Part shown: positions 1-63,567 of the stretch, piece after piece
Position numbering within the stretch: the stretch's first letter is position 1
Layout of the letters: every line of letters begins with the position of its first letter
Assembly: GCA_002633005.1 (NCBI GenBank)
Contig: NMRA01000792.1
Location: 47,271 to 110,837, forward strand
DNA length: 63,567 nt
Source: Phoronis australis
Taxonomy: Eukaryota; Animalia; Phoronida
Reading direction: 5' to 3'
Notes under the pieces: generated by a model
Databases searched by the model: none
Told to the model about the DNA's origin: nothing
Seen by the model: only the letters and a program-made list of their open reading frames with translations
Made by a program: the position numbers and the translations under genes

Positions 1-362
1 ATTCGATTGGCTAGAACCGTGTCCTGTGTACTATACTGCTTTAGTAACATAGACTGCCACGTCCACGGAAAACCTTTATACAAGTCATCAAACCCGTCCT
101 CAGGCGGAGTGTCAGTCATTGCTGGCACGAGAGTAGTCTTTAATATTTTCAACACTTCCATGGGAAGAGCTAGACGAAATGCACAAATTTCCTCGGCATA
201 ACACTCCGGCTTCCAATGTCTCCTGTCGTCTGCTTCATACTCAGATTTCCGCCAACCCTGCAGTGTGCAAAAATCTCCAAATACCTGTAACCACAATTCA
301 ACTGACTCTCGCTTGTCATCACAAGCCTGCAGATCAAGCTTTGGTGGTTTAGTTTTTGACAT
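1..362 (-). CDS. Gypsy-type LTR retrotransposon gag, N-terminal part (runs off the left window edge)
   Basis: ATG at 362, just downstream of the PBS. The frame is open for 120 codons to the window edge: MSKTKPPKLDLQACDDKRESVELWLQVFGDFCTLQGWRKSE...AFRLALPMEVLKILKTT...LLKQYSTQDTVLANR, a gag-like PPxL...W..W...F pattern. Absent from the ORF track because no stop lies inside the window. Confidence 0.8.
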   Translation of the reverse strand, partial: MSKTKPPKLDLQACDDKRESVELWLQVFGDFCTLQGWRKSEYEADDRRHWKPECYAEEICAFRLALPMEVLKILKTTLVPAMTDTPPEDGFDDLYKGFPWTWQSMLLKQYSTQDTVLANR

Positions 363-370
363 TTTTCGTG

Positions 371-388
371 ATCCCACTCCTGACACCA
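371..388 (-). promoter_or_regulatory. Primer-binding site complementary to the 3' end of tRNA-Leu
   Basis: The minus strand reads TGGTGTCAGGAGTGGGAT, the typical Leu-tRNA PBS of metazoan Gypsy elements, located between the LTR and the gag ATG. Confidence 0.85.
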
Positions 389-394
389 AGTTGA

Positions 395-506
395 TGTTGA
401 CGGATTTTGTATGTGATAAAATACACACAGTCTTAGACGGAAGCCATCTTTATTCCAACTCCCTCCACTAGCGCCACCTAACAGTTACATAACTAACTAC
501 TCAACA
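395..506 (-). mobile_element. 5' LTR (about 112 bp) of the Gypsy element
   Basis: On the minus strand it starts TGTTGA and ends TCAACA (6-bp terminal inverted repeat, TG..CA rule), contains AATAAA, and lies 6 nt before the PBS. Confidence 0.75.
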
Positions 507-529
507 TTAGCACCTCATTGGCAAATGAT

Positions 530-770
530 CCCCTCCCCTGGTCGACAGAGTCTATTCTCCCTGGTCGACACCTTGAGCACATCCGACAGTCGACAAAGGT
601 TCAATGACTTCCCTTGTACCTCCTCGCCGGGGCGCACCTCCCCCTGATCGACAAAGGCTCCTTGCGCCCCCCTCTCCTGTCGACATAATATCCTAAGTGC
701 CCCCTCCCCGGTCGAAAAATGGCTCTGATCCTTTATCCCCCGTTAACATCTTCTTGGCGCCCCCCTTGGC
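530..770. repeat. Degenerate C-rich tandem repeat with a recurring CCCCTGGTCGAC core
   Basis: About six GTCGAC/ATCGAC-centred units preceded by C-runs. Confidence 0.55.
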
Positions 771-2279
771 TGGTTTGTAATCCTCCCGCCAACATCGCCA
801 CCTTTCCCTCGGCCAGTCCCTAGCTTAAAAATTATTTAATTGCCACTATATTGGCCCAGACCACCACTCAGACCGGTGGATTCATTATTCGGTAGCGAAC
901 CCAGTAACTCCCCAGGAGGTCACACCCAGACATAAACATCGATCTGCGTTAGTATCGAACATTGTTGAAAGATCCCCTATTGCGCGGGGTATCATGTCAC
1001 GGCCTTTCATTGCATACATATAGATCAAATAATTTTTGACAGAGGCATTGACAGCCTTTGAAAGTACATTGTACAATCTGTAAATCTGTTCATGTCAGTG
1101 TTGAGTCGAGTAGACAGTTTGGACGACAAAACCTTACACTATTGGATTCGAGTACGCTCAAGTTAGTAACGGGCAGCTCAGTTGATACCGTTTCTCAATG
1201 CTGGAGTGCACTGATAGGCCGTAAACTGTAATAATTTCGTAAAATGTAACATCTGTTATATTTTATGTCATTGTTACATTCTAAGTTGCTAGGCCTCTCC
1301 TTAAATGTAACAAGTTTTTACATTTTATGTAATTATTACAATTTACGTAGAATGCACATGCAAGAAATGTACCATTTTACGAAAGCAACGTGATATTTCA
1401 TGAGTTTGCATGGTGTTTGTCACACGGGGAAAAACGGTTCACATTCTTAATTACTTCTTTCTTGGATTGTTGGAATGAAATTCTTTCAAATCAGTGTGCC
1501 AGGTAGAATTTATGCATGTAGATGTGTCCTTGTGTGCTTTCCATGTTTTTTTACATGAGTAGTTTCATGGTACAATCAAAAATGTACAGCGTACAGTTTC
1601 AACTCCACACAAAAGGAGTTTCCAGGATCAGGTAACAATTTTTTTATTGTTAAAGCGTTCTTGCAATCTTTTGTTTACGCTCACAGGTCCTAAACCAATT
1701 GTGTATCAGGCATTACAGTAAACAATCCCTTGATAAGCACAACAACCGACATCGTATTTGACTAATATAGCATTTCTTTGGGAACAAACGACAATAACCA
1801 AATTTTTTATGGAGAATTCAATTTCGGAAGTCAGTTTGATAGAAAAAACACCCGTTTTAGTTCACAATGGTTTGGTTTATTTCGGCAAGTGTTTTATTGC
1901 CTTGGAGTCATCGCTATAATGCAGTAATTGCCCTGTTTCACACAAAAGGAGCAAAACCAAAGTTTCTGATGCCGACGGGTTCTGTCTACCACGAATGACA
2001 ATTTCTTAAAGACGTGGTGGAAGGAAATTAAAGCAACAGCAAATATCGCCTTTGAGAAGGGAGAGACAATAGTTTAAAAAATGGCGGTATAGTAACGTGT
2101 TTTGTACTGCTGAAATGCTGAAAGAAATATTATTATTACTATGATGTCACGCCTGTCTGAAATACTGGTGGTAAAAGCAGGTCAAACCGTGACGTGTGTA
2201 CGTGCATGCTAGCTGGGGAAATAGAAAAATATTTTGCACTCTGAAGAGACATGATTTATCCTCAAGCCTCGTCTAGCAT

Positions 2280-3372
2280 GACGGCCGGCGTTTTCCCGTT
2301 CAGTGACTTTACCAGACGTAGAGGGTTGTGAGTGTGTGATAGCATCTAGCTTCTTTGATAGTTGCCAAGCGCAGTCTTTTGTCTGGTATGACAACAGGCA
2401 GGCCAATTATCTACCAGGCTTACTACAGACCACAACTGAACACAGTCAAACCCAAAGCGAATTGGTACGTTCGGAAAGAATAGATTGTTGTAATTTCCGT
2501 TGTACTTGTACGATTTTGGCGACTCAAAAACTAAACATGATCACCATTTGTTGACATTACGGCGTTTTCCCGTTGCTTCCAACTTGTTCGATTCTATAGC
2601 CCAACAACAAGTTGGGAAGTTTACCCTTGTAGCCAATATCTTACACGACTGATTAACTACATTCTGGCATTTATGGTTGGAGGGCCAGCTCTCTTTTCTT
2701 CGATAATTACTCTAATCTCCAATTATAAGATCGTATCTACACTGACGGGCTGTTAAAAGTGAAGTTGTAATATATTTGAACCTGAACCAATAGCATTTCT
2801 GAAATTTCCGTCAAATGGTGATCATATTTAGTTTTGGAATCGCCAAAATCGCCCAACTGCAACCGAAGTTATGATAATCTATTCTTTCTGAATGTACCAA
2901 TTCCGTCGCTCTGGCGGGTTTGATGGTCGTGTTCACACGTGGTCTGTAATAAGTCTGGTAGATAATTGGCCTGCCTGTTGCCATAACAGACAAAAGACTT
3001 TGCTTAACACTGAAGAAGATATAATATAATATAGATGTTATCACACGCTCAGAACCCCCTTCGTGTCTTGCAAAGTCACTGAACGGGTAAACGCTGTCGT
3101 GAGGATTTCAGAAATGCTATTGTTTTATGTTCAAATATGTTATAACTTAACTTTTATTTTTAACAGCACAGCCCACTCAGGCTAGATACGATCATATTGG
3201 AGATTAGAGCAATTATCGAACAAAAGACCTAGAGTTGGCTCTCCAACCATAAACGCCAGGAAGGAGTTAATCAGTCGTGTAAGGTATTGGCTACAGGGGT
3301 CATCTTCCCTACTTGTTGTTGGGTTGTAGAATCGAACAAGTTAGGAGCAACGACTGAGAAAACGCCGTAATG
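2280..3372. mobile_element. Two copies of an approximately 500-bp MITE, one inserted inverted into the other
   Basis: Segment order is A(2280-2555), B(2556-2806), A-rc(2810-3099), B-rc(3105-3372). A single intact B+A-rc copy sits at 49601-50097. TIR core GGCGTTTTCCCGTT / AACGGGAAAACGC. Confidence 0.75.
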
Positions 3373-4379
3373 GATCGATAGTTTAACGGAGTAATAGTCC
3401 AACAGAGCTGACTGTCGGCCTTTTGGACGATAAAAGCACTTTCTCTTTCTATTATCTTTTATGTTAAAATATGAATTTAAATTGCTATGTTCATTAGTTC
3501 GAAGTACATATCAATAAAGACAAATATTGGGCATTCTAGTTATTATTATTGGGCGCCAAAGTCACGTGTCTGGTGAGCCGCCATTTTTGTGTTGCAGCTC
3601 GCAGATCAGGGGATTTGGTTTATTAACCATTTTGATTCATTGCATAAAATGCTTATATTATTAAACATCGCTGATTTCGACGTTGTCCGTTTTTGCTCCA
3701 TGCAATCCACTTTCAATGAAACCCATTTCAAATCATTATGTGAAATCATTGTGTTTTTTAGGAATATTGGGGCCCGTTCCACATAAAATTGTTTTGTATG
3801 TCCGTTATCAGCTCAGTATTCTAATGACACGGTGACTACTCGTTAGTTCTCAAAAATGCCCAGAATTCAACTTAACGCAATTTTTAACTTACACATCATC
3901 GTGGAGCGATCCTCAGTTCTTTGAAAAAGATTTATGTTCAACACGAGACAGCACGTTTAGATGTAATTAATTAAGTCGCGAGTAAAATATTGTGGTCTGA
4001 ATTCAGTTCTTCGTGGCCCAACTACAAAAAGATGTAATTATATTTACAAACAATACAGTGCTTGCCGATAGTTCAGAAATAATCAAGTTGGTGTACATGT
4101 ACGTCTAACCAAGATTTCAAATCTCAGCCTCCTCGTTACCAAAAAGTAGGCCTACTCTGCATCATCCATGCACAGTTGTCAAAACGTTTCTGAACAAGAA
4201 CCCCCTTAAAATCCTTTTGGAACAGCACTCGCTGTCCACTATGGAAAGCCCGATGAAAACATTAAACCATAAATGAGATGATTTTAAAATTTTTGGGGAC
4301 CATGTAGCACTGTACTAAACACTGTCCCCGTTAAAAAGTAAATTTAAAAGTAAAAATAATATAATGACGATAACGAAAA

Positions 4380-4460
4380 CGAGTAATAGTATATTAGTAA
4401 TACAGTAATAGTAATAATAATAATAGTAGTAATATAATACTAATAAATATGATAATAAGA
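4380..4460. repeat. (TAA/TAG)n low-complexity repeat
   Basis: GTAATAGTAATAATAATAATAGTAGTAAT runs. Confidence 0.8.
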
Positions 4461-4839
4461 ATAGCCACTGAGTGAAATTCCAATGTCGTGTCAAGCCCGG
4501 AGGGCAGCTATCACGTGAAACTGATGTAGGCCTATAACAACTTCTACGTAAAATGTACTGAACTTGTTACACTGTTAGAGATGCTTAACAACGTAAAATG
4601 TAACAATGACGTAAAATGTATCAACTGTTACATATTACGAAATTGTTACATTTTACGGCGTATCGGTGCACCACGCATTGGCAGACAAAATCGATGCCAG
4701 TGTGTGACCGGCACTCTGAATCGCAAAGCTTGAGATCTAGAGACCATCACGTTGTATATCTTTGTAACTTATTCAGTATTTAAATTAATGGTTTTAGACA
4801 ACACCCTCTTATTCATAGGCGTTTAATTACCGTGAACGT

Positions 4840-5280
4840 CAGGCCTGTGACCCAAGGGCCGGGCGCGGGCCGCCGTATAGCGGGTGTAGGCCTATAGGCC
4901 TACTAGCCTGCCGGCGGGCTCCCGGTCCGAGGTCAGCCAATCGAGGACTGCCGTGGTTATAAAATTCATAGACATCTTTAAATGATCTTAAAACACCTTG
5001 TTTCGACAAATAAGATAGTCGTCTTACGAATAAGGTTTAACGTGAGTGAACCACGTTTCCCGACAGGGCTGATCTAGCCGCTTGGACGGCCTCATCAGCT
5101 GACTACAAGCGTAAATAGTAGTAAACAGACCATACTGTAGTCGTTAGGCGAGGGAACTTTCCCACTGCGCATGCTCCAATAAACAAAAATTCCAATATGG
5201 ACGTTTGTGGATGTTTTGAGGGTTGCTATTCGAGCGATGTTTTCCCTCTTATCTGATGATGTATTCGAGTTAAATTAAAG
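4840..5280 (+). promoter_or_regulatory. Putative INPP5E promoter and first non-coding exon
   Basis: Local CpG/GC enrichment, GGGAACTTTCCC (5152-5163), an NRF1-like TGCGCATGC (5166-5174), and a splice donor AAG|GTACGC after 5280. Confidence 0.45.
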
Positions 5281-5366
5281 GTACGCTTTCGTAAATGATT
5301 TCGTTATATTTTTGATATTTCGTTTAAAACATAACTGGATTAGTTGACTGAAACTCATTAAACTCC

Positions 5367-5660
5367 GTTCGACCACGGCGACTAGACAAAGTTCCAAACT
5401 ACCCACCAGGCAATTGTTCCTGACTTGTTGTAAACAGTGACCACCGCCTCCAGCTGGTTCTGCTTTATTAAAATCTGTTCGACCACGGCGACAAGACGAA
5501 GTTCCAAGCTACCAATTGTGTCTTGACTTGCTAGTAGACAGTGACCACCGTCTCTAGCTATCTCGGAGTCAGTAGAGCTGAACCAGTAGAGACGGTGGTC
5601 ACTGCAACATGCCACTGCCAGTAGACAGTACACCGTCTTAAAGTGGTAGTAGTAGACACG
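5367..5660. repeat. Imperfect tandem repeat (about 110-bp unit, two copies) plus inverted sub-units
   Basis: GTTCGACCACGGCGAC..AGAC.AAGTTCCAA.CTACC occurs at about 5367 and 5477; ACAGTGACCACCG and its inverse CGGTGGTCA recur. Confidence 0.55.
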
Positions 5661-5868
5661 GTGGTCATATCATAGGCCCTCTAGATACCTGCCTGAAGCT
5701 TTTCGACGAATTATGCTCTACACTGATTAAACCATCAAAGTCGTCACAATTAAGTCTATCCTTGGCCTCATCTGACATCTGGCTAACAGCAAGCTTAATC
5801 TTCCTTCATGAAGTAACATAGATAGATAGTCGATCAAGGAGTGCCTCCATCTGGGGCACCCGCTTACC

Positions 5869-6342
5869 NNNNNNNNNNNNNNNNNNNNNNNNNNNNNNNN
5901 NNNNNNNNNNNNNNNNNNNNNNNNNNNNNNNNNNNNNNNNNNNNNNNNNNNNNNNNNNNNNNNNNNNNNNNNNNNNNNNNNNNNNNNNNNNNNNNNNNNN
6001 NNNNNNNNNNNNNNNNNNNNNNNNNNNNNNNNNNNNNNNNNNNNNNNNNNNNNNNNNNNNNNNNNNNNNNNNNNNNNNNNNNNNNNNNNNNNNNNNNNNN
6101 NNNNNNNNNNNNNNNNNNNNNNNNNNNNNNNNNNNNNNNNNNNNNNNNNNNNNNNNNNNNNNNNNNNNNNNNNNNNNNNNNNNNNNNNNNNNNNNNNNNN
6201 NNNNNNNNNNNNNNNNNNNNNNNNNNNNNNNNNNNNNNNNNNNNNNNNNNNNNNNNNNNNNNNNNNNNNNNNNNNNNNNNNNNNNNNNNNNNNNNNNNNN
6301 NNNNNNNNNNNNNNNNNNNNNNNNNNNNNNNNNNNNNNNNNN
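5869..6342. other. Assembly gap (474 N)
   Basis: Run of n characters. Confidence 1.
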
Positions 6343-6772
6343 AATTTACAAAAGTGGCCGAAAGTGTTAGCAAATGAAACGCGTCAAAGATCGATTCTGC
6401 ATATCCCATGTTCACGCGACTTGCTTACAAGTCATCGAGAGAGCTGTTCTCGGTTAGTGTTCTTTTGAACTTGTATTTGGCAACAACCAAATAACGGTCG
6501 GTTTAACAAGAGCTGCTTTGTATTTGCCAGGTATCTGATGAGAAGTGTAAAAACTCAGCTCGCATTCGTAGGAAATTCCAGGTCGCATTTTGCGACTTTA
6601 TACGAGCTGACAAAAATCTCAGCTCGCATTTCCAAATTTCAGGTCGCAAATGCGACATGCAGCTCGTTATGTCGAGCCCTGTTAAGGGATCTATGAACTG
6701 ACGTCCATTATGTATATATTATTAAACTTGTTGTAGTTGTTTTCATCTTAGTTGATCTTCATTGTTATACAG

Positions 6773-6881
6773 TGACATAATACTCTGGAGAGAGTGTGGT
6801 CACTTGAACCAAGCAGCATGATAATCTAAGTTTTGTGGAGAAAAGATCATGAATAGAGTTGTGGAAAACTGGTAACTCAAG
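6773..6881 (+). other. Possible INPP5E 5'UTR exon
   Basis: Pyrimidine-rich tract ending ATACAG before 6773 and donor CAAG|GTATTT after 6881; no transcript evidence available. Confidence 0.3.
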
Positions 6882-7295
6882 GTATTTGCTTTAATTGCAA
6901 ACTTTTTACTCATTTCCTGTGTGGTGGCGCTTCAGTCCGTACAGCTAGTTGCTTGCCTAGCTGTATATTTGAAGCTTCACTCTAGACTGGATATAAACCA
7001 TCAAAGTTGTGCGGTTGTAATTGGGAAGTAATGTTCGGCTGTTGATGAATATTTGAATGAGATGTATAGTGAATATTTAAACTGTGACGAAGTTGAACTA
7101 ACATGTAGTTCTAGAAAAAATTTACTTATTTGGGCCTACTTGTTTTCTATGGTTTAGCTAAGAAATTGTGGTTCCCATTGAGAAACGTGCTTCCTCAAGT
7201 AATGTTAGATAATTGCAAGATTTCCTGCACGTTGTGAACTTATGCCTCCGGTGTTAAATGCTAGTGATTTGTGTATGATTGACAGTCATTCCAAG

Positions 7296-7367
7296 ATGGA
7301 AGTTGAAGAGGATTCCAGGCCACGCCCAGCACCAAGGAGACTAGCCGGTGTGACGAAACCAACTCAG
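7296..7367 (+). CDS. INPP5E: INPP5E coding exon 1 ([24 protein letters not shown])
   Basis: Acceptor GACAG at 7285, AAGATGG start context, CAG|GTAAGA donor, phase 0 matching the next exon. Confidence 0.7.
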
Positions 7368-10300
7368 GTAAGAACAATTAGGACAGTGTAAATTATCACT
7401 TTGTGTGTAAGATCTTGTCAACACTTTAACGGAGGTGCCGACGTAAGTGAGTAAACGCAAAAGATACAAGTTGAAAAGGTGGAATACAAGTGCAAAAGGC
7501 TTACTTGTACAGAACATCTGGGTTTTTTCGTCACATTTTACGAGAACAAATCCAAAAATACAAGACAGTCACTTGACTGTATTTTTTCGAGCAGAGATTT
7601 TTGGCTCTGTCGAGTTCTGCAAAACGTTTGTTTGTGTAGCCAGTTATTAACGCCTTGATTTTTACTCGTCAATAAAAGTGTTTTCTGAAAGTAGAAAGCC
7701 TGTAAAACTGATTTTTGACTTTTACCAATCTGGGTTTAATTGAACGTGACCATGTCCTTGTGTGTAAAATGTAAGAAAATTTACTGGTACATTGGGTGTA
7801 ATAACATGGTTGAATTTCATTTGTTATAGTTGGTCAGGATGAAAAAAACAAAGGCGCTGTTTTCATAATTATCGTGTTTTGTAACTTTTCCATTTTTATG
7901 TAATTTTTTTATTTTGAAGTGTTAGTTTTGATTTCTCCTCCAGCAAAATTGAGACATTTTGAAAGCAATTCATAGCAGCATTTTGCAGAATAGCCCTTAC
8001 AACACAGTATCTGAAGGTCCCATATGAATTCCATCAGCCATTTACGAGTTAGGTTTAATGCGAACTTAACATTTTCCTATTCTCTCAAATAACCTTATGA
8101 ATATTAATTAGCTTTCATTAGGTAAAACGGGACATTGTAGAAGTCTTTTTAGTAGTTGTCCACAAAGACTTGGATCTTTGAATCATTGAAACTGAGGGTA
8201 AAATGAAAACAAAAAAATCCGGCAATTATTTTTGTCAGAAATTTGTGAGATTTTAGTGTTGAGACGTAATGATCTGCTCTTGCAAGTGTTGAACAACTTG
8301 CTTGCATTCTTTGAAATCTTGTCTTGAATTTTTCATGACTGTTTTTACTGTATACTAAACCATTAAGAAGATCCATCTTTATCTTCAGGAACCTCCCATG
8401 GAAGATAGTTTAGAAGATCTGACACCAAGGTTTCGTAAGAGGAAAAAGTCGGCGCTCTCGCGACTTACACAACATATGAAAGATGCTGACCCCAGTAAGG
8501 AAGATGACTCTAGCTCGCTGAAAGAGAGCGCTAGCAAACTAGGATCGAGTGCTCTTCGCGATAGCAACATATTCGATATTGATGATCTCCTACCCGATGG
8601 AAATGTCGGGGAACAGAAACCAATTAAAACGGATAGGACTAGTGTCGTCAAATCAGTGATTAGTGAAGGATTGGAAGACATTACGGGTGGTAGTGAGGAA
8701 GTGTCGGAGAGGACATTGGACACGCCTCCTGTTGTCTTGTCTGACGCTGAGTCAGATGCTGACACACCAAGGACGAGGAAAAAGAAATCAAGTTTGTCGA
8801 AGCTTTTGGCTAAAAAGAAAGTGGGTTCTCAGGAGTCTATTAAAGACATCATGGAAGTTGAGAGGTCAAGTCTGAGCACTGAGACTCCCATTCCTGAAGT
8901 GGATGAGGTAGTCAATTATAAAAATGTGAAAGGTATGTTTTGTATGTTTGCCTACGTGTTCCAGCTTCCGTATCTGCCAAAATATTTGCGCTGCCGAGAA
9001 TAAGCCAACCCCTATTTTGGAGCTCTCAATTACTAGCCCACAGGCTTATACTTGATCATAAACTGAACATTTTGTATCGAGCAGCAACAATCTGTCAGGC
9101 GTTTCCAACTCCAAATATCACTTTTCGTCTGAGATGGAACTTCTCGACACCAGTTACGAATAGGTCTCGACATGTTCCTTACTCAGCTTTGGCTGATTTC
9201 TGGGCTTGAGAAGAACTAGCTTCTAGTTTATTAAATCAGTTTTTGGCCACAGTAATTGTTGTAAATATGATCCTGATGATGTCTAAAGGAAAAGACGAAA
9301 TTTTGAATTGAACATGAACTTTTGTATTTGTGCGGCTATCGTCCGGTTTTTAGACTTCTCGTTTGTCATTGCTCAATACCATGCTCAGCACCTAGGCTGA
9401 CTTGCCACATATTGTTGTAAATGGTCCGGAGCAGTAACGCAGGATAAGTTCTTCTAAAATTTAGAATTCACTTCTCATTTGATTTGAAGAACAAGTCATT
9501 GTAAGTGGTCTAAGATTGCGATTATTTTTGACGAAGGCTGGGTTTAATGCACCTTTAAATGTTCATTCTGATTACAGTGGAGCCCAGTTAGTGTCCTGTC
9601 ATATAATAGAATGTCCTTGTTATTGTCGTGAAATGTCAAATAGGGAACCATTTTCCTGTAATGTCATGTAGAATAACCGGCGTAATATCATGATGTGCTG
9701 TCATTTTTTCGTATATTATTAAAAACCAGAATAATTGATTCTCACATGATTATAAGCATGCATAGCTATTTTTCCATCGAACAAAATTAATTCAATATGC
9801 CTGATCCGAACTTGGCAGCTGGGGTAAATGTCAGTCGTTTCCTTTTTAACGGTCATACTCTCAGACTCTCCACGTAGCATGACGAGCTTGTAAGAGTGGT
9901 TACGATCGTCACCATGTCAGAACCTGCTTATCTCATTATGATTCACGGCAAAACCAAGGGTTTCACATGAAGAGGGCGCCACTGTTGCCTTTCCTTTTCT
10001 GAGTTAGTATTGCACTTGTTCTCTAGTAATAGAAGCTAATTACTGCTTCGCCATAATTTCAGAACCAGTATTGAGGTCGACTCCAGCTCGGAACAAGGTG
10101 TTTCCAATTGGCGAGCCATTGAAACCTGACACGGACATTTCATTGTTCAATCGTCATAATCCCGGCAATAAGCTGTCTAAGGGTATTGACAATCAGCTGC
10201 TGGATGTTACTACGGGCGTCTCAAAAACGGTGACTGACAATAAGCCATCATACAATGAGGCTCGCAATATAGTAAACGACCTAACGGACGATGAAAACGT

Positions 10301-13300
10301 GTCACAGTTGGATCACAAGGTTAAAACGTTGACTACAGATGTCACCCCATCAGTTGCTGCTACGACTGTTCCCAAAGAAAAACTGCCGTTGAGCTTTTCC
10401 ACGCCCCACCCTCCGTCCATGTCCAAGATGGAAAAGCAGGTATCTTCTTTCCGTCACAAGTATAAGGAGCCAGTGTCCGATTACGAATCGGGATCCAATG
10501 AGGGCAGTAGGGCTAGCCTAGTTGGGGAAAAGCTAACCACCATCAACACAAACAATTCTGGGAATGGGAACAAGTGCGCTTCAAAGCAGCCTAATGATGA
10601 TGAGGGAAGTGATGAGGACAGCCAGTCTAGTTTAAATAACACTCAGATGGAACTGACAAAAAACTATAAGAATATTCTAAGGTCAAGCGAACACTCACCT
10701 GGGCAGAGTGACGTTGAAAGCGACAGTGTATTGAGCAGTAAGGTGCGGTTGACTCCTGTGAAGCCATCGGGGGCTCTACCAACCATGGACAAGAACATCA
10801 TGTCCGAGTCGCTCAAGACATCCTACAAACAGGACTGGGCTCGCGTGTACAATGCTCTGAAGGGTACGACACCATCACCACCAACACTGACACGGTCTGA
10901 TGGTGGGGCTAGTGAACTGTTTTCCCCCGAGCCTAATACATCACTGTTACGATCAATCAGAACATCGCAAGCCAGGAAAAGGTAGGCTGTAAACTGAGCA
11001 GTATTAGTGTTGGTAGCATCGCAATCAGTGAGTATTGGACTGGTACATGTATGCATTGTAAATGAGAAAAGTTAGTTTATCAGTTGTGGGCTCTATAAAC
11101 TCCCTGAGGTGTTTCACTACATAGCCATTGTGGGGAATTTGCTGCTGAAGCGTGACTGGTTGACATTAAGCAGTTGTGTTTGTGACTTATAAATGAGATA
11201 CTAAAATAATCGTGGCATTTGGTCACTCTGTACCCACAAATGACTCAAAACCCAGTCAACGTGTGTGCAAATACTGTACTACTGTGGAACGTCCAACTGC
11301 AAACCGCATTTAAAGTTTGGCAAAGAGACCACCAATTGTTGCCTTCGGAGGGATAGTTCTAAAATCCAACTTGCTTTGCTAAAAGTTATGGCGAGAAACT
11401 CAGAATTGTACTAGATGAATGTTACTCACCGGCATAAGAAGATAGAGACATACGGTCTCCAACCGTCTGCTTCACCAATGGTGAGTGGTTGGTGATGGCT
11501 GGGTTGAAAGTGATTGATGACGGAGAGCCAAGGGCAAAAGTGGTGCACTAGGGATGTTCTCTTACGTTGAAACGGGACGTTTTTTGTCTTAAAAACTGGG
11601 AAATCTTAGCTTGTGTTTGGAGTTCATTCCCAGATTGTTTCTTCTTCAAGTTCCTATAGCCAACTTTTCCAGGAGCCAAACATTAGCAAATCCATTTCGT
11701 CCTTGAACAAGTCTGTGCTGTTCATTCTTATCTCTCCATTATCTTGTTGCTTGGCAACATACTGACATGTCCCAAACTATAGAGCTAATTAATTGGGTGA
11801 CTTATCTTAAGCAGCCCATACATTTCAAACTTATTCATCAATTATATTATTAGCATCAAATTATTTCCTGTTTTTGATCATGTGTGGTTGAACATGATGA
11901 CTTGAAACTATTGATGTCAAGATATTGACATAATAAGTGCTTTTTGAGCTTACCATCAGAGCATTGCTACGCGTGTGGCACATCGTAAACGTGTTGCGCA
12001 AACTTCTCTCGCATTTGATTTGATTTTGCCATGACACCAATTAAGGAGGAGACACATTTTCTTCTAGAGCTGATAGACTTTTAACGTAAACTTACATCAC
12101 ACCTGTAACGGTGATCGAAATAAAAAAATCAGATTTATGCACTGTTCACTCGGACGCTTTTGTGTGTCTCCTTTTCTGCGCTGTTATTTAATCCGCATAA
12201 TATTAAAAATTAGCTTTTCAATTGAACCATGGCTTCCTTTCAACATTTTGTACAGCGATTGTCGGTTTTGTGAAAGTAGGAAGCTTGCAGTTTATGATTT
12301 TTGACTCAGTACCAATTTGCCATTGATTGTGTCACTTGACTTTATCTTTTTAGTAAACTAGCAAAATGGTTTTAATTAGTACTTTTGTAGCAAAACAATG
12401 GTAGCAGTAACATGACAAGCTGAAATCTCAAAAACGTTGTTACAGTTTTCTAAATCATCATGACAATAGTCCTATTTTTATGACGTTTCCTATAGACACG
12501 AATCATTTCAAAAACAATAACAACATTTTGGAAAGCAATGCGCGAAGTTTCATGTGAATCTTCCATTTTCGAGATATGAACGACATTTTTCCTGGCTCCT
12601 ATGTAACCTTAAAAAGTCATGAGCTTATTGTAGTCATAACCATTGTTATTCAACTAACACATTTCTGTACTTTGACTGACTGTGGCCCTAACTTGCAGTG
12701 TACTTTGACTGACTGTGGCCCTAACTTGCAGTGTACTTTGATTGACTGTGGCCGTAACTTGCAGGAACTTCCTCGTGGGTAGCACTGGCTCCAAAACGTC
12801 TCTAATGGGCTCGGATGAGCTAAACAAGTATTTCCCCGACAGGATACTACGACTAATGGTCGGAACCTTCAATCTTGCCGAACAAAAGGTCAGTCTTTGT
12901 TCACCTTTTTCCCATGATTTAAAAAAAAAATGATTCAAGGCAGCTGGACAGTTGCTATGGTTCAGTCCGACAAAATTTTCAAGGCCATGCTATGACAATA
13001 GCGTTAATGCTACACCCAGACTAGCCTCAGCAAGGTGTTTTGCCCCAGCCAAGTAGCAAGCCAAGCTTATTCATAAGATGTGTAGGAGTTCATTGAGCTT
13101 GTAAATCTTTCTTAGAAAGTACTTAGCCTGTAATTGTTCCCAATAGATTAGAATCGTTGCAATGGAAACACATTAAGGGTGTAGTACTGCACAGTCTGCA
13201 GGTGGTTAGGTTGAGTGGTGTGTAATTTGTAGAGGCAGATTCTAAGAGGTGCAGTGGCTCTTGTAAGCCATGTCTCTTGAGCTCTTACAATCATGGCAAA

Positions 13301-16300
13301 TGTTTTCACATGTTGCATTTTAGAATCTGCATCGTTTAGGAGCCTGAATTCTAAACAGTGCAGCCTGTTATGAATTAGCTTCTTGTTCCTCTAGGGGTGT
13401 TACTACTCTGAGATTTCTGTGGTAGTGGTTCCACTTGCCTTGAAATTTTGCATTCAGCTTTAAATTGTTTTACAATATGTGTGTGTGTGACGTATGCATT
13501 GTTTTTTTAGCTGTTTGCCCTTTTTTGCAGGATATACCCCAGAACCTGGAGGACTTTTTACTGCCTGAATCCATGGAGTTCCTACCAGACATGTATGTTA
13601 TTGGAGTTCAAGAGATGCTGGTTGTCAGGTGAGAAATATTTACTAATGGTAAATATGTAGTCCACCTTCAACGGAAATCTATGAGCTTCACATTTCAGTT
13701 GGATATTTGCTACTATTGAGGCGCAAGTTATTGTATTTGAAGAATTGAGCTTGCTGTCCTCTTTCAAATTCATTCTTAGAAATAAAATTCATATCTGATA
13801 TTAAATTTCTCTTTAATTTGGGTGGCTGTCTTCATTTTGTTTGATACAAATTATTTGTTTATCTTGCAATTATGAGTACATGTTTTGAGACGGCTGAGCT
13901 GAAATGAAGTTTTGGCTAATTACATTTTTTTGATGTCAAACGCAAAAATTGTGTTCATGCTGTATTGTGAAAATGGTTTTCTTATAGAATTGTCACCTTA
14001 TTTTAATTATGAAATAAGACAAATTATATTTTCCTAATTTCAACTTTGCTCTTTGTAGACATCAGTGGGAGGTGACCTTACAGGAGACACTGGGTTTGTC
14101 ACATGTACTCTTTCACTCCGCCATTCATGGTTCGCTGCATATAGCCGTGTTTCTCAAGAGAGACCTCATCTGGTTCTGTTCAGGTTTGGTAGCTTTCAGT
14201 CCTTTGAATTGTATCTTTCTTCGATTCAAAAGGCCCTTATGCCTTCAATGTCACCTCACTTTGCTCGTAAGATTTCTCTCAAGATAAATCACCATACTTG
14301 CTGACTGACCGACCGTAAGACTTGTGATAAGCTTAAGTCAGTATTAGAGTATAGACAGAGCAGGGAGTCCCTGTTGTTCTCATTCAGTGGCCAGTTGCAT
14401 CATGCCATTCATATTATTAGTTTCGTTTTTTCAGTGCCCGAGGTCTGTACTGTGACCACGCGGGTCTTCAAGATGATCAAAACCAAGGGTGCTGTGGGAA
14501 TCTGCTTCACGTTGTTTGGAACCTCTTTCCTGTTTCTCGGATCTCATTTCCGCCACGGTGGTGAGTTTAGTAATTTAAAGTCGACTTCTCCGCAAAATCA
14601 GTCTCGTAATATTCCTTGCCGCGATAGGATTCCCTTTCCGTTATCAACAAGAACATCAAAACTAGCGCCGACTCAAAGAAAACATGTGACTTCAAAGTCT
14701 ACTTGCGTAGGCCAAACTTAACATCATTGTGGATTGGAAAATGGCACATCTGAGTTGTTGGCTTAATTAGCAACAGTTGGGATCAGATGGACATTGTATT
14801 GTTTTTAAACCTCATAGCGATTCGGTTAAGAATTCAACAATCATGTGACAGCTGAACAGTGGCGTAATACCCGTTTAACATAGTTAGTAACAAACGACTG
14901 TAAACTTGTGGATTGGCGAATGTGTGGTGATATTGACCGATTTAACATTTCAATTCTCTTCCAGCCTCTGCTGCCCAGTCTAATGACCGTGTGGAGGACT
15001 ATAAACAGACCATTCAGTCTATCAACCTTCCCAAACAGGTCGTTCAGAACCCGCATGAAGCAGTTAAAGGTACGCATGATCATTTCAGATCTACAGTATT
15101 GTGTTAGTAATAGATTGAAATATTTTGTGTTTTCTTAAGTTTAGCGATTGCCATAATCAAGGTTACTAAATACGCTTTGTTTTAGTTCTGTTGTTCACCT
15201 GTTTAATGTCAAGATGTGACTCGCAAACCCACCATGAAATATCCATTTCTTTTGGACTAAAACCTGTCTCGGTTCTGGCTAAATCTCGTCTGGTGTTGCT
15301 TCACACGCTGTCAAGATCACAGCATGCACATTCTCAAGTAAGCAGCTAGGCCCATTAACATCACATAAAATTTTTGACAAAAGTTTTACAAATTGTTTTT
15401 TTATTGCAAAAATGTTTGACTTAACTGCCAAGTATGGTGTCTTTATGAGCACCAGGTGACGCCACTGTTTGAGTTAAACGATCTTATGCTAACCTTCAAC
15501 TTGGTTTTAACCACTGTGTGGCGCCACTGGCCTTTTTGGATGTCATGGTAACTTCTCTTACGGCCACCAGATGGAGACACTGCTCATAAACTAGATCGTG
15601 TTTTGATCAGATTGTTTCATGAAAAGGACTTAAGACTCAAGTCAGGAATTTGATCTTAATATGTTCCTCACAAATATTTCTGAAAAATTATTAAATCTCA
15701 CTTGAGCAAAAGCGCAGTCTTTGAAAGCGCACTCATTACTGCTAGTCACTGACAGAGATAATGTCGATCTGTAAATTATTTCTGGAGTGTGATGCACTCA
15801 TAATTACTTGGTTAAATCTATTTTCAACTATTCTGAAGTGGGAGGCGCAAGACCAAATTTCTGTCACAAGTCATATATCGCTTTCGTGGCAACACACACT
15901 GGTTGACCTCTTTAGTACCACCGTCAAAGTCATGCTGTTGCCTGTATCGTTTTCTGTTCTAACCTCCAGATGACGCCACCGATAGGTTCGACTGTGTCTT
16001 CTGGTGCGGTGACTTCAACTTCCGTATCCAGCGGGACAGGGAACAGGTATTGCGCGTGATTAAAGAAGAGGGACAGAAGGAGCACCCGCACTTTGAGGAT
16101 CTGGTCAGGAGCGATGAACTGCTGCAATTTAAAGACGAGGGTATGTCAACTGGCAATAGCCATTTATGTGGCTCCTGGACTTTGAGAACCAGTTTGATGC
16201 CAGTTATTCAGCTTCGGAAACTGGTTCTCAAAATGTTGAGTGCTGAAAGGGATTATTCCCATTTGTCTCACTTATGGCACAAGCGGAATTTGAAGTTTAG

Positions 16301-19300
16301 ACACCGGGGATGTAGATTTGAATTTGACATACTTGACCTTTAGAAAAGTATTGTTTATGTTTTTTTTGCAAAAATGTGTATGGACATGCTTTATGATCGG
16401 CATTCTTTTGAAATTTGTGGAAATTTCTCCCGAGATCGCATGGCCGTAGTTGCAGACCTGTGTGCCGTACGCAAAACATGCGGATTCGTATGGAAATTTG
16501 GCTTGTAGCTTACAAGTACGCAAGACCAGGCAAAAGTATGCAAATTGGAAGCAGAATTTGTTTACTAAGTTGTTACTAATACTAGAAATAGAAGATTTTT
16601 TCAAGTTGATATCAAGAAAGTATTTTTATGTTAACTAAACGTGAGAGCAAGATAATCGATGAATTGCAAGGCTTCTTCTGTCTGTATTCATCATCAACAG
16701 CCTAAATTATAAGCAATGGCATCTGTGGTTGGTGGCCTGATTGTTCATTTCATTCAATTCGGGCTATCTCTGGAGAAATACGTACTGTTGTCAAAGTGGC
16801 AAAGCGTGAGAGGCTCCACATTCCGAGCTGGGAGAAAATAGCTTCTGAAAGAAGGGAACATCTTTTTTGCCACATCATTTTGAAGAATGACAGGTCTTAT
16901 GGAAGGGACCCTCAAATGCATATTGCAAAATTGTGTAGCGTGTTGTTTTCTTGCGCACAAGGTGACCACACTGACTTCACAATAGGTCGACTAGCCGTTG
17001 ACAACAGTCAAGTTTTTTGACAGGTAGTGACTGCCTGTGGCAAATACAGTGATATGTGATTATCAATTTCTAGACGCTTGCAATGAACAATTATTCCAAA
17101 CTTTTACAGAATTTAAATGTCTTTGGTTTACGGAAAGAGCTTAACTTTTGAAGCAAGGAATTCTTTGCTGTGTATATGACTTATCACAATTCACAGTGTA
17201 CATTAGAATTGCAGGATGCATTAACATAATTATTTCAGTTCAGTAAGGAACATTTCTATTGATTAACTCGTGGCTCTATTCACTGCTGCATAAACACCTT
17301 GAAGAATTGTGAAAAGTGGTGATCAACTCATGTGACTGAGTGTATTAAACTGTTTCAAAGATACGTAGCTAGGAAAAGTACGAGCTGAACATAGTTTCGG
17401 TACGCTAAATATGCTGAAGAGTTGGAATTTTTATTTTTGTTGGTTACGCAAAAATCTGAATACTTCGTGAAAAATCTGTAAATCTGGCATCCAAAATACC
17501 CGAATGCAGTTTTGGTGGTACCCAGGTCTAGGTGGAGTAGTGATCGTCATTTACTTTGGAAGCTAAACGCCCACATCAGCACACTTTCTGTGTTTCCGTG
17601 TGATCATCCGGCGTGATCATCCGGCGTGATCATCCGACGTGATCATCCGACGTGATCATCCGACGTGATCATCCGACGTGATCATCCGACGTGATCATCC
17701 GACGTGATCATCCGACGTGATCATTCGGCCGTCTGTCTCGAATGTGTAATCCACAAAAGGCTATTAACACACAAGCCAAATCTCACGTGAACTTTACTGG
17801 AAAGTAACAAATGGACAAACTTAATTGAATCTAGATTAAAGTGTACACAACATGACTGTTGTACCTCAAAATAAATTTTATTATTATATCTTACTAGATT
17901 TCAGTGCCTTTAGTGCACAGCTCATAAAGAAACACGCAAAAATTGAAAAAAATAATAATTATGTACAACGTCATGGGTTGAACCCAAGTCGTTCGCCACA
18001 CTGTTCGAATCAGAGAGTTATGCAAAGTGTATTGAGTGAAGAGAAAGCAAAATATATTTAGCGTCGAGAAGGTTCGTAGAGGGATCAAAAGATGTGTTTC
18101 CGGAGGCTGCAGCAAGAGTAGCCATTCGGAGAACGTCTCGGTGTTCCGAAGGATACCAAAGTTGCGCAGAAGTGGCATCGCTTCGTGCGCCGAACGAGAG
18201 TGTGGGACGTCATCGTGGACCAAGCGATTCGGTCCGGGGCCACTCTGTGTTCTGCCCACTTTGAGGACTCGCGTTTCGACTCCAGTCACAAGAGACGTTA
18301 CGATGAAGGCCTGGTTCAATAAAGGACAATATTTATCATTCAGAAACATCAGCTCTTAATTCAGGATCGTCTGTTGGATGACTGGGTTGACTCGCCGAGC
18401 CCGATTCTCTCGCGGGAGGATCCAGTTCGTAAGGCTCAAAGTAGAAAAGTACGCAGTCGGAAGCACATTAAACTTATTCTCGCTTTCGTGCAACCCCATT
18501 TCCTCATCCTGGCCACCATTCCCGTACGTTTCTTCATAGTTGTTCAATTTTTGCTCATAATCGTCGTCGCTTTCAAATTCCCTGCTTTCCGCCATTGTTC
18601 AATGCTAGTCACTAATCTCTTGTGTTCAACCCAAGACGTCACATGGTGGGAAATGTGAAAATTGGCAAAATTAAAAGAAAAATCAAAATTTCGAGCTAAT
18701 TACACAAAATAAACATGGGTTTAGCTAAATTTTACGTCATACATTTAGTTTGTGATCACCGGTAATTCAAAATGTGCAAAAATCCATGGTGTGTACTGTT
18801 TAAAAAAGATGATAGCCAGACTTTTGATGCTGATCCGCATTCCTGAGTTTCTTGTTGTTTAACTTAATGTTGTGTCCTCAGTTCAGCTTAAAACTCTCCT
18901 GAAAGGCTGGAGCTGTCGTTTTTAAGCAACTAAAGAAAATTTCAACAGTCATTTGTTTTTCGTTTTTCATAAGGCATACAGTAGACTTTGTTCAATTTTG
19001 CGACAAATATTTACGAAGATTGGCCTTTTCAAACTTTTTGGTGACTGCTGTAAATTTCCCGAAACTTTACTTTGTTTAGTCACTAAAATTTCACTCATCC
19101 ACCATGTTGTCTTTCAAACTGAAAACTGTTTCCATAGTAACTCAACTAAATCTAAGAATTTAAGATCATTGTTGTCTGTCAAATTAAAAGCTAAGACGAT
19201 ACAAAAATTCTAAAATTTTTCAAAATATGTGTTACATGTAATACCTCTCTTAGTAATGGGCAGTAATGTTGTTCGACAGGATTTCAAGGTTGTTGTTGTG

Positions 19301-20740
19301 TGCCAAATACTTCACTGTCTCTTTTATGCCTTTTCAAGGATTAATATTCAACCATTTCCAAGAGGGTCGAATCAACTTTCCGCCAACTTACAAGTATGAC
19401 ATCGGAACAGACGACTATGACTCATCGGAAAAACAGAGAATTCCTTCCTATACGGTGAGTTGCTTTTGTTTGAATAACTTAACACCAACGGTTACTGACG
19501 CGGTTTGAAATGTTTATTCAACGAGGGCGTACGTTTGAGGGGGGTGGGTAAGACGGTGATTGTCTGCCATTTTAAATGAATTTTTAAAAGTTACGGTGGG
19601 GCGTGTACCCTAACAGTTCTTGCTTGGGTAAATATACACAGAAGTCTTATGTGACGTTTGCACGTGAAATGTGATGTAGTCTACTTCATCACATTTCATG
19701 TCGTGTAAACGTCACATAAGACTTCTGTGGAGTATGAACATTGCAAGGTAAGGAAGGTGACTGTACATTGCGGAACCAAAAATTTGTGAGAGAGGAGCGC
19801 TTACAAAGACGATGTCGCTTTCAAGAACACTTCAATCGACATAATTCAGGAGTAGGCGATAAAAGTCAATTTTTTATTTCTGTGGTTGGCTTTAAGCCAA
19901 ACATGGACATTAAGCCCGATGAGCACAGTTCACTACCTTGTCATTATGTTTCATGGTAACTTTGTTCATTTGTTGTCACAGTGCGAGGTAATGTCTTGTT
20001 CATGATGTAACTGGTGATATCATGTATCAAACTGGGATTGTTCATTATTTATTTGGCTGGCGATCATGTATCAAACTATGATTCAACCTTTTTTATTCAG
20101 GACCGTGTGTTGTTCCGAAGTAAGAAGAAGAATCACATTGTGTGCACTGAGTACAACTGTGCTCAAACTGTGATGGACTCAGACCACAAGCCGGTCTATG
20201 CAATGTTTGATGTGACACTGAAACCAGGCAAAGATACGTGAGTACCCTACTTGACAAGTGCAATATGCCAAATCATAAAACCTGAACAACTCTGGGTTTT
20301 GTGTAGCCTAATTTCCAGTTTTGTGTGAATGTCTGCAAAGAGAAGTTTAAGGGGAAATATTTTTTATCGCATCAACTGCCGGTAAATTGGCAACGAAAAC
20401 AGGTATATGGCTTCAACACTTTTGTGCCATTCTTTTGGGAAGATTGTTAGTCAGTTTGGTTATTGTGTGTATATCGCATGTATGTGTGCCTGGGCAAAAA
20501 ACAAAATTGCGGGTACCAAGACTGTCACAGATATCTGAATTGCTCACTAGATGTAGCTGCAGGACCTAAGTGTCATGTCCTTCATTATTTTGCAGCATTC
20601 CACTGGCTTCTGGTCAGTTTAACAAGTCAGTATTTTCTGATGCCAATGAAAGGCGTGCATTGAAGAGGGCCGTCGACATGGTCAAGCCAAACAGATCATT
20701 GCCAAAGAGGTCTGAGAGCAAGGTGTGCGTTATACAGTAG
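7296..20740 (+). CDS. INPP5E: Phosphatidylinositol polyphosphate 5-phosphatase type IV (INPP5E), spliced CDS of 12 exons, about 893 aa
   Basis: join(7296-7367,8389-8932,10063-10981,12765-12888,13531-13628,14059-14183,14435-14560,14965-15069,15970-16140,19339-19454,20101-20237,20596-20740). All introns are GT-AG with matching phases, total 2682 nt. Contains 5-phosphatase motifs ([44 protein letters not shown]), INPP5E-type [18 protein letters not shown] and [14 protein letters not shown], and C-terminal CaaX CVIQ. Confidence 0.93.
8389..8932 (+). CDS. INPP5E: INPP5E coding exon 2 (disordered, acidic/basic N-terminal region)
   Basis: TCTTCAG acceptor, ORF 8398-9003 in the track, AAAG|GTATGT donor, phase 1. 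Confidence 0.82.
10063..10981 (+). CDS. INPP5E: INPP5E coding exon 3 (Ser/Pro/Asn-rich, ends [14 protein letters not shown])
   Basis: TTTCAG acceptor, 304-aa ORF in the track, AAAG|GTAGGC donor, phase 2. Confidence 0.87.
12666..12764 (+). repeat. 33-bp tandem repeat, three copies, each ending in an AG acceptor
   Basis: TGTACTTTGACTGACTGTGGCCCTAACTTGCAG x3, ending at 12698, 12731 and 12764; the third copy has two substitutions. Confidence 0.95.
12765..12888 (+). CDS. INPP5E: INPP5E coding exon 4
   Basis: [42 protein letters not shown]; AAG|GTCAGT donor. Confidence 0.93.
13531..13628 (+). CDS. INPP5E: INPP5E coding exon 5
   Basis: [32 protein letters not shown]; TTTTGCAG acceptor and AG|GTGAGA donor. 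Confidence 0.93.
14059..14183 (+). CDS. INPP5E: INPP5E coding exon 6
   Basis: [41 protein letters not shown]. Confidence 0.93.
14435..14560 (+). CDS. INPP5E: INPP5E coding exon 7
   Basis: [41 protein letters not shown]; G|GTGAGT donor. Confidence 0.93.
14965..15069 (+). CDS. INPP5E: INPP5E coding exon 8
   Basis: [34 protein letters not shown]; phase 1 at both ends. Confidence 0.9.
15610..15880. repeat. Interspersed repeat, related copy at about 21135-21415
   Basis: Shared ATTAAATCTCACTTGAGCAAAAG and AAGACCAAATTTCTGTC blocks. Confidence 0.65.
15970..16140 (+). CDS. INPP5E: INPP5E coding exon 9
   Basis: [29 protein letters not shown]...[10 protein letters not shown]; contains the catalytic GDFNFR motif. 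Confidence 0.95.
17600..17729. repeat. 13-bp minisatellite (CGTGATCATCCGA), about 10 copies
   Basis: Direct reading; CpG-rich and near-perfect. Confidence 0.95.
17840..18799. mobile_element. Internally deleted Kolobok-type DNA transposon in INPP5E intron 9
   Basis: Flanked by TTAA at 17836-17839 and 18800-18803, with imperfect TIR AGTGTACACAACATG / CATGGTGTGTACTGT. Carries a frameshifted THAP domain on + and a convergent acidic ORF start on -. Confidence 0.75.
18084..18280 (+). pseudogene. Frameshifted THAP zinc finger (transposase N-terminus)
   Basis: [21 protein letters not shown] / [44 protein letters not shown], i.e. the C2CH signature with the conserved P, W and LCSxHF. Confidence 0.8.
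19339..19454 (+). CDS. INPP5E: INPP5E coding exon 10
   Basis: [38 protein letters not shown]; ACG|GTGAGT donor. Confidence 0.95.
19637..19729. repeat. Near-perfect 93-nt inverted repeat (hairpin) in INPP5E intron 10
   Basis: CACAGAAGTCTTATGTGACGTTT...AAACGTCACATAAGACTTCTGTG, arms of about 45 nt. Confidence 0.9.
20101..20237 (+). CDS. INPP5E: INPP5E coding exon 11
   Basis: [45 protein letters not shown]; AC|GTGAGT donor. Confidence 0.95.
20596..20740 (+). CDS. INPP5E: INPP5E last coding exon with CaaX box
   Basis: [47 protein letters not shown], stop TAG at 20738-20740. Confidence 0.92.
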
Positions 20741-20976
20741 TGGTGATATATGGATACTGAAACACTGTGTGCTATACATTAGTGATGATATCTAGATACT
20801 GGAACATTGTGTGCTATACAGTAGTGGTGATATCTAGATACTGGAACACTGTGTGCTATACAGTAGTGGTGATATCTAGATACTGGAACACTGTGTGCTA
20901 TACAGTAGTGGTGATATCTAGATACTGGAACACTGTGCTATACATTAGTGGTGATATCTAGATACTGGAACACTGT
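20723..20976 (+). repeat. 42-bp minisatellite, about six copies, overlapping the INPP5E CaaX codons and stop
   Basis: Unit GTGTGCTATACAGTAGTGGTGATATCTAGATACTGGAACACT; the first copy begins GTGTGCGTTATACAGTAG. Confidence 0.93.
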
Positions 20977-22434
20977 ACGTCACCATGTCATTAAGTTAAG
21001 AATCATCAGGAGGAGACCTTGTGTGGGACAGGTGCTGCAAACTTGCCGGGACTGAATCTCAGCACGCAGAGGCGAACAGAAAATCACGGAGGAGAAGTGC
21101 TCAGCCCATTTATTCATCCTTTTCATAAGCCAGACCAGTTGTTTATTTCGGGAATTGTGACTTATACCCTATAAGAGACAACTTTGTTTGTACGCTCCAC
21201 ACAACCATTTCAGAAAAGCTATAATTAAATCTCACTTGAGCAAAAGTGCAAATTCTCTGCAAGAATGCGCATAACTGCTACCATGATAATTTCCGCAATT
21301 TATTTCTTGACTGTGATATGTCTGTCATTACTTGGCTAAACGTTTTTTTAGCAAATGTGAAGTGAGAGTGTAAGACCAAATTTCTGTCTAAGTCACTTGC
21401 ATGAAACAGACCCAAGCAGCACTGATAAAACCTTGTCCTGGCATGCTGCCAGTAGGTTTCACTTGCTAAAGGTTATGCACATGTAGGAAGGTAGAAAAAT
21501 GACAATTTTGGCCAACTTGGGAACATCATATCTGAGAAACTGTTGATCAGATTCTCGTGAAACTTTTAGATATTGTGATTTATGAACTGTTCTCTAAAAC
21601 AGTTTTTGCATTGTTTTTAAAATTTTCCATTTTTGCATGGCTGGCTATCAGGTTGCGTGAAATGAAAATAAAACAATAATTTGGAAAAAGTCTAAACTGC
21701 AATTTTGACATTTTATCTCAAATGTTCATATCACATGAAGTTTAGTGCTATGAAATAAATTCAATGTACTTTCATTTCTAAATTTCTTTAGAGAAACAAG
21801 GTCATGTGACCTAATTTGTGGCAAATTGTCATCAAGTCAAAAATCCAATTGTATGGAATTTCTACTTTCAGATAATATTTATGTTTATTCCTAGTTTTGT
21901 GTAAATTTATGGATAAATGTACAGAGACTTGTTTACAAGCTCCAGCCTGACCTTGAAATGCATTTAACCGGCCTCAATGGTTTGATTTATCAATCAGATC
22001 AGTTCAAGGAACATTTTTGTTTCTATGAGTTTAATAGAAAAGTACCAGCCTTGTTTCGAAATCCTTATACAACACCCATGACATAGTTTGTAATCTTAAC
22101 GTAATTAATTCTAGTCTTGACAATCGTCATGCAAAAACAGAGTCTAATGTAAATGCGTTTCTTCGGTTGTGTATGACAACCCCCAGAACGCCTGCACTTA
22201 ATATCTCAAAAATTTATAGTGTTTCTTATGTTTCATATCAGGTTTAGTACACAGGTTCAATGTAAAAGAAATGCCAAAAACCTGAACGTAGGCAGTTCAT
22301 TGGCCCGGTCCACTTGAAGTAGAGGGTTGCGCAATGACACCCATTGTTCCCCCTGACGGCACCCCATGGCGTGGGGCATGCAATGTGAAAGGGTTTTACC
22401 TTGTTCCTATACCATTATCATTGAGCAGAAAACA

Positions 22435-22609
22435 AATAAATAATATAAATTATTAATTTGTAAAAGAAAATGTCATTTGCTGTTGTATAATAAATTATTA
22501 ATTTGTAAAAGGAAATATCATTTGCTGTTGTATTTATCAGTATTACAAAGTGGTAACCAGTGTCTCCGCTGTGTAGCAGTTATACTGTGTCAGATCTGGG
22601 TGAAATAAA
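22435..22609 (+). terminator. Candidate INPP5E polyadenylation signals
   Basis: AATAAA at 22435-22440 and 22604-22609 in an AT-rich zone that includes an approximately 45-bp tandem duplication; which site is used is unknown. Confidence 0.35.
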
Positions 22610-23889
22610 ATGCTATTTATGGACAGCTTACTGGTATTATTTTGTACCATTGCTTACTCTTAAACCATAACTACAATACTCTGAAGTTTTATTGCTACCG
22701 TCCTTTTACAAGTATCCAGGCAGTTGTGGCGACACCGGTTGATCCTGTGTTATGGCTTGTTCAGTTTGAAAGAAAGCTGTATTTGAAGGGGAACGTTATC
22801 ATCATCTACAGTATATGGTACAGTGTACTTTGCTAATTCAGGTTAGCTGACTTTCGTCCGTGAGTCCTTTAATGCCAGTACAGAACTGCCGTGTGCACGC
22901 TACCCTCCGTTTTTTATTGTTTTTCCACGTTGGATAACCTCAGCTAGTGAGATCCCTCACTGTATGCTCGTTCTCAGTTAGTCTATCCTCTTCAGTTATG
23001 ATGCTGTCGCAATGGTCGTACTAAGTGCGAACAATTGAATATTGGTGGTGAGATTTGAAATCCAAGGAATGGTCTGTTTGAACAATTATTGTAACCATAA
23101 AGATAATTAAGATACCACATGTACTTTTACTTTGTCAATAATGTAAAAACTGGTTTGGTTACTTTAAAATGAGGATACTTGCTGGAAGAATCATTTAGTT
23201 AAACAATTTATTACACAAACAATACATTACCGGTGGGCTTATTTATGGGTGCAAAGCATTTATGTTTTTTTGAGTAGCGAGTTGTCATTTCAAGGTTTTC
23301 AGGAGCAGCACGTAAAGGACTTCTGGCAGAAACGTTGCTAACCAAAAGACAATGTGTTTGGAGAGTTAGCGAAAATTTATTCACACTTTTGAGTACAGAA
23401 GGATTGAGTGCAAACTTCTATTCCAAATAACCTACCATTGAAGGAAAGGGACGTCTCAAGTTCGTAAGTCATGGGCTTTGGTCCCTGCGGTGTTCAAAAA
23501 AGGACTCAAAAATTCATTTAATTAAAATTTCAAGTGTAAAATCCACATCAAGTCTATTTCATTCATGATTCAAATTAAAATGATGCGACTTAAGACGTGA
23601 AAATGTCTGGGGTTATTAAGACGCCTACTATGAAGTAACGACCAATTAACATTTTACTTAAAAGTTTAAGTGCAACAAAAATTCTCCCAAATGATAGTTT
23701 AGTAAATGAACTCTGGAAACCATATCCACAACTTGACACGCAATTTTCCTGGGGTTTGCAGATAAGACGGGGGTGTTTGGACCCTATGGGATAACAAGAC
23801 TTCCAAAAATGAACTTGTATGAAGAGGAAATACGACAATTGTGATTTCTGCTTCAGATAAAGCATTATTTGAAATGAACAAACAATACA

Positions 23890-24455
23890 ACCTACGACAT
23901 AAAGAGCCTTGTTATTAGGTAATACGGGCCGGTGTTTGGACCCTGAGGAACAATAAGACCCTGTTGTATAAGGACGGAGAACTTCTTATAGAAGGATCTG
24001 AACAGAAAAGAGACTCGAGCTAGGAAACGACTTGAGAGGTAGTCAGACAAATGAGAGCTACCCGTTTTTCGCACCAAAGATTGGTAGAGCAACTTCTTCG
24101 GTCCACTTCTGGATGGGAAAATTGTATTTGGGGTGATGGGAGTGTGCAACGGTATCAGTTCCATCTACAATGTAATTGTAATCACTAGGAAGACGACAAC
24201 AGAGTCATGCTTAATATGATTGAGGCGGACAAGTCCGCACCTGGCGACATGGTCATAAGAGCTTCTGATACCGACATTTTACTAGTTTTGATCCTACACC
24301 ACGTCCATTGAGATACATCTACGGTGTGGATGGAAGTTGGGACTATAAGACAAGGCAATCTGCGGGAGTTAAGCGTTACTAAGATTACTACTGCGATAGA
24401 CCAAGGTATGTGTGTTGCACTCCTCGACCTACATGCGTTGATTAGATGTGGCTAA
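23890..24455 (+). pseudogene. Decayed PIN/XPG-like nuclease of an Academ-type DNA transposon
   Basis: CNH*EDDNRVMLNM...MVIRASDTDILLVLI...VWMEVGT...NLRELSV..ITTAI.QGMCVALLDLHALIRCG* resembles the HEEAD...SDTDV...HAxTGCD pattern, with in-frame stops. Confidence 0.6.
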
Positions 24456-24649
24456 TACGTGACCGTTTGTATAGAGACGACACAAACAACGTAATATTTC
24501 ACACGAGTGAAAGCTTTACTGTTCAAACAAGATAGGCATATGCAGCTTAGAAATATAGTAAAATTATGAAACTCACATCTTTAAATCGTCAAGGACACCG
24601 TCTTGCAGTGCGATCAAACAAGAATCCAAACACTGGCGCAAATAGCCTA

Positions 24650-24881
24650 GGGCCCGTTCCAAGAAACTGACTTAATTTTATTTTTGAGATTAGTCTCAGC
24701 TTCCAAATTTTGAAACCTCCACATCCGGTAAATTAGTCGAAATTAAGACAAGATTTAAATCAGAAACTTATGTCAAACTTAAGATCTCTTTCTTGAAATG
24801 GACTTGAAACAAATCTAAATTTTAGATTAAAATTGACTGAAATTCAAAATTTGTCTTAGCTAAGACAGTTTGGAACAGACC
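24650..24881. mobile_element. MITE with GGGCCCGTTCCAA / TTGGAACAGACC termini (Harbinger-like)
   Basis: Imperfect TIRs read directly. Confidence 0.5.
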
Positions 24882-25789
24882 TCAGAATAATAGATGCAAC
24901 ACAATTTCTCTTAATACTTAGCTACCAAAAATTGAAAAAATGAATTAAACCCCATTTTACAGCATAAATTGTTGTCCTTAAATTCCTTGCCGAAACAGAC
25001 TCGAAGTTCATTACGTAAACAATCGATCGAAACCACTGAGCTCTTTCGGTGGCAATTCGAGAACGGTTAAGCGTTATTTCAAAACGGCCAAAAAGCGCTT
25101 CGATTAAGAACTGGCAGCTATCCAGGCGAAATACCCTTTTAAATCGCGTCGATATGTGAAACACTACACTTACATGTAATGTTTCTTTTTAATGATCTTC
25201 TAAACACTATAAAAGTTATATGTACATATACATGTACGTCTTCTCTGTATTGCAAATTCCGTTGCGGGTTGGACACGACGCAACGATCAACATACTGCCG
25301 TGAAGTGACGCTCAAACACCCTCCAAAGCGCTTACGAAAAATTATCTGTAATGCTCTCGAGAGGCATAAAAGTACAGTACTGTCTGCAGCAGCACACTTT
25401 CAGTGCCAGTTCGTCCAAAACATCCCTATTCGTTACACAGTGGGTAATAGTCCTTTCGAGAACCAGTTTTTCCACTAAAGACAAGCATCAAACTGATTCT
25501 CACCATGCAGGACTCCTGTAAGTGGCTATTGCACTCTTTCTTCGAAATATTTGTTGACTATTTCGACAGCTTCTCCAGGAAATTCTCATTGGCTGGTAAA
25601 AGTGGAGACAAGGTGCTTGTGCATATGTCCGACGTCACTTCCCAATACCACCTGTACGTGTGCATGTACATGTATGATAGTGTTCGGCCGGCATGCAGCC
25701 CGGGGCCTGCGTGGGACACCTTCAGTGCTGTCGTCATAGGCGGACTTGGAACACGTCGCAGTACAATCCGGCCAAGTCAGTCAATGTCA

Positions 25790-26270
25790 ACGATAAGACC
25801 ACGAAAGAGGAAACATCCAATGTTGTGCATAGTATTTCATGCTCGGACCCAGGTTGTGAGGAAACATATAGGCCTATTGATGAAACCAAGGAAGCAGAAA
25901 AGTTGGGTCAGTCAACATTGGACCCAGTTACGGGTCGCCGATTCGGCGCCTACGGGTGTTCACTCCCTGCTGATACGTTCGGACCATTCTCTCCAAGGGC
26001 GATGTTACACTTCTAGATATGGAAAAACTGGTTAACGAGGCAATATGTGTGAACGCGTGGAAAATCATAGTTTAAATCGACAAGGCGGTCTGAGATTTGT
26101 ATTACCACTACAATATGGGATAAAGCGGTCAGGAGTATCCTGCGCAGACTGTGCTGTCGATCACATTACGAGTCACGTTAAACGCTACCCTGTTGAAGTC
26201 CTCGGGTGAAGGGCGCAACTAGCCAACTCAAATCCGTAAGTCCAGTATTTGATTTATTCTTCACAACATT
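25790..26270 (+). mobile_element. Penelope-like element remnant (GIY-YIG fragment and terminal region)
   Basis: SNVVHSISCSDPGCEETY(RP)IDETK resembles the PLE endonuclease pattern NVVYxIxCxxC..YIGET. The downstream CCTGTTGAAG...GGCGCAAC...AAGTCCAGT looks like a decayed PLE terminus. Confidence 0.5.
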
Positions 26271-26316
26271 ATCTATTCAACTGGATGACTGACGACGTTG
26301 TCAATTCTAGTCAGCT

Positions 26317-26376
26317 CTACAACATCAAGTGTTGGATGAGACCGGCTAGCGCGTGCATTTCTGTTATCCGGCGTTC
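26317..26376 (-). CDS. Gene A putative terminal coding exon (ERRITEMHALAGLIQHLML*)
   Basis: Strong acceptor TTCTTTCCTATTTATTCAG, phase 0, TAG stop, AATAAA about 60 nt downstream (26253-26258). Confidence 0.5.
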   Translation of the reverse strand, partial: ERRITEMHALAGLIQHLML

Positions 26377-29300
26377 CTGAATAAATAGGAAAGAACATAC
26401 AAATAAGAATGCAATTCCTTTCATCTCAATTAAAATTTTAAAATATGCCTCAGGTGAGCTGTGATAGCCGCCATTTCCGACGTGCTCTATAGGATAGTTG
26501 CTTCCATTGCTGCTAGCACACGCGGTACAAAACAGCCAGCTAATATGACAGTGAACGGAGCGTTTTGGAAAACAGGGACACCGGTGACAGTTGAGTTATT
26601 GAATCTTATCTCCAATCTGAGAGAGCAAAGCGTGACTGATTTGTGGCATGCGTGTCAAAGAACCCACGGAATTTTTTCCATGGCAATTTTTAAACAAAAG
26701 CACATGTACATGTGTTATCAAAAGAAATTGAAAAATTGGCCGAAATGGTCCGTTTCTACATGCTTAAAGCAATTAAGTGTCAAGCCGGGAGCCAAAATTC
26801 CAACAGTTCTGGCGTTCAGGTTGCGACCTAAAGCCTGGTACATGTAATTAGCAATAATAGCTTGCTTCAAAACATTCACAAACATGAACAAGCGAAGTAA
26901 CTAGATTGCGGGTTGCTGTAGAAAATGCCAGATAGTCGGTATTTTTTCACACTGACACGGGCTTTGCGAATGCATACATTTCGTGGAAAAAACAACGTAA
27001 AGGCTTTGCGAATGCATACATTTCGTGGAAAAACAACGTAAACACAATGTTTTGCTTCATTGGGCATCAAACTAAACACTTCAGGTAACGTTTGGTCTTT
27101 TGGTCAATTTGAGATCCACGAGGTCGCTACCTTTAGCCCCATGTCTGTACTAGGCCATTACTGCAACAGACCACAGAGTAAAAACAAAACAATAACCAGT
27201 GCAGTGCACTTGATATGAAAGAGTTGATTAGCTTGTATTTTCTTAGAAACTCCAAACCAATTAAAAAGCCTACCTCGCCACGCACTGGAAAAGGAATACA
27301 CCGGAACTTGTGCAGCGCGTGAATGCCTCGAGTTTTGCATCTTTCGCACAAGTCGTAATCGGGACACTGAAGACATTCGTAACGTGTTCCACGTAGAAAG
27401 CTTTGGCAACCGTCACACATTATTCCAGGGTGGGTTGCTTTATATTGGTCTGGCACTAAATGGCAAACAAAGCATTTAGGTTAACAATAGGCACTCTTTC
27501 ATCTAGATTGTGTTCACAAACTTAAAACGTTTTAGTGACTATTTAAGTTAATTAGGAACTTTTTCCGCTTCGCCAAATCGACTTGATTTGAACACGGGGA
27601 TTTTCCTTTTAAACGCCTGGTTTTTGTGTATTGTAAAGTAGCGAATGCTATTTTGTACAAATACACCTTACATCTTGTGACTTAACTTAACATAGGAACA
27701 AAACTAAACGAGTACTGGAATATTCCTAGCGGCATTTCGGAGGTAAATTGTGAAGTTTTCATTTTAAAAACGGCTTCATTAAAATCTACCAAGGGGTTTT
27801 TACATTGTTATGGCTGTACATTTCTTAAAAATGAAATTTTGATTTAAACGTTTAACTTAAATTTTGACGTAAAAATGGTGATGCCACATCAAAATAAAAA
27901 CATATTTTATAACCTACGATATATTTTCCTTTTAGGGAATATATCACATTTACTATTTGACGTAGCCTGTTTTTGATATATGAGTTAGAATGAAGGTCAC
28001 TAAATAAGGTTTGAGATAACCTGATTGAGCAAATTCAAAGATTATGCCGCTGACAAAGCAAGCTTCACTTAGACGCTGTTTCATCAATTCAAGCGGACAT
28101 CGTGAGAACAGTAGTTGTTTCGCACTGTTTTTATGTTTGGCAATAAGATTAGGTGCTCTGTTCTCAAATACATGACACACCAGATTTATAGATGAGACAC
28201 GTCAGCTTCTTTGCATTGGAGATCCAGCGAAAATGTTTATTATGAACCCGCTTTGATTGAAGTTTTAGAGCATGCATGCCGCAAAAATGCATCTGCACGA
28301 GCATGATTCACTGCAAAATTCAAAGAGATGTTCAATAATTAATTTATCGGTCAAATTTTAGTGTGAACGCTATTGTCCTTCATATATCGCCATCCCAATG
28401 ATGAGCTCTATGTCAGCACTCAGTTACACTCATTTCCTTCCAGCTCACTTGCCCCTCCTTGCCCTAGGCCCACCTCATTCCCTTCAGTCGTCAACGCTTC
28501 CAAACCGGCCCTCTGCAAACGCAACTTTGAGTATGTACTGAAAGAAGAAACAATCACAGTACTTGCTACGAGTTAAGCGAAGGATTCCAATTTACAAATT
28601 AAGATGTCTTCTCCTGCAGCCGTTTGACAGCGCTTGTCTGTACAAAGTATTTCACAGAACTGGAGGCAGTAGGAGTTCTATGCAGTTGCAACAAGGTTTA
28701 CAGATATCAGACCGGCTGTATGGATTCTTATGTGAAAAGTACTGTGTGTCATTTACGAAACATTTTTAAATGTTTCGTAAATGACACACAGTACTTAAAA
28801 GTCTGCAGAACCACTGATTCCAATGTTCCAGAAACCGTAACTTTGTAATGTTTAATAAACACTAAAGAGACATTACAAAAAAATCGTTTGGCTTCAATCC
28901 AGTTTCTCAATCGAGGCTATGGTGTACGGTATCAGACTAGCAAGTCCATTGTTAAGGGTTCCTGTGCTCTTTTGTCCGACATCACGACTTCAGTGAGGGC
29001 CAGTTATCCACCATGGTTCAAAGAGTTAGTGACTAAAGCTAATCGAAACGTAACACTTATAAATTGGCAAGTTTTATCGTATTTCTCTGTGTAAAAGCGG
29101 TTCTAAAACATTTTCCAAGGAATTCAATTTCATAACTTAAAAAGTTCAAGAATTCATCAGTTTTAGTTCACGAGATATCAATTTGATTTTAACCGGTGTT
29201 TCATGGCCTGACGTCATCGCTAATGCGGCAAATGCTTTCCTCCACATAATAGGATCTTACTGTACACCAGATTCCTTTTTAAACAAGCCTCTTGATGGCA

Positions 29301-32300
29301 GCAGGAATTGCACAAATATTGACGAAGCAAAAGGTCCCGTCAAACGTGCCCAACCAAAGGGGGCTGGGGGGCTATAGCCTCCATGGTCTATGGGCGGTTC
29401 ACCACCGGGGGTGTGGGGGCTTTAGCCCCCACTGTTTTCATTGATGCGCCTCCCATGCTGCTGTTCTTCTAATGTCTCACGTGCTCTCGCCTAAGTTCCA
29501 TATTTCCGAAATAGGCCCCTCTAGAGGTTCAAATGACAAAAATGCAGCACAATTTATGGATCTCTTAAGAAATAAAGCGAAACAAAGCATATTTTAGTAT
29601 ACCAATGATCATGTTGACCTCTCGACGTTGCACAGGTTACGCAAGATGCCTACCTTACGTTGTATGGAGATGCAGTAGAATCTGTGTTGTTGGTGGTGTC
29701 CCTCGGCCTTGCACTTTCCACACAAGTCGTAGTTGGGGCAGTCGATGCACTTGTAACGTGCACCATAAACTGCGCATTTACAAGCATCGCACGTAACTCC
29801 GTGGTGACGTAGTTGCGATCTCAAAGGCACTACATATAAGAAACGAGGAATCTTTAGTCTCTGAACTTACCATTTTTACATAATGTAGCCTTGTGTTCAG
29901 AAATCGTTTAACTCAAATTTTCCGTTTCGCCTTGTTTAGCTAGCTAACACGAAAATCAACTTTGGTCTTTTACTTTTATAAAATCAATCTCTTAATATTC
30001 CGCATCGTCTGGAGATTCCGTTTCCGTTTCCGGCTCAAGTCACCTGCATTAAGTACATGAACCATTTTCGAATTCGCAAGGGTTAATTGGTTAACTCCAA
30101 CAAAGTTTAAAGCGTTTGCTTGGGTCTCTGATGGTTACAATGTTCTTCTTGGTAACGGAAATAAAATGATTTCACAGTAAGGAATATTAAGAAACACATT
30201 TTATGAAAGTAAAAGGCCGATTTCGATTTCGGTTTTTAACCAGCCAAACATGTGGATGCGTTGAGTGACCCGTATGCAAGAAAGGGTTAAGAACGAAAAT
30301 CGTTATGATTAAACGCTCATTATCATCTTTGTACGTATATGTACATGTATGAAGTACTAGAAGAACAATCGTTTGAGAATAGGTTATCTTTTAACCCCCC
30401 CCCCCCTCTCTAGCTGCTGTGTATCAATGATATTGGAGTACAGGCCTCACAGGCAGTGTTTGCGTTTCACGTGACATCTCTGAACGTCTGTTGTGTTCGT
30501 TGAAGTCAAAAGTGCGAAAAATGACGGGTAAACTGAAACGAGAAGAGCAAAACTGGTATTAACGGTCAATTTCAGAAGACCAAAATAATATGCTGTACTG
30601 ACATCCACACGGTTTTCATAAACCAGAAGATCAAATTGGTGAATCTTCTGAAACTACAATGTTTTGGAGTGAGTGACTGCATTCGAGAGGAAGTACCAGT
30701 ACTACGATCACCACGACGACCACCACCATAAACAGTATCAACATCAACTTCTCCATCATCATCTTCATCATCGTCACTGTATCACATTCATCACAATGTC
30801 ATCATCGTCGTCATCATCGTCGTCATCGTCAACATCATCACCATCATCATTACCATATTATCTTCATTCATCATCTTCAATGCCATCATTGTCAAACGAT
30901 CCGCCATCATTTTCGTCATAATCACCATACAGTATCATCAGCATCATCACCACTATCATCATCTTCATCATCATCATCATCATCATCATCATCTTCGGAA
31001 TCATAGTCATCTTCATGAGCAATATAGTCTAGACGTACATGTATTTCTGGAAAATGTGCACGCTAGAAGCATTTTTAATGAAAGTGGGGAATAAATCTTT
31101 TTAGCATAACTGTGGTGCGGTGATTTCGATTATGCGTGTTCCCAAGCTGGAGTTTGAGTTCTTTCCCATACCCATCTAATCTGAATAAACCAAATGGCCG
31201 CCAAACCAACAAGATAAGAAACATTCTTGGGACCAGGAGTACAATATACACTGTATCACGAATAATTATGAAATTGTTGCCACAACAACCATAGTATAAG
31301 TGTATTTAGATCATTTAATTTTTAAAACATGCAAATAAAAGTCATAAAATTCCTTATTATGCTATTTAGCTCCCGCCATTACCGAAAAAAACAAATTTCG
31401 GTGTAACTTTATCAATTTGCAGGCAGATATGACAAATAAAAGCGCTCAGAGGAGTGACATTAGACGACAATGGAGATGTTGATGACAATAATAATGATGT
31501 CGATGATGATTTGGGCGGTGATGAATGGAGATGTCAGAAATGAGTAAGAAGTGTGCCATAATTTTGTTCAATAGAAGATAAACCAGTAGAATTGCAGCAA
31601 AAAAATCCGCCAACAAAGGAACAGCCTCATCACAATATCCTCAATTAATTCAAAAAGAGACGTCTTAGCAAAGCATGGAAAATATCTTCGTAAAGCACGT
31701 TCAAAACTCTATCCAACACATGAGTTTCACAAAATTCCACAAAGTTTTTGAAAACTTTCAAATTTTGATTTTTTTCAAATTGAAAGCTAAAAAGCTCAGA
31801 AACGGTAAATCTGATAAACACTGTTTCATTTCATTTGAAAGAGTATACCTCAGAAAGTCCACATGCAAAATTCGTGTCATTTGGTCTTCCTGTTCAAAAT
31901 AAAACCCCTGCACGATTGAAAATTAATGAAAGTGCGCCTGATCCACCATTTTGAAAACTACTTCCGGTTAAGCAGCACTTGGTTATAGCTAGTTACAGGA
32001 TATTAAAACTTGAAAAATTTCGAAACAACTGGTTTTACAGGAAGCCCTCCACACGACATTTAAAAACAAAATGGCCGCCACATCCGCCTTCTCAGAGGTA
32101 GTGTGTGAATTGCGTGCACATTGGACGAAAAATTTGACATGTAGTTTGCGAACAAACAAAAAAAAACAAAAAAGTTGATTTCAGACAACATACTTGGAGA
32201 AAATTTTCGGTACCTTTGGAACTTTCCATGCAAGAGGACACTGTTGAAGTAGTGCGGGAGATGAATATGGAAGAAATATCACATGGCCGTATTGCATTCG

Positions 32301-35300
32301 ACTCATTCAACGCGTATGGAATTTGATATTAAGTGCTCGTCATCTGCGTGAGCAATTAATTAACATGGGCTGTTGATTAGTGGAAGTACATTTTGTGAAT
32401 AAGTGAGATATGTTGGTCGGAATTTTGATACGTGCAAGTATTGGGCTAACAAAATGTTTGTTTTAGAATGACATGTATCTTCAGACTAACTGATATGAGT
32501 TGGTCTAATCAACACTGAATACCATTCATCAGTGGCAATGATAACCTTATTAACATGCGATTTCATTAATGTGTTCAGACTACAGATTGAATAGCGATTG
32601 AACTGTGACATACCTTACACTCGAAAGAAAGTCCTGCAAATCTATGCTGTTTGTGTTCACCTCGGTCTCTGCAAGTTTGGCAAAGATCATAGTCCGGGCA
32701 TTCTAGGCACATATATCTCTTGCCATAGATGTCGCCATTGCAGCCATCACACATCACGTTGGAGTGGAAGGTCTTGGTGTTCTTCTCGTCATTACCAGCT
32801 CCAACAACCGCTGTGTGAAACCAGACAACAAATTATGCTGGGGGTATTCACACACCTTTGAATTTAGAGTTGCGAAAGTAGGCAGATCAAACTTCTCGTT
32901 TTCCTTTGAGGCCATTGTTTCTTGCATACACCTGGACACCCATTTATCTATTTTAGGTTAGTAGCTTGAATATGTCATTGAATATTTGTTTTTGCTCCTA
33001 AGACGTCAACAATTGGTTAATTCAACCAAACTTGAATACAAATATACCCTGTAGCTCCAACTGAATTGCAACATTGATTGTGATACCACTTAAGCCCTCT
33101 TTGCAGCAAAGTTAGTAAACATAATAAACATTTACTGACGGAATGTGATATCGTTGGAATGGGAACGACTGGGCTTCACATTGGTATCCAAAATGATTTA
33201 ATTAAACCAAAAATAATAAAAACACTAGAGACCATGCTTGACGCATAAAATGACACAGCGTTTGTTATTAGTATTGCTACCAATTGTCTTATTGTTGTGC
33301 ATATTTTGCATCAAATAAGGGTAAAACACGATGAAAGCGGTAGTTACATTGTGTTTTCCTTCAGTAAGTTACTCGTTTACTTACATCTCACGTATACACT
33401 GAACGTATTTCCTGACAAACTGTCCAAGGCGTCCTCAAGGTCTGTGTCGTTGTCAATCACAACATACTCACCGCCCGTACCTGCAATGTAGTGGTCGAAA
33501 TTGCGAAGACTAGCGGAACGCCCATAATCCTTGATATTCTCAAAATCGTCGTTGGGAAAAGTTTAATGTTTCCATAAAATGTATGTAAATGTCATTAGCT
33601 GAAAGAACTGGCACATCTATGACACCTTTTCTCAAATAAATGAGCTTGGAAAAAACTAAAGCTGATTATTTAATACGTTATTACCCAGATATTACCCCAC
33701 ATTGCTAATGCATTAATTGGTATATCTGAAGAACGATATTTATAATTACTGTTAGAACTGAGTAAGTTGATTCGCTCCATTCATGACCTTTCGGGATTTG
33801 TGCCTGGGTTATTAACTTGAGTATAATGTGTTGGGGTTATTATGATTGTTTCTAGACAGTCACTTTCCGCTAATTTTGCCCTCCAGTAGGACGAAAATTC
33901 TTTCTTTCGTTTTCGTTTTCGTTTACGAACCATGTTACCGGTATCAATCGTTTATTAGCAATGTATAATATCCTAGCCACACCGCAGCTGACCACGAACG
34001 GCATGTTGATGGATGGGTTAGAGTACTAATTAACAATAAGACTTTGCATTATGGGACAAATTTTGCGCAAAATGTGATTTGATTGACAAATTTCAGGTAA
34101 ACAAGTTTCACGTGCTAGGAATCACTTCCGCAAAAGTGGCAAATTTGAATAGAAAAAATATATTTGTGAGGGTAAATGAATATTTTTTGGAATCCTCACA
34201 TATTTTGCCGTGCATAAAAGAAGTGTTAAAAAAAACGACATTTATTGAGACACAGAGGTACACGTATCCTTAAAGCACAGCTCTCCCGTAGGACTTGGCT
34301 CAGTGGCAAAAATTCAGCTGCTACTACTGAGCTTGCGGGTTCTATTCGGCGCTAGTGCTAGCTATAATATTAATTGTCTCGAAGAGAATGTATCTTTAAC
34401 AGTCATCGTTTAAAGTAAAAAAAGCACATTGAAACGCGCAGTCTAAAACGTGTACACTTATAATGGGGCCACCAGTGCCTTCAGTGAAACACGTGGTATG
34501 CGGCAACACACGCTGTATTAGAGAAGTTTCGCAGAGCGGCATGAACGTCAACTATGACGCATACTGTACGTAATTGCGCCTGCCAATTCGGTGTTACAGA
34601 AACAAAATGGGTTTCACAACAGCTAAATTTTTACGCGAACGTGAAAGTAAATGTGACCTTAGTAACTGGGCTCAGGGTGTTCAGTTATCATCCGCTAGTT
34701 GGAAATATAATATCATGTTGAATTTGAAAAAAGTCGCTTCTACAAACTCTTGCAAAAAATGGTCAACTCTTAGAGTGCTACATTTGTTTGGAGTTCCAAA
34801 TAAATAGAAGCACATAAAAATTAACAACACTAAACCATATCTGTTAAAAATTCATTTTGTTTCAATGATTTCCATCTAACCCAGGCGGAATAAGGATTCT
34901 GGAAAAAGTGTTGCCTTTCTTGCAACTAAACTTTAAGAATATTTATAGACAAAAGTATCGTGTTCATTTTATAGTGAAGTAATTAAGGAAGAAAGATTGA
35001 GAATTATATCAAAATGAAAATTTTCTCGTTGTCTTACCAAATAAGAATATAAAAGGCCCACCGGTTTCGCGTTTAAAGCGACGCGAATCTCCCTGAATTC
35101 TCGTAAAATACTCAAACACTATCGGGATTACGTCAAAGCCAACACTGGCATGTATGATGCGGTATTGTAAATATGTGATAACTAAAGTTCAGGTCGCTAT
35201 TTTCAAAATGCACTGTAAGCCGAAACGCAAGCTCATGTTTTTGCCCAAAGTCCATTGTGTCTGTAGGCGACACTCATTTACGCGTTACTCGTGCTTCAGT

Positions 35301-35914
35301 GTGCCGTGGAGCGGAATCGAATTTTCAATACTAGCTTTTTTATCTATGCTCGACGTCACAAAAGTCTAATCACGTGATCTCAGTGAGGTCTTGTTTACCT
35401 AATACAATTGCGGGCAGCCACCAACTCATATATTGTTTACATGTCACGAGAGTCTACAGCCCAGTTTCAGACTGTGTTGAGTTTTGATACTTATTCGACC
35501 AGGAACGTTTACTACGCGACACGTAGAATGAATATAATGATTTATCTTAGGCAAAATATTACGAGTACAAATAAATGAACTTGCACGGTTCAAATTTCAT
35601 GTTTTCAACGACGCTGTATTTGTTAAATCTGCTACAATCTATCACAAGTGCCGTGACCTATAAGTCTTTTGCACAAAGTTATTTAATCAGCATAACACGT
35701 TACTGTGCCTTCAGGACAACAAATCGATTTTACCTTTCCGATACACGCTGTACGCCTTGTTTTTCAGACCCGGAAAAGCGGCACACACTCTCTCTTTAAA
35801 GAATTCAAGCTTCTGATTTGAGATCTTATACGCAGGTATTTCTGTATCGAGAACGAAGCTTCTACTGTACCCGGACTCTTCGCTCCCTATGTGTACTTTG
35901 ACAGAAACACCCAT
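26317..35914 (-). CDS. Gene A: p62/SQSTM1-like PB1 + three ZZ zinc finger protein, about 293 aa, no UBA
   Basis: complement(join(26317-26376,27274-27455,29659-29829,32619-32810,33385-33480,35734-35914)); GT-AG introns with phases 1,1,1,1,0; 882 nt. The last exon is the least certain. Confidence 0.82.
26960..27042. repeat. Tandem duplication of a 41-42-bp unit
   Basis: GGCTTTGCGAATGCATACATTTCGTGGAAAAA(A)CAACGTAAA twice. Confidence 0.9.
27274..27455 (-). CDS. Gene A exon 5, ZZ3
   Basis: THPGIMCDGCQSFLRGTRYECLQCPDYDLCERCKTRGIHALHKFRCIPFPVRGE; GAG|GTAGGC donor, phase 0. Confidence 0.9.
28737..28796. repeat. Perfect palindrome, 29-bp arms with a 2-nt spacer
   Basis: AAGTACTGTGTGTCATTTACGAAACATTT-TT-AAATGTTTCGTAAATGACACACAGTACTT. 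Confidence 0.95.
29659..29829 (-). CDS. Gene A exon 4, ZZ2 (171 nt)
   Basis: HHGVTCDACKCAVYGARYKCIDCPNYDLCGKCKAEGHHQQHRFYC. Confidence 0.9.
30705..31016. repeat. Degenerate (CAT)n microsatellite
   Basis: CATCATCATCAT runs; explains the His/Ser-rich spurious ORF. Confidence 0.9.
32619..32810 (-). CDS. Gene A exon 3, ZZ1
   Basis: [51 protein letters not shown] acceptor. Confidence 0.9.
33385..33480 (-). CDS. Gene A exon 2, PB1 C-terminal half (96 nt)
   Basis: GTGGEYVVIDNDTDLEDALDSLSGNTFSVYVR; TTGCAG acceptor, T|GTAAGT donor. Confidence 0.85.
35734..35914 (-). CDS. Gene A exon 1, PB1 N-terminal half
   Basis: MGVSVKVHIGSEESGYSRSFVLD...FFKERVCAAFPGLKNKAYSVYRK; p62-like VK..R.F..FP.L pattern; G|GTAAAA donor. 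Confidence 0.85.
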
Positions 35915-35977
35915 AGTTTTCCTTGCTTGAGAAACGTTTATTGCGTCGCTAATAATTCAATGTTGACAAATAGCATA

Positions 35978-35988
35978 GGGGTTTTCCC
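35978..35988. promoter_or_regulatory. NF-kappaB/Rel site upstream of gene A
   Basis: GGGGTTTTCCC fits GGGRNWYYCC; about 64 bp upstream of the ATG. Confidence 0.7.
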
Positions 35989-36069
35989 AAATCCTAACCT
36001 CGTTCCCGTTTCCAACAAGCTGTTGGTTACGGCCCAGGCGTTCTAGATTATGGAAATACCTAGAATATC

Positions 36070-36081
36070 GAAAGTGAAAGT
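36070..36081. promoter_or_regulatory. IRF-E/ISRE-like site upstream of gene A
   Basis: GAAAGTGAAAGT fits the tandem GAAANNGAAA IRF consensus. Confidence 0.65.
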
Positions 36082-36745
36082 AACCCGATGTTAGAGATTC
36101 TGCAACTCAAACGAACTCAAATGAAATGCCTGTTCGACATTAATTTGGAGATACCTTCTCCTATTCATTGTCCGCCATTAGCCTGAAACAATATTCACAA
36201 AAATTAGGCAGAAAGTTAACTGTCTGCTTCATGAACGCATTCAGCCTAAAATTTGGGGGGGGCCTCGAATTTTTGAGTATGTGGACACTTTCCTAAAAAA
36301 ACAGGGTACGTTCAGAGCTTTGAATAGTGAACATAGTCAAACATGGTACATGTAGTTCCTGCCTTTTTAGCGGACTTTTGTCTCGTTTTCTACTTTTTCG
36401 GACTTTGTGTTTCACCGGCTGAGACGAACCTGTTTGCCCTCTTCGCCAAATAAGGGAGGGGCTCGTTCGCAGCCCCCCCGGGAGGGGGGGGCGCCCATGT
36501 ACTTGACAAAAATGTCCTCAACTATTGTTTTTTATACTGAGTGTTTTCTGAACGCCACCGAGTTTTAAACCGAGGAGTAAAATTAAGCGCTTCATCATTT
36601 ACTAGTCTCGTTTTAGAATTTATTGTATTTACCATCAAATTTATTTATTGTACAAGTTATGCCGAAGTATCTTAATCAAAAGATCTTTCGAAATTCAAAA
36701 CAAGGTGTAATGTTATCCCTCTTCCGGTGACGTCATGGTTCTAAC

Positions 36746-36900
36746 CTGCCTCCCGTTCAGTAACGCTAGGACCTCGCTAAAAAGCAAGACTTCGCGAGAT
36801 TACGTGAGATATTGCCGTGCATTTTAAATGAGAACACGTGACTTTGACTAGGTTTTAGCTAGGTCCTAGCGTAGGTCCTAGCGTCTACTGAACGCACGCC
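36746..36900. mobile_element. Approximately 155-bp MITE; second copy inverted at 51790-51943
   Basis: TIR CGTTCAGTA(G)ACGCTAGGACCT at both ends; the two copies are closely similar. Confidence 0.85.
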
Positions 36901-37954
36901 TGGATATATACATGTACATGTATAGTTCAATAACTCTAGGGCCTCGGTAGAAAAACGCAAGATAACGCGATATGCATGTATTGGCGTGTACTTTTAATGA
37001 GAGTACGTGATTTTGGCTCGATTTTTCTTGTCGCCAGACAACTATTGAACTCTACCCTGTTTCTGCCCTTCGCTAATCCTAATCAACGTGAACGTGGTTT
37101 TACACATGAAAAGATAAACGTACATGTAGTTTGTGAAAATCTGTGCAACAAGAGGGCGCTTTTGTCCCACTGCGGTGGGGGAAAGCGGGTTACTTCTCCG
37201 TGTAACTAATCTCTTTTCGATATTTAAAAACACTCTACTGTGTTTTTCGTCAGAATGTGTCTTGAAAATATGTATCAAAAGCAATTTGGTCCAACATTTT
37301 CCTATGAACTTACCTGTTTTTGGTAAAGATATGGAAAATAATATACAGCACTTACGTGACGCCTAGAGCAGTGACCTCAGTGTGGACGAATTGCTGACAA
37401 ATTGGTGTACAAAGTCCACAAGTAAATTCTACACTCTTTCTACGTGTAATTTCAAAAATTATTTACTTTTAAGCCGAGCTTGGAAGACGTTTGCTTAAAA
37501 GATCATTATTGGTTTTACTGACGAAAACGCATGATTGGGATTATTGTGGAATGGGTTAGACGTCTTGAAATCATCACCTTTAACAAGAGCTACGAAACAG
37601 CACAACCCTGTGGGTCTTTGTGACGTCATTACAAATCGCTATTCTTCCATGCCCGCCGGGCATTCACTGAAAGCAAGACCGATTTCATGACAGTTTAAGT
37701 ACCCCTAAACTAAAACACGCTGTTATCAAACGCTAACGAGGCTTGGTTCAGAGGCCGGCAGAATGTTCGCCGGCCCTTGTAATTGCTAAGGTAGTGGAGT
37801 CGATACCGGACAGTAATGCAAATACCTATGAAATTATTTTCCACGCCGAGATTGACCCTTTAGTATCAATTTCTGACAGAATCTATAGAATCAAAAAGTT
37901 CTACATGACCGGTCATAGAATTGTCTGAAATTTTACCTGTGGATTCTCAAAGCA

Positions 37955-38030
37955 GTGGGGCTAGCTAGTGTGATGCGTGCCTTCCTTCTTTGCTTAGGGT
38001 TATGGGTTCAAGTCCCATTGCGGCACATTA
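37955..38030 (+). mobile_element. Decayed tRNA-derived SINE-like head
   Basis: B-box-like GGGTTCAAGTCCC; no complete cloverleaf. Confidence 0.3.
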
Positions 38031-40597
38031 CTAGACACATGAGTAAGGTGTCAAGTTCCTTAGATCGACTTTAAGTACGCATTAATAAAGCATATAAATG
38101 GTTCCAGATGGTCAGTGAAATGGGCCAACCTGAGGGGCCTGCGCACGTTTGGCACAACGTGTACCACAGTACACGGCCTGAAATTACGTTTTATCTACCT
38201 CAGATGATACTTATTGACCGCTCCGTCTATTTTTATATCCCCTGAAATTTTTACTTGGAACATGCAAAATTTTCAGCTCAAGATGACCGCTTTTTGTAAC
38301 AGGACAAAACCGTGTAAATTAGGGACTGATATTCGCTACTGTGTAGGCTTTAAAGAATAATATTCGTCCCCAAAANCCCCTGTGACAGACGGTGTAGAAC
38401 CAACCGTGTGCTCTCAAAAATTGTTACTTAGGCGGGCATCAGTTCTCCACGAAGTTTGGCTTCGAAGTGCGTGCAACTAACGAAAAAAGAATGGTGACTG
38501 AGAACGCCAATGTACGTTAAGGTGATGTGAGAAATCATCTGATGGATATAGTCTAACAAAGGGGCGGGCTCTATGCACTTATTCACCCAATCAAGAAACA
38601 CGAAAAAGTTTGAATGACGTCACAAAATCTTGATGTAGACCCTTACCATTATGGAATTTAAGTTTGTCAAAATGTTGGTGTCACGTCTGAAAAGTCGGAA
38701 TTCTGAGTTACATGCATATCGTGGTTTTGTGTAAAATAAATTAGTTTTTGTTAGTTGGGTTAAAAGAAACCTGATCAACTGTACTGACATTTAGCACAGA
38801 GATAGATGGCGGGATGTGCCGGACCGGCAACAGTCGGTATTCGGACAGATTTGGTTACCGTAGCACCCCTTGTTGGTCATTTTAGTTTTTGACAAGACAG
38901 GTTGATTATCTCAAAAAACGCTTGGCACGTCTGCATGGCACAAAGATAACTAGACGGCGGATACGGATGCGGTTTTCGTTTTGATTCGACCACCCTGTTG
39001 GCTGCTTAGTTTTCGACACATTCGAGCAGACAGCTAGTTCGTGACCATAACAGATCATCATGTCTGTCTTAAAGGCAATTTGTTTACAAGTGTTGCTACC
39101 TCTGTAGGAAGTTTGAAATAGTGAGCACCCCTAGCATCTGCAATGCCCACGAAGGGCGCATATCAACATTCTTGTTCATTAATAGCTATTCACTAGAAAG
39201 CATGTGTGACTTTTTATTCCTTGCCTGGGAGGAAGCTGGTGTTGTGTCTGCTAGACCGTTCTCGGCTCACGAAACACGAAAATGTCTGAAGAGAATAAAA
39301 TCTAACATGTACATTACCATGTATAAATGAAGCATAATTTAAAAAAGTAATGTGTGTGGTTGTATTTTATAGTTCAACCTAATTAAAAATGATGGGAGGT
39401 GGGTTGGAGACGTAAAAGAACATTATGGGCGGTGGGTAAAAAAATGAAAAAGTCTCCGACCTCCCATACGTTTTTTACTGGAACAGCCTTTACCGAATCG
39501 ACCAAAAGCCATGCTAAACCTGATATATTATGGTATATTATGGAAGTCGCCATACCATCTCTACGCGTAGTAAAATTCACCCGATGAATTTAAAGAACTT
39601 CGTCACAAGCATTACACACTTTTCACGCGAGCCAGTGCGAATTTTTTGTCACTAAAGACGCCAGTTGGTTGTAATGATGGAGATTCATTGTCTAGAGACA
39701 CGTTCAAACAAAAAGTCTAGAGACGACAATTCATCCTTTGCCGTGACAGCTGAACCATCGTTATTGCTTAGTTTACGAGTGCACCGATAAACTCTGACCG
39801 AGACCAAAAATGCATATGCGCTACCTGCTAAGTGTTGCCAAAGCTACATGTACAGTGCACATGTAGTTAGCAGTAGAGGCGGTATACGTACACAAAACGT
39901 ACGTAGATGAAGTAATGTCCCACGAGATTTTATTATTCCACGTGTCGCCATCGACTGAGACAGTAGGTCGATATCGATACGCGGCATAACTTATGTCGAG
40001 TGGGATATTACTTCATGTATGCCTTTCTAGGTACGTTTTGTATTTATGGTATACACTCTGAATTCTTAACTTTCTTTTAATTTTTGCGAGACTGTTCTTT
40101 AATTTTTTCGAGACTGTTCACGTGGCGGATCACATCCGGTCCTTTCTGTATGTGCTCGTGGGTTATGTTACAAGTTTTCTCTAGTCAAAGAAACAGTTTT
40201 AAATGTAACAATTTGTTATCTGAAAAGAGATAATAAAGATGAAAACATCGGTAAATTTGCATTGAACTTGTAACATTTCCTGAATTCGGCGCCTGAGCTG
40301 CAGATGATATAATATTTAGCAAGTAAACTGAGACAAATTTTTACCAGATGTTATGTTTGGGACCTGACTGCATGTTGAGTGTTATTTAAACTGCTGCAAT
40401 TTTATTTTGCGAAAGTTTGATAATTGAACCGGCTAACGACGTCGAGTCAACCTTGAACTACCTTTTGAATTTTCCAGAGGGCAATGTTCAGATGTTGGAC
40501 AATGCAATATGGAAATTGCCGTATTGCACTCGATTTATTCAACGCGTACTGGATAAAAGATCATATACTATGAAGAATACCATGTATAAGCAAAGAT

Positions 40598-40603
40598 TTT
40601 ATT
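40598..40603 (-). terminator. Candidate poly(A) signal of gene B (paralogous site in gene C at 57635-57640)
   Basis: AATAAA on the minus strand at the aligned position in both paralogs. Confidence 0.5.
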
Positions 40604-42462
40604 ACACATGAAACTCTACACGTGGGTGACAATCTGCCCCTGATGAAAAAGGACGGTACATACGCTGACAACAACCCTAGAGAGCTGAATTCAGACTTAC
40701 AGTACTTAACATTCACCACAAAAGTTTTGCAATAAAATTGTGCTTTGTAAGTACATTTGTGAGTTGTAAAAATTGTTGCAGTTCGTGGTATGAGATTTTT
40801 CTGATGAATGGAAAGGATTGTGCAATTTCTAGTAGTATACTCTTCGACACTTGCTTGACTCCATGTATAAAAATGAAACGAACTGAGAACAGAGTGTATT
40901 TCAAAACAAAACCATTCCATGAACATGTTGTTTTTATTGATTTTGATTTTTTTGTTTTCCGTCCGTCCCTCTGCCCGCGCATGTCGATTAATTGTACCTG
41001 AAACCCAGTTTCACCAATGAAATTTCAAATCGAATTTGGGAATGAAAACTCCCCGGGTGTTTTTGTCCGTAACTGGCCGAAACTCAGATCCTGGTTATAG
41101 CTGTGGTATTTTTGCTTTCACGTGCGTTGTTATATCGTTTCTGTGTTCGCCAATTACAGGAGTAATCACTTGTATGTGGTGTGGAAGTATGAAACAGCAT
41201 ATTATTCACGGCTTTAATAATAATTATTTGTTGAAAGTGATGGTGTACAACAGACGTGATTAAACGGCATTAAAGAGCATTCGTCGTCAGTATGCAGTTC
41301 GCGAAAAAAGGTGTTGCTTTACATAAGGCTACACAGTGATACGCATATGAACAGTGAAAAATTGAAAAATGTGCCAACACCAAGAACTAGTCCGTAATAT
41401 CTATAAGCAAAAAATCCAAAATTCAGCTGGTAACATATTTTAGATCCCCATGGCAACATCTATATCTAAATATAAGCATAATGTATTGTTAATTGTACAT
41501 GTAAGTACTAGCTCTTTAAGACACATCAAAACGTCAGAATCTTAGACCGATACACATTTGTAAGCCAACGCTAGAGGCCGCTGAATCCGGTCCGACTGGT
41601 ACATGTATCTCCACAGGCCGTATGTTCAGACTTGAAAAAGGACATCAGTAGCAACAACAAGCGACCATTTGGATTTTTGATATAATCGGGCTTCATTTCG
41701 TCTGCCTTCTTTTCCCATAAATTTTCACCGTGTAGAAAAATTTTGGCGGAATCGCGAAATCTTGACTTTCAAAAGATGAGAGTTTGACCCTTCCAGGTGA
41801 GTCGGACCAGAGCCATGAAATGGTCTCGACATGCTAGTGACTGACATATTAGTAACAAAGAATCCCTCTTTTGAGCTGTTTCGAACTAAAAAATTATATG
41901 TATGAAGCATTCTTTTAAGAAGATTAAGCAATCAAATGAACAACCAAAGGAACTTTAGAACAATTAAAAGAACGCTATACAGGGGGGAACAATTCTATTC
42001 AAATGATACCGAGAATCTTAGTTTTCAATGAAAGGCCGGATATCAACTCAAGTCATAGCAACATAGGTCAAAAAAGTTTGTCATCCCGCCGTGGCCTGAC
42101 AGCCGATCAAAATGGTAACTTATGCTATTGGTTCTTATTTTATGAAACTGAATTTTTTTCTTCCTGACTGATTTTCTATAAGTATGGGCGGCGCAGCACA
42201 CAAAAAGTGAGTGGGGTAGGTATAGCCCGAGCCCCCTTGTGGTGCACTTCCCATAGACCATGGGGGGCGTAGCACTAGAAAGTGGGGGTATAGCCCCCCA
42301 CCCCTCTCTGTGGTGCGCCGCCAGTGATTAAGATACCTCTATGGTTACGATTGGTGAGCTATAAACAACCCAAAATGTGATTGAACAGAAGACAATCCTC
42401 AAAGATCCAAGCAGCGCATATTTTATATTCTTCGACCAATCCACTTCCCTCTACCTCTTAGC

Positions 42463-42489
42463 TCAGCAAACCAGTATGTTAAACTCCAG
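42463..42489 (-). CDS. Gene B terminal coding exon (LEFNILVC*)
   Basis: Branch-like CTGAC plus TTTCTGTTTTAG acceptor, phase 0; acceptor and coding segment are nearly identical in gene C. Confidence 0.7.
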   Translation of the reverse strand: MEFNILVC

Positions 42490-45400
42490 CTAAAACAGAA
42501 AATGTCAGTTTAGAGAGGATTACTTGAGTATAGACTTGGTGACCTTCATTCATCTTCAAACCGGCGGTGAAAATGAATCTTGAGAGCCACGGAGTAGTGC
42601 GGGCAAAGGACAGGCAATTTATGCTTGTTTTCCTAACACAGACGCCCTGAAGAAGAAACTTTGCTAGAGACCACGTCTGGTTGAATTCATGAATTCCCAC
42701 GTCTCGCGGAACAACCTGTTTATCCTATTTTAATCGGACAACTTCAAAGTTGTCTGTTAATGAAGTTGGGCAAGTTTTGTAATCGGAATTTAGCATGAAC
42801 AAAAGGTTAAATGCCGATATCTAGGCATTATTTTATGAGCAGGATTTCTAGGCATTATCTTATGAGCAAGATTTCTAATCATGACTCTGCCAGTCATTCT
42901 CACTAACTGCAACTGCAGTCTCTCACACAACTTGAGACATGACACGTCAACTACCGCCACCTAGGTTTTACCGAAGCAGTTATTTTCAAGCAGAAGGTCA
43001 GACTTGACTCCAATATACATTAGGTCATTGTTTGTCTCATCATCGCACGGTATGTTCATGTTGACAACCTGTTAAATTTGAAAAGCACATTACTAGGGAA
43101 GCACGCACCTCATCATCAGTCTGCGGAAACTGGAGGCATTTGAACTGGTGTTGTTTGTGAACACCATTCGTGCGGCACTGGTAACACAGATTGTAGCCGA
43201 TGCACTGTAGGCACTCAAACCGGATTCCACAGATTGCGGCGTTACAAAATCCACACGTGAATCCATGGTGATAAATCCAGTACTCTTTGGGAACTAAAAC
43301 GAAAAGCGGCAGCGTAGCGAAAGGAATGTGTTCCATACATGCGTGACAGACCTGAAGCCGCGTTACTCTCACTGAGCAAGACGTAATACCTAACAAATTT
43401 CAACAACAAAACTATACTTTTAACTATCACGAACACTACACATCTTCTGAAAATATGAATGCTGTAGATTTTGAATTTTGACTTTTCACCAACCTGACGC
43501 CAACTGAGTCACATGCCTTTTTATTAACATTGCTATGAATGGCAGCACAATATAACGGAAAATGTTGATAAACCGTACTGGGTTACTGATGTTAAGAAAT
43601 TGCTATTTCAGTTTGGTTTTGGAGAAGCATGGTGCAGTCAGGGTGTAGGGCCCGAGACAAGCTTAATATCAATTTTTGAACAGAGATGCAAAGATATTGA
43701 TCAGCAAAATTGGCAAGAAATTTTGAACAATTCGATTTTTCATTTAAAGGAAACACACTTTAGCAAAGGGCTAATATACAGCATGGTCATCTACAGGTCT
43801 TCATTCACTCCCTTGCACACATTCACAAATAAGACGGAGCTCGAAGGAATAGGAGACACCTTTGTGCAAAGCTCGAATGTCAGCCAGTGAAGCCAGCAAA
43901 AACCCAGGTCTATAATGCGGGAGTACGGAGCTCCAACCACCGAGCCAAACTGTCTCCTCTAAGCTGGAAACTTACAGAGCTTTTAAGTTAATCATATGTT
44001 TTGAAAATTGTTTAGATGTAATTGGACAATGTAAATGTTAGATCTGATATGGTAAGATTAAGATGTTCAGCCCACTTGAAACTTGACAGACCAGAAAGAT
44101 TACTTCCTCGCTATGTTAGATCTTGTGTGAGTCAGAATATCATTTTGTTACTGACATTTTTTCTACGCTGATCTTAGGAAACGAAATTTGCCTGCATGGA
44201 CCTACAACAATCCCTGGCCAATGTTACAAACTTCAACAGACTTATGACTATGGAGGAAAAAGGGTCTTATATGGTAACATGTAAATGTGCTCATTTCGCA
44301 TTTAAGCGAAGACGTGTTTGACACTTACCTTTATTGTATTTGATGATTTGATTGTAACAAGGACGGAGCCCTAGTTATTGAATATATACATGTACATACC
44401 TACATGTACATATACCTACATGTACATACATACATACATGTACACACATACATACATACATACATACATACATACATACATACATAATATGTATAAAGTC
44501 ATAAGTTATACAACGGTGGAGCGTCAGTATAAATGGCCGCACACTGTTTATACTGTACATGTATGTATAGCAAAATTGTACGATGCGGTTGACTTGTTAC
44601 CATCGAGGTCTGCAACGAGAGACGTCTGACATGACACCAGGTTTTTGGATACTGAAAAAAAGTCTCACATTTAGTTTGTTGTAAAATGCAACAATGATGA
44701 TTTTATAATTCTGCATATTTGCTAAATGTTCCATGAAGAAGTTTTGGATGCTTCCACTTCGCATGACGTCAATAAATTTTTACCATGTAATTGTTAGTAC
44801 AGCACAGTGTTGAAATAATTGACGAAAAAAGTGTGAGCGACTGGCAATTTCGGGTATAAGTTTAATTTATTGAAACAAATGATATATCAAATTGGGCACC
44901 AAATGACATCAATCTGTACAGGTATATTTTAAATTACTTGTGCATTAGTTAACACTGTACACTGTGCTGTGGACCTCTGCGTTGAAACTAAACATACATA
45001 CTGGACCATAATATTTGTACAAAGAACATGTTTCTGTCATTTCTATTGCCACGAGTTTCACCAACACTAAGTGTCGATTGTCACCTTTTCCCCATTTGCT
45101 ACTCAATGATGCTAGGTATCGGTACGCGCCATCAACACTTTTAAAAACCCTTCACACCATGGTCATTAATGCTTTGATTCGGTTACCAACGATTTTGGTA
45201 TAGTGTTTAAAAACTCCTTCTTCAATTTGTGCACTTTTAATCAAGAAATCATCCCAAAAACATAAAAATTTAAACTTTTGTGTGACGTCATCAGTGGCCC
45301 GGTCTCCGCCACTTTGTTGCTCTACACCAAATGCTCGCCGAAGTGGCCTCGAAAACTGAGTTCGACTGAGTATTATGAAAATTTACATGTGCAGTGGACG

Positions 45401-48400
45401 GAAAATGCAGTAGCAACATTCGGACAGACTATATTTCAGTTTTTGCGTTTCCACAAGTGGCACGGTCTAAATCCTCACAAAGTGTAAAAATGCATTGCAG
45501 GAACGTTTTAAAAAATTGGAACACGGCTGAAGTTTCCTCACAAAACCTGTGTAGGCTAGTTATGACATTCGAGACTGCAAGTTGATGATTGACAAATATG
45601 TATGACAGAAATGTCAGACCCCGTGTTGTTTGTAAAAAGATTGTTGTGTAACGATTAAGTAGAAATGAATTAAAATCACGAGTTGATAGCATCTGGTGCC
45701 CAATTAAAGATTGTGAGGTCATGTGCTTTGCTTGCAATGCGTGGCAATCATGATCTCGCAGCATAAACTGGCAGTATGAGGAAACCTGCTTTTGATAGGT
45801 GAAGTAGGTGAAACCCCTAAAACATAATTTAAAGCGGAACCGATACTAACCTTACTTGGGAGGGCGATGCAGCAGAACTCGTGATGCGCGTGATGACCTT
45901 GCATCTTACACCGTTCACAAAGGTCAAAGTTAGGACAGTCGGTGCATTTGTAACGGGCGCCGTGCACAAGACGGGTGCACCCGTCACATGTTATGCCGGG
46001 TTGACAAATTGTGCTTCTTATAGGTACTGGAAGCAGAAATGACAATCTAACCAGTCATCGAACTATAGCGGCGTGGGCGTAAGATTATCCTGGGGACAAA
46101 AAAGTGGAACTTCTGCAGGCGAACATTATCTAACCGGCAGGCCGCGTGAGGGCTTTACCATTGGTAGATACAGTGCAAGTATGCGGAGTAGAAAATTGGT
46201 CGTGACCAGGATGAATTTTATCTTCTCACTTAGGATTTTTCACCACTTGGTTTTTGTCTCGAGATGTGTCGGTATGGCCTTGGATGTCCCTGCAAAGGTA
46301 TTTTGCTGGTCTAGATTTTGGATGCAGTCAACATGTATAGAAGAACAAATCTTTATGTGATTGAAATGCCGAGAGTTGGGGCTCATCGGTAAAATGCCGA
46401 GCCTGAATTGGTAAGGGAATTCTTAAAAGGACTAAAACCTGTTTCGTTTTTGCAATTTCAACCAATCGTTTTGTCGCGTACTAAGTGCATCACTGGCGTG
46501 TCACGGCTTGAGTAACAAAAGCAGGGTTAACAAAAAACACTTACTCACTCTGTGACAAAAATGATGTTAAGGTTCTTCGTTGGCGGTCTTTCCACAATTG
46601 TCGTGTAACTACTCTTACAGCGTATGCCACGCTTGTTACTAAACATTCTTTTTTCAAAGAGAGTTGGCTGGGGAAAGTTAATAGGCACAGTTGGAACCTT
46701 AAAACGAGTGTATCCTTTGTGCGTTAAACTTTCTTGTAGGTTTTTGTCAAATGTAATTATTTTTAAATAGTTATGATCAAAACCTCATGCAGCAAAGTCA
46801 TAATTGTTTTAGTTCAGCCGTGGGGAGGAGCTCCAGCATGGTTTTGGTGCTCATAAAATGTTGTTGTTCCGGCACGTTAGAGTTCATAATTACATTTCAT
46901 AACACGTTGCAGGTCACAACAGAAAACGCATTACCACCAAGACCCTACAGCTAGGATTTCCCTATGAATAAAACTTCAACTAGAAGTGGCTCACACGATG
47001 AAGGAACAATTAGCTCCCTTTCCGGTAAGCCCAAGTCCCACTTCTTTGAAAGAACAATGGTTTAGATCCGTTTTTTAGCAGAAACTCTTGCTTTAGTTTC
47101 AAAGCTTAAGGGGAGATTGTTGACTGAGAGATCTTTTGTCAATAAATACTGACAAGGCTTTGGTGTAGAAATGGTAAGAATTTGTGAATGAATGAAGAAA
47201 CGGCAGAGATTTGAAAACAGCTTTTCTCAACTTGCGCCCCCACAAGTCTTCTTCTTAAACGAAAAATAATACAATTTCTTCTTTGTCGCTCACTATTCGC
47301 TGCCTGGCCGATCACACAGAGAGTTAACGAAACTGGAACGAAACAAAACATAATTTTAATCAGTCTTTAGTAAATCTAGCCAATAGGAGAACCATAAATT
47401 AATCACAAAAACAAAGCCACGGCAACCGAGGTGTTCAGTACTAGAAAAAGGAACTGGATGACCAAAAACATGTAGTGAGAAAATTTCGCCAACGGGGGTA
47501 ATGGTCAATTAGGGCCCGCCAAATTGCAGTCGTCTCTGCTGACATATCAATAATTAAATCAAAAGATGGCTTTGTATTACGCTTAATCTTTAGAGGCCTA
47601 AAAGGTGACTACTGGTAAATATGTCAGGAGTTCCACAATCAGCGGTGACGTCATGTGGTGCGGAACGCTAAACGATTCTAAAAAGCATTGTCTGTCACGT
47701 GCCACTTTAGTCACCAGAAGTCAGTGAGATTCTGATACGTATGATTGCTCTCATATTCTGAAAGTTAAAAAGATAAGCGATTTAATTATTTAGTCGTTTC
47801 TTGAAATTTGACTTCGACCATCGAATGGATTCATTAATCATTGGGATTTGCAAAAGAAACCGCTAGCAGCCAATGTTGTCCATAGAGGGCACTGGCGGCT
47901 AATAAGGGAAATAGCAACACTAGCTTGAAAGAAACCTACCTTACGTTGAAAGAAGAAGCATGCGAATGCGTGTTCTCTGTGGATCTTCTGACGTTTGCAA
48001 CGTTCGCACAAATCATAGTCCGGGCATTGTAGGCACGTGTAGCGTCTACCAATAATAGAGCCGCTACAGTTATTACACGAAACGTCGTTGTGTAAGACCC
48101 CCGCTGGCTTTGCGTCACTTTCATCCGCTGGGGAATAAAATGCTGGTTAGGCCAAAAAATATCATGATCGTTTCTGGTTAAAAGTTGAAATGAGTTAATC
48201 TGGAAAAATAATCAGCGTTCGAAATGCACGCTGGCCTGGTGGCCCGGGGTGCGGCCAGGCCATTAACTTTGAACATATAGGCCCTGTGTGGATGTGGTCT
48301 AATATTTAATTAATTCAAAAAAGGTCTATTAAACTAATTTTGTTTGCTTCTCATCTCTTGAACGTCAACGAGTTTGAACCTTGAGGGTAATAAATCCGGG

Positions 48401-48912
48401 ATAGCCCTATTCACTTTGTTAACTCATAACCCTGGAATGCCAATTACTCCCGCGCGCATTTGGGTACCCGAGACTAGCCGCGGCTGTTTGCACTACTCGA
48501 CTGTGAGTTTTAATCGATATTGTAGTAACCAAATGAAGCCCAATTTCACGACTTCATTTTCATTTTGTTATAATTGTTTTGCTTTACTAGATACGGTTCC
48601 ACACAATCAGCGGTTTCTCGGCAAAATTAGTCAACAAGCACGACGTTTTCACTGGCCATTCTTTATAAGCACCGACCTGCCGCCCTGTCAGTGGAAGCCG
48701 GAAGTAGTTTGGCCTCTGATATCATTTTAGCTCCAGTCGCAGAACCTATGATAGTAGACTACATGCCAGGATTTTTTCAACACGACATTTTGGATGTTAA
48801 AATCATGTTACAATATTTTACAGAAAGATAGTTGATCTAAATGAAAAGTTCAGGCCTCAAAAACAGGTGTGTTAACATAACTTTAAAAAAACATTACTCA
48901 TAGATAAGTGAA

Positions 48913-48960
<48 letters not shown>

Positions 48961-51900
48961 TGAGTGAGTGCGTGCGAGCGCGTGTGCATGTATTATTACT
49001 GTTTTCAATATTTTCTATAATTCATTTCTGCAATATTTACCTCCCAATTGCCGTTTTCTTGTTCCTTCCATTTCTGAGAAGTCGGCCTACTGTTATCTGT
49101 AGCATTTAAACATACCCGCAAAATAAAGTTTTAAAGAATGAAAAGAGCCCAATCCAGTCCTCATGCTGCTGACGACGTACAGTGCATTTGCCAATTGCTC
49201 CGCTCTTGTTGACCCACTTTTTAATTTTTCCCGCCATCCATCCCGCCACACCATCTACATGTCACGCTTTTTGACTAACGGCCAAATTGACATATTATCA
49301 TATACTATGGTAATTTCCCACGCAACATAGTTATATTTTCCCTCTGGATTAAGGAGTAAAAAGAGATGTTACATGGTTTTTTGCGCACTTGCAATTTCCC
49401 ATTGAATTACAAACAACAACAACAAAAAAAACGCTGTCTGGCATTTTGTATGTTACATCCCCCGTTCGACGAAAAACGTTGTCGGCACGTCTTTGTGTTG
49501 CAGCGAATCGGTACTTCTTTATGTGTTGCAGCGAACATTTTACCCTCCTTTTTGGCTTCGGCCCAGATCTCTCGCTTTTTATCCAAATTCCGCTTTTCAA
49601 CATTACGGCGTTTTCCCCGTTGCTCCCAGCTTGTTCGATTCTGTAGCCCAACAACAAGTTGTGAAGTTTACCCCTATAGCCAACATCTTACACGACTGAT
49701 TAACTCCATTCTGGAATTTATGGTTGGATGGCCAGCTCTCTTTTGGTCGATAATTGATCTAATCTCCAATAAATCGTATTTACCCTAACTGGCCTGTGCT
49801 GTAAAAATGAAAGTTAAGTTATAACATATTTGAACATAAACCAATAGCATTTCTGAAATCTTGGTCCAACTGCAACCGAAGTTGCGACAATCTATTCTTT
49901 CCGAATACATCAATTCACTCTGAGTTTGACTGTGTTCACACGTGGTCTGTAATAAGCCAGGTAGATAATTGACCTGCTTGTTGTCATAACAGACAAAAGA
50001 GTGCGCTTGGCAGTTAACAAAGAAGTTGCATGTAAATGTTATCACACCCTCAGAATCCCCTTCTGGTAAAGCCACTGAACGGGAAAACGCTGTCACGTTC
50101 AGAAGTTCTGCTCCTTCATTCTTGAATGTTGACCGTGACGACTATGCAAGAGGTGTTCAAAATAATTTTACAGTCTCTTTTTGTCAACATTTTAATTTCT
50201 AGGGTTCACTTTCTTTGGCAACATAGCAATCGTAACAATGTGTTCCAATGTCTCTTGTTTACGGTAACTTACATTATACATGTATGTATCAAGATCACTA
50301 AATTTTACTTTCTGAGAAAAAGAGTTTATTTCTAAACTATTATGGAAAGTCCTGCACTGCAAGCAACGTGATGGGCTATTCACAGTACATTTCAAACCTG
50401 TGTGATGAATGTTTGCCCTAATTTTTATGTATCAGAAAACCTTTCTCTGCAAATTTTGGATAGAGTAATTTATCGCATTCTTCGTAAATGTCACTGCATT
50501 CTGAATTTTTACTGAATAATTGTATCAAAAGGCATCAATATGAATAAGGATGTATAACTTTAGACCAGTGCCTCTCTAAATCATCCACTGACAGCAAGCG
50601 TAGGGATCCATATTCTAAAATATTTGTCTTAATATAGGGTAGAAATTTTTGAATCATTGAAATTATTTCCGTAGTGGCTTAACTAGTCGTTTACATAACA
50701 TCTCTGTTTCATTTCCTTTTTATGTTACTATTACATACTGTTATTTTTCGCATTTTGTTAACCCTCTTGGTTTTTAGAATTAAAAATATTTTAAACCAGT
50801 CAAGTATGCGAAATAATGAGTTAAATTAGTTATCTTTTGCTTCTGATATAATCATCAAGAACTGAAAAAGGGCTTTCTAATGATGTGGCTATTATGAAAT
50901 TCAGTTGAAAAAACGGAGTGAGTTGCGAAAGGTTTTAATGACAATAAATTCCATAGCAAGTACACACACCGGAACAAAGGAATGAAAACAACTCTCACGC
51001 ATGCGCGGCGCAACCTCAGAGACTGCGAGATCGCCGGGAGTTGGCATGATTCCAGGGCTAAAGTTAGGGGCTTTTATTTCGTAACCAGACCTTACGTGGT
51101 GTTTACGTATACATCCCAGTTACCATGGATCAACTCCTCACCTAGAGTGAATAGCATAACAAATATTGTTCTCGAGCACATGCGCATTAAGTGAACAGGA
51201 TAATGAAAAACGTAGCTAAGATGGTAAAAGTAGGGCCAGCAACTTGGCAGGGCATTTATTTGCTGAAGTCCGGAGAGCTTAATTACAGCGGTAACGTTTA
51301 TACCTTTAATGTAGATCTTGAGTTCCTTTCTAGAATGGCTGTCAAAGGCTTGATCAAGTTGTTCACTATTCTCCAGTACTCTGTACTCGCCATCATCACC
51401 TGAAAAAAGTGCGTGAGAGCTCTGAGATCCGTTCGGCATAAAAGATACTTATCTCAGAGAAATTTGGTTTTACGCCGGCTCGCGCTTTCCAAATAATGAT
51501 TAGAAGTTCACCCAAGTGATTACGAACACCGCATCACTGACTATAAAAATCGCAAACATTTTTCAAGTCTGGTCGTCGGGCCACCCGAGTGGCCACATCT
51601 AGTGACCTACTGAATATGTGAAACGATTTCTGTCCCGACCAACAGGTACCTTCCTTACAGACGCTACAGTCCACTAAGCCATCACCGGACCGCATACGGT
51701 CAAATTCAAAATTCCAAACAGACTTAGTAGTGGGCGTATCTCGCCCTTAGAACTGTACATCGCGAGCATTTTTAAGTCTGGTCAACACGGGCGTGCGTTC
51801 AATAGACGCTAGGACCTACGCTAGGACCTAGCTAAAATCTAGTCAAGATCACGTGTTTTCATTTAAAATACACGACAACATCTCACGTAATCTCGCGAAG

Positions 51901-54900
51901 TCTTGCTTTTTAGCGAGGTCCTAGCGTTACTGAACGGGAGGCAGTAGATGTGTGGTCACATCACGTGACCTAAAGAACATAAGACTGCCTTATTGGATTT
52001 CTGTATAAACCGGTGGTCCCGATGACTCAGTGGAGTGAAGGAGCTTCTGCACGGTTAGCAGAAGGTCCCAGTTGGGGCAGAAATCTTTACAGGGTTATAC
52101 TCTCTACTACGTTTATATTTGTTAGGTCATATGATGTGACCACAGGTGACGTGCAGGTCAGACTTAAAAATTTTGCGATTACATTTCCACGCTTGTTTAA
52201 GAATTTCACATTCATACTGTATAGATTAGAAATAATTTATCGAAATTATCTGTTATTATCAGTTTTGTGTACATGTAATTATATTCTCAAAGATTTTGAA
52301 CTTTTGCTCAAGTTAGATTCAACTATTTTTCTAAAATAGTCGTGCCAAAAGTAACACCAAAGTTCATGAACTGTACCCCAGGGTGACCCTCGTCAATATG
52401 CCTTTGTACACTTCCCTAAAATTAATGATTTGAGAAATAATACCTAAGCTTACTGTTAATTTAAAGTTTTTGAGAATAACATAAATGNAAAGAAGTTATA
52501 TGTTATCACACCCTCAGAAGCCCCTTCTTCTGGTAAAGTCACTGAACGGGAAAACGCTGTCATGTTCAGAAGTTCTGCTCCTTCATTCTTGAATGTTGAC
52601 CGTGACCACTATGCAAGAGGTGTTCAAAAATAAATTTGTCTCTTTTTGTCAACGTTTTAATTTCCAGGGTACACTTTCTTTGGCAACATAACAATCGTAA
52701 CAATGTGTTCCAATGTCTCTTGTTTACGGTAACATACATTATACATGTATGTATCAAGATCACTAAATTTTACTTTCTGAGAAAAAGAGTTTATATCTAA
52801 ACTATTATGGAAAGTCCTGCACTGCAAGCAACGTGATGGGCTATTCACAGTACATTTCAAACCTGTGCGATGAATGTTTGCCCTAAGTTTTATGTATTAG
52901 AAAACCTTTCTCTTCAAATTTTGGATAGAGTAATTTATCGCTTTCTTCGTAAATGTCACTGCATTCTGAATTTTTTCTGAATAATTGTATCAAAAGGCAT
53001 CAATATGAATAAGGATGTATGACTTTAGACCAGTGCCTCACTAAATCATCAACAGCAAACGTGGGGATCCATATTCTAAAATATTTGTCTTAATATAGAG
53101 TAGAAATTTTTTAATCATTGAAATTATTTCCGTAGTGGCTTAACTAGTCGTTTATATAACATCTCTGTTTCATTTCCTTTTTATATTACTATTACATACT
53201 GTTATTTTTCACATTTTGTTAACCCTCTTGGTTTTTAGAATTAAAAAATATTTTAAACCAGTCAAGTATGCGAAATAATGAGTTAAATTAGTTATTATCG
53301 TTTGCTTCTGATATAATCATCAAGATCTGACAAACGGCTTTCTAATGACATGGCTATTATGGAATTCAGTTGAAAAAACGGCGGGAGTTGCGAAAGGTTT
53401 TAATGACAATAAATTCCATAGCAAGTACACACACCGGAACAAAGGAATGAAAACAACTCTCACGCAAGCGCGGCGCAACCTCAAAGACTGCGAGATCGCC
53501 GGGAGTTGGCATTATTCCAGAGCTAAAGTTAGGGGCTTTTATTTCGTAACCCTACGTGGTGTTTACGTATACATCCCAGTTACCATGGATCAACTACTCA
53601 CCTAGAGTGAATAGCATAACAAATATTGTTCTCGAGCACATGCGCATTTAGTGAACAGGATAAATAAGAAAAACGTAGCTAAGATGGTAACAGTAGGGCC
53701 AGCAACTTGGCAGGACATTTATTTGCTGAAGTCCGGAGAGCTTAATTACAGCGGTAACGTTTATACCTTTAATGTAGATCTTGAGTTCATTTCTAGAATG
53801 GGTGTCAAAGGCTTGATCAAGTTGTTCAGTATTCTCCAGTACTCTGTACTCGCCATCATCTCCTGAAAAAAGTGCACTGTGAGCTCTGAGATCCGTTCGG
53901 CATAAAAGATACTTATCTCAGAGAAATTTGGTTTTACGCCGGCTCGCGCTTTCCCAATAATGATTAGAAGTTCACCCAAGTGATTACGAACACCGCATCA
54001 CTGACTATAAAAATCGCAAACATTTTTCAAGTCTGGTCGTCGGGCCACCAGTGGCCACATCAAGTGACCTACTGAAACGATTTCTACCCCGAACAACAGG
54101 TACCTTCCTTGCATACGCTCCCGTCCACTGAGCCATCACCGGACCACATATGGTCAAATTCAGAATTCCAATCGGACTTAGTAGGCATATCTCGCCCTTG
54201 GAATGTACATCCAACATTTTTAAGTCTGGTCAACACGGTAGATGTGGCCACATCACGTGACCTAAGGAATATATGACTGCCTGATTGGATTTCTGTATAA
54301 ACCGGTGGTCCCGATAGCTCAGTGAACTGAAGGAACGTCTGCACGGTTAGCAGAAGGTCCCAGTTGGGGCAGAAATCTTTACAGGGTTATTCTCTCTACG
54401 TTTATATTCACTAGGTCATATGATGTGACCACGTGTGGCGTGCAGGTCAGGCTTAAGAACTTTGCGATTATAAATGTTTTTCCACGCTTATTTCATGTTT
54501 ATATAGAGTAGAAATAATTTATCGAAATTACCTCAGTTATTATCAGTTTTGTGTAACTATATTCTCAAAGATTTTGAACTTTTGCTCAAGTTAGATTTAA
54601 TTATTTTTGTAAAATAGTAAAGTAACACCAAATTTCGTGAACTGGACCGGCCAGGGTGGCCCTCGTCAATATGCCTTTGTACACTGTTCTCAAAAATAAT
54701 AAATTTACAAATAAAATCTAAGCTTACTATGAACTTTCAAATCCTAACTTTCGTTAATTTAAAGTTTTTGAGAATAATATGGAAGACTTTTTATCCTGGT
54801 CAAAGAGTATTAATTTCATCCGGGCGAACAGAGTACATACACTTGTTGCGTACTGAATGAGCTCAAGAAATATCTGCCTAAGTTTATTTGCATTTACTAC

Positions 54901-55359
54901 GATTTACTTCCCTACGGGCCTCCATAGCACAATAAAACGCCCCAGCTGTAAGTAAGACCCGTACGAACTGTTCAAAGCTATGTTCGCGCTTCTAACTCTA
55001 ATCTATGTTCTTACCGTCTCACCGTGCCCCAGAGACGGTAATTAAGACAAAAAGAATCGTCTGTGTTGCCTGCCTCTTGGGGGCCAAGTTTCCAAAAGCC
55101 ATTATAGTCTGTACAATTATTTGTAGCAATGTACAGTGAATAAGTGTACAGTCAAGTTGATATTACCTGCCCAGCGAAGACTGAATGCCTTCCCTCTCAA
55201 AATCGGGAAAGCCTCCACACACAATTTCTGCCGAAATGCCTCCATTTTGAGGTTAGAGACCAAGGTCAATTTTTCTCTGTCGACATCCAAAGTTCGACAA
55301 GCGACATCTTTGTCCGTTCCAGATTGCAGGAAAGCCTTGACTTGAATAGGTTGGGACAT
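42463..55359 (-). CDS. Gene B: p62/SQSTM1-like PB1 + three ZZ + C-terminal LIR-like motif, about 284 aa, no UBA
   Basis: complement(join(42463-42489,43109-43293,45856-46026,47945-48127,53767-53862 or 51304-51399,55167-55359)); phases 1,1,1,1,0; 855 nt; same exon layout as gene A. Confidence 0.85.
43109..43293 (-). CDS. Gene B exon 5, ZZ3 (185 nt)
   Basis: YHHGFTCGFCNAAICGIRFECLQCIGYNLCYQCRTNGVHKQHQFKCLQFPQTDDE; GAG|GTGCGT donor. Confidence 0.9.
44385..44486. repeat. (TACA)n microsatellite
   Basis: Direct reading. Confidence 0.95.
45856..46026 (-). CDS. Gene B exon 4, ZZ2 (171 nt)
   Basis: CQPGITCDGCTRLVHGARYKCTDCPNFDLCERCKMQGHHAHHEFCC; same length as gene A exon 4. Confidence 0.9.
47945..48127 (-). 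CDS. Gene B exon 3, ZZ1
   Basis: DESDAKPAGVLHNDVSCNNCSGSIIGRRYTCLQCPDYDLCERCKRQKIHREHAFACFFFQ, a frame not shown in the ORF track; TTCCCCAG acceptor. Confidence 0.9.
48913..48990. repeat. (TG)n microsatellite
   Basis: Direct reading. Confidence 0.95.
49601..50097. mobile_element. MITE, same family as 2280-3372
   Basis: Starts CATTACGGCGTTTTCCCCGTTGC and ends GAACGGGAAAACGCTGTCA; colinear with 2556-3099. Confidence 0.8.
51304..51399 (-). CDS. Gene B exon 2, copy b (96 nt; duplicate or second haplotype)
   Basis: GDDGEYRVLENSEQLDQAFDSHSRKELKIYIK; three amino-acid differences from copy a, splice sites intact. Confidence 0.75.
51790..51943. mobile_element. MITE insertion present in only one copy of the duplicated segment
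   Basis: Copy 2 reads CAACACGGTAGATGTG (54231-54246) uninterrupted, whereas copy 1 has the element between CAACACG and GTAGATGTG. Confidence 0.85.
53767..53862 (-). CDS. Gene B exon 2, copy a (96 nt, PB1 C-terminal half)
   Basis: GDDGEYRVLENTEQLDQAFDTHSRNELKIYIK. Confidence 0.85.
55167..55359 (-). CDS. Gene B exon 1, PB1 N-terminal half
   Basis: MSQPIQVKAFLQSGTDKDVACRTL...FRQKLCVEAFPILRGKAFSLRWA (compare p62 LTVKAYL); G|GTAATA donor. Confidence 0.87.
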
Positions 55360-55471
55360 GTTGCGAATCGCTTCAAGTGACTCCAACCTCCAACATAAAC
55401 TGATCAATTGACTGGTGAAATGACATGGAGATGATTGTTGACTTCTGGTGATTCAAATGTGGAAATCCAGC

Positions 55472-55536
55472 GGGATTTTCTAAATTTTTGTTACATACCC
55501 AATGAGTGTGTTTACAACGCCGCATGGGATTTTCCC
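55472..55536. promoter_or_regulatory. NF-kappaB/Rel sites upstream of gene B
   Basis: GGGATTTTCCC (55526-55536, consensus) and GGGATTTTCT (55472-55481, one mismatch). Confidence 0.7.
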
Positions 55537-55568
55537 AACCTACCAAAAATAGCGAATCTCCTTAAATC

Positions 55569-55580
55569 GAAACTGAAAAC
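55569..55580. promoter_or_regulatory. ISRE/IRF-like site upstream of gene B
   Basis: GAAACTGAAAAC fits GAAANNGAAA. Confidence 0.62.
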
Positions 55581-55808
55581 AAATCGCGCCGGAGTATGGC
55601 GTGCTGCTGTCAAGGAAAACTAAAGTTGTCTAGAGTTGAATCAACGTCAGTTCAGTATCGTCGAGAAAAGCCACTGCAATTTATTATTTATGTGCGAGAT
55701 ATTGAGTTTCCACAATAATGCACGTCTTTATCAGTCCCACCACGCATGGGTTTCATGTTGAGTAGGCGTTATTTAGCAAACGCAGGGGCAGGTAATACTT
55801 TAGACTGC

Positions 55809-55839
55809 GCAATGAGCTATACCTGGTATAGCTCATTGC
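55809..55839. repeat. Palindrome with 15-bp arms
   Basis: GCAATGAGCTATACC-T-GGTATAGCTCATTGC. Confidence 0.85.
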
Positions 55840-58800
55840 ATTGAACTAGTGTGTTTCATCCAGCACAACGCATGTTGGAAAACACCAAAACAATTGAAGA
55901 TGCGGTTAGTACAGAATTAATTGACAATGACGATAAAAAGTGCAACTTGCATTTGCTCGATTATGAATCAATAGCAAATGCTTAAAATTATTCTTAAATT
56001 TGCCTAAAGTGAGTACTTTCCGTATTGTTTTCACCACGAGATATGTTTTTGCTTCAAATTTCAAAAGCTAGATGGAAAAATTATGATGAATTTAAAATAT
56101 GTACGTTGTTCACTCTGCAGAGGATACGCCGATCTCAAAACATTTCATTTTGCATAAGATCACGGGAAAACAGACAGCAAGGCTGCACGCACTGTGCAAC
56201 TATGTACAAAAATTAAATTTTCATATCTCGGTGGTCTTACAAATCGATACTTTGGAAATGCGAGTGTAGGTAAGTCTTTGTTACTCTCTCACAGTTTGAC
56301 CAATATGTAGTACACGGTCAGAAAACAATCAATGCGGCGCGACAACGCGATTGGGGGAGGGGGGGGGATAAAATTCAGAGACAAGCTTGCGCCACAGTTA
56401 TAAGTATCGTGCTAACTGCATACCAATTACTGTTCACAATTTCAAGATTCCCAAAGATGAGAGAGAAATAACCAACAATACATTTAGACATCAATTCCAT
56501 AGAACAACGATTCATTATTTTCAATCAATACAAAAATAAACTCATACACATTCATAGTCACAAGAATTATTTGATGGTCATTAAACCTGCTATCAAGGTA
56601 TTCTGGTCACAAAATCCTTTACCAAGGTTATGTAGGGCCTCGTGGAAAATTGTATAGTAAGCTAAATATGTACAAAACTAAAGATTTTGACCCAGTATAA
56701 ATATATATTTCAAAAATTAGAAACCTATAAAAATTGATTTTTGATTTTATACCAATCTGCCACTACTTGGGTAAAATGACAAAGCGTTTTTTTAAAACTA
56801 AGAAAAAAGGGAGAAACTTAAGGTACATGTACAAGGCAAAGCAACGTAACCTCAATTACACATCAGATTTTGTTTGATATAGAAGATGAAATAACAAAAA
56901 CTCGTTAACAACCCATGCTTTATGCAAAGCTTAGATGTCTTTTTAGAGATCGTTTGAAAAAATCCTAATTGAGTTTTAGAGAGTAGTATACATGTATAAA
57001 GTATAGTATCTGAAAGTTTCATATCGCATACGCTTCGAATTCTTCAGTTTCTTTCATTTTTCGGCAGATTTTTTTTAAATACTTCACCCAGACTGTTCAC
57101 GTATCGGATCACATCCTACATGTATGTGTCTATGTTCTTGTGCGTTATGTTACAAGTTTTCTCTAGGAAAAGAAAGTTTTAAATGTCACAATTTATTACT
57201 TGAAAAGAGATAACAAAGATGAAAGCAACGGTAATTGTGCATTGAGCTTGCACATTTGCTGAATTTGGAACCTGAGTTACAGACGATATGATATTTAGCA
57301 ACTGAAACTGAGACAAAAGTGTAATATGATGAACAGTTTTGTACCAGATGTTATGTTTAGGACCTGATTGCATGTTGAGAGTTATTTGTACCACTGAAAT
57401 TTTATATTGGGGAAAATTTGATGATACAACTGGCTAACGATGTCGAGTCGACCTTTATCTATCTTTTGAACTTTCCATGTCGGGAGGGCACTGTTAAAAT
57501 ACATGTACTCCCGAGAGTGCAATACGGAAAACAATATCACGTGGCCGCATTGTACTCGACTTAATCATGGCGTATGTTATAAAAGATCACATGCTATGAC
57601 AAAAGAAAAATAGATAGAGAATATGTGCAAAGACTTTATTTTAAACAAAACTGTAAATGTGGATGACAATCTACATGCACGAGTGATAAGAAAGGACGAT
57701 GCGTACGCTGACAACATCGTTGAGAGCTGAACCCATGCTTACAGTTTTTAACATTCACCCCAAAGGTTTTGCACTAAAATTGCGTTTTGTAAGGCGTAAG
57801 AGTTATTGCAGTTCGTGGTATATGAGATTTTTCGGAAGAATGATAAAGGTTGCGTAAGTTCTAGTTGTAAAGCCTTACGTAACTACATGCATAAAAATGG
57901 AACGAACCGAGAACAGTGTGCTTTTCAAAACAAAAACCTCCCTTGAACATTTTGTTTCCTCAATTGTTTTGTTTTCAGTCCGACACTCTACTTGCACAGG
58001 TCGATAAATTTTACCTGCAATCCAGTTTCACCAACGAAATGTCAATTTCAGTTTGGTAATGAAAACTCCCCGGGTGTTTTTGTCCGCGACCGACTGACAC
58101 TCAGTTCCCGGATATAGCTGACTTCTCTTTGCTTTCACGTGCGTTGTTATATCGTTTCTGTGTTCGGCAATAATTTGTTATAGAGGTAATCGCTTGTTTG
58201 TGGTTTAAAGTATGAAACAGCATATTTTTCACAGATTTAATAATAATTACTTGTTGACAGTGACGGCGTACAGAAAACGGGATTAAACGACATTAAAGAG
58301 CTTTTATCGTAAGTACTTAGCAGTGAGCGAAAAAGGTGCTGGTTTAAATACGGCGTATATGAACAGTGTAAAATTAAAAAATGCACAAACACCAAGAACT
58401 AATCCTTAACCTCTAGAAGCAAGAAAACCAAAATTCAGATGGTAACATACTTTAGAGCCCCATGGTAACATGCAGATCTAAATGCAAGCTAAATGTGCTG
58501 TCAATTTTAAGTACTTATTATCTCTTTCAGGCGCATCAAACGTCAGAATCATTTGTTGTAAGCCAACACTAGGGGCCGCTGAATGCGGTACGACTACTAG
58601 CTCCAGAGGCCGTATGTTCAGACGTATTATGGGGCTTCAGTACCAACCCCTAGCGATCATTTCGGTTTTGATAACTGGGCTTCGTTTCTTCTATAATCCT
58701 TTCTCATACATTTTCTCCTCGCAGAACAATTTTTAGTGGTATCACGACATCTCGACTTTAACAACATGAGAGTTTGGCCTTTCCAGGTGAGTCGTACCAG

Positions 58801-59461
58801 AGTCATGAAACGGTCTCCCTACCTATTCTTAATCCAAAAATACCTCTTTTGTCCTGTATCGAAACTTAATATTTACATGCACGCTCCCAGGGAGGCTCGG
58901 GGGGCTCGGGGGGCTCGAATTGGCGAAGTGGGCAATAAACGCAAACTCCAAAAAAGCAGAAAACGAGACAAAAGTCCGCTAAGAAGGCAGGAACTACCTA
59001 AGTTTGGCTCTGAACGTATCCGTGAATCTTTGTAAAAGATAGTCTCAAAATTCGAGTCCCGCCCCATTTTTAGGTTGGGTACGTGCATGATTTATAGGTA
59101 TGAAACACTCTCTCAAGGAGATTAAACAATCAAATTAACAATCAACAGAATTTAAGAACAATTATAAGAATGCTACGCAGGGGAAACAATTCAATTAAAA
59201 GGATAAGAATCTTAGTTTTCAAAGGGAGAATATCAACTCGAGTCTCAGCTATACAGATAACAATGGTGGGTCGTGCCTCTATTGGTTCGAATTTTATGAA
59301 ACTGAAATAAATTGTATATATACATGTATATAATATACTTCTATTCCTACGAGACTCGGTGAGCATTAGAAAAGTTAACCCAAACGTGACTGAACACAAG
59401 ACAATCGTCAACGTTCAACAGGTGGCGGATGTTTTATAATCATCAACTCCATGTCTTCAGC

Positions 59462-60136
59462 TCAGCAAACCAGTATGTTAAACTCCGACTAAAACAGAAA
59501 GAAGATGACGTCAGTATACAGAGGATTACAAGTCGAGATTTGGTGACCTTGAAAAGGAAGCATTTACCCTCAAACGTTGAAGATGATGAAGTTTGTACTT
59601 GCGAATCACGTAAGCCGAGGGCGAAGGACAGGCAATTTTTCTTGTTTTCATAACAAAGACGTTTAGAACAATTTACTTTGTTAGAGACCCAATTGCGAAA
59701 TTTTTATCATGAGTTGGTGCCTGCTTACAGATAATGGAGTTAGACAAGTCTCTCACACACGGCTTGATACAGGACACGTCAACTATCGCCACCTAGCGTA
59801 TTCCAAAGTAGTTGTTTTAGATTTTGCAATCGTAATTGTCTCCAAGGTAGGTCACATTTACCTCATCATAGTACAGTTATTTCAGTAAGATGACATCATG
59901 TCCCGTTTGCTACTTCGAATTTGAAAACTACATTACAAAGAGGATACGCACCTCTCCATCAACAGGAGGAAAAGGGAAACAATTGAACTGGTGTTCCCTG
60001 TGATTGCCACGCGTTCGGCACGGTTGACACAGATTGTAGTCGATACACTGTTGGCACTCAAACCGGGTTCCACAGATGGCTTCCTCACAAGATCCGCACG
60101 TGAATCCATGGTGACAAATCTGCTGTTCTTTGGGAA
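59462..60136 (-). CDS. Gene C (3' part only): last ZZ exon plus terminal exon; upstream exons lie beyond the window or are lost
   Basis: 59952-60136 (185 nt): CHHGFTCGSCEEAICGTRFECQQCIDYNLCQPCRTRGNHREHQFNCFPFPPVDGE, GAG|GTGCGT donor. 59462-59488: SEFNILVC*. Confidence 0.85.
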
Positions 60137-63100
60137 CTTGAAATGAAAGCGGCAAAAATTCCTGCATTACGAGTCTGCATTCATTCTCACTAACGTACAT
60201 GTACCTAATTTGACAGTACATGTACGACGCAAAGGGACACAATTACGAGAGCTTTTTTGTTATTTCGAGTAACCAGTTATTGAATTAATATCAGAATAAT
60301 TTCACGTAACATTGATCTTTTGTGTCCTTATTCTGTTGGGTATTTCGAGTTGTTCAGAGTGTACGCGGGACTTTTCAGTTTCTGTAAGTTCTAAAGGTTA
60401 TGAATGATCTTATGGGCAAGTCTACGTTTTTAGTCTTGATCTGCAAACTACACAATGACACAAGAACCGGGGTTGAAGACAATACCTGTATAGGCCCAAT
60501 ATCTAATCTTGATCTCACCGGGCTCACTTTAAAAAGTCCTGACAGGTACAGTCAATAGGTAAAAAGCAAAATACTGTAAACCAAGGATCAAGGAGAGCGC
60601 AGTTGTGATGTACGTTGCGAACAAGGCCCAATTACGACTAAGTAACCTAGTGACTGTTTGAAATTTTTTCACGTGAACGTGGAAAATTAAAATCATGACA
60701 TACTGTATGACCGGGGTCTAATCTCTGTATTCTGCACCCAACTCGAACTGTCGAACTTCTGTACTGTGCGAGCTTAATATATATGCCTATGATTCTCTGG
60801 TAGTGTACATGTACATTATGGTTTACCCACACACTGTTCTGGCCAAAGTTCGCACTTGATGATCTCCAGATTCTATGGTCTGCAGGCGGTGCACCACAAG
60901 GGGTTGGGTGGGTTATAGTTCCCCACTTTTTTCAGTGCTGCTCCGCCGATGCATTGGAGTCATAAGCATCCACGCAATCATAGCGTGTTGGAGCACAAAA
61001 TAAGAAACAGCTTTCTTGAGTTTGCAAAGACATAGAACAAAACATAACATAAAATAATTTCGAGTTTGTACGTGGGAGTATGGGATTCCGTAACGTGAAA
61101 AGTTACACAACGATGGGATGTCTATATGGCCATTTAGCTGTTTAAGCTACATTGTATGCAGTGTGCGCCTAAGAGTCAGTGATTCGGTTGTTCAGATGTT
61201 ACTATCGATGTCCACAACGAGCGACCTCTGGCGTCCCACCAAGTTTTAGCATACTGAAAAAAATGACTCACAATTAATATGTTTGCATATATTAGGGATC
61301 CGTTCCATGAAGACTTTAAAGACAGAAATTTTGAATACGTTCCCATTTTACAATTACCAGATAATGAAGATTTCACTATGTACATGTAACTGTTAGCTTA
61401 TCACAGAAATAATTTAAGAAAATAATCTGAACAACTAGCAACTTACATGTATAAGGGTATAATTTCAAAGAAGTTCTATGCTTGCTGACGTCATAAAATT
61501 ATCTTTTCGGAAATAGTTGTCATGATGTGGAGCGCATGACCGTCGAAATTTCTGATTGAAAGCTGCTGCAATTCACTCTATTTAGTTGCCTAAACACTAA
61601 AATCGAGCTAGACCTTGTACACTTATGTATGTATTCGGCAACATTATATCCCTCACCTTCTGTTTCCGTTATCAACAAAAGCATTGACACCAACTGCAGC
61701 TCAAGAAAACGCTTATTGGGGTTGGCAGTGCACGCAATGCCTGTGAGCTGGTAACAAATTGCAAACCAGTCACGATTAAAGGGGTATTATGAGACGACTA
61801 GATTTTATGAGAGTAAAATACTTTATTCGAGATTTCGTTTTTAGAAAGCTAAACAAAGCGCATTGTGGCTTTAAGTTCAGTCACCTTTCATGCAACAAAC
61901 TCCTCTGAGCAACATGTTCGGTTATTGTTACTAGTAAAGACACACAACAAAATCATGGTCCCCTATGGTAATATAAGGTTTTTGATTGCTTCGTGTTGAG
62001 GTGGCCCCCCGCTGAAGCATTTAACTAGGTTGTAATCATGACAATCTTGAGCACTTTTTAAACATGCAAATTAAGACCGTCTTTATGCAAATGTCGCTCT
62101 GTTTTTGCCTATAACTTCCCTACCAAGCGCCATACCTGTAGGCATATTACTTCCATTGATGTTTTTAAGTTTATTTCCAAGATCAGTGAATTCAATAGAG
62201 CTAGTTTGCAGTTGAATAAAACGTGAATTTACATTATTTATGCAAATTAAGGTCGCCATCATTTAAGAATCTACTTGTGGATGTTGTTATGCATATGCAT
62301 TAGTATCGTTCCAGTTCGCGTTATTCCTGGTGGCCACTTCAGTCCACCATACATTCTTTGTGTTCGTGATAGCCCTCCGTGCCCACCGTAGTTTCAGGGT
62401 GTTTTCGTTTTGTAGGCAATCACCGTGCTAGAGAGGCTGTCTAGTACCGCGATGTTTGGAATGTTTTCACGGGAGATAGCATAACCATCTTAGTATCTCA
62501 ACTTGTTTCATCACTCTTCCTTTCTGTGGAAATTGTTTTAAATAACTTTGCATAATTTTTTCCAACAATGGCGGCCACCATTATCCAAAATTCTGTTTCA
62601 ATTCGTGACTGCCTTTTGGGTTGCATAATTTAGTTCATCTAAATATTTGCACCCATGTTATGAATTTAATGAAATCCGTTTGTAGATAATTACATCATAA
62701 ATTTGCGTAACATGATTTATGCAACTACGGGTTGACATAATTCATCTCGAATGCACCCCCTATCAGATACAGTTAATGCAGATACAAATTGTGCATCCAG
62801 CAAATCAAACAAGTGCAATTAATTAAAAGGTTTCTACGATTCATACAATTCATTCTAATTTTTCCACTTGATAACATTCCGCTAATTACTTAGTATCAAT
62901 TGTCATCATGGGGTGACAACACTGTTGGTGTACGCGTCTCTAACTACGATCCCCCTAAACTCTAGGCCAGGGCCACAACACATCAAATCCTCACATTCAC
63001 ATCCCGTAACTTTCTGGTTAACAGATTTTTAAGTCACACCTTTATATTCTAGCTGTGAATTAGGGGCCACGGAAGAGTAGTTGGAAATGAACCTTAGTCC

Positions 63101-63476
63101 TCATGTACAGTGTATAGAGCATTTTTGATGCGTTTGTGGGGTTCAGGGGTGCAAATCAGTCAGCTGATACAAACAATGCGACTCCTGGATGCATGGAATA
63201 ACATGATTTGTGAACTGTGTTTAATTCTACATGTATGCACTGAAAGAGGACATCTCTCAAATATTTAAGAGCTTGTTGAAATGATAACGATATCTTGATT
63301 TTTTGATAGCATTTATAGTAATCATTTTCAATTTTTGCCGGTAGTGGTGCAGGCTACATGTACATCTTTCATTGTGCCAATACATTTCGTTTATTTTATC
63401 GATTTTTCTGTGAAAGTCAAAACTTAGCACTACTAGATTTGAAACTACCTTATTCCAAAAACCATTTCATTCTGAT

Positions 63477-63567
63477 CAGTGTCGGATTTAGAGGAGGGGG
63501 GGGGGCAAGCGGGACATGGCCCCTCCTAAAATTCTTCCACATTCCATTTGGCACTTCGGGGGTGCGA
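63477..63567. mobile_element. Start of a GC-rich MITE-like repeat (similar GC-rich inserts near 29355, 42185 and 60880)
   Basis: CAGTGTCGGATTTAGAGGAGGGGGGGGGCAAGCGGGACATGGCCCC, a CAGTGGCGG-like terminus. Confidence 0.4.

Follow-up and report, generated by a model that had tools for sequence, protein, structure and literature searches.

Animal p62/SQSTM1 is treated as a single-copy, ubiquitin-binding polymer with one ZZ domain. Multimers of p62 require K7 and R21, not R22 (PMC9014876), and the D69A substitution alone leaves p62 mostly monomeric (PMC6098011). A lone p62 ZZ binds N-terminal degrons weakly, and the PB1 polymers add avidity (PMC6098011). A further source describes two relatives: metazoan NBR1, whose one-faced PB1 attaches to p62 and does not polymerise, and fungal NBR1, which has lost the UBA and in fission yeast uses ZZ1-3 for cargo binding (PMC9582228).

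We analysed a window of 63,567 nucleotides of Phoronis australis DNA (contig NMRA01000792.1), in which a sequence-only reading had proposed at least three head-to-tail minus-strand paralogs. Three are present (A, B and C) and their coordinates hold, 26317 being the stop codon of A and 60136 the ZZ3 acceptor of C. All seven ZZ exons, like every exon given below, lie on the minus strand, and each scores above the Pfam ZZ cut-off (33-54 bits vs 21.4). The common exon plan ascribed to A and B (PB1 exons of 181/193 nt and 96 nt, three ZZ exons and a short last exon) matches our gene models, and only the ZZ3 and last exons of C fall within the window, as had been read. All three genes are transcribed, contrary to the lack of expression that had been named as a reason to give the reading up. 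The family is an expressed tandem cluster of short PB1-(ZZ)3 proteins without UBA.

Gene A has exons of 181, 96, 192, 171, 182 and 60 nt, with GT-AG introns throughout, and encodes 293 aa. The coding part of exon 1 (35734..35914) specifies the first half of a p62-type PB1 with equivalents of K7 and R21, and exon 2 (33385..33480, phase 1-1) the second half, where, by reads and alignment, the split codon that corresponds to Asp69 encodes Gly. The ZZ1, ZZ2 and ZZ3 exons (32619..32810, 29659..29829 and 27274..27455) rest on reads and Pfam ZZ, and the last coding exon (26317..26376), which adds 19 hydrophobic residues without a LIR core and the stop, on an RNA contig. RNA evidence came from contigs and from raw reads of three stranded RNA runs chosen by species label. 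The four joins leading from PB1 exon 1 to ZZ3 were all seen in 3/3 runs (38, 34 and 129 junction reads), always on the strand expected for minus-strand RNA, which settles for A the RNA mapping that had been suggested for the PB1-to-ZZ joins. The pieces of a 1432-nt RNA contig together span A from exon 1 past the stop and on into its 3' UTR, which extends below 26151. Because the joins are in the reads and the contig continues past the stop, A is a PB1-(ZZ)3 protein without UBA. Junction reads of A differed about 4-fold among the three runs, whose conditions are not on record.

Gene B encodes 284 aa from exons of 193, 96, 183, 171, 185 and 27 nt. Its PB1 is divided between the coding part of exon 1 (55167..55359) and exon 2 (51304..51399), again with Gly at the Asp69 position, and 10 reads plus one contig join the two. 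The exons for ZZ1 (47945..48127) and ZZ2 (45856..46026), both with predicted splices, and for ZZ3 (43109..43293) were identified by Pfam ZZ; one contig, about 94% alike, joins ZZ3 to the last coding exon (42463..42489; 8 residues and the stop). The other three of B's five joins were not among the joints listed (best 15 of 62 and 15 of 53). Read depth for B was low, and contigs from its introns were present. A second copy of the 96-nt exon, a candidate exon at 53767..53862 within a 2.5-kb tandem duplication, is absent from the earlier description. For C, the ZZ3 exon (59952..60136; Pfam ZZ and RNA contig) is linked by one RNA contig to a ZZ2-like exon further upstream that could not be placed within the window; the last coding exon is at 59462..59488, and the 3' UTR is transcribed. 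The A and B proteins are 41% identical, and both genes have kept an open frame, every splice site and every zinc ligand. Synonymous sites of ZZ2 are saturated (pS 0.76 vs pN 0.27), and alignable similarity between the introns of A and B is gone.

The proposed loss of UBA together with three ZZ per gene is borne out by the A contig that runs past the stop and by the UBA profiles, since no UBA or FW was matched in 3405 six-frame peptides of the window (two UBA profiles). We considered a downstream UBA or FW exon and ruled it out, because the frame of the A transcript stops 19 residues past the ZZ3 exon and the profile search was blank. The whole long LIR/KIR linker of p62 is absent from A and B, and 284-293 aa leave no room for FW. 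The LIR-like tail claimed for the family stands in part: an FNIL core, lying behind acidic residues in B, ends both B and C, but the tail of A has none. LIR-like cores number 8 in each protein. Conservation of the tail between B and C was tried as evidence for a LIR and rejected, since the block is 78% identical overall and contains two identical runs longer than this one of 28 nt, which is not above chance.

The PB1 domains of A and B scored 29.3 and 21.6 bits against a profile of seven p62-type sequences, where the best of 1000 shuffles reached 8.5. With 20 other PB1s the scores were 14.1 and 16.4 bits. HHalign gave 98.3% for the PB1 of A/B against the p62 type, and the top 7 of 273 fetched proteins ranked by the PB1 profile were p62s or UBA-less p62 derivatives. 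In trees that included no metazoan NBR1, A and B grouped with the p62-type PB1s with support of 98/93 in the larger tree and 84/82 in a 25-row tree from which 21 rows of the larger one were omitted and on which two clade tests were run. The branches of A and B are long, and two p62s were placed outside the p62 group. Holding all animal-type rows together in the larger tree gave p-AU 0.094; forcing A and B into either non-animal set gave 0.046 and 0.037, which is weak since the sets are themselves not clades. Single PB1 exons were less informative: Pfam PB1 matched 0/4 of the single-exon halves, no PDB or Atlas match was found, and PB1 identity came only from the profile comparison. Word-index searches with single exons gave no matches and are unreliable, P0002, found later, sharing several 5-residue words with one query; of 220 pattern matches to PB1 exon 1 in a metagenome scan, 0 were confirmed.

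The end of exon 2 in A and B coincides with human SQSTM1 intron 2 (phase 1, after codon 100), which lies after c.301 (PMC9361805). The SQSTM1 intron match proposed earlier holds at this end of the exon. For the other end, it depends on human intron 1 lying after c.205, which we take to be its position. With profile, tree and the intron common to human SQSTM1 all pointing the same way in a comparison that held no metazoan NBR1, the proposal of p62 as parent is strengthened, and the family most likely descends from p62/SQSTM1.

In alignment, the PB1s of A and B retain the basic face at K7 and R21, positions presumably equivalent to the human residues by their N-terminal motifs, and R22 and D69 are altered. 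The Asp69 position, Gly in both, is invariant in 7/7 p62-type PB1s; acidic residues persist around the OPCA motif, and B has more of them than A. Since Asp69 is lost and the basic face kept, the prediction for A and B is that they attach to p62 at its acidic face and do not polymerise. With its acidic face lost, the PB1 fits a p62-docking partner better than a polymerising receptor that works alone. The sequence-only reading made no mention of this loss.

The ZZ domains also resemble those of p62, the 13 best matches of the ZZ profile in the PDB all being p62. The three pocket Asp residues (D129/D147/D149) occur in 9/9 single-ZZ p62-like proteins and in 2/7 ZZ of the window. A has both full pockets, in ZZ1 (D, N, D, D) and ZZ3 (D, Q, D, D), and its ZZ2 reads D, K, N, D. 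In B and C they are eroded: B has N, S, D, D in ZZ1, D, T, N, D in ZZ2 and a lost pocket in ZZ3 (G, N, G, N), and ZZ3 of C has G, E, D, N. Judged from these residues, the pockets are diversified among the paralogs. For ZZ3 of B and C, dN/dS was 0.67 over 61 codons, a value that relaxation fits as well as diversification. A ZZ tree of 68 rows and 47 columns gave no resolution.

By motif pattern, a kappaB-like site lies 64 nt upstream of the A ATG (35978..35988) with an ISRE/IRF-like site at 36070..36079, and the corresponding sites of B are at 55526..55536 and 55569..55578. The pair, present in both 300-nt upstream regions, occurred in 0/1214 background windows and in 0/3000 shuffles of each, the patterns and the 300-nt window having been set after the sites were seen and transcription starts being unmapped. 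Nothing else upstream of the two genes is conserved. The kappaB/IRF promoter motifs reported earlier are thus conserved between A and B and rare in background, and switching of A and B by immune signals through NF-kappaB/IRF is likely.

The reading we prefer, tentatively and at slightly less than an even chance, is that p62-derived tandem paralogs dock on p62 and carry ubiquitin-independent cargo under NF-kappaB/IRF control. Duplicates of the p62 gene would have gained three ZZ and lost the UBA. Their basic-face-only PB1 would dock onto the acidic face of ordinary p62 without self-polymerising, and the ZZ pockets would bring in cargo independently of ubiquitin. Because a lone ZZ is weak, avidity comes from PB1 polymers and D69A p62 is monomeric, three ZZ per chain may supply avidity in cis, as p62 biochemistry suggests. 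With two full pockets, A could read free N-termini; the eroded pockets of B and C may take other ligands, and their acidic FNIL tail possibly recruits ATG8. Docking at the acidic end of a p62 filament would also cap it, so the roles of co-receptor and modulator are compatible, and the family is likely a plug-in of p62 in one or the other.

A possible but rather doubtful alternative makes these proteins signalling adaptors or feedback dampers: the basic-only PB1 would bind an acidic-face partner, either atypical PKC or p62, whose filament it would cap, and the ZZ would take up signalling proteins, so that NF-kappaB/IRF output is tuned once the genes have been induced. The p62 basic face binds atypical PKC and the p62 ZZ binds RIP1, and the absence of D69, of a UBA and of the entire linker of p62, the missing LIR of A, the kappaB/ISRE pair and the ZZ arrays of NLR and TIR proteins would suit such a role; the two complete N-degron pockets of A and the acidic LIR-like tail of B and C do not. 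We consider it unlikely that the proteins are self-sufficient receptors, the alternative closest to the sequence-only reading, which would use the acidic residues still present to oligomerise and would get to ATG8 or ESCRT unaided, like fungal Nbr1. The acidic residues near OPCA (B more than A), the FNIL tail of B and C and the multi-ZZ cargo binding of S. pombe Nbr1 speak for this, but Gly at Asp69 in both A and B, the mostly monomeric D69A p62 and the missing LIR of A speak against it.

It is very unlikely that the genes are decaying duplicates of a p62 fragment, transcribed without selected function. Long PB1 branches, eroded B/C pockets, the dN/dS of 0.67 and, in B, low read depth, intron-containing contigs and a duplicated exon would fit decay, but A and B keep frames, splice sites and zinc ligands despite saturated synonymous sites and unalignable introns, their promoter motifs are conserved, and similar proteins exist elsewhere. 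Least probable of all, and very unlikely, is that the parent was not p62 but NBR1 or some PB1-multi-ZZ receptor from outside the animals. FW-bearing NBR1s and PB1-ZZ3-UBA proteins often combine PB1 with 2-5 ZZ, and metazoan NBR1 is absent from our sampling; however, A and B lack FW and keep the basic face, which metazoan NBR1 has lost, profile and tree favour p62, and the intron is shared with SQSTM1.

Gly at Asp69 with the basic face kept, and the diversification of the ZZ pockets, as read from the residues, are new to this analysis. The locus would be a natural, expressed family in which polymer avidity has been swapped for tandem ZZ and whose PB1 has a counterpart of the D69 mutation used in the laboratory to make p62 monomeric. 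It could serve as a ready test of how partners cap or extend p62 filaments and of ZZ pockets as pattern sensors in innate immunity, and its seven ZZ variants as a small natural library for N-degron specificity.

A and B share with p62/SQSTM1 (Ref(2)P, SQST-1) a p62-type PB1 with K7 and R21 equivalents, p62-like ZZ, PB1 and ZZ directly in order and a phase-1 intron past the last PB1 strand (human intron 2). They differ in that each of the three ZZ has its own exon, Asp69 is replaced by Gly, the pockets are partly changed, the UBA and the long LIR/KIR linker are missing, the length is 284-293 aa and the genes form a tandem array. Fission-yeast Nbr1 (SPBP35G2.11c) and other fungal NBR1 likewise have several ZZ, there for different cargo, and no UBA; A and B, in contrast, lack the FW domain and coiled coil, and as they have a PB1 like that of animal p62, convergence is the probable cause of the resemblance. 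Metazoan NBR1 resembles A and B in its one-faced PB1, in their case predicted from residues, but it keeps the acidic and has lost the basic face, so that A and B are its mirror image, and they lack its FW, CC and UBA.

Closest in design are UBA-less PB1-(ZZ)2/4/6 proteins from elsewhere (P0180, P0024, P0151 and P0168), in which tandem ZZ come straight after a p62-type PB1. Over the full length, the best match is P0024 (35% and 33%). Unlike A and B, these proteins keep Asp69 and have no comparable tail. They formed a group with A and B in the 25-row tree, with support of 93/88, but not in the larger one, and either shared origin or convergence may explain the likeness. An ESM Atlas cluster of 64, in which the commonest phylum is Arthropoda, is a lead for further UBA-less PB1-(ZZ)n proteins. 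Our literature search found no paper on such proteins and no description of a PB1-multi-ZZ p62 paralog, within a coverage that left most subscription papers outside. The earlier view of the architecture as undescribed agrees with this search, but the design is less unique than it seemed, given these proteins and the multi-ZZ fungal Nbr1; since UBA-less PB1-(ZZ)2-6 proteins occur in other samples, it recurs or is older. Similar p62-like ZZ arrays accompany immune-type domains in Death-NACHT-(ZZ)n proteins of the sea cucumber Holothuria leucospilota and TIR-(ZZ)n proteins of the sponge Ephydatia muelleri, which differ from A and B in lacking PB1 and are known from database annotations only. A broader proposal, doubtful as a whole, is that A and B belong to a class of invertebrate receptors, so far undescribed, that are induced by immune signals and act as satellites of p62, evolved once long ago or repeatedly: their basic-face-only PB1, the mirror image of NBR1, would plug into p62 filaments, their diversifying tandem ZZ would recognise, independently of ubiquitin, the N-termini of proteins that are microbial or have been cleaved by proteases, and the same ZZ arrays would act as sensors in NLR and TIR proteins.

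A six-frame scan of the window revealed seven ZZ exons, all on the minus strand; all seven passed the Pfam ZZ cut-off, with six Cys and two His retained in each. Models built on GT-AG splice sites predict products of 293 aa for gene A (26317-35914) and 284 aa for gene B (42463-55359), each PB1-ZZ-ZZ-ZZ with a short tail, and the two proteins were 41% identical across 276 residues. No DNA-level match was found between A and B, and a 3-kb block common to B and gene C was ~78% identical. Gene C (59462-60136) is represented in the window by its last two exons. Among 3405 six-frame peptides of the window, a PB1 profile put the five PB1 exons at the top, and no profile match to UBA or FW was found. 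The proposed LIR-like tail fits B and C, whose C-termini are an acidic stretch followed by FNIL, but not A, which ends in a hydrophobic 19-mer; the identity of the B and C tails (28 nt) was unexceptional.

We examined splicing in three raw-read RNA runs and in run X1, which we guessed to be RNA. In the three runs, reads joined exon 1 of A to exon 2 (6, 8 and 34), exon 2 to ZZ1 (11, 17 and 47), ZZ1 to ZZ2 (9, 3 and 21) and ZZ2 to ZZ3 (12, 6 and 27), confirming that PB1 is spliced to three ZZ exons in A. The first mates of these reads were all on the plus strand, matching minus-strand RNA in most stranded libraries. At similar depth, reads across A junctions were about four times as numerous in run X4 as in X2 and X3. 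A 1432-nt X1 contig matches A across ZZ2, ZZ3 and the last exon, differing at 2 positions; its other 356 nt correspond in length to ZZ1, exon 2 and 68 nt of exon 1, with equally deep joints. Because this spliced transcript continues ~660 nt beyond the stop, A lacks a UBA. For B, the exon 1-2 join was found in 2, 5 and 3 reads and one contig, and the join from ZZ3 to the last exon in one contig (UTR ~94% alike); the other three joins did not appear in the lists (15 of 62 and 15 of 53 joints), and contigs containing B introns were present. Contigs carrying 1-2 differences cover the 3' UTR of C, whose ZZ3 is linked in one contig to a ZZ2-like exon resembling that of B.

A second X1 contig record (on 29659-35801) has the splices and exon plan of A at 85-89% identity, as well as Gly at the Asp69 position, read from letters at the joint; it probably represents a fourth paralog outside the window. 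A tandem duplication of ~2.5 kb at 50033-54736 (94% identity) copies the 96-nt exon 2 of B, with 3 non-synonymous and 0 synonymous changes between the exon copies. RNA of other individuals aligns with the copy at 51399 while carrying one or more letters of the second copy, so the duplication may be polymorphic or assembly-level. In all four ZZ1 and ZZ2 exons, the 3' end is followed by two donors in tandem (GTAAG-GT), spaced by five bases (32619, 29659, 47945 and 45856; minus). The first preserves the frame and is used in A's reads, and the second would lead to phase 0 as in the ZZ3 exon; the pair may be a relic of a phase 1-0 exon duplication or a source of truncated isoforms.

The suggestion that p62 is the parent was supported by the PB1. 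Single PB1 exons matched neither Pfam PB1 nor any PDB entry; exon 1 of A and B aligned to a p62 profile at 92.4%. Against seven p62-type PB1s, the joined PB1s of A and B reached 29.3 and 21.6 bits, compared with 8.5 bits for the highest of 1000 shuffles and with 14.1 and 16.4 bits against 20 other PB1s; HHalign values were 98.3% and 96.8%. Their top seven among 273 fetched proteins were three p62s, including the true p62 P0238, whose PB1, ZZ and UBA all match human SQSTM1, and four UBA-less PB1-(ZZ)n proteins. PB1 trees of 46 and 25 rows, none of them a metazoan NBR1, grouped A and B with p62s and UBA-less PB1-(ZZ)n proteins (support 98/93 and 84/82); two other p62s fell outside. The ZZ tree resolved no grouping, and the 13 best PDB matches of the ZZ profile were p62. 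The exon 1/2 boundary of A and B splits the codon aligned to Asp69, where human SQSTM1 intron 1 presumably also lies. Human SQSTM1 intron 2 follows c.301 (PMC9361805), the first base past the YIK motif, and in A and B exon 2 stops at the identical place and phase. p62 is described as restricted to metazoans (PMC9582228), and the p62-type PB1 accordingly points to an animal source, plausibly an invertebrate. Judged by sequence, the proteins of the array most likely descend from p62 yet fall outside p62 in UBA, ZZ number and Asp69, and outside NBR1 in having no FW.

The PB1 domains of A and B keep the equivalents of K7 and R21, which p62 multimers are reported to need, and have lost R22, which they do not need (PMC9014876). 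Both have Gly at Asp69, which was invariant in 7/7 p62-type PB1 rows, and Glu at Asp73; p62 D69A is described as mainly monomeric (PMC6098011). Metazoan NBR1 joins p62 via its acidic PB1 face (PMC9582228), and the A and B PB1s are predicted to be its mirror image, with a basic face only. The full N-degron pocket (D129, D147, D149) was present in 9/9 single-ZZ p62-like proteins versus two of the seven window ZZ domains (A1 and A3). Both amino-group binders persist in A2 and B2 and are gone from B3 and C3; B1 carries Asn129. B3/C3 dN/dS was 0.67; for A2/B2, synonymous sites were saturated and pN was 0.27. A lone ZZ reportedly binds N-degrons very weakly, oligomers supplying avidity (PMC6098011).

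The window has four strict kappaB matches, two of which are found no more than 180 nt upstream of the ATGs of A and B; an ISRE-like site lies another 30-80 nt upstream of each. The two motifs, whose patterns were set with the sites already in view, occurred together in 0/1214 background windows and 0/3000 shuffles per gene. When the A and B upstream regions were compared, the motifs made up two of the top three local matches and were the only collinear ones longer than 7 nt. RNA of B reaches ~55450, ending short of the motifs. A kappaB-like match at 27597 and ISRE-like matches at 26724, 59298 and 60373 fall within A and C, in introns or UTRs.

Elsewhere in the window, a plus-strand gene at 8359-16340, possibly INPP5E-like, converges on the array. 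Its exon at 15963 has matches to inositol polyphosphate 5-phosphatases, and the gene may also include the long low-complexity exons at 8359 and 10008. High-copy interspersed repeats lie at 36746-36900 and 51790-51944, and at 2288-3372 and 49600-50094; RNA reads cover the 155-nt element very deeply on both strands. At the edge of the window (3-449, minus), an open frame of 149 aa had no Pfam match and looks like the beginning of a gag-like retroelement gene, and an assembly gap of 476 N lies at ~5867-6345.

No close relative was found among the best 150 of 11480 profile matches from 1.84 billion representatives, or among 120 of 474 matches listed in a word search. The best full-length match among those listed was P0024, a UBA-less PB1-(ZZ)4 protein (35% and 33%) whose relatives carry 2 and 6 ZZ. 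The Atlas placed it near a 64-member PB1/ZZ cluster, most commonly from Arthropoda (score 0.93, low recognition), which we treat as a lead only. PB1 with at least two ZZ and neither UBA nor FW occurred in 11/290 fetched proteins, some possibly fragments, and 4 of the 11 had a p62-type PB1. Titles and abstract openings gave no description of a PB1-multi-ZZ architecture in animals, although genome-paper supplements may say sequestosome-1-like, and the excerpt of PMC12005284 holds nothing on p62 paralogs. Lineage-specific duplication and domain reshuffling are common in invertebrate immune genes, and the architecture recurs among fetched proteins, so the design is less singular than first suggested. 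The array is real, expressed and apparently undescribed, and its proteins are a p62 variant with a concrete, testable predicted mechanism.

ZZ arrays also occur with RING domains, in FW-bearing NBR1s, in Death-NACHT proteins of Holothuria and in TIR proteins of Ephydatia (P0001, P0004/P0274, P0015, P0170 and P0002 for the last two). The sea-cucumber proteins have 8-15 Pfam ZZ matches after NACHT and the sponge proteins 3-6 ZZ; the term ZZ domain was not found in any of 15 papers listed, and their arrays could possibly be a sensor module. In Schizosaccharomyces pombe Nbr1, ZZ1-3 are reviewed as sorting four enzymes by an ESCRT route (PMC9582228). From this comparison, the proteins of the array probably work like the ZZ array of Nbr1, but upon a p62 scaffold.

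Follow-up and report, generated by a model that had tools for sequence, protein, structure and literature searches.

The window, by which we mean the whole stretch of 63,567 nucleotides from Phoronis australis that was analysed, holds seven ZZ-finger exons on its minus strand, all seven of which score above the cut-off of Pfam PF00569. These exons make up three tandem genes, A, B and C. In genes A (293 residues) and B (284 residues) a domain of about 95 residues at the N-terminus is spread over two exons; three ZZ exons and a final short exon follow. Both models are open throughout, and their introns, all GT-AG, have phases 1, 1, 1, 1 and 0. Gene C reaches into the window only with its ZZ3 exon and its last exon, its upstream exons lying beyond it. 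Four public sequencing runs were compared with positions 40400-60300 (B and C) and 23500-43400 (A); one of them, X1, is a set of contigs and the others, X2 to X4, are raw reads. The comparison took in about 18% of each run, and 15 of 80 joints were listed for the B/C region and 15 of 74 for the A region. The features are as follows.

35914-35734, 33480-33385, 32810-32619, 29829-29659 and 27455-27274, minus strand: gene A exons 1-5 (four joints, in 4 of 4 runs)
26317..26376, minus strand: gene A last coding exon, 19 residues, without [WFY]xx[LIV] (X1 contig)
55167..55359, minus strand: gene B exon 1, coding part, N-terminal half of the PB1-like domain (gene model, fold model)
51304..51399, minus strand: gene B exon 2, 96 nt, C-terminal half of the PB1-like domain (Atlas; joint to exon 1)
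47945..48127, minus strand: gene B ZZ1 exon, pocket N/D/D (PF00569, alignment; both joints are absent among the 15 of 80 listed and hence predicted from GT-AG and frame)
45856..46026, minus strand: gene B ZZ2 exon, pocket D/N/D (PF00569, alignment)
43109..43293, minus strand: gene B ZZ3 exon, whose 3' end codes for the acidic residues upstream of the candidate core (PF00569, PDB, alignment)
42490..43108, minus strand: gene B last intron, 619 nt, GT-AG, phase 0 (X1 contig, gene model)
42463..42489, minus strand: gene B last coding exon, LEFNILVC-stop, with the candidate LIR core FNIL (sequence; joint in X1 contig)
41628..42462, minus strand: gene B 3' UTR, the portion under the junction-spanning contig (X1 contig)
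59952..60136, minus strand: gene C ZZ3 exon, pocket G/D/N (PF00569, alignment, X1 contig)
59462..59488, minus strand: gene C last coding exon, SEFNILVC-stop, joint predicted (sequence)

Some further features were seen in the same stretch. A block of 1.76 kb occurs twice at 94% identity (50033-51790 and 52497-54238, with an N at 52488), either as a tandem duplication or as two haplotypes assembled side by side. The repeated block contains a second copy of B exon 2 (53862-53767), with 3 replacement and 0 silent differences; the listed joint from B exon 1 lands on the copy at 51399. A short repeat at 36746-36900 and 51790-51944, with copies 95% identical and a read depth far above that of its surroundings, is a high-copy interspersed element. 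On the plus strand, a spliced gene at about 8359-20238 has exons matching Pfam PF22669 (endonuclease/exonuclease/phosphatase family 2) and looks to us like an inositol 5-phosphatase. Finally, since an X1 contig links the start of the C ZZ3 exon (60136) to sequence fitting the B ZZ2 exon (45861), the data suggest that the ZZ2 exon of C lies outside the window and resembles B ZZ2 more closely than the two ZZ3 exons resemble one another.

The earlier note on this DNA had predicted that the ZZ3 exon is spliced to a short terminal coding segment, and RNA data bear this out for gene B. The joint uses a donor GT after 43109 (phase 0) and an acceptor AG before 42489, and it is carried by an assembled contig of X1 (record 2, 995 nt, depth 38.9), in which 43293-43109 passes into 42488-42373. 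At 42489 the contig differs by one letter, a synonymous change (Leu). That X1 represents RNA is a guess; the junction contig nevertheless is without two GT-AG introns. Among the 15 of 80 joints listed, the entry for the last joint of B bears the X1 letter change and has 0 raw reads in each of X2, X3 and X4, and an entry without the change could exist. Support for this joint thus comes from one contig, which counts against the reading we favour below. The joint between B exons 1 and 2 occurs in 4 of 4 runs (raw reads 2, 5 and 3), as does the ZZ2-ZZ3 joint 43293-45856 (raw reads 2, 2 and 1). In gene C the sequence yields a near-identical tail, SEFNILVC-stop, by a predicted joint with its donor after 59952 and its acceptor before 59488; no last joint of C was found among the joints listed (15 of 80 and 15 of 74). 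X1 contigs match the 3' UTR of C at 58280-58690 with 1 difference and at 58918-59426 with 2 differences. The acceptor at 42646 that the earlier note gave as an alternative is used by none of the listed joints (15 of 80, 15 of 74). This acceptor and read-through of the intron, both considered as endings of B, would give tails without the motif, and neither is supported among the listed joints.

Gene A, with a PB1-like domain, three ZZ fingers and a tail, ends differently. A contig of X1 (record 3, 1432 nt) connects its ZZ3 exon to an acceptor at 26376, four further joints of the gene being present in 4 of 4 runs (region 23500-43400), and the resulting tail of 19 residues lacks both aromatic residues and a [WFY]xx[LIV] match. 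A search for DNA similarity between the last exon of A and those of B and C found none. From this LIR-free tail it follows that a LIR core is not family-wide. The tail of A (26317-26376) is rich in leucine over its 19 residues and could form an amphipathic helix. X1 contig sequence at 29659-29799 and 32619-32810 belongs to a further A-like paralog absent from the window, with 16 differences from gene A in 141 nt and 28 in 192 (about 85-89% identical) and with twice the contig depth of A.

The origin of the three genes was then considered. The earlier note had traced them to p62, with the long C-terminal half of that protein lost, and both parts of this view are supported. Searched against the PDB, B ZZ3 had p62 as the best 13 of 20 matches. 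B exon 2 resembles PB1 in the Atlas (0.87, a lead below 0.9; 178 shared features; 10 of 10 family hits within one family or clan), and no usable match was obtained there for B exon 1. Sequence searches of Pfam and the PDB returned no PB1 on either half-exon. The model of exon 1 (pLDDT 65, pTM 0.39) has the order strand-strand-helix-strand and gave many weak matches, with Z of about 3, to ubiquitin-like and PB1 chains, among them residues 3-68 of p62 PB1 (Z 3.2, rmsd 2.9, 58 aligned); its top match, with Z 4.7, is unrelated, and there was no match with Foldseek at E<=0.001 and none with VIA-align at Z>=5. Exon 2 measures 96 nt with phases 1/1 in A and B alike. We take exon 2 of human SQSTM1 to be 96 nt as well, with intron 1 in codon 69, which fits the alignment to residues 3-68, and the donor at c.301 presumably comes after the last PB1 strand. 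This human donor at c.301 is in phase 1 (PMC7767559).

No UBA domain is present in A or B, the stop coming 8 (B) or 19 (A) codons past the ZZ3 exon in the spliced contigs, and no further coding exon follows. A motif scan of the last introns and the 3' regions for a leftover p62-type LIR or UBA exon gave 4 isolated matches, which were judged to be chance. An FW domain, which defines NBR1 (PMC9582228), is absent too: the PB1-like domain, the three ZZ fingers and the tail account for all 284 residues of B and all 293 of A. Judged by these comparisons, A, B and C are likely derivatives of p62 and not p62 proper. In a tree of the ZZ exons only the ZZ3 exons of B and C grouped, and no branch was starred. 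Homologue searches gave none for B exon 1 (including 1.84 billion representatives), B ZZ3 or A ZZ3 (longer proteins only); they came back blank even for the ZZ queries, which shows the word filter to be limiting, and are therefore weak. A metagenome scan gave 4 loci with matches of 10-23 residues, which were treated as chance.

We also compared the acidic pockets of the ZZ fingers. The ZZ domain of p62 binds N-termini via D129, D147 and D149 (PMC6197226). At these positions the alignment shows three Asp in A-ZZ1 and A-ZZ3 alone, and no ZZ of B keeps the full set, the pockets of B being N/D/D in ZZ1, D/N/D in ZZ2 and G/G/N in ZZ3, with G/D/N in C-ZZ3. The N/D/D pocket of B ZZ1 equals that of S. 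pombe Nbr1-ZZ1, N63/D81/D83, which binds cargo N-termini (bioRxiv 2021.02.07.430097). By the same alignment, ZZ3 of B, the finger adjoining the tail, has lost its acidic pocket.

The tail itself contains FNIL, residues 279-282 of B, which fits the core [WFY]xx[LIV], and the same core occurs in C. The residues before Phe are D, D, E, L, E in B and D, G, E, S, E in C, so that acidic residues lie upstream in both. The earlier note had the motif assembled across the last splice junction; this is right for the upstream acids, and wrong for the Glu before Phe and the entire core, which lie inside the last exon. FNIL is the sole match outside folded domains among 8 core matches in B. It comes after the Pfam ZZ match, about 7 residues past the last ZZ strand, at the free C-terminus, from which the core ends two residues away in B. 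A plain core falls within the first 8 codons of 21 of the 172 acceptor-like sites of the window (12%), and acid plus core within those of 3; among random 8-mers, acid plus core has a frequency of 0.5%. The candidate motif is present in B and C and absent in A, and the searches retrieved no orthologues, no full-length family protein and no ATG8.

When scored with the iLIR patterns, the tail failed both xLIR and cLIR (B without a match, C judged by eye) because Asn after Phe is allowed by neither, both patterns as given in PMC5119064 not permitting Asn after the aromatic residue. These patterns are narrow: they miss the validated Atg39 LIR, WNLV (PMC6971691), and FCIL of ATG2A/B, validated too, does not match xLIR (PMC7297954). 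Asn follows the aromatic residue in validated LIRs of RACK1, SHC1 and Atg39 (PMC7297954, PMC6971691) and, by our count, in 2 of the 99 aromatic-led cores of Table 1 of PMC7297954. As a base rate, 33 functional motifs were found among 310 consensus matches (PMC9907853). Taken together, the tail of B and C is plausible as a LIR, with about even odds. The terminal cysteine, to which the earlier note had drawn attention, has no role that anything in the analysis supports. Prenylation was rejected, since in a CaaX box the Cys stands fourth from last and here it is last.

How does this architecture compare with known systems? Like p62/SQSTM1, B has an N-terminal PB1-like domain followed by ZZ, no FW domain and an intron of phase 1 directly behind the PB1-like domain. 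Whereas p62 has one ZZ, a UBA and a long disordered region, B has three ZZ and neither of the other two, and whereas the LIR of p62 is W-type and internal, the candidate of B and C is F-type and terminal. Fungal Nbr1 (S. pombe, C. thermophilum) and Atg19/Atg34 have several ZZ, have lost the UBA and have kept a LIR, a layout that B shares with its candidate LIR. CtNbr1 is made up of PB1, four ZZ, FW and LIR (PMC9233695), UBA loss with multiplied ZZ and a retained LIR is described for fungal Nbr1s (PMC9582228, PMC9233695), and S. cerevisiae Atg19 uses a C-terminal LIR (PMC9582228). The ZZ domains of fungal Nbr1 choose cargo by N-termini (bioRxiv 2021.02.07.430097), and the NVT route of S. pombe delivers via ESCRT and not by conventional autophagy (PMC9233695). 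Unlike the fungal proteins, A and B have neither FW nor coiled coil and are animal proteins, and because A, B and C are likely p62-derived the likeness would be convergent.

The tail resembles the C-terminal LIR of ATG4A/ATG4B in having acids and then F-x-I-L. The validated LIR of ATG4B, FEIL, occupies residues 388-391 of 393 and is preceded by four acids (PMC6562779, PMC7297954); the core thus ends two residues before the C-terminus. In contrast to ATG4B, the tail has Asn for Glu after Phe and Leu (B) or Ser (C) for an acid at -2, and the host protein is unrelated. A lineage-specific expansion of ZZ-containing sequestosome-related genes is known from C. elegans, sqst-2 to sqst-5; SQST-5 has a single ZZ as its sole described domain, and the main text makes no mention of PB1, LIR or UBA (PMC7682890). 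LIRs at the C-terminus are already known, and so are multi-ZZ receptors without a UBA. Searches of the open-access literature turned up no animal p62 derivative of the PB1-triple-ZZ type.

The reading we favour, and to which we give an even chance, is that B and C are p62/SQSTM1-derived ZZ proteins without a UBA whose acidic-FNIL tail would bind ATG8, so that they may serve as ubiquitin-independent selective-autophagy receptors. It builds on what was observed in B: the exon chain, the splice from ZZ3 to the tail, the ZZ domains and no coding exon after the tail. The PB1-like domain would oligomerise or co-polymerise with canonical p62 and so give avidity, ZZ1 and ZZ2 would hold the N-termini of cargo, and ZZ3 with its lost pocket might bind differently or serve as a spacer. 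The Phe and Leu of the tail would occupy two pockets of ATG8, as in the C-terminal LIR of ATG4B, while the upstream Asp and Glu would touch basic ATG8 residues; paralog A, without a LIR core, would need a PB1 partner for reaching ATG8. The likely p62 ancestry, the lack of a UBA or any other LIR, the combination of acid and core, its ATG4B-like position, its rarity (3 of 172) and the end of the conserved B/C tract at the stop argue for a LIR. The failure of xLIR and cLIR, the cheapness of a plain core, the rarity of Asn after the aromatic residue, the lack of a core in A, the marginal conservation at the codon level, the UTR tracts of equal conservation and the closeness of the core to the last ZZ strand argue against one, and the missing PB1 hit in the Pfam and PDB searches counts against the reading as a whole.

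A second explanation, which we think quite possible without thinking it probable, is that the tail is constrained and is not a LIR. It might be a hydrophobic strand packing on ZZ3 or PB1, a C-terminal ligand of the PDZ class II-like type, or a degron, the proteins themselves acting as PB1/ZZ scaffolds, p62 decoys or metal-stress proteins that touch autophagy, if at all, via p62. Hydrophobic runs such as FNILVC fit the core easily; the same architecture without a core in A implies that the family does not need one, and the tail fails the iLIR patterns. C. elegans paralogs of p62 that contain ZZ are, moreover, tied to zinc and cadmium responses (PMC7682890). This explanation nevertheless leaves unexplained both the acidic run directly before the aromatic residue and the ATG4B-like distance to the terminus.

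Whether the tail is constrained at all was judged from the comparison of B with C. The last exons agree at 25 of 27 coding bases, as the earlier note had it, and both differences lie in codon 1. That the surrounding intron had diverged is too simple a description: identity between B and C is 79% at the aligned positions of the last intron, 78% for the ZZ3 exon and 79-81% for the 3' UTR. From these alignments B and C are young duplicates, about 80% identical in intron and UTR too, and because they are recent duplicates the agreement of their tails is weak evidence. Among 27-column windows of the B/C alignment, 129 of 3606 reach 25/27, many of them in UTR, and the probability of at least 25/27 is 0.02-0.07 depending on background. 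A tract beginning at the acceptor and running to 3 nt beyond the stop has 39 of 41 nt identical and is followed by 7/30 ungapped; its P of 0.003-0.01, at a background of 0.78-0.81, is for a post hoc choice. At the codon level conservation of the tail is marginal, with P 0.05 against the neutral (synonymous) rate and 0.27 against the replacement rate of ZZ3, which evolves fast in B/C (dN 0.24, dS 0.41), and the identity of 7 of 8 tail residues has P 0.18. The tail thus seems to bear some sign of constraint, which is no independent confirmation of the motif.

The tail could also be incidental, the downstream exons of p62 having been lost, a nearby intronic or UTR acceptor recruited and the frame closing after 8 codons, with B and C sharing the result only via recent duplication or gene conversion. 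The last exon of A is unrelated, the identity of B and C stays at about 80% all along with 129 of 3606 windows as conserved, 7 tail codons are without synonymous change and a plain core is found at 12% of acceptor-like sites, all of which suits this account; we nevertheless consider it improbable, as it sits badly with an identity of 39/41 bounded by acceptor and stop, with acid plus core at just 3 of 172 sites and with the sole allelic change seen at the exon start being synonymous.

If, as we favour, the tail of B and C binds ATG8, these would be minimal receptors, consisting of a polymer domain, cargo fingers and a LIR, that choose cargo without ubiquitin. Gene B with the motif and gene A without it would form a natural pair for contrasting receptor and passenger. 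More speculatively, and with considerable doubt on our part, an animal lineage may have rebuilt p62 into a few multi-ZZ receptors that take cargo independently of ubiquitin, in convergence with fungal Nbr1/Atg19, and in which the ZZ exon was triplicated, the UBA dropped and a recruited 8-codon exon became an ATG4B-type LIR in B and C, A-like paralogs being carried via PB1; this would amount to a Cvt/NVT-like route in a metazoan. If the tail does not bind, there remains a fast-evolving, unreported cluster of p62 paralogs.

Beyond the coding tail, B/C homology 3' of gene B reaches about 40045, and the long 3' regions of B (40045-41827) and C (57022-58817) align over about 1.8 kb. They hold several tracts conserved like the coding tail, for example near 41110-41154, which are possible UTR elements.
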